From the IMG/VR virus record IMGVR_UViG_3300025731_000014, positions 1 through 26,579 of that record: a stretch of 26,579 nt of DNA, one strand, 5' to 3'. A model generated the notes under the pieces. That model saw only the letters and a list, made by a program, of their open reading frames with translations, did not search any database and was not told the origin of the DNA. Below, in pieces: positions 1-26,579 of the stretch. The position numbers and the translations under genes were made by a program. Every line of letters begins with the position of its first letter. Position 1 is the first letter of the stretch. This stretch comes from a virus (Duplodnaviria > Caudoviricetes).

Positions 1-369
1 GTTTTCATATACCTTCCCATCCGTTAATACTGTGCTATAAATAGTAATGTCTTTATTTTGTAAGGTATCTTTATACTCGTTTAATTGTAGTACTTCCTCT
101 CCTGGTTTAAGAGCATCTAAACGAGCTTGATTTTCAGTAATTCTTTTTAAAATATCCTCGTTTGTTTTAACATATACTATTTTAGGGGTTACATTTTTAT
201 ACCCCTTAAATAATTTATGTATACTATCCATTTTATGAATCATTACCGTATCCCTTTCTACTCTAGTAGTGACAGTATTAGTTGGTGTTCTTCTTAATTT
301 ATTGGCAAAGAGCAAGAGTACTAATATTAAAATTATAATGTGTTCAATTTTTATATCTCTAATTTTCAT
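1..369 (-). CDS. Putative spanin-like / membrane-anchored lysis accessory protein (3' end outside window)
   Basis: Not in the ORF track. ATG at 369 opens 123 codons that run off the window: MKIRDIKIEHIIILILVLLLFANKLRRTPTNTVTTRVERDTVMIHKMDSI...YKDTLQN. It has an N-terminal hydrophobic anchor and sits directly downstream of the endolysin. Confidence 0.55.
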   Translation of the reverse strand, partial: MKIRDIKIEHIIILILVLLLFANKLRRTPTNTVTTRVERDTVMIHKMDSIHKLFKGYKNVTPKIVYVKTNEDILKRITENQARLDALKPGEEVLQLNEYKDTLQNKDITIYSTVLTDGKVYEN

Positions 370-383
370 ATCATTTATATTCG

Positions 384-806
384 TTATACAATAACTCTAT
401 AGCCTAACAAACGTTCTTTCGGGTAACTTGAAATTTTCACTTGATTATTTTGATTTCCTCCAAGCACAAAAATTTTATCATCGATAGCGTTTATAAAAAA
501 ACCAACATGACCTTTCCAACTTTTTTTACTTCCTCTCCAAAAAATAACAACATCACCCATTTGCGGACGATTAGTTTCCATACCAATTTTCAACCAACTT
601 CTAGCATTCAGTTTACCTGTATATGGAGCATCACTAGTTTTTAGCACCCAATTCACAAAGGCAGAGCACCAAGCGGTTTCATCTTTCAACTTGCTAGCGT
701 TAAAACCTATTTCATCAAAGTATTTTAAAATTTCCAGATTATCTTTTTGGCCTACAATCTCTTTTACACCATATTCCTTAAAGGCGATTTCTACATGTTT
801 TTTCAT
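384..806 (-). CDS. TIGR02594-family NlpC/P60-like peptidoglycan hydrolase (endolysin)
   Basis: Motifs DETAWCSAFVNW (catalytic Cys), GDVVIFWR, GHVGFF (His) and LGGNQ; adjacent to holin. Confidence 0.88.
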   Translation of the reverse strand: MKKHVEIAFKEYGVKEIVGQKDNLEILKYFDEIGFNASKLKDETAWCSAFVNWVLKTSDAPYTGKLNARSWLKIGMETNRPQMGDVVIFWRGSKKSWKGHVGFFINAIDDKIFVLGGNQNNQVKISSYPKERLLGYRVIV

Positions 807-937
807 AATTTATCGTGTTTTTTCATCCCAAAAAGCAAACATTTATTTAAACAAATATTCGCTTATCAGGTATGACTGCTTTAATTTATTGTAATATCTA
901 ACTACAAGTTTCATCAGCATTTATGTGCTTCTATTTA

Positions 938-1399
938 CTAAGCTGTTTTGGTGTCTATAGTACTTAGGAATTTTTTGAATAGTTGTATCAATGCATTTCG
1001 TATCGCTTTTAACACCTTTGTTAGTGCATCAAAATTTTCTACTTCCTGCTTTGTTTTTATGGCTATTGCATTACTAAAAATTGAAATTCCGTCACTAACA
1101 ATAAGTAAGTCCATAACTATAGTTACAAACCATTTAAAGTTGTAATTGAGTCCTTTACTCATTAACGCTAAAGCCATTGGAATTAGAAGTACCGCAAGTT
1201 TTGAAACAAAACCAAGCGCTAATATTTTAAAGCTGAATGCTTTTTTTAAAACAATTGTTTTCACTATTCCTAAAAAGGTATCAATAACCATTAAGTAGAA
1301 GAGTACATTTACAATTTCAATATCCATTTCTAAATACATAAAAACCCCGTACAACAGTAATTTTAATTCGTTTGAATACACTACTAGTTTATCTTTCAT
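938..1399 (-). CDS. Phage holin (holin_4-like)
   Basis: Several hydrophobic segments, LMVIDTFLGIVK...GFVSKL...SIFSN pattern and a basic C-terminus; upstream of the endolysin. Confidence 0.75.
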   Translation of the reverse strand: MKDKLVVYSNELKLLLYGVFMYLEMDIEIVNVLFYLMVIDTFLGIVKTIVLKKAFSFKILALGFVSKLAVLLIPMALALMSKGLNYNFKWFVTIVMDLLIVSDGISIFSNAIAIKTKQEVENFDALTKVLKAIRNALIQLFKKFLSTIDTKTA

Positions 1400-1417
1400 T
1401 TGGGTTATTATTAGTTC

Positions 1418-1885
1418 TTATTTGTCGTCTACAATAGATTTTTGAGCGTGATTAAAGTCAATTACGCCTAATAAATTTGTAAACCGTTGCCCAAAAACGG
1501 ACAGCGTTTTATCTCTTTCATTCTCTCCTAGGTTATCACTAATAGTTTCTTGAACTACTCCAAATTGATGTTTAGAGTTTGATGTAATAAAATTGTCGTT
1601 TAATAACTCTCCTGCAACTATATTCCCGCTGATATCAATGCTTAAACTCAATTGTCTTAAGTAGGCAATAAACCCTTTCCATTTTATAATTCGGTAACAG
1701 AAACTAATAGGGTAAATTCCTAAAGCAGCTATGGAAGCAAATAAAAATAGGATCCATTCCGCATAATGCTTTTTTGATTTCAATAGTGTTAATAACAACA
1801 CTATTGCTATTGGTAGCATAACCAATGTGGTAATTAAAAGCCATAGCAATGCCATGACTGTGAAAATAAATTTTACAGTTTTCAT
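1418..1885 (-). CDS. Phage-type membrane protein of the lysis region, function unknown
   Basis: Two N-terminal hydrophobic helices followed by SIDISGN...FG...ETISDNLG...IDFNHAQKSI, a pattern I recognise from conserved phage hypothetical proteins. Confidence 0.55.
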   Translation of the reverse strand: MKTVKFIFTVMALLWLLITTLVMLPIAIVLLLTLLKSKKHYAEWILFLFASIAALGIYPISFCYRIIKWKGFIAYLRQLSLSIDISGNIVAGELLNDNFITSNSKHQFGVVQETISDNLGENERDKTLSVFGQRFTNLLGVIDFNHAQKSIVDDK

Positions 1886-1919
1886 TATATTTATATTTAA
1901 TTTTTTGGTGTAAGAATAA

Positions 1920-1976
1920 CTACACTCGATGTGTGGTAGAAATGGCTAATTCAAATAAGATTTAATCGAGTGTAGT
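1920..1976. repeat. Intergenic inverted repeat (stem-loop) upstream of the lysis cassette
   Basis: ctacactcgat ... atcgagtgtag, an 11-bp perfect stem with a large loop. Confidence 0.6.
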
Positions 1977-1988
1977 ATTTAATGTGTA

Positions 1989-2933
1989 TTATTTTACTAA
2001 TCCTTTTAGCTTTTCAATAAAATACGTTCTAATTGTTTTGTCTTGCATATCTTCAAGACCTAGAGCATTAACATATCCTTGATAAGTAGCTCCTTCAACA
2101 ATTGTTTTACCAGCAGCTATTAATTGTGCTTCTGTTGGAACATGCGTATTTAACCAAGTATGTTCTGTGTCATTAGCTATTGAGGCGTAAATATCTATAG
2201 TTCCGTAGGTTTTATACTCCGTAAAATCTGCTGAGTATTTTCTTGAAAAACTACGTAACACATCGTAAGCCTTCTTTTTAGCTGTACTAATGGCGTCATC
2301 TTCATAAATACCTAGCACAATTTTCATAACGGATAAAGTTAAAGAAGCCCCAGATAGGACGTTATTTCTACGATTATAACCTACAGCTAAAATTTGCCTA
2401 TTGGTTTTGTACTCCTTATATTTTATTTTAGTGTTATTTTCTGAAGTATCTAATGTACCATCTTCAAAATAATACTGCCATTTTTTTTCTTGCGAGAACA
2501 TTCCTCTTTCAGAAGGATTAAACCCCATATCTACACTTTGATACTCATAAGTTTCCGATACTTTAATTACTGGCTTTTTAAACCCTTCTTTTTCATTATA
2601 ATAAATAGTTTCGCTTATTAAACCATCATTAGTTAATTTAACCTCAGGATCTAAACGAACACCTGTGGTTAATTCTGTTTTGTAATTAATAGCAGTAAGA
2701 TCTTTATTCTTAACACTTTTTACACAAATAGAACGCAACAAATGACGTTTTGAATTCTTAACAAACCCATTAACTAAAGCAGTTAATGCTGTGGCATCTG
2801 TATTTACATTAGGAGTAACTATTAATTTATCATTTTCTATTTTTAAACTATCAAGTTTAATATCCTCTAAGTTTAAAAGAATAATTAATTCGCTTAAAAC
2901 GATATCTCCTTTATCATATATTATATTTTCCAT
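1989..2933 (-). CDS. Hypothetical protein, possible tail-fibre assembly/accessory protein
   Basis: 314-aa ORF starting 10 nt after the fibre gene; function inferred from position only. Confidence 0.45.
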   Translation of the reverse strand: MENIIYDKGDIVLSELIILLNLEDIKLDSLKIENDKLIVTPNVNTDATALTALVNGFVKNSKRHLLRSICVKSVKNKDLTAINYKTELTTGVRLDPEVKLTNDGLISETIYYNEKEGFKKPVIKVSETYEYQSVDMGFNPSERGMFSQEKKWQYYFEDGTLDTSENNTKIKYKEYKTNRQILAVGYNRRNNVLSGASLTLSVMKIVLGIYEDDAISTAKKKAYDVLRSFSRKYSADFTEYKTYGTIDIYASIANDTEHTWLNTHVPTEAQLIAAGKTIVEGATYQGYVNALGLEDMQDKTIRTYFIEKLKGLVK

Positions 2934-2943
2934 ATTGTACTTT

Positions 2944-4500
2944 TTAGATGTTATCAGCTATTTTAAAAATTAATACTTCTGCTTTATGTAACTCAGCAGT
3001 ACGGAATAGAGAGTCATTAAATATCAGTTTGAAATTATGAGCTCCAGGAGTAACATTTGTGATACCAAAAAGTGTTCTTTTATGTCGTTGCTCCAACTTA
3101 TCATCAACAAACTCTTCATTTATTACATCTAATTCCAGTAGATCATCCAAAAATATTTTAGCTACAAAATTTGAAAATGTAGAATCTGACGAAGCACTTA
3201 TAGTACACATAAAAGCATACTGACCGCCTCTTTCGAATGTCAAATCTTGATCTAAATAATTTGTAGGTATTGACACTAACCCATTAAAATCAAAATCTGA
3301 AGTACTATACTCTTCTCTTTTGAATGTTAGAAAATTTAAAACATCTAAGGTTTTAACAAAGGTTTTACTTCCTGTTGCATCTGTACCATAAAATGAATCA
3401 CTACTAGGAGTGTCTACATCTCCTACTAACTCTAAATTTCCAGCAGTATCCGTAATCGATTTTACTTGCGCAGTTTTATCACGTTTTGCATTGTTTAAAT
3501 CTTGCGCATTACCTACATATCCACCTTTATCAAGTTTATCATTTTGTAAAGCAGTAATGTTTGTTTGTGACACTAATATTTCATTGAACAAATCCTGAGC
3601 AGTACCAATATACCCACCTGTTGCTAATTTAGTTGCAATTTGAGTGGTAATTGTAGTTGCAAAATTTGGGTCATTCCCTAGCGCTTCAGCTAATTCTTTA
3701 AGTGTATCTAATGCTGTTGGTGAACTATTAATTAGTTCTAATATTTTCGCAGCAACGAAGTCTTCTATAGCTTTTACACTGGCTATTTTATCTGTCGCTC
3801 CCGAATTTATTATCATGTCTTGAACCATCTCTGCAATTCCTGATAAATCAGAAATTTCTAAATTCTTCCAAATGGTTTTCCCATTAATATCAACCGATTG
3901 CAGGTATCTACCAGCAGCTTGCGTACCGTTTTGTAACGCCAATCCATCCTCTAAAATGATTCTAGCCTTTGCCGTTGGAACAGATAAATCTATTGTTTTT
4001 CTTGCATCTGCCTTAAAAAGATCTGAAGTAAATGTTGAAATACTATTTTTAACCGTAAAATTATCATTATTGGTTACTTCAAAAGTTTTTAAATTATCAA
4101 AAACTAAGCTACCAGTTTTACTTGCTCCATCTATAGTTCTCTTTCCTTTTAATGTACCATCTGAGGAATAAATAGTTTTTATTGCTTGAATTAAACTGTA
4201 TAAATCTTGTGACGTTCCAGCATACCCTCCTGTTTCGGTTTTATTGTCCAAAATAGCTTGTAAGTCTGTTATAAAACTTACTGACATTTCAGCAGGTAAT
4301 TGGTATTTTGGTATTATAATACTTTGTCCTCCTACAAATAAAAAGGTGATATTCCCTTCATTATCTGTAGTAACACTATCAATAATTTTTCCGTCGTTTT
4401 TATGAACCATACTATCAATCAGATGCATAAATTCTTGTGCTTTTGGTTTATCTCCTGTTTCAAAATAGGATTTTAACCGTATTCTTGTTTCTTCTGCCAT
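2944..4500 (-). CDS. Tail fibre protein
   Basis: N-terminal LKSYFETGDKP...F..LIDS anchor, the classic myophage fibre motif SPTALDTLKELAEALGNDPNFATTI, three GGYxGxxQDL repeats and a beta-rich C-terminal domain. Confidence 0.85.
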   Translation of the reverse strand: MAEETRIRLKSYFETGDKPKAQEFMHLIDSMVHKNDGKIIDSVTTDNEGNITFLFVGGQSIIIPKYQLPAEMSVSFITDLQAILDNKTETGGYAGTSQDLYSLIQAIKTIYSSDGTLKGKRTIDGASKTGSLVFDNLKTFEVTNNDNFTVKNSISTFTSDLFKADARKTIDLSVPTAKARIILEDGLALQNGTQAAGRYLQSVDINGKTIWKNLEISDLSGIAEMVQDMIINSGATDKIASVKAIEDFVAAKILELINSSPTALDTLKELAEALGNDPNFATTITTQIATKLATGGYIGTAQDLFNEILVSQTNITALQNDKLDKGGYVGNAQDLNNAKRDKTAQVKSITDTAGNLELVGDVDTPSSDSFYGTDATGSKTFVKTLDVLNFLTFKREEYSTSDFDFNGLVSIPTNYLDQDLTFERGGQYAFMCTISASSDSTFSNFVAKIFLDDLLELDVINEEFVDDKLEQRHKRTLFGITNVTPGAHNFKLIFNDSLFRTAELHKAEVLIFKIADNI

Positions 4501-4516
4501 TATTATATTTTTTTAA

Positions 4517-4546
4517 TAACTCTGGGAGATATTTCTCCCAGAGTTA
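4517..4546. other. Perfect 13-bp hairpin between two fibre genes (terminator or RNA stabiliser)
   Basis: taactctgggaga-tatt-tctcccagagtta; no long U-tract follows it on the coding strand. Confidence 0.6.
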
Positions 4547-4561
4547 AATGAAATACTACTT

Positions 4562-7330
4562 CTATAAATTATTAAAATCGTCTTCAATTACTTTAGTAAT
4601 AAATGTTCCTTCTTTTGCAACTATAATTTCTGCATTATGAGCTACTACATCTCCTATTACATAATTATCTACAGATTCAACATCTAACACAGCTACTTCT
4701 AATGGTTCTTTAATTAACTTAACTGAAGTAATTAGTTTAGTACTTCCTTTTCTATCAATTAAATACATTCCCGAATTAACTTCACCAGCTTTAACCCATC
4801 TTAATACAGTTCCTAAATTATTTTCACTAGTTAATAATGGATGATCTCCTGTTACTTTAATTGTTTTGCCATCATTAGTATTAATTTCATAATACATTAC
4901 AGCTGTCAAACTTTCTTTTTTAACAACAACTACATTTGTTTTTGTTGCATCAGATAATGTTCCTCTCCATTTCATAGTAGCTTCTTTACTTTCAGAAGTA
5001 TCATTTGAAAAAGCAAAACCAACTAACTCGTCACCTTCTTGAATGTTTTTTAGTTTTTTAGAACGTCCGTTAGCTAAAGCAACATATGTTTCTACATCAA
5101 AACATCCACCCCCGCCTCCGGTACTACCAGAACGTTGGTAATTAGCAGACATTTGTACGGAAGTACTATTCACTGCAAGTGTCAATTTAGCTGTACCTAC
5201 TTTTAATCCAAAGTCAGAAGTACTTGTTGCTCCTACTGAAACAATACAATTTAAATCTACATAACCTGAATCACCAATTTCTACTGTAAATGCTCCTTGT
5301 GTAGTAGATGCATTCATATTTACTTTAATATTTCCTGAAACAACTTCTGTTACTCTAAAAATTCCTGTCGCACCAAGTGTTAAGCTTGAATAACTTGGAT
5401 TAATTGTAACTACCTCATCCTGCTTACCGTTAACCCTTACAGTATATGATTGATGAGATGAAGGATTGGTTGGGATAGGACTTGGACTAGTAATTCGTAA
5501 CGATGCCGTTTGAGATACATTAACCGTTATAATTTTCTCTGTACTTACACCTTGAATATCAGTGATAATCAATTTAAATTGATATCCTTGAATTGCTTCT
5601 TGTAAATTTTGAATATTAAACTGTATGTTTTTAGTCCCTAATTCATTACTATAAACTAGTCCGCCTTCATAAGACAATACATTAATTTCTTCATTATTAA
5701 CAACTGCCCCATCACTAATAGTAACGTCATAAGGGTTTCCAGTAACTGGTTCTAATCGATAAGTCATCAAATCATTATCTCCATCAGGATCATTTATATT
5801 AAACATCAAGTTTAATGATCTTAAACCAAAGTTATAATTGTAATTTAATTCCCCTTCAAAAGGTACAGCGTAAATATTATCTATTAATAATCTACTATTA
5901 AATTCATACTCATCATATCTTCTTATATAATTTAATCTTGCGCAACTATTAATCACTGGTGCTAAATTTGCTGCTTGTACAACAACTTTTACCTCATCAG
6001 TAATTATTAATCCATTTGTTTCTACTGTAATCCTAAAAATATGTACCCCAGCATCTAAATTTGTAATCTCTGTTGATTCATCTATATCTGAAGTTATTGT
6101 ACCTGTAGGTGTTACTATAATTTCTGTTCCTGGCCCACTAATTTTGGTCCATGTATAATCTCCACTAATAGTTGCAGATGAAGTCAGTTTTCCTGTCAAA
6201 TTAATATTCACAGAAGTAACGTCGTTTGCTAAACTGATATTCTGATCTATTCCTGCACTTATAGTAGGATAATCCTCGTTACCAATATATATAATATAAA
6301 AAACATTTAATATTCCATTACTAGGACTCGTTGAATCAATACCATTCGGCACTAAATTTGGGATAACAATACCGCTTGGCACACTAGTGTTATTCCCATC
6401 GCAAGCTACCCAACCACTTGGAATACTTCCAGAGGATGTATTCCATAAAGCTATTAAACCTAATGGCACTGCCCCTTTAATTTGTCCAGCTCCTTTAGTT
6501 ACAAAACCAGAATTATCAATTAGTAATGGCGTAGCATCTGAACTATTCGCGACTATATTGTTCAATTTTAGTTTACCATCAATAACAGTATTTTCCCAAT
6601 CTGAACCATAATTTAAATACAAGCTAGTTTCAATATCAGTACTATTATCAACTAAGGCTCTTCCTAAATAATCTCCTGGATGTAATTGACCTCTTCTATC
6701 TGGATGACCTAGTCTAAAATCAGCAGAACGTACTTTAGCAGAAAAAGATGGATTGGTATCTAAATTAGATAATTGATGCCCTCCTAAATCTAAATCGCCT
6801 TCCATCGCCTTGGAACCATCTAAAGGTAAAAACTTACCTAAAATATCTGGAATTGATGCTAATGTTTCAAAGGTAGCAAGGTTATAATATGTAATAGTCT
6901 CCAAAGGAGTGCTAGGATCGATAATGGGTGCTTCTAAAGTAATACCTACTCCAGTTGCTTCGCTTGTAGCAACATACGCTGCGCTATAGTCAATATATAC
7001 ATTTTGAGGTACTCCAGTACCAAAAGTTAATGGGGATAATACTTTTTTTGTTTTTAGATAACTCGTTTCTGGCGTTATTAGGATCGGGTATAAAATCCCT
7101 TGTAATGTATACGTCCCAGGGGTCTCTAAATTTTCACTTTGTTGATGAATTATCGCCCAACCAATTTTATTTTCGGTAGGTTTTGATATAATGTAGTTTC
7201 TGTCTTCTTCTATTCCCCATTGCTCTTTTAACGCACCGAATAATTCAGTTCTAAAAGCTGCTTGTAATCTAGCAAAGGTTTCTTGTTCTAATGGAAACCC
7301 ACCAGGTTTTGTAAAATTTATTTGTTTCAT
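4562..7330 (-). CDS. Baseplate-proximal tail fibre/adhesin with collar-like, PKD/Ig-like and C-terminal Hint (intein-like) domains
   Basis: N-terminal GGFPLEQETF; collar-like VPLGLIALW...IPSGWVACDG; PKD-like AGIDQNISL...YTWTKISGP...GVHIFRITV; Hint motifs GGGGG-CF, TGDHP and VAHN. Follows the baseplate wedge genes. Confidence 0.8.
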   Translation of the reverse strand: MKQINFTKPGGFPLEQETFARLQAAFRTELFGALKEQWGIEEDRNYIISKPTENKIGWAIIHQQSENLETPGTYTLQGILYPILITPETSYLKTKKVLSPLTFGTGVPQNVYIDYSAAYVATSEATGVGITLEAPIIDPSTPLETITYYNLATFETLASIPDILGKFLPLDGSKAMEGDLDLGGHQLSNLDTNPSFSAKVRSADFRLGHPDRRGQLHPGDYLGRALVDNSTDIETSLYLNYGSDWENTVIDGKLKLNNIVANSSDATPLLIDNSGFVTKGAGQIKGAVPLGLIALWNTSSGSIPSGWVACDGNNTSVPSGIVIPNLVPNGIDSTSPSNGILNVFYIIYIGNEDYPTISAGIDQNISLANDVTSVNINLTGKLTSSATISGDYTWTKISGPGTEIIVTPTGTITSDIDESTEITNLDAGVHIFRITVETNGLIITDEVKVVVQAANLAPVINSCARLNYIRRYDEYEFNSRLLIDNIYAVPFEGELNYNYNFGLRSLNLMFNINDPDGDNDLMTYRLEPVTGNPYDVTISDGAVVNNEEINVLSYEGGLVYSNELGTKNIQFNIQNLQEAIQGYQFKLIITDIQGVSTEKIITVNVSQTASLRITSPSPIPTNPSSHQSYTVRVNGKQDEVVTINPSYSSLTLGATGIFRVTEVVSGNIKVNMNASTTQGAFTVEIGDSGYVDLNCIVSVGATSTSDFGLKVGTAKLTLAVNSTSVQMSANYQRSGSTGGGGGCFDVETYVALANGRSKKLKNIQEGDELVGFAFSNDTSESKEATMKWRGTLSDATKTNVVVVKKESLTAVMYYEINTNDGKTIKVTGDHPLLTSENNLGTVLRWVKAGEVNSGMYLIDRKGSTKLITSVKLIKEPLEVAVLDVESVDNYVIGDVVAHNAEIIVAKEGTFITKVIEDDFNNL

Positions 7331-7401
7331 GTGTTTTAATTTTATTTTGTTCGAGTGATTATGTCGTCAGGGACACTTTTTGTGTTTACTAGTTTTGACT
7401 G

Positions 7402-8112
7402 TTACGATACTATTGATGATGAATATTCGTAGGCATACGATTCATAGGTTTTTCCTGCTAATTTGTAAAAATTCAGTAAGTTATGATACTTCGTTGTACG
7501 TACTTCAATAGCTCCTGCTATTGCTTTTACAGGATCCTCATGTGGTTCAAAATACAAGCTGTTTGTAATTTCTAGTAATTTTTGAGCTCGTTCAATTTCA
7601 GATGCATCTCCATCTCCATCAATATCAAAAACTTCAACTTTTCCTTTAATATTTAAATTTTCTGGAATGAATACTCTAAAATTAGCATAATGAATTTCCG
7701 TATAATCCTCTCTACTAGCTAAATACAATGGACTCCCTTGATTTGAGGTAATTTCATTGTGTAAATACACTTTTGGTGACAAAAAACCATCCGTTTCATA
7801 CTCATCATGTAGATAAACAAATTGCAAAGTTGGTTTTAATGTTTCATCAATATATATTAAACCATTAGCCTGTTTTTCTAAGGTAGAATAATTAGGGTTG
7901 TATATTTTTTCAGGGTTGAACGCCTCATTTAATAACTTTTCCAAAGAAATTACTTGCCCAGTATGGTTCATGTTATACAAAGTAGTTTCATAAATACTCC
8001 TTAGTGGTTTAAACAATACGTTTAACCAACTGTAGTGGGTTTTTTTTCTAAAAATTGGTGGGATTAACAATAACAATAGTTTCTCCCAATGAATTGTGGT
8101 ATACTGCTTCAT
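7402..8112 (-). CDS. Baseplate wedge subunit (gpI-like)
   Basis: Lies between the gpJ-like gene and the fibre. It has LLIPPIFRK, TGQVISLEKLLN and a C-terminal YKLAGKTY, typical of Bacteroidota tail modules. Confidence 0.7.
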   Translation of the reverse strand: MKQYTTIHWEKLLLLLIPPIFRKKTHYSWLNVLFKPLRSIYETTLYNMNHTGQVISLEKLLNEAFNPEKIYNPNYSTLEKQANGLIYIDETLKPTLQFVYLHDEYETDGFLSPKVYLHNEITSNQGSPLYLASREDYTEIHYANFRVFIPENLNIKGKVEVFDIDGDGDASEIERAQKLLEITNSLYFEPHEDPVKAIAGAIEVRTTKYHNLLNFYKLAGKTYESYAYEYSSSIVS

Positions 8113-8123
8113 TGTTTATTTGT

Positions 8124-9221
8124 TTATGCGTTTCTATTATCTCTGTAAAATGTATATGGAATGTAGTTTACCTCTATTTTCAAAGCCTCCTTTAAGTTGA
8201 AATAACCTGCCTTTGGAATAAAGTATTCTATATCTTGTAATACCCTATTTCCATCTACTATATCTATTCCTTTTACTATATTAAAATCTTCAGGATTATC
8301 AGCACTAATTGATGCTATTGCTGTATTTACTTTTTTCAAAATAGGGATTCTAACACCTTCTGATTGCTGAACAGCATCAACTAAATAGGACTGTACAAAA
8401 GCACCGTTAAATTCAATGTTTCTTAAGTATTTATTAATAGCTTCTTCAACTGGCTTTACTGAAGGATCGGAAATTAACACCCCATTATTGGTATCAAAAG
8501 GATGAGTACTATCACTTGGAAATTTACCATCTTCAATCAAAGCCTTGTAAGGTTCAATATCGTTAGGGCTTATATACACCGTTAATGGATCAACATAAAC
8601 ATCTAGTTTTAACACTAATTGATCACCTTTTGTTGAGGTTATGTGTACTTGATTCCCTGCATCTTTAATACGTGCGATATACTCCTTAAAAGCTGGTAGA
8701 TCATTTACATTCAAGGCTTCAATATTCCCACTATTTTCGGTAGCTACTTTAATAAAAACAACTCCTACTTGATGATGAAAATAATCAGAAAAAACTTGTG
8801 TTACTGTGGTATCTGGTTTAATTACTGTACTTAAATCTACCTCACTTACGGCACAATATTTTACTATTTTTTTAGCATCTAGTTCTGAGGCATCCAAATC
8901 AGTGGTATCAAATTGATAAGAACCGTTTTCCCAAATCAAATCTTGTCCATGTACAAAATTTAATGCTTGATTTCTATACCAACTTAATGTATGTGGTCTG
9001 GATACTAATGCATTTCTTTCAACTATTTTTTCATGCATCCAAATAGCGGTTGCCATAATATGTACCCAAAGTCTCCATATAGCTACTTTGGATGTATTTG
9101 TTAATTCACTTCCTAATGAACCTCTTTCTTTTATGGAAAGAATATCAAGTGTCGAAAGCGAGTCGGCTTTCCCTTTAGCAACAAGAATGTCGCTTTGTAT
9201 TTCAGCAATTGTACGTGCCAT
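8124..9221 (-). CDS. Baseplate wedge subunit (gpJ-like)
   Basis: MARTIAEIQ...SKVAIWRLW...PHTLSWY...IKDAG...FNG...LVDAVQ pattern plus synteny after the LysM and gp25-like genes. Confidence 0.75.
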   Translation of the reverse strand: MARTIAEIQSDILVAKGKADSLSTLDILSIKERGSLGSELTNTSKVAIWRLWVHIMATAIWMHEKIVERNALVSRPHTLSWYRNQALNFVHGQDLIWENGSYQFDTTDLDASELDAKKIVKYCAVSEVDLSTVIKPDTTVTQVFSDYFHHQVGVVFIKVATENSGNIEALNVNDLPAFKEYIARIKDAGNQVHITSTKGDQLVLKLDVYVDPLTVYISPNDIEPYKALIEDGKFPSDSTHPFDTNNGVLISDPSVKPVEEAINKYLRNIEFNGAFVQSYLVDAVQQSEGVRIPILKKVNTAIASISADNPEDFNIVKGIDIVDGNRVLQDIEYFIPKAGYFNLKEALKIEVNYIPYTFYRDNRNA

Positions 9222-9341
9222 ATTTTATTTTTTTAATATAGTTTACCCTGTAAGCAATAGATATACTGCTTATTTACAAGGGTTTATGTCTTTTATATTT
9301 CTAACTACTGATTTGTAGTTTCTTCTAGAATGCTCTTACTA

Positions 9342-9641
9342 TTATCCGATAATAAAATCGTCTTCAAGAGTCATGTAATCAATACCACAAATGTTGGCTA
9401 ACAACAATTCTTCTGCTGTTGCTCCTGTAGCTGGATGTGTATTGTTTGATTCATAATAAGCTACAATATCCTTTTTAAAGGCTGCTCTTCCTACTTTTAA
9501 ATCTTCATATACTGATATGTCTTCTGTAATATCATATTGATCATTGTCGTCTAACACATCAAATACGGTTTCGATACTTCCATACTCTTGTAAGGCAACA
9601 TCAAAAATATTTTGATTGTCCTGTGGCTTAATAGTTCCCAT
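9342..9641 (-). CDS. LysM-like (gpX-type) baseplate protein
   Basis: QNIFDVALQEYGSIETVF LysM-like start and C-terminal GIDYMTLEDDFII; overlaps the upstream gene by 14 nt. Confidence 0.72.
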   Translation of the reverse strand: MGTIKPQDNQNIFDVALQEYGSIETVFDVLDDNDQYDITEDISVYEDLKVGRAAFKKDIVAYYESNNTHPATGATAEELLLANICGIDYMTLEDDFIIG

Positions 9642-9915
9642 CTATTTCTATGTTTTCAAAGTTATTTATATTTAATATTTTCAAATCAAAATTATCATAA
9701 GCCAATTGTTTTTCCAGTTCAGCTTCAAGTAATAATTTGTTTATTTTTATATTCCCATTTAAGTAGCTTTCTAAGCCTATTCCTAAAATTGGAAATTCTT
9801 TAAAAGACCCTTTATGGGTTCTTAAAATGTTAGCAATATTCTGTTGTGATGCATCTTTAATCACAAAGTCCCCTTGACCAATTAAAAGGTCATCTTCAAT
9901 ATTAAAATCATTCAT
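9628..9915 (-). CDS. gp25/gpW-like baseplate (sheath initiator) protein
   Basis: DLLIGQGDFVI...KGSFKEFPILGIG, resembling the gp25-like PxxG motif; size and synteny agree. Confidence 0.72.
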   Translation of the reverse strand: MNDFNIEDDLLIGQGDFVIKDASQQNIANILRTHKGSFKEFPILGIGLESYLNGNIKINKLLLEAELEKQLAYDNFDLKILNINNFENIEIDGNY

Positions 9916-10085
9916 ATGTATTTGGTTTATAAGACTACTAAAACTTCATTTTAGCGTACTAATATTTAAGTGTCACTTTAGTATTCTATACTTAAAGTTA
10001 ACCACAATTGTATTCTTTATTTCTCGAGAATTATTTTAGCAAAACATGTGGCTCAGAAAGGTAATGACTGACTTATTTTGCTATT

Positions 10086-10150
10086 GTAAAAATACAGTAA
10101 AGTGAAAGTGTTACCTAAAAAACAAGCTTCCCTAATCTGTAGTTTCAGTA
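10086..10150 (-). promoter_or_regulatory. Conserved box TACTGAAACTAC (10139-10150) plus -7-like element; drives the wedge/fibre/lysis unit
   Basis: One of five exact copies; TATTTTTAC begins at 10094, a 45-nt offset from the box. Confidence 0.75.
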
Positions 10151-10158
10151 AGTTATAA

Positions 10159-10296
10159 TTATAAAGATTCTTTCTGTAACAAGGCTAATAGCAACTCTAA
10201 TTTAACCATCCCCATGTGTTCTAAAGCGCAGCCTTGATCGCATTTTTTTAACTCTTCTTTTAAATTTATTAATTGTTCTTGTTCTTCTGGTGTCAT
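10159..10296 (-). CDS. Small 45-aa protein downstream of the second fibre-like gene
   Basis: Not in the ORF track. MTPEEQEQLINLKEELKKCDQGCALEHMGMVKLELLLALLQKESL; its ATG lies 5 nt after the upstream stop and it ends just before the next conserved box. Confidence 0.55.
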   Translation of the reverse strand: MTPEEQEQLINLKEELKKCDQGCALEHMGMVKLELLLALLQKESL

Positions 10297-10301
10297 ATTT
10301 T

Positions 10302-12290
10302 TTATTTTGCGGTTACTAATGTTGTTATTTGTGTACTATTATTATTTGCGCCATCAATTACTTGATATACTAAATCACCTTGTAAGTTTGTGAAAACATG
10401 CTTACCAGTTCCGTTTGGTATTCCTTCATATAAAAACCCATACTTATTTTTGTTTGCATTAATCCCTGTAGTATCAATATTTAAATTATTTGTGTAAAAA
10501 TCTCCACTATGCTTAATTGCTGTTAAAAACAAAATACTGTCCGACATTCTTAAATATTGTCCTCTACTAAATACAAATAAGCATTTATTAGTTTGAACGT
10601 TGCTAAAAAACATTCGGTCAACTCGTTTACCGCCTATCATGGTATTCCTCATACGACAAGCATCATCAAAAGTCACATCAATATACGTTACTCCATAAGG
10701 AGATGCGTTTGATGGCATACCACCTATAGTGACGAATTTCATATCACCGTTATTGCTTAACTTCCCTGTAGTTAATATGTGCAGATTTTCAATTTTTCCT
10801 TTATTATTTAAAATGATATTATCCATACAAGTAATTCTTGACAATCCATTTGTTCTATTCTCTGATGCAGAAAATATTTTACATCCTGTACTAAAAGTTG
10901 AATAGGAAATTCCATCAGTAATACTCACCTCAATTCTATTGGTTGATGAATATTGGCTATTGCTATTTAAAAATACCGTGTTTTCTAAATTATGAGCGAT
11001 AAAAGCATCTAGATTTTCAACTACATTTAATTTCGTTTCAATTAACATCGGTTTTGTAGTAGCGGTAGCTGTTTTTTCATTTTCGGAAACAACAACTATT
11101 TCAGGTTGAACAAATGGGATTATAAATAAATCTTTACCATTATCAACTGGAGAGGCTATCACTGTTTGCTTATACACATCGTCATTAGTTACTTCCATTC
11201 TACCTCCATAAACAATATGTCCTGGACTAGAAGTACCCTCTAAAAATATATTATTTGTAGTACCCAGATTACTAAAATCTTGATAGAATTTTTTTTCTTC
11301 TATTAAAGGAAGCACATATTTATGTGTGTCGGTAATATTAATATTGGCAGCGGTTACACCATTGTTACTTCCTAACTTATATACATTATCAGTAGAAGGA
11401 TTTGCTAACAAATAATTTTGCCAATCAGTATCTGACATTTTATATCGTCTGTAACGTTGTACACGCCAATCTTTATTTACATCTATTTTTTTATCAGCTG
11501 AAATACGTCTGGTAATTAACCCCATTCTTTCACCTATTACAACTCCATCTTCATTTTTAATTTGAGTGTCGGTAAAGTCATATGTAAGTAATTCTCCTAA
11601 ATGCGTAATACTTTCTGCTTGTGTAGAAAATTCCGATTCAGAAATTGCGGTTACTATAATTTTCTCTTCAGGAACGGCTTGGTTTTCTTGAGCTGACATT
11701 TGCATATATACTTCTCCGTTATGTACCAGCGTATTAATAACTCCACCAGTTTGCATCATTACTTTAGAATTAGCGTCAATTACAGTCGCATCGGGAGCAA
11801 TAGAAGTAAAGCGAGGTAATGAATATTTAAAAGTAGCGCCTATAATAGTTTGTAAGCCATTAGTAAACCTTATATAAGAGCCTGCATAGTATGCATTTAC
11901 AGTAGTAGTATCGCCAACTTGTACAGCTCCTGAGTAATTTGTAGGAAGTGTCATTACAGTAACGGCTGATCCATTTTGTATATCTAACAAAGGTGGATCA
12001 TAAAACCCATACCCAGTAACAATACCTGTATTTGCAATTGTTTTTTCAATATTTGAAGTATTTGTCCCTTCAATATAATACTTGGTTTGGTAGCCCGACA
12101 AAATATATTTTTGTCCTAGTACTAATGCTCCTTTTGCTACTAAGGTTTTTAATGCATCAAAAGTATATTCTTTTTCAGCGCTGGTAGCAGGTTCGATAAC
12201 CATGCTATCAATTAAATCGCAAAACTGCACTTCAGTAGGCTTGTCTCCCGTTTCGAAGTAGGTTTTTAAGGTTGTTTTTGTTTGTTTCAT
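10302..12290 (-). CDS. Alternative tail fibre / receptor-binding protein
   Basis: N-terminus LKTYFETGDKPTEVQFCDLIDSMV is nearly identical to that of the 2944-4500 fibre; the C-terminal part is Asn/Thr-rich and beta-helix-like. Confidence 0.7.
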   Translation of the reverse strand: MKQTKTTLKTYFETGDKPTEVQFCDLIDSMVIEPATSAEKEYTFDALKTLVAKGALVLGQKYILSGYQTKYYIEGTNTSNIEKTIANTGIVTGYGFYDPPLLDIQNGSAVTVMTLPTNYSGAVQVGDTTTVNAYYAGSYIRFTNGLQTIIGATFKYSLPRFTSIAPDATVIDANSKVMMQTGGVINTLVHNGEVYMQMSAQENQAVPEEKIIVTAISESEFSTQAESITHLGELLTYDFTDTQIKNEDGVVIGERMGLITRRISADKKIDVNKDWRVQRYRRYKMSDTDWQNYLLANPSTDNVYKLGSNNGVTAANINITDTHKYVLPLIEEKKFYQDFSNLGTTNNIFLEGTSSPGHIVYGGRMEVTNDDVYKQTVIASPVDNGKDLFIIPFVQPEIVVVSENEKTATATTKPMLIETKLNVVENLDAFIAHNLENTVFLNSNSQYSSTNRIEVSITDGISYSTFSTGCKIFSASENRTNGLSRITCMDNIILNNKGKIENLHILTTGKLSNNGDMKFVTIGGMPSNASPYGVTYIDVTFDDACRMRNTMIGGKRVDRMFFSNVQTNKCLFVFSRGQYLRMSDSILFLTAIKHSGDFYTNNLNIDTTGINANKNKYGFLYEGIPNGTGKHVFTNLQGDLVYQVIDGANNNSTQITTLVTAK

Positions 12291-12484
12291 ATGTATACTT
12301 ATTATTTTTATTCGTGATATAGAACTCGCTAATACTAACTACTATACCTAAAAAGTTCACTTTATAATACAAGTGTTGCGTATAGCGATGCCATATAAGT
12401 ACTCATCCTAAATGTATAGAATGGAATTATTTTATCTTTTATATTTGGTGTGTAGCCTAGAAATAGGCCGCTAGAATTGTTGGT

Positions 12485-12549
12485 GTAAAAATACTACCTC
12501 AAAGCGGTTTTAAAAAATAATTAACCTTGTAGAATCAGTAGTTTCAGTA
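12485..12549 (-). promoter_or_regulatory. Conserved box TACTGAAACTAC (12538-12549) plus -7-like element; drives the alternative fibre unit
   Basis: Exact copy; TATTTTTAC begins at 12493, a 45-nt offset. Confidence 0.75.
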
Positions 12550-12553
12550 AGTT

Positions 12554-12599
12554 ACAAAAAACACAAACACTACTAATTAGTAGCGTTTGTGTTTTTTGT
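12554..12599 (-). terminator. Intrinsic terminator
   Basis: acaaaaaacacaaac...gtttgtgttttttgt inverted repeat with A/T tracts right after the 12605 stop. Confidence 0.75.
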
Positions 12600-12604
12600 T
12601 TTAT

Positions 12605-12985
12605 CTATTCTTTATAAAAATATACTGTACCATTATTAACGGTATCAGTATCTATAAAAGTGGTATTTTCAGTATCGAATATTATTTTAAAATCATCCGT
12701 ATAATTAAGTATTTCAAAAAAAGAGCCATCTCCAAAAATTTCAATTCCTAAATATTTTTTCAAATGATAAATACATTCACTACAAATTAATTCATTAGCG
12801 TTTAGAAATAAATTATAGCTCTTTTTTATGGTTTTAAAAGTGACTTTAAATATTTCCGATTCAAATAAAACTCTTGAAATTTTATTGTTTCGCATACTGT
12901 AGGAGCTACTTAAGTCAATACAATTATTGCATCGGTTAATTTTAAAATACCTCATTAAGGAATTGAGCGATTTTGGTTTTTTCAT
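12605..12985 (-). CDS. Hypothetical protein with two CxxC motifs
   Basis: 126 aa with CNNC and CSEC; stand-alone between two terminators. Confidence 0.5.
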   Translation of the reverse strand: MKKPKSLNSLMRYFKINRCNNCIDLSSSYSMRNNKISRVLFESEIFKVTFKTIKKSYNLFLNANELICSECIYHLKKYLGIEIFGDGSFFEILNYTDDFKIIFDTENTTFIDTDTVNNGTVYFYKE

Positions 12986-13213
12986 AAGTAAGTTAGTTTA
13001 AGTTTAGTTTGGGTTGGTGAAATTTAATAGGTTTAAGGCTTATTCATCATATAGTTCCAAAAATTGAATTTTATTACCTGTTAAAAAAGTTAAAATTAGC
13101 GTGGCTATTATTTAATTGCGCAAACTCCCAGTTTGTGCGATAAACGATATTTTTTTTAAATAACCCTCCCAGTTTTAACGTAATAATTCACTCAATTATT
13201 ATGCCGAAAATTA

Positions 13214-13256
13214 TTAAAAAAAAGCCCTAACCAATTTACGGTTAAGACTTTTTTAA
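13214..13256 (-). terminator. Intrinsic terminator after the spike unit
   Basis: aaaaaaaagccctaacc...ggttaagactttttt, an imperfect stem with a U-tract on the minus strand. Confidence 0.65.
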
Positions 13257-13269
13257 CTGTTAAAAACTA

Positions 13270-13524
13270 TTAAATAACATTCGCTGTTCCTACTCCTGTT
13301 ACAGGGCCTCCTGATACACTTGTTCCATTTACTTCAGTTATTACCTCTCCTGAGCTTACAAAATCAAATATAGCATCTGCCAATTGGGTTGCTATATCTT
13401 CTCTTGCATCAGAAGATTTTTGTGCGTTTATTGCTGGATCTCCATCGGGATCTATTGCTATATTTGAATTACTAGTTAGTGCAGCTAAAATTGCTGTTTC
13501 TAAAGTTGTTTTTACTAATGCCAT
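13270..13524 (-). CDS. Small spike-associated protein (possible spike tip)
   Basis: 84 aa, 8 nt after the spike gene; Gly/Thr-rich C-terminus GTSVSGGPVTGVGTANVI. Confidence 0.5.
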   Translation of the reverse strand: MALVKTTLETAILAALTSNSNIAIDPDGDPAINAQKSSDAREDIATQLADAIFDFVSSGEVITEVNGTSVSGGPVTGVGTANVI

Positions 13525-13532
13525 ACTTATCT

Positions 13533-14507
13533 CTAATTTAATATTTTTTCTATATCTGTTTTTAAACCCTGTAGCGCTCCAACTGCTGGTCCTGTTCCTT
13601 GTACTACCACAATTTTCATAATTTCATCAATTACTTTGGCCAAGGTTTCTTTTAAATTTTTACCTCCATTACTTACCTCTAAACCATCTGTAGTCAAAAC
13701 TACTTTTGCATCGTCAACGGCTATTTCAAAATTAGCTTCATCAATTTTTGTAGCTACCGCTGAACTATCAGTATGTGTAATAGTTAAGTCTAACGGATCA
13801 ATATGCACTGATTTACTCATTTCAGTATCCTTATCTTCTACCAAAATATCAACAGCCTCTTTAGTTACCTTAATGTCCGACAGTATTTTTGCTTCTTCAT
13901 CCTGCACTAAAACTGCTACAGTATCTTTAGTTGCTTTAATTTCAGAAAGCACTTTAGGTTCCTCGTCTTCATTTTCCGAAGGTGCTAGGTAATTAAACAC
14001 CATATTATCCTTATCAATATTGGCTTTAAACTTTTTACCTACATACAGTTCCAACAAGCTTGCTTTCAGTTTAATTTCAATATATTCAGGATCTTCAGGT
14101 TCATCCTCCCCTTCTTTAACAGGAGTGTTTACTCGCATAAGTATATTGTCAATTTCTGAGTACTGTGATACAAATGCCTTGGTACTTACACTATCAATTA
14201 TGGATACCAATACCCAACTTCCTTTTCGAGGCACAATAATTAGCCCTTCGTCATTAGTATTTATTGCCGCTTTTAAACGGACGTATTTCATTTCTAATTT
14301 TGCTAAATCCTCATCTGCTTTTCCACTATCCAGTTCTTTTTTTATCAAGTCATAATCCGCATCTGTAATAATTTTTCGTACCGTTACTTCATACTCAGGG
14401 TTACCATCAACAACTTCAATAGTGTTGTTTGTTACTATTGCCGGAAAGGTATTTACTCTATCCTTTTTACTGGCAATTTGCTTAATAATATCTGCTATTT
14501 CACTCAT
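13533..14507 (-). CDS. Central spike (gpV-like)
   Basis: OB-fold-like N-terminus (VRLKA...LIIVPRKGSWVLV) followed by repetitive short beta-strands; follows the hub in the minus-strand order. Confidence 0.75.
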   Translation of the reverse strand: MSEIADIIKQIASKKDRVNTFPAIVTNNTIEVVDGNPEYEVTVRKIITDADYDLIKKELDSGKADEDLAKLEMKYVRLKAAINTNDEGLIIVPRKGSWVLVSIIDSVSTKAFVSQYSEIDNILMRVNTPVKEGEDEPEDPEYIEIKLKASLLELYVGKKFKANIDKDNMVFNYLAPSENEDEEPKVLSEIKATKDTVAVLVQDEEAKILSDIKVTKEAVDILVEDKDTEMSKSVHIDPLDLTITHTDSSAVATKIDEANFEIAVDDAKVVLTTDGLEVSNGGKNLKETLAKVIDEIMKIVVVQGTGPAVGALQGLKTDIEKILN

Positions 14508-14655
14508 GTATATAGGTGTTATGTTATCGTTTTTACTTCCTACAAGATGTTGTATTAGGATGCCTGCCTCATGGCTATATTGAAGCGATTATTTAATATC
14601 GTTTAGTTGAAATACATGCAGAACTAATCCGCATACTATCTTGTAGAATTATGGG

Positions 14656-14720
14656 GCTAAATTCGTGCTTTTATACAAATTCACCTAAGTTTTAAAGCGC
14701 TCAAAACAGTAGTTTCAGTA
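14656..14720 (-). promoter_or_regulatory. Conserved box TACTGAAACTAC (14709-14720) plus a weak -7-like element; drives the spike unit
   Basis: Exact copy; GAATTTAG begins at 14664, a 45-nt offset. Confidence 0.7.
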
Positions 14721-14826
14721 GTTTGTTTTTGCATTCAAGTCTTTAATTGTTTTTCAGGAAGTCTCTTTTATATTTATTGAGAAATTACTTTATTGTTATT
14801 CAAACCCCTCGTAATAACTGTGTAAA

Positions 14827-14894
14827 TTCCTTACTAATTTCAATACAAATGCTTACTTTTAGTTCCTAATTATTAACTAATATTGCTAAAAATG
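14827..14894 (+). repeat. Direct repeat copy 1 (probable duplicated promoter) upstream of the TAC module
   Basis: First 35 nt are identical to 16473-16507, and the match continues with few differences to ...tattgct(g)aaaaatg; contains TAATATTG, a -7-like element. Confidence 0.85.
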
Positions 14895-14985
14895 ATGTTT
14901 CTTCATTGAAAACCAGAAGACCATATTTGTAGGATATTGCTAAAAATGAATGTTTTAGCGCGATAATGTTATTAATATGTTAATA

Positions 14986-15035
14986 ATATTCACTTTTAAG
15001 TGAATTAATTTTGTGATTAACTTAAAAGTGAATAT
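14986..15035. promoter_or_regulatory. 16-bp perfect inverted repeat over the toxin start (candidate autoregulatory operator)
   Basis: atattcacttttaagt (14986-15001) / acttaaaagtgaatat (15020-15035). Confidence 0.6.
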
Positions 15036-15546
15036 GTTTGTAGAAGTATTTTCAGATAAAGGTAGTAAAGTTACCTTTTATACTATTCGTAAAGAAGATG
15101 CAGCTATTTTTGAAACAGAAGCTTTTTTCAGAAATGTGCATAATAGTGATTATAAAGAGGATGTTTATAAACTAACTAGATTACTATCGCATACGATAGC
15201 TAATAAATATGGAGCTTATGATAAATATTTCAACAGACATGAACAAGAAGCAACAGCATTACCACCTAAAAAATTTGCAGCATTTAAAAACGAAAAAATT
15301 GTAAGTTTTGCCTATTCACCATTGAGACTTTATGCGCTGAAAGTATCAGATTCAATAGTTATTCTTTTTAATGGTGGTTTAAAATTTACAAAGGGCTCAG
15401 CACAAAACGACCCAAATGTTAGTATTCATTTTTATCAAGCCAATGAATACGCTAAAAAAATAAGAGAAGCTATACGAGAAGGAATGATTATTGTGGAAGA
15501 TAAAACAATGACTGACTTTCAAGGAAATACAGAAATACTAATCTAA
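15013..15546 (+). CDS. RelE/HigB-like toxin of a TAC module (start may be ATG 15034)
   Basis: LRLYALKVSDSIVILFNGGLK resembles the RelE/HigB C-terminal strands; first gene of a toxin-HTH-SecB triplet. Confidence 0.65.
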   Translation: MINLKVNMFVEVFSDKGSKVTFYTIRKEDAAIFETEAFFRNVHNSDYKEDVYKLTRLLSHTIANKYGAYDKYFNRHEQEATALPPKKFAAFKNEKIVSFAYSPLRLYALKVSDSIVILFNGGLKFTKGSAQNDPNVSIHFYQANEYAKKIREAIREGMIIVEDKTMTDFQGNTEILI

Positions 15547-15557
15547 AAACAACTATT

Positions 15558-15965
15558 ATGGTAAATGAGTTTTTTCAAAAATTAATTGATGAAACCCCAA
15601 AAGATATTCAAATTTTTGTTGATAAATATGAGGATATAACGATGAGGATTCATGAGTTATTGAATTCAAAAGGTATGAGCCAAAAAGATTTGGCTGAAAA
15701 GCTTAATAAAAGACCTTCGGAAATAAGCAAATGGCTTAATGATGGTCATAACCTAACGTTAAAAACAATTTCAAAAATAGAAGCGGTTTTAGACGAGGAT
15801 ATAATCAATGTGCCACAAATCAAGTCTTTTACAGATAAAGAGGATGAAAATAGCTTTAGTGGGGAAACAACTTTCACTGTTATTAAAAACACCAAGAAAG
15901 AAAAGCTTGTTTTTGATAATGCTATAGTGATATCGGATAAAATAATTAAAAAAAGAATTGCTTAA
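15558..15965 (+). CDS. XRE-family HTH antitoxin (HigA-like) with C-terminal extension
   Basis: MSQKDLAEKLNKRPSEISKWLNDGHNLTLKTISKIE HTH, plus a ~50-aa tail consistent with a chaperone-addiction (ChAD) region. Confidence 0.8.
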   Translation: MVNEFFQKLIDETPKDIQIFVDKYEDITMRIHELLNSKGMSQKDLAEKLNKRPSEISKWLNDGHNLTLKTISKIEAVLDEDIINVPQIKSFTDKEDENSFSGETTFTVIKNTKKEKLVFDNAIVISDKIIKKRIA

Positions 15966-15966
15966 A

Positions 15967-16425
15967 ATGGATAAGAAATTTAATCCTGAAAAATTAACAA
16001 TAACCGATTTTAAAGTGATTAAGGGTGAAATTGAAGCCCCTTTTGAATTTGACTGTGATGCTATTAAGGATTATGAGACAGACTTGTCATTTAACGCATC
16101 ATTTATTGTAGATAAAAAAATTATTAAAGCTGACATAGGCTTTGTAATTGAAACAAATAGTAGTACTGAGCAAAAAGAAGCTAAAGCTAAATTTGATTTA
16201 GTGTATGTTTTTAAAGTAGAAAACTTACAAGAGTTAATTGTATTAGAAGAAGAAAAAATAGTAGACTTTGAATTAGCGCTTTTGACAGCAATTGCAGCAA
16301 TTTCGTTTTCAACATCAAGGGGTGTTTTTTTAACTAGACTAAAAGGAACTGCTTTAAAAGATTATATGCTTCCAGTAATTGATCCTAAAAAGCTATTGGC
16401 TGAATGGATTGAAGTAAAAGAATAA
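15967..16425 (+). CDS. SecB-like chaperone of a TAC module
   Basis: Four beta-strand-like segments, then AISFSTSRGVFLTRLKGT...MLPVIDPKKLL, matching the SecB helix and LPxI/V motif; ATG lies 1 nt after the antitoxin stop. Confidence 0.72.
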   Translation: MDKKFNPEKLTITDFKVIKGEIEAPFEFDCDAIKDYETDLSFNASFIVDKKIIKADIGFVIETNSSTEQKEAKAKFDLVYVFKVENLQELIVLEEEKIVDFELALLTAIAAISFSTSRGVFLTRLKGTALKDYMLPVIDPKKLLAEWIEVKE

Positions 16426-16459
16426 AAAAAGAGCTACTTATTGTAGCTCTTTTTTTATT
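16421..16459 (+). terminator. Intrinsic terminator
   Basis: aataaaaaaagagctac-ttatt-gtagctctttttttatt, a perfect 17-bp stem. Confidence 0.85.
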
Positions 16460-16472
16460 TCACACAATACTT

Positions 16473-16541
16473 TTCCTTACTAATTTCAATACAAATGCTT
16501 ACTTTTAACTCCTTATTTTTAACTAGTATTGCTGAAAAATG
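16473..16541 (+). repeat. Direct repeat copy 2 (probable duplicated promoter) upstream of the MORN-repeat gene
   Basis: Matches 14827-14894. Confidence 0.85.
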
Positions 16542-16643
16542 TATTTTTGACAAACACCAACCTGCTATGGTACGGTGTTTGTAATACCTACTTAAAATTA
16601 ACTAACCTGGTTCTCTTAACTGAGACCGAAAACAACATTACAC

Positions 16644-17384
16644 ATGAAACACTATTTTATCACCCTTTTTCTAGTACTAAGCCTTAGCCTAAATGCACAA
16701 GAAACCGCAACTATTGATACTCCTACACAAACCGAATTGCGTAGTGAAATAAGTAAAAAACATGATGATGGTACTAAAAAACAAGAACGTTTTTTTAATA
16801 CTGAAAACAAAAAAGTAAAAACTATTAATTATTATGAGAATGGAAAAACAGCCTCTGTATTTACTTTTTATGAGAACGAAAAAAACAAAACTGGGACACA
16901 GTATAATAAAAAAACTGGAGAAATAGATCAAAAGCGCTTCTATTACAATAGCGGTAAAACAAAAGCTAAGATTTACTATGAAACGGTATATAATAGTACT
17001 GCTCAAAAACAAGAATTAAAGCCACAACGCATGTATTTTTATTATGAAAATAAGAAAGAAAAATTTGTAGCTTCATGGCAATATGGAACCTTAAATGATA
17101 TAGAATATTATAATAGTGAGGGGCACAAAATACGTAATGTAGGCCTTTCCTCAAAAGGGTATAAAGTAACCGAAGCATTTTGGTATTACGGCCATATACA
17201 CGGTTGGGCATTCGGATATGACAAGGGGGGGAATATTATTGATAAATCTTTTAGCTATAAAGGTAAACCTGCAGACCCTGCAGATTACCCTGAATGGGAA
17301 AAACATATTACCGAGTTTGATAAAATACCAGCCTTGGAAAAAGAATTGGATGGGTTGTTGCATCAATATGAGTTAGTGAAATAA
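16644..17384 (+). CDS. Secreted MORN-variant repeat (YwqK-like) protein
   Basis: Signal peptide MKHYFITLFLVLSLSLNA-Q and repeated YYENGK / YYNSGK / YYNSEG units. Confidence 0.75.
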   Translation: MKHYFITLFLVLSLSLNAQETATIDTPTQTELRSEISKKHDDGTKKQERFFNTENKKVKTINYYENGKTASVFTFYENEKNKTGTQYNKKTGEIDQKRFYYNSGKTKAKIYYETVYNSTAQKQELKPQRMYFYYENKKEKFVASWQYGTLNDIEYYNSEGHKIRNVGLSSKGYKVTEAFWYYGHIHGWAFGYDKGGNIIDKSFSYKGKPADPADYPEWEKHITEFDKIPALEKELDGLLHQYELVK

Positions 17385-17385
17385 C

Positions 17386-17482
17386 GAGATTGCCACAACT
17401 TTTTATCAAAAGTCTCGCAATGACGTTATGATTTTATATGAAGAGATAGCTTCACTACCGATAGCAATCAGGACGCAATGAC
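17386..17482 (+). repeat. Two REP-like elements (GAGAT..C...CGCAATGAC)
   Basis: gagattgccac...ctcgcaatgac (17386-17424) and gagatagcttc...acgcaatgac (17443-17482), resembling Flavobacteriaceae extragenic repeats. Confidence 0.6.
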
Positions 17483-17525
17483 AATAAAAAAAGGAGCTAC
17501 CATATGGTAGCTCCTTTTTTTATTG
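17482..17525. terminator. Bidirectional terminator between convergent genes
   Basis: Perfect 44-bp palindrome caataaaaaaaggagctaccat/atggtagctcctttttttattg. Confidence 0.85.
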
Positions 17526-17527
17526 AG

Positions 17528-17638
17528 CCCCCTCCTTTTAAAGGAGAGGTGTCCGTCAGGACGGGATGGTTATTATTAAGCGTAGCTAATAAACATTAAC
17601 CCCTTCGCCTTCGGCACCTCCCCTTACTAGGGGAGGAA
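17528..17638. repeat. GC-rich REP-like element pair
   Basis: ccccctcctttt..aaggagagg... and ...cctcccct..aggggagg hairpins; GC-rich against the AT-rich background. Confidence 0.55.
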
Positions 17639-18874
17639 TTAATTTTCTTTTATTTCTTTTTTAATCTCATTTACTGCTTTTCCTAAAATAATTTCTTGTC
17701 TAAAACCTCCTTGCCCAAAGGTATAGTTTACCGCATCAACATAATAATCAGTATTTCGGTGCGTTTCTTCTTCCTCTGTTTTTTCTTCTTTTTCACGCAA
17801 CTCCACTACACCACCATGGCGTACAAAACCACCAAAGGTTTTTACATCGGTATCGCCTGTGTACAACACATCGCCAAAAGTAGTTAAGCTTCCTCTAAAG
17901 CCCTCATAAACCAATTGTTTTAATTTAGTGTCCGCTAAACTTTGATATTGAGTTGAAAAACCCTCTTCAGAAAAACCATCATCTGAGTCCTCACCTCCAC
18001 TTAAATCTACCTCTGAAGTATTAATGGTATAACTGATGGTTTGAGTTATACCTTCTTTTATTACAACTTCTTCTCCATTTTCTTTGAGTAACTTCCCTGA
18101 AATATCTTTTTTATCTGTTACCGTTTTACCGGTAATTTTATATTTTACTGCTACACTTACATCCTCTAAACTTTTGTACTCCAATTGGTCGGCAATAATA
18201 TTGTTGTAAAACTGAAATACTGGCCTTGGTTCCTTTTTACTAGGGGGCTTTTCTTTTGGATGTGGGGTAGCGGTAATGTGTAAATAGGGCATGTAGGTAA
18301 TACCTTTTTTTTCACAACGGATAAAGCTATGCAATCCGTACTCATCGCGCAAGCGTTCCAACACCTGCATTGGGGTTTGTTCCTTTACCTCAAAATGCCC
18401 TAAATTAAGGTCAATAATATCATCAGAAAGTTGTATTGTCCCTTCTTTAATTTTTGCACTAAAAACTTTGTCTGCTAATAGGTCTTGTACCGTTTTACCG
18501 TCATAAATATTGTTTATCAGCCCTGTTTTTAGTTTATACATGTGGTCCTCACAAATAAGCTCAATAGGTGTGCGTCCTTTTACATCGCGTATAATACCTT
18601 TAAAGGCTAAATTTACTGGGGTGTCCTCTTTATCCAAATCATAGCCTAAATACACTTCAATTTCTGGGCGGTCTTTAGACCATTTTTTTAGCTTATCGCG
18701 TAATTTAGTTTCGCCTAAATCCTTTTGCATAAAACGTGGTAAACTTATTATTGCAGTGTCAGTAAAATTACGCCAGGAGCTTTCTATTTGTATTTCGTGT
18801 ACAAAATTGAGTGTAAACGGCTCTTCATCAGCTCCGTTTTCATATATATCTATTTTACTATGTAATATTTTCAT
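17639..18874 (-). CDS. Baseplate hub (gpD/late-control-D-like)
   Basis: IESSWRNFTDTAIISLPR, VYLGYD, FKG, CEDHMYKLK, GSLTTFG and YYVDAVNYTFGQGGFRQEIILG, a typical hub pattern. Confidence 0.82.
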   Translation of the reverse strand: MKILHSKIDIYENGADEEPFTLNFVHEIQIESSWRNFTDTAIISLPRFMQKDLGETKLRDKLKKWSKDRPEIEVYLGYDLDKEDTPVNLAFKGIIRDVKGRTPIELICEDHMYKLKTGLINNIYDGKTVQDLLADKVFSAKIKEGTIQLSDDIIDLNLGHFEVKEQTPMQVLERLRDEYGLHSFIRCEKKGITYMPYLHITATPHPKEKPPSKKEPRPVFQFYNNIIADQLEYKSLEDVSVAVKYKITGKTVTDKKDISGKLLKENGEEVVIKEGITQTISYTINTSEVDLSGGEDSDDGFSEEGFSTQYQSLADTKLKQLVYEGFRGSLTTFGDVLYTGDTDVKTFGGFVRHGGVVELREKEEKTEEEETHRNTDYYVDAVNYTFGQGGFRQEIILGKAVNEIKKEIKEN

Positions 18875-18934
18875 ATGTGTATTGGTTTTATAGGTATGCT
18901 AAACAATCCTGTTCAATTTTTTCTTTTTTTTATA

Positions 18935-18959
18935 ACACTTCGACAAGCTCAGTGTGACA
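18935..18959 (+). repeat. REP-like element
   Basis: acacttcgacaagctcagtgtgaca, resembling the common Flavobacteriaceae CTTCGACAAGCTCAG repeat. Confidence 0.6.
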
Positions 18960-18976
18960 TAAAAACAAAAAAAGTA

Positions 18977-19510
18977 TTTGTACTTGTTTAAATTCAAGTA
19001 CAAAGGATATAAAAGCGCAAAGAACAACGGAACATCTATTTCTTTGGGAGTATGATTTTTATTATATGATCCTTGTTGTTCTTTTTGCTTTTAGTTACGC
19101 TATGCTTCACTCCCTGTTTTATGTTTATTATTTTTGAATACATACATCAATTTCTGAAATGAAAAATGATGTATATATTAATACTAACCGCTACCAAAAC
19201 TACTGGTATATCACTTTATAGCTGGGGAAACTATTAGCAGGTACAACCTATTAAAAAAGTACTATGTGTAGTTTTGGCGGGGTTAGCTTTCCCTATTTTA
19301 CTTTTCAAAATCAACTTCCTTAGCATAAGCTCTCGAGGCATGAATTAATCAATACCATTTTTCTTTCGAGATAGACTTCTTAGAACCAACCCCACTGGTG
19401 GGGTTTAAGTTAAAATAGGGAACTGCCCATGTTACTGTGTTTGTTCTAAAATAGGTAGTCATGCTTAAACATGTAGCTATTTTCAAGAACCTTGTTTAAG
19501 TGTAGCAGTT
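18977..19510 (-). ncRNA. Candidate structured RNA (multi-stem intergenic region)
   Basis: At least six consecutive or nested inverted repeats with no ORF of 60 aa or more; family unknown and strand assumed from the flanking genes. Confidence 0.35.
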
Positions 19511-19519
19511 GTATTATTT

Positions 19520-20257
19520 TTAAAAAGGATTTAACCCTGATGCTAATGATCCTGCAGCAGCAATACCTTGTTGTTTTAACTCGCCTAAAAAGTTTTGTTT
19601 TACTTCCAATGGCACTTCCGATATGGCATTAAAGCTAAAAGGTTGTATGTTTTTAACCCCATCGTTCCCAGGGAAATTAAAGTCGGTAATTACCAATTCA
19701 AAAATTCCTAGTTTGTGTAATACGGAGTTGGTAATTTTTAATTCTCCTTTATGTTCCATTAACTTACGCAGCACCACCACTTCTGCAGTTGGATATCCAG
19801 TACCATTAGAAGCTATTATTCCGTTAACGGTTATGTTATGGTCATTATTTGAAATAAACTCCTTTATGGTATAGTCCCTTCCTTGTACGGCAGTAGTTAC
19901 AATGTTTTTACTACGGCTAACTTCCAAGGACACGCCATCAATTTTAAATCCTGATGCAGCACCTAATGCTTGCTTGGCAACATCTAAGGCAGCTCCTTTG
20001 CCTCCAATTTTTATAGGAAAGTGAATAATTAATGGGGCAAAAACGGGTAAATTAAAGCTCCCTCCGGTAATTGTAAAAGCGTCAATTTCAGTTAAATCCT
20101 GCAAGGGTTCAAAAAAAACATCCTCAGTTAAGGATTTTAAGTTATTGGCATATTCCGACGCACTAGTACTGTTTAACAAATTACCTACTGATGTAGCGGT
20201 ACTTTTTGCCTTAATACTATTTAGTAAATTCGGAATACTATATGAAAAATTACTCAT
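19520..20257 (-). CDS. Tail tube initiator (DUF6046/gpU-like)
   Basis: VSRSKNIVTTAVQGRDYTIKEFIS...ITVNG...QPFSFNAISE; lies between tape measure and hub. Confidence 0.78.
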   Translation of the reverse strand: MSNFSYSIPNLLNSIKAKSTATSVGNLLNSTSASEYANNLKSLTEDVFFEPLQDLTEIDAFTITGGSFNLPVFAPLIIHFPIKIGGKGAALDVAKQALGAASGFKIDGVSLEVSRSKNIVTTAVQGRDYTIKEFISNNDHNITVNGIIASNGTGYPTAEVVVLRKLMEHKGELKITNSVLHKLGIFELVITDFNFPGNDGVKNIQPFSFNAISEVPLEVKQNFLGELKQQGIAAAGSLASGLNPF

Positions 20258-20502
20258 GATTTTTTATTTTTTAATCCCACTGGTGGGGTTTATGAATTGA
20301 GATTTCCCTCAACAAATAAATAATAATTTTAATTCATGCCTCACATACTTGTATTGAGACCGTTATTTAATGTCGCAATACAGTAATATTGGCTTATTGT
20401 TATTGCCTAGAAAGTGCTGCCGGGAGATAATAAAAACAAAATAATAATTATAATTCCGTGTAAAATTTTAAATAAGGCAGCACTTTAAGGCAATGTATAT
20501 TG

Positions 20503-22032
20503 TTAGGCCATCATACCTTTAGTAACGTTAACGTTTTGTTCAATTTCAACATCTCTAAGGGCGTCAAGCAATACTTTTTTAACTGTTGATTTTACTTCTA
20601 CAGCTGATTCTTTTAAATTGGTAACGTTTATATTCAAGGTTTGAATAAGCGAGTTGATCGTGATTGCTTTTTGAGAAACACCAGCCAAATTAGCACTATT
20701 ACTTACTCCTGCATTAGAGTAACTTTTAGCCGTATAATGACTGCTTTTAATTACAGCACCATCCGCACTATCTTCTTTTTTTGATTTTCCTTTTGCATCA
20801 GAAAGCGTAAACTCCTTTTTTTCTTTCTTTTTAGGATCTTTTTCAGCTTCTTTTCTTACTTTTTCAAGTCTATCGGTATCCAAGCCAAAAAAACCTGCTA
20901 CTTTAATTAATTTATCCGTAATCCAACCAAAAAAGCTCCCTATTGATTCTTTTATGGATTTATAAATACCGGAGAATATTTGACTAATTTTATTCCATAA
21001 ATCAATTAAAGGCTGTACCGCGGGCTCAATAAATTCCCAAATTGCTTGTCCAACTGCACTGAAAAACCCAACAAGTTTTTCCCAAACTTGTGCAAATATG
21101 TCGCCAATTACGGCTATCATTCCTCTAAATTCAGCTATGTTTTCCCATAACCATTCAAATGACTTGATTACTACTTGTACAGCTGTAACAATGGCCATAA
21201 TAATTCCAATTGCTAAAGCAATAGGTGGAGTAAGTCCTGCAACAACAAGTCCTATTCTTCCTAAAACCGGTAATAACCTTCCTACTACTGGGATTATTCT
21301 TCCAAAAACACTTAAAATTGGTCTTAAAACTCTTGTTACAGTGCCCATTACTGGGCCTAATTTTCTAAAAAGCTTTGTTATTTTAATAGCTCCTTTTGTC
21401 AATCCTTTTCCGACAATTGGTATTTTTCTAGCCTTCATCATCCCCTTGGTTAAGACAGTTCTCTTAACTGTTTGAGCTGCTGCCCCTCCACCGGCAAACC
21501 CATTTATGGGATTCCTAACTGGTAATACTGCATCACAGCAGCAGTCTGTACTTTTACCGGCAATACTTTTTATTTTATCAAAAACACTTAGTGCTTTGCT
21601 TAAAATATTTCTTTTAAGTTTTATACTACCACCCGTAACAAAAACTTTTTGAACTGCATTTGTACTAGTGCCTGTATTCCCATTTGCATTTTTTGAAGAG
21701 GAAAACATGCTTTTAAAATTATCCCAAGCCTGTTTGATATTATTAAATTCTCCTGTAATTTTACCAACCTTTTCGATAACCTTAAGCAGTTTACCAATAA
21801 AACCTCCTTTTTCCGTAGATTTCTCTACTACTTTTTTTGGCTGTGCAACTACTGTTGCAAATTTTTCTATTGAATTAGAAAACTTTGCAACAGAGTTGTC
21901 AAAAATACTCGATACACCATATTGATTAATCGTAATGGCATTTGAAGCACTTTGACTTGTGCTAACAGCTACTTGAATATTGGTTAAAATATTCGTTATT
22001 TTATTTAATGTAGTCGTTATATTATCATTCAT
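20503..22032 (-). CDS. Tape-measure-like protein (short)
   Basis: Helical protein with a hydrophobic segment (PIALAIGIIMAIVTAV), regularly spaced W/F residues and C-terminal ITINSLIQTLNINV; follows the tail chaperones. Confidence 0.78.
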   Translation of the reverse strand: MNDNITTTLNKITNILTNIQVAVSTSQSASNAITINQYGVSSIFDNSVAKFSNSIEKFATVVAQPKKVVEKSTEKGGFIGKLLKVIEKVGKITGEFNNIKQAWDNFKSMFSSSKNANGNTGTSTNAVQKVFVTGGSIKLKRNILSKALSVFDKIKSIAGKSTDCCCDAVLPVRNPINGFAGGGAAAQTVKRTVLTKGMMKARKIPIVGKGLTKGAIKITKLFRKLGPVMGTVTRVLRPILSVFGRIIPVVGRLLPVLGRIGLVVAGLTPPIALAIGIIMAIVTAVQVVIKSFEWLWENIAEFRGMIAVIGDIFAQVWEKLVGFFSAVGQAIWEFIEPAVQPLIDLWNKISQIFSGIYKSIKESIGSFFGWITDKLIKVAGFFGLDTDRLEKVRKEAEKDPKKKEKKEFTLSDAKGKSKKEDSADGAVIKSSHYTAKSYSNAGVSNSANLAGVSQKAITINSLIQTLNINVTNLKESAVEVKSTVKKVLLDALRDVEIEQNVNVTKGMMA

Positions 22033-22243
22033 TACTAAATAGTTTTGCGATTGCTTTACTCATTATATATTCTTGTTGTTCTTCTTTAAACTCGTGTATC
22101 CACAACGCCTCTCCCAATAGTTGATGAAATTTTTCTTCTGATAACAGATACGGATCTGTTTTAAAATAGTATCTAATTAGAGCCCCAGCTTTCAGGAGCT
22201 CATCCTTTCCTTCTTCTTTCGAAATAAGGAAAGGATCTAGATC
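22025..22243 (-). CDS. -1 frameshift extension of the tail assembly chaperone (gpGT-like)
   Basis: 72 open codons (DLDPFLISKEEGKDELLKAGALIRYYFKTDPYLLSEEKFHQLLGEALWIHEF...LFSNE) entered at A-AAA-AAG; the stop overlaps the start of the tape-measure gene. Confidence 0.8.
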   Translation of the reverse strand, partial: DLDPFLISKEEGKDELLKAGALIRYYFKTDPYLLSEEKFHQLLGEALWIHEFKEEQQEYIMSKAIAKLFSNE

Positions 22244-22578
22244 TTTTTTGCCTTTGCCTCCTTTGGTTGTGTTAAGTCAGCAAATGCAGAAATTACTCCT
22301 AATTTTAAATCATCATCTTTTGACACCTCTTCATCACCACCTATATAACAGTTTTTAAACAATACTTCCAAGGCTCTAAACTCATCGGTTTTAGAAGCTT
22401 GCAATACTGCTGCTCTGGTTGCCATAGTTGGTTTACGGAAATAACTGAATAATGTTTCTTCTTCATCATTTTCAATTTCCACTTTTATCAATTTTCCGTA
22501 CTTGTTTTTCCAAGCCGTTAATTGTTGTAAAGTGATATTTCCGTCTAATACTTTTGTTGTTTTTTTTGTAGTCTCCAT
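22237..22578 (-). CDS. Tail assembly chaperone (gpG-like)
   Basis: QLTAWKNKYG...YFRKP...LFKNCYIGGDEE; lies between tube and tape measure. ATG 22578 (METTKK) is preferred over the longer ORF call. Confidence 0.8.
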   Translation of the reverse strand: METTKKTTKVLDGNITLQQLTAWKNKYGKLIKVEIENDEEETLFSYFRKPTMATRAAVLQASKTDEFRALEVLFKNCYIGGDEEVSKDDDLKLGVISAFADLTQPKEAKAKKI

Positions 22579-22845
22579 TTTTATTTGTTTTGTTTTTATT
22601 ATTTTGTTTTGTGTGCCTTTAATAACAACCATAGTTATTTTGTTTTTAACTGTTTTATAGTTAAAAATACAGCCCCATTTGTATTGTGGATTTTGGGGCT
22701 GTATTTAGTATCAGGTAACTTTTAAATAACTCTACTAAATAATTTTATTCGTAAATTTTATCGAAATATATAAGACATATCCATGTCCAGATGAGTTTTA
22801 AAAGTATACTGATAGTATAGAAAGGCTACGAGAGTTTTCTTTACT

Positions 22846-23271
22846 TTAACTCCATTGAATGTGAGATATTCTAAATTCATATTCAGACTCAATCTTAGTA
22901 TCTCCTTGTTTCATGTCTCTTTTGTTTGTTAAAAACTCACAGTTTCTAATAACATGATTGATAATTTGATCACTGTCATCCAAATAAGATACTGTAATAT
23001 CAAAAGGAGGAATATCTTGCAAACGTTTACCTGAAGGTAACGCAGCCTGTAATGAGTCTATTTCATAAGCATAAAAAGAAGCTTTTGCAGTGGCACTATA
23101 TTTTCCTGTTCCTCTGTGTACAGGCATATTACCTGCTCCATAATGGTTTACTTTTTCTACTGAGTCTTCATAACTCACTGCAGTAATCCCTGTAAAAGTT
23201 CTTCCTAATGCATCAAATGAAATTGAACTCCAATCACGTCGTTGTCCGTTTATTAATGGTAATGTATTCAT
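22846..23271 (-). CDS. Tail tube protein
   Basis: 141 aa, LINGQRRDWSSI...ITAVSY...YGAG..PV.RG.G.Y...PFDITVSY...IRNCEF; directly after the sheath. Confidence 0.88.
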   Translation of the reverse strand: MNTLPLINGQRRDWSSISFDALGRTFTGITAVSYEDSVEKVNHYGAGNMPVHRGTGKYSATAKASFYAYEIDSLQAALPSGKRLQDIPPFDITVSYLDDSDQIINHVIRNCEFLTNKRDMKQGDTKIESEYEFRISHIQWS

Positions 23272-23307
23272 GTTTATATCTGTTTTTTATTAATAATTTA
23301 CTTAGTG

Positions 23308-24675
23308 TTAGGCTTTATCAACTCCAAAAGGGTTTTTAAATCCTAGATCTACACTAATTCTACGTGCTGTTCCAACTGGAGTAACTTCTGCTTTTATTTT
23401 TAATTCAGATGTTGCTAAAATGTTTTGTTTAGGATCAACATATACATCAAAAGCTGACACTTCCTGATTAGAAACCATTCCTTCTAAAGCAGCTCTACAT
23501 AAGTTTTCAAAAGATTTAGTAACTGATTGCTGTAAATTACCATTTGAATTTACTTGAATAGCCATAGCTAATCTTGGTAATAATGCAGTACGTAATAAAC
23601 GAACAGCTTTGTTAATGGTACGGTTGTTTTCAATGTATGTGAAATCTGATGTCCCTAACGTACAAGTATGACTATCGTTAAAGTATACTCCTGGTAAACC
23701 TGTATGCGTTCTAGCAAAAATGTACTTACTGTCGTTTAATGTATTTAAGGTTCCAATAGTTTTCACTTCTTTACCACCTACAAAAGCAGCTTTACCAAAA
23801 CCTTCACCGCTTACATTAAATTTTTGAATCCATGCAATGTTTTCAGAAACTTTTGCTTTTGATACCGCTCCTAACACCATTCCTACAGCTGCAGAATCAG
23901 TATACGTTTTTGCTTTTTCAGCATCCATAGCTACTACTACTGATACATTTTCTGCATTTAATTCTTTTAAGTCAATTGCTGCATCTACATCAAATTTTTT
24001 CCCTTCTAAAATGATTTCAAAAGGCATGTAATCTTTGTACGCATTATTTGCTTCTGTTTGTGCCGCTTGAACCGCTTTAGTTGTTGAAGTTGATTCTCCT
24101 TGAACTGTACCAAATTCTGAAACAGTACCTGAAAAGATTACTGCCATTTGGCGGATAGCTCCATTAGCCTCTTCTTGCATTGCTTTTGCTTTTGACACAA
24201 CATCGTTGTAAGCAGTCGCTGCTACTGCTGGTACTCCTACTACTTGAGGGCTAGCTGAAAGATCTTCTACTACTTCTGCAACAGCTTCATTAGCTTTGGT
24301 TCCCATAATGAATAAATCTCCTGAAGGATTCATTCTGAAAAATTGCTCAATTTGATAGTGTGCAGATTGAGTTTCGCTGTCATAGTCAGCATCAATCCCT
24401 AGTGCTTCTGCATCTTCTACAGAGGCCAAGCGATACAATTTTTCTTGTTCAAATAACTGTACCATACCTTCTCCTTTGGCTGCGTCATATGGCGTAGCTG
24501 GAGCACTTGGTGCAACACTTGAATAAGTTGTTTCTAATTTTCCGCTAACTAATTTCTTTTCTTCAAAGATATTGTCTCCGTCAAAAAGCAGTCCAGAAAC
24601 CATGTCTTGGTCAGGATTTCTTCTTCCTAATCCACCTGATAGTTTGTTAATTACTACGTCGTTTAATGTACCCAT
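23308..24675 (-). CDS. Contractile tail sheath protein (DUF2586-like)
   Basis: GLGRR, YQIEQFFRMNP, GVYFNDSHT...DFTYIENNRTINKAVR and a C-terminal PVGTARRISVDLGF sheath signature. Confidence 0.9.
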   Translation of the reverse strand: MGTLNDVVINKLSGGLGRRNPDQDMVSGLLFDGDNIFEEKKLVSGKLETTYSSVAPSAPATPYDAAKGEGMVQLFEQEKLYRLASVEDAEALGIDADYDSETQSAHYQIEQFFRMNPSGDLFIMGTKANEAVAEVVEDLSASPQVVGVPAVAATAYNDVVSKAKAMQEEANGAIRQMAVIFSGTVSEFGTVQGESTSTTKAVQAAQTEANNAYKDYMPFEIILEGKKFDVDAAIDLKELNAENVSVVVAMDAEKAKTYTDSAAVGMVLGAVSKAKVSENIAWIQKFNVSGEGFGKAAFVGGKEVKTIGTLNTLNDSKYIFARTHTGLPGVYFNDSHTCTLGTSDFTYIENNRTINKAVRLLRTALLPRLAMAIQVNSNGNLQQSVTKSFENLCRAALEGMVSNQEVSAFDVYVDPKQNILATSELKIKAEVTPVGTARRISVDLGFKNPFGVDKA

Positions 24676-24886
24676 AATATATATTTAATTGTTTAAGGTT
24701 TTAAAAATTGTACATACCTTTGGCCGTAATGAGTAGTTTTGAGCTCATTATTTTCGTGGTTTATGTGTTAAAATTATTTGTGTGTCCCCTCGAAAATGAG
24801 GTTACTTTTTTAAAGTGAATAACTTGTATTCCTTCTTCAAATTTATCATCAATATGATGTGGTAAAAGTGTTATTTGCTAGCAGAA

Positions 24887-24950
24887 CAAATTTACAATTA
24901 GCTATTGATTTCACCTACTTTTTTGAACCGTGAAATCAGTAGTTTCAGTA
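24887..24950 (-). promoter_or_regulatory. Conserved box TACTGAAACTAC (24939-24950) plus consensus -7 box TAAATTTG; drives the sheath-to-hub unit
   Basis: Exact copy; a perfect Bacteroidota TAnnTTTG at 24887-24894, 45-nt offset. Confidence 0.8.
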
Positions 24951-24952
24951 CT

Positions 24953-25132
24953 TTAGGCACTAGCTTGTAACGAAACCCCTTCATTTATAATAGTATAAAT
25001 AGTACGTTCCGTTAGGAATAATGACTCTGATAATTCCGCAACAACAACTTTCATTTGCTTTGCTTGATTAATATTAATATAGTTTAATACAAAGTCCCTT
25101 CTTTTGTCCAATAATATTCTGCTTCTTTTCAT
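24953..25132 (-). CDS. 59-aa Mor/C-like HTH DNA-binding protein (candidate activator)
   Basis: Not in the ORF track. MKRSRILLDKRRDFVLNYININQAKQMKVVVAELSESLFLTERTIYTIINEGVSLQASA; ELS..LFLTERTIY.II resembles the Mu Mor/C C-terminal HTH. Confidence 0.7.
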   Translation of the reverse strand: MKRSRILLDKRRDFVLNYININQAKQMKVVVAELSESLFLTERTIYTIINEGVSLQASA

Positions 25133-25188
25133 TAGTTTAGTTTAATTTTTTTTGTTCTTACTTTTGTTTAAAATCAATTTTCAAACAA

Positions 25189-25989
25189 TTATTTTTTAAT
25201 CTCTACTACTTTAATTTCTCGAGAATCAATTTCATTTGTGTCAACGTTTTTCACTTTATTACCTATGGTATCTATAGTTTCAAATGCTATTACATCACCA
25301 TTCTCGTCTAGGGTTACTGAATTATCTTCGGTACTGTCATTATCTAAGTCTGAATTTTTTATAATACTAGCTTCATTAGTTCCATTGAAATTAGTAGACT
25401 CGTTTGAACTCGTATTAATAAACAGCTTCCCTTTTACGGTGTTTTGATTGTATAAACCAATATAATTACCGTCCGTTCCTGAAGTTAAATCATACCCCAT
25501 ATCAATTAAATCACTTTGAGAATGTCCGTTGTAAATAAGATTATACTTCTTTTTAATACTGGTATCAACAAGGAAAGTTTTATAGGTCATTTCCCAAATA
25601 AAGTATTTTGTTTTATCCCAATTATCTAGCTCATTACTATATTGTTTCTCTCCTGCTTTAAATATGTTTTTTTCATCTATTAAATCTCCTGCAGTATTTG
25701 TATTAAATAAAATTGCTTTGTCAACACTATGAGCTACGTCAAAAACTGATTCATAATCTTGCCCTGTAGATGGCAATACTATATATATGCAAAAAGTAAC
25801 TTCACCATTATGGATTTTCTCAGAAGTAGATTGCCACTTTATATTATCATACTTGAACATTAGTAGAGGTTCCGCAATAGATGCACTAAAAACATTGTCA
25901 TTATATAGACTAACTTTAGTAATGTTATGAACGTTAGCTTCGTTTATGAGGCGTGCTTTTTTCTCCGTATAAAAATCTTTTAGAATCAT
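25189..25989 (-). CDS. Tail completion/terminator-like protein with an acidic C-terminal extension
   Basis: The first ~150 aa (VSLYND...PLLMFKY..IKW...IWEMTYKT) resemble tail-terminator folds, and the position upstream of the sheath fits. Confidence 0.5.
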   Translation of the reverse strand: MILKDFYTEKKARLINEANVHNITKVSLYNDNVFSASIAEPLLMFKYDNIKWQSTSEKIHNGEVTFCIYIVLPSTGQDYESVFDVAHSVDKAILFNTNTAGDLIDEKNIFKAGEKQYSNELDNWDKTKYFIWEMTYKTFLVDTSIKKKYNLIYNGHSQSDLIDMGYDLTSGTDGNYIGLYNQNTVKGKLFINTSSNESTNFNGTNEASIIKNSDLDNDSTEDNSVTLDENGDVIAFETIDTIGNKVKNVDTNEIDSREIKVVEIKK

Positions 25990-26008
25990 ATGTTGTAATT
26001 ATTTTTGA

Positions 26009-26073
26009 CAAATATCAAACATATGTTTTGATTATACAGCATCATATTACGGATATTAACAGTAGTTTCAGTA
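26009..26073 (-). promoter_or_regulatory. Conserved box TACTGAAACTAC (26062-26073) plus -7-like GATATTTG; drives the first unit
   Basis: Exact copy; the -7-like box is at 26009-26016, a 46-nt offset. Confidence 0.75.
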
Positions 26074-26288
26074 ATATGTCTTAATTTATGCAATTGAAAA
26101 GACCATTCACCCCAACAAACAAACATTTAATCTATTGATTTTCATTAATATAGTTTTTTATTGAAAAAAAAGCTGATTTTAAGATATTTTAACCAATTAT
26201 TACTTAATTTTACAACATATTATGGATTACTAGTCTAAACACCTTAAATAAAGATAAACATATTACATAATGATAAAAAAATACCCCA

Positions 26289-26579
26289 ATGGAAATACAT
26301 GCCAGAATAAAACACATTATTGAGCTGTTAGATTTAAATAATAATTCGTTTGCTAAACGAATTGGAGTCACTAGTACCACCGTAGATAGTATTACCAACG
26401 GAAGACTACAGTCAGACGGAAATAGAAAACGCACTAAACCGGGTTTTGATTTATTAAATAATATTATTGCACAATGTAAAGTGAATTCAGAATACCTATT
26501 TGGTAACAGTGATATTGTGTTTGTAAACGAAAAATCAAATGTGCCTCATTTAGGAATGCCTAAGGTTATTACTGTAAAT
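26289..26579 (+). CDS. CI/XRE-type repressor, N-terminal part (3' end outside window)
   Basis: Not in the ORF track. MEIHARIKHIIELLDLNNNSFAKRIGVTSTTVDSITNGR...KPGFDLLNNII...VNSEYLFG is an XRE HTH, divergent from the tail cluster. Confidence 0.8.
   Translation, partial: MEIHARIKHIIELLDLNNNSFAKRIGVTSTTVDSITNGRLQSDGNRKRTKPGFDLLNNIIAQCKVNSEYLFGNSDIVFVNEKSNVPHLGMPKVITVN

Follow-up and report, generated by a model that had tools for sequence, protein, structure and literature searches.

The stretch of DNA analysed (the window, 26,579 nt) comes from a virus database, where it was trimmed out of a longer contig that appears to be chromosomal, its host being a marine bacterium of Flavobacteriaceae type. 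It carries a tail gene set made up of a DUF2586 sheath, a tube, a G/GT chaperone, a 509-aa tape measure protein (TMP), a hub, a baseplate and three fibres (Table 1). The original prediction of a complete contractile tail agrees with the open frames found for every named part on the minus strand, the spike being weakly supported.

Table 1. Genes and promoter elements of the window, with position, strand and basis of assignment
Feature	Position (strand)	Remarks
202-aa protein	1..369 (-)	Start only, cut by window end; N-terminal membrane anchor
Lysin	384..806 (-)	CHAP / TIGR02594
Holin	938..1399 (-)	Pfam, PHROG
Two conserved genes of unknown function	1418..2933 (-)	314 aa; 155-aa membrane protein
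Fibre, 518 aa	2944..4500 (-)	PHROG
Main tail fibre, 922 aa	4562..7330 (-)	PKD domain, C-terminal Hint domain
Baseplate wedge I	7402..8112 (-)	
Baseplate wedge J	8124..9221 (-)	
Conserved baseplate gene, 99 aa	9342..9641 (-)	LysM/tail-X-like slot, labelled by position
gp25-like sheath initiator	9628..9915 (-)	Weak Pfam, tblastn
Promoter box, baseplate-lysis unit	10137..10150 (-)	
Probable fibre/receptor-binding protein, 662 aa	10302..12290 (-)	
Promoter box, fibre-662 unit	12536..12549 (-)	
Conserved gene, 84 aa	13270..13524 (-)	3' of spike
Probable central spike, 324 aa	13533..14507 (-)	Position, weak BLAST links
Promoter box, spike unit	14707..14720 (-)	Degenerate -7
Inserted three-gene module	15013..16425 (+)	177 aa, HTH 135 aa, 155 aa
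Inserted 246-aa protein	16644..17384 (+)	Signal-like N-terminus; MORN-like repeats by eye
Baseplate hub	17639..18874 (-)	PHROG E 6e-39
DUF6046 tube initiator/hub-1	19520..20257 (-)	
Tape measure protein, 509 aa	20503..22032 (-)	Two predicted TM segments
T extension, about 70 aa	22025..22249 (-)	-1 frame, gives GT
Tail assembly chaperone G	22237..22632 (-)	Slippery A-run at end
Tail tube	22846..23271 (-)	Not T4 gp19 family
Tail sheath, DUF2586	23308..24675 (-)	Pfam, PHROG, fold
Promoter box, sheath unit	24937..24950 (-)	42 bp before TAnnTTTG
Small HTH-like protein, 59 aa	24953..25132 (-)	
Tail completion/terminator-like protein, 266 aa	25189..25989 (-)	Structure likeness, weak profile link
Palindrome AACA-N2-TGTT	26018..26027 (.)	Early promoter
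Promoter box, early unit (completion, small HTH)	26060..26073 (-)	14 bp
S24-type repressor, N-terminal HTH part	26289..26579 (+)	Cut by window end

The sheath matched DUF2586 (E 2e-69) and the PHROG tail sheath family (1e-40), and a search of its AlphaFold2 model with Foldseek returned diffocin and pyocin sheaths as the top matches (E 1.5e-9 to 2e-9). PHROG matches were also obtained for the tube, the TMP (E 3e-12), two hub-type genes, the holin and fibre 518, while tblastn against the myophage Peternella recovered wedges J and I, gp25, the chaperone, tube, DUF6046 protein and hub. The C-terminal motif of the TMP was recognized in a leave-one-out test (E 1e-7), the homologue search with this protein returning no match except itself. 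The T extension shares 41-46% identity with the C-terminus of the second chaperone of relatives, where G and GT are two separate genes. The completion protein resembles tail terminators in its Atlas structure (TM 0.66-0.69), and a profile comparison ties it weakly to the completion genes of prophages (P 0.002). The spike was called solely from where it lies and from weak BLAST matches to prophage genes at the corresponding place; it had no match in Pfam, PHROG or PDB, and PDB sequence searches with the sheath, spike and tube gave nothing significant. The 662-aa protein is a probable fibre solely by an N-terminal motif common to the other fibres. At the end of the lysis genes, the 202-aa membrane-anchored protein is a possible spanin.

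Four opposite-strand genes interrupt the tail cluster at 15013-17384. Three of them form a module, bordered by the two copies (14827 and 16473) of a 66-nt direct repeat, which we take to resemble a toxin-antitoxin-chaperone (TAC) system; the fourth, the 246-aa protein, found no family match and may be an orphan immunity protein.

The repressor and the tail-completion gene form a divergent pair 299 bp apart; as had been noted beforehand, no head or replication genes lie between them. The full-length repressor, seen in locus L008, has 270 aa and bears the Ala-Gly, Ser and Lys motifs, with cleavage and catalytic motifs intact. A relaxase element abuts the repressor. The predicted reorganization into several transcription units proved real, and the units have one promoter box in common: each of the five is preceded by the 14-bp box, which had six matches in the window at up to two mismatches against 0.28 expected, five of them intergenic and on the coding strand. 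The strict spacing pattern fits just three of the five boxes, which counts against the reading preferred below. The palindrome recurs in the early promoters of 18/18 loci and is likely the repressor operator. The box of the five units and the palindrome marking the early promoter are new here. Both motifs in the available text of PMC8565304 differ from the box and the palindrome, so that the box was rejected as a known Bacteroidetes SOS motif. The 59-aa protein is a candidate activator of the box-marked promoters; a proposed kinship with a 71-aa prophage gene beside the completion gene was dropped, since BLAST gave no alignment and the two have just a short pattern in common by eye.

A scan of the 26-28 ORFs of the window disclosed no capsid, portal, terminase, integrase or replication gene. 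The original prediction also expected none just outside the window, and near-identical contigs showed none over 9.6 kb to the left or 5.6 kb to the right; the left flank was found by a metagenome scan, a scan of viral collections having given no match for it. For the host of the window the analysis spanned some 42 kb of locus and flanks, a limit on the reading preferred below, and the genome-wide check for head genes pertains to relatives only. There the Mu portal profile matched 1 of 21 clade genomes and the capsid profile 1 of 22, the latter 590 kb from the locus, with controls recovered in 4/4 and 2/2 cases.

The Bacteroidota myophage donor with a DUF2586-type sheath that had been postulated can now be named as the Winoviridae, which are Mu-like myoviruses with Clp protease, capsid, portal and neck as core head genes according to the available text of PMC8776804. 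The window sheath is 28-32% and the tube 44% identical to those of Peternella_1 of Winogradskyella and the Flavobacterium phages lotta8-1, pippi8-1 and FPSV-S1, and the order sheath-tube-chaperone-TMP-hub-hub is common to both. Unlike Winoviridae, the window lacks protease, capsid, portal, terminase, neck and transposase, with none of the core head genes in the window or its flanks, and it has its own repressor, operator-like palindrome and box regulon. A helper-dependent element, supplying its tail to the heads of another Winoviridae prophage or parasitizing them, is a very remote prospect, for all the Winoviridae-like tail genes and completion protein and the separate Mu-like prophage in genome G717, as 21 of the 22 clade genomes have no capsid match, none of the loci has neck or adaptor genes, and relatives are devoid of the tape measure that DNA ejection requires.

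The sheath tree gave the proposed headless, tailocin-like lineage its test: 25 sheaths including that of the window form a clade spanning genera (support 100/99), in which all 16 rows with visible context are headless, and 14 prophage rows fall outside. Three genomes (G292, G375 and G501) look headless yet lie outside the clade, G501 having a capsid match on another contig. Pairwise dN/dS was 0.005-0.44 in 30 of 31 pairs, one pair being saturated, with values as low as 0.005-0.07 for tube and hub, showing that the core genes are under purifying selection. The near relatives of the window have flank genes in common with one another, as do the Dokdonia loci, but the flanks differ among the Flavobacterium loci.

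A remnant prophage that is decaying and serves the host in no way could account for the foreign inserts that interrupt the cluster and for the distribution, which is patchy: 9 of 401 family genomes exceeded the DUF2586 cut-off, mostly with prophages, and 11 of 34 in a sample of the genus Dokdonia. Degraded copies do exist, as G555 and G569 have no chaperone, hub or baseplate genes at the site, and L082-L084 keep the repressor, fibre and lysis genes with the tail core not at that place. The patchiness and the decaying copies qualify the tailocin lineage originally proposed. The intact frames, the low dN/dS, the headless clade across genera and the boxes ahead of each rearranged unit, which prophage loci lack, all tell against a remnant, which we consider improbable.

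The separation from eCIS and T6SS-iii that had been proposed holds by gene content. Afp/PVC/MAC-type eCIS are likewise headless injection particles, and relatives of the window likely carry protein toxins as well; judged by eCIS criteria drawn from the available text of PMC6899500, the window differs in its single sheath and single tube, and its 26-28 scanned ORFs include no AAA ATPase and no extra tube or sheath paralogue. Neither the Afp16/Pvc16 cap nor the Afp15 AAA ATPase was found among 26 window ORFs, and the window tube did not match PF06841 (Afp1/5, T4 gp19), which Dokdonia eCIS tubes match at 1e-36 to 1e-48. No TssB/C, Hcp above cut-off, ClpV or membrane complex of T6SS-iii was found in the window ORFs, a single sub-threshold TssD score falling on the chaperone, while the J/I wedges, fibres, holin and lysin set the window apart from T6SS-iii. 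Some relatives also have DUF4280 PAAR-like genes and toxin-immunity arrays, as in Bacteroidetes T6SS-iii.

The promoter box is common to the window and true eCIS operons, since in Dokdonia G002 and G003 it lies ahead of operons of the canonical Pvc16/gp19 type. Furthermore, in 13 of the 20 genomes encoding the 59-aa protein it sits beside a repressor without a DUF2586 sheath, an eCIS-like cluster adjoining in 5/5 of the cases examined. The locus might accordingly persist mainly to provide switching and lysis for a canonical eCIS in the same genome, with the tail genes as passengers, as the L082-L084 loci reduced to just these parts would suggest. This is unlikely, because all 21 strict box matches in three Flavobacterium genomes lie inside the tail locus, and the constraint on tube and hub is poorly compatible with passengers.

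R-type tailocins (R pyocins, Pseudomonas Rp groups, diffocin) resemble the window in layout, sharing a headless contractile tail with TMP, a lysis cassette, a cleavable repressor and the sheath fold. Likely cargo genes inside the cluster have a parallel in those described in the available text of PMC4684702. The window differs in donor phage group, phylum and its five box-marked units, and polymorphic toxin slots, along with the loss of the TMP, distinguish its relatives. The tape measure is found in 0/9 genomes of Flavobacterium and Dokdonia relatives, whereas polymorphic toxin genes with variable neighbours occur in 14 of 19 loci, with at least 33 C-terminal toxin types, many without a Pfam label. 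These toxins are likely cargo. Precedent exists in Streptomyces, where Sle1 and Tme are TMP-slot or TMP-like cargo with variable C-termini (PMC13277306, available text); they sit in eCIS-type loci with DUF4157 partners, in contrast to the relatives' toxins, whose N-termini have no supported TMP homology. The likeness of these N-termini to the TMP C-terminal motif, seen by eye, was discarded, as profiles gave at most 5 bits and hhalign a probability of at most 6%.

We consider it likely, with good confidence, that the window encodes a headless tail, inherited from a prophage of the Mu-like Winoviridae and maintained by purifying selection, which probably acts as an R-type tailocin predicted to kill related bacteria. 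Upon DNA damage the S24 repressor would be cleaved and the early promoter freed, the 59-aa protein would then activate the promoters that bear a box (those of the sheath, spike, fibre and baseplate-lysis units), assembly on the tape measure would give a tail with a predicted length of about 80 nm, released by holin and lysin, and the fibres would bind the target, followed by sheath contraction. A particle that is no bacteriocin but instead has eukaryotes or surfaces as its target (algae, protists, animal larvae), or remains attached to the cell, would fit the multiple fibre genes with their Ig-like and Hint domains, the co-regulation with eCIS in Dokdonia and the window's tape-measure slot, which bears no antibacterial toxin gene. 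Its chances are slim, given that in relatives the cargo-slot proteins have peptidoglycan hydrolases and nucleases at their ends and immunity-type genes after them, that the presence of a holin and a lysin implies lysis as the means of release, and that the ORFs include no membrane-anchor complex.

The R-type-tailocin-like element is best read as the early form of a toxin-carrying lineage, the window keeping the phage state in its tape measure, G/GT frameshift and phage gene order. A wider scenario, to which we give somewhat less than an even chance, holds that Flavobacteriaceae, by a route separate from Afp/PVC eCIS and T6SS, turned a Mu-like phage tail into a toxin-injecting machine of their own. 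In this scenario the window would be the surviving first step, with head lost, regulon gained and TMP kept; next, two polymorphic toxin classes (nucleases and cell-wall hydrolases) would have taken the place of the TMP, with the former G and GT chaperones loading them into the tube, and the switch would also have taken over resident eCIS operons. The locus type was not found in the literature searched, and the text of the PhageTAILor preprint, as available, does not mention it, although its figures or supplements could hold Flavobacteriales tailocin calls. Arguments on how a phage tail turns into a protein-injection machine usually compare end points that lie very far apart, whereas here donor phages, a TMP-bearing headless form and toxin-bearing forms can be aligned within one family. 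The locus suggests that a group dominant in the sea and in soil possesses a weapon not recognised so far, and it offers a candidate regulator of Bacteroidota eCIS, with Dokdonia ponticola and several soil Flavobacterium species among the cultured relatives. In trees of the tube, the DUF6046 initiator and the hub, the window branches as sister to the TMP-less, toxin-bearing loci; the sheath tree conflicts with them, nesting the window inside the TMP-less group, and forcing the TMP-less loci together on the sheath was borderline (p-AU 0.057).

The tail genes of the window, a 26.6-kb record of virus class, lie on the minus strand in phage order, namely completion, the 59-aa HTH-like gene, sheath, tube, chaperone, tape measure protein (TMP), DUF6046 and hub, continuing with a probable spike, gp25, wedges J and I, three fibre-type genes, holin and a CHAP lysin. 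The original prediction of a full set of tail parts stood for those from sheath to wedges and fibres, while the central spike is weakly indicated, by its place in the cluster and a slight similarity to genes of prophages. The cluster is also headless as predicted, since no head, packaging, replication or ATPase genes occur among the 26-28 window ORFs scanned. The predicted sheath structure (pLDDT 83) resembles diffocin, pyocin and Afp sheaths (E about 2e-9, identity 10-15%), so the fold does not choose among them. The window fell outside both eCIS and T6SS-iii in membership tests, as had been proposed; likened on its genes to R-type tailocins, it is most fittingly classed as an R-type-tailocin-like element whose donor group is new. 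No description of the locus type was found in the literature within scope (subscription journals and preprint supplements lay outside it), including the available portions of PMC8651086, PMC6899500 and the PhageTAILor preprint, and DUF2586 as a query returned no paper.

The best phage matches to the window sheath are Flavobacterium and Winogradskyella myophages (28-32% identity), which bears out the suggested Bacteroidota myophage origin. Peternella_1 (Winoviridae), Mu-like and myoviridal according to the accessible part of PMC8776804, has the same tail gene order and matches nine window tail proteins. A table value of 105.8 nm in that part is read here as its tail length; if so, scaling by TMP length (669 aa versus 509 aa in the window) would predict a window tail of about 80 nm. 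The nearest named relatives point to a host in Flavobacteriaceae.

The wider lineage is more surprising than the window itself. In the sheath phylogeny that had been proposed as a check (42 sheaths), the window falls within a clade of 25 rows (support 100/99). Of these, the 16 whose gene context is visible are headless without exception, and nine are protein entries with no context to view; the clade excludes fourteen prophage rows and three headless-looking loci that are unrelated. Among the clade genomes, many of them drafts, one of 21 matched the Mu portal family and one of 22 a capsid profile; it was G717 in each case, with the match some 590 kb away from the locus (positive controls 4/4 and 2/2). 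Separate headless DUF2586 tails with TMP occur outside the clade in genomes G375 (L023-L024) and G292 (L025-L026), neither of which gave a portal or capsid match, and are possibly independent domestications.

The flanks, where head and packaging genes were also to be sought, held none across 9.6 kb on the left, read from contig L075 (99.99% identical to the window across 10.8 kb), and 5.6 kb on the right, read from L008 (identical across 13.3 kb). The left flank encodes a membrane-anchored 202-aa gene, a response regulator, a TPR histidine kinase and a SIR2-like gene; the right encodes the full 270-aa S24 repressor, then relaxase, MobC, an excisionase-like gene, unknown genes and tRNA-Met. Besides L075, nine near relatives were viewed, and four of them (L079, L081, L082, L083) carry the regulator-kinase flank as well; in L076 and L077 tRNA-Met lies at the opposite end of the locus from L008. 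In Dokdonia the locus has folC/tRNA-Val on one side and def/galE-type genes on the other (labelled by eye); Flavobacterium loci share a gene order and their flanks differ.

The locus was found in 11 of 34 genomes of a Dokdonia genus sample, as 4 close matches among 151 relatives of a Flavobacterium, and in 7 of 401 order-wide by the 59-aa gene beside a sheath; the best 120 protein matches show 49-76% identity, the named ones being mostly Flavobacterium. Of 31 pairs, 30 gave dN/dS values of 0.005-0.44 and one was saturated; the values were lowest for tube, hub, lysis and repressor and highest for spike and fibre. Against purifying selection must be counted losses in some copies: chaperone, hub and baseplate genes are lost at the site in G555 and G569, and all that L082, L083 and L084 retain at that place is the repressor, one fibre, the lysis genes and a completion gene that is degenerate. 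These reduced loci adjoin a large toxin-like gene pair.

Coordinates of features in the window and in compared loci (L) and genomes (G)
Feature	Location	Remark
Main fibre, C-terminal Hint domain, then about 20 residues	window 4562-5100	self-cleavage possible
Three-gene TA-like module	window 14827-16538	bounded by 66-nt direct repeat (91% identity), which suggests a small insertion
Repressor with tRNA-Met and relaxase/MobC element	L008:46-5107	adjoining
SIR2-like gene, then probable HerA ATPase	L075:17632-20419	presumably a defence-system pair
1140-aa protein after lysis cassette	L076:10675-14329	own box, no Pfam match; also L077, L078
Six box-promoters at 170-bp spacing	G003:C4:455268-456178 (L172)	ahead of fibre-like gene
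436-aa gene	L172:14077-15387	glycosyltransferase domain scoring against TcdA/TcdB family; unlinked to box
732-aa DUF4280 (PAAR-like) fusion after spike	L210:9469-17140	then array of small variable genes
Box-preceded eCIS operon	L171:1340-8499
Box-preceded eCIS operon	L173:1550-9000
Box-preceded eCIS operon	L174:1176-8410

The promoter box TACTGAAACTACTG has six window matches at <=2 mismatches versus 0.28 expected, five of them intergenic and on the coding strand ahead of the completion, sheath, spike, fibre-662 and baseplate units, in agreement with the several transcription units predicted. TAnnTTT, which we take to be the Bacteroidota -7 element, follows 42 bp after the box in three of these five sites and is degenerate in two. 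All 21 genome-wide matches to the strict pattern in three Flavobacterium genomes fall inside the locus; the reversed pattern gave none, five genomes without the locus gave one, and the box with 42-bp spacing was absent from the prophage loci scanned. The palindrome AACA-N2-TGTT, a likely repressor operator, lies directly 5' of the early-promoter -7 element in 18/18 loci, and the Ala-Gly, Ser and Lys motifs are all intact in the repressor. The switch may be a cascade like PrtR/PrtN (PMC4684702, in its available part), with the 59-aa protein as candidate activator. Box and palindrome both differ from the Bacteroidetes SOS boxes in the portion available of PMC8565304. In L078, the 1140-aa protein is followed by a 679-aa toxin-like gene, behind which lie several small genes.

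No TMP was seen in the 19 other loci viewed, within the DNA fetched, and a profile search found none in 9/9 genomes of relatives (control 1/1). Two toxin-like genes occur, singly or together, in 14 of the 19 loci, five having neither toxin nor TMP. Slot 1, usually directly after the chaperone, has a conserved N-terminus with 159 matching proteins, and its C-termini form at least 33 clusters among 126 sequences of >=250 aa (drawn from the 120 matches listed and nine from loci here, partly overlapping). Its labels include Ntox15, AHH, EndoU, CdiA-C, deaminase, NS endonuclease and Tox-MPTase2/4, a toxin label lacking in 18 of 23 proteins scanned; the genes that follow are variable, with Tdi1, YezG-like and Imm11 families among them and with orphan arrays. 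Slot-2 proteins measure about 930-1400 aa, and 8 of the 13 scanned end in an M23, lysozyme, GH108, GH19, CHAP or DUF3990 domain; in Flavobacterium the box lies ahead of this slot.

The window chaperone terminates in a slippery A-run with a 70-aa -1 frame behind it, an arrangement also seen in several prophages. This extension is missing from the first chaperone of 12 relatives, and nine loci have a second chaperone gene in which G and T share one frame; identity to the window T part is 41-46% in the four compared. That both chaperones are kept without TMP hints at another lumen client, for which the toxins would be the simplest candidates. Toxin N-termini were discarded as TMP homologues, with no significant homology in sequence; TMP-related cargo has a precedent in Streptomyces CIS (available text of PMC13277306).

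In quick trees built from tube, DUF6046 and hub, the window comes out as sister to nine loci without TMP, which group together with SH-aLRT 92, 99 and 100 (the hub branch being long), and early branching of the window relative to these loci is favoured; the wedge J tree did not resolve its position. In the sheath tree the window is nested inside the TMP-less group (p-AU 0.057 when forced outside). Re-acquisition of a TMP-hub module is the less favoured reading.

In the Dokdonia genomes G002 and G003, the box also precedes satellite fibre genes and canonical eCIS operons (Pvc16, sheath, gp19 tubes). Among 20 genomes with the 59-aa protein, 13 have its gene beside a more distant repressor and without a DUF2586 sheath. 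At loci of this second group (L196-L203, L212-L213) the distant module comes with holin-like, toxin-immunity, fibre and lysin genes; it adjoins an eCIS-like cluster in 5/5 genomes fetched (by eye), and the box was not found there.
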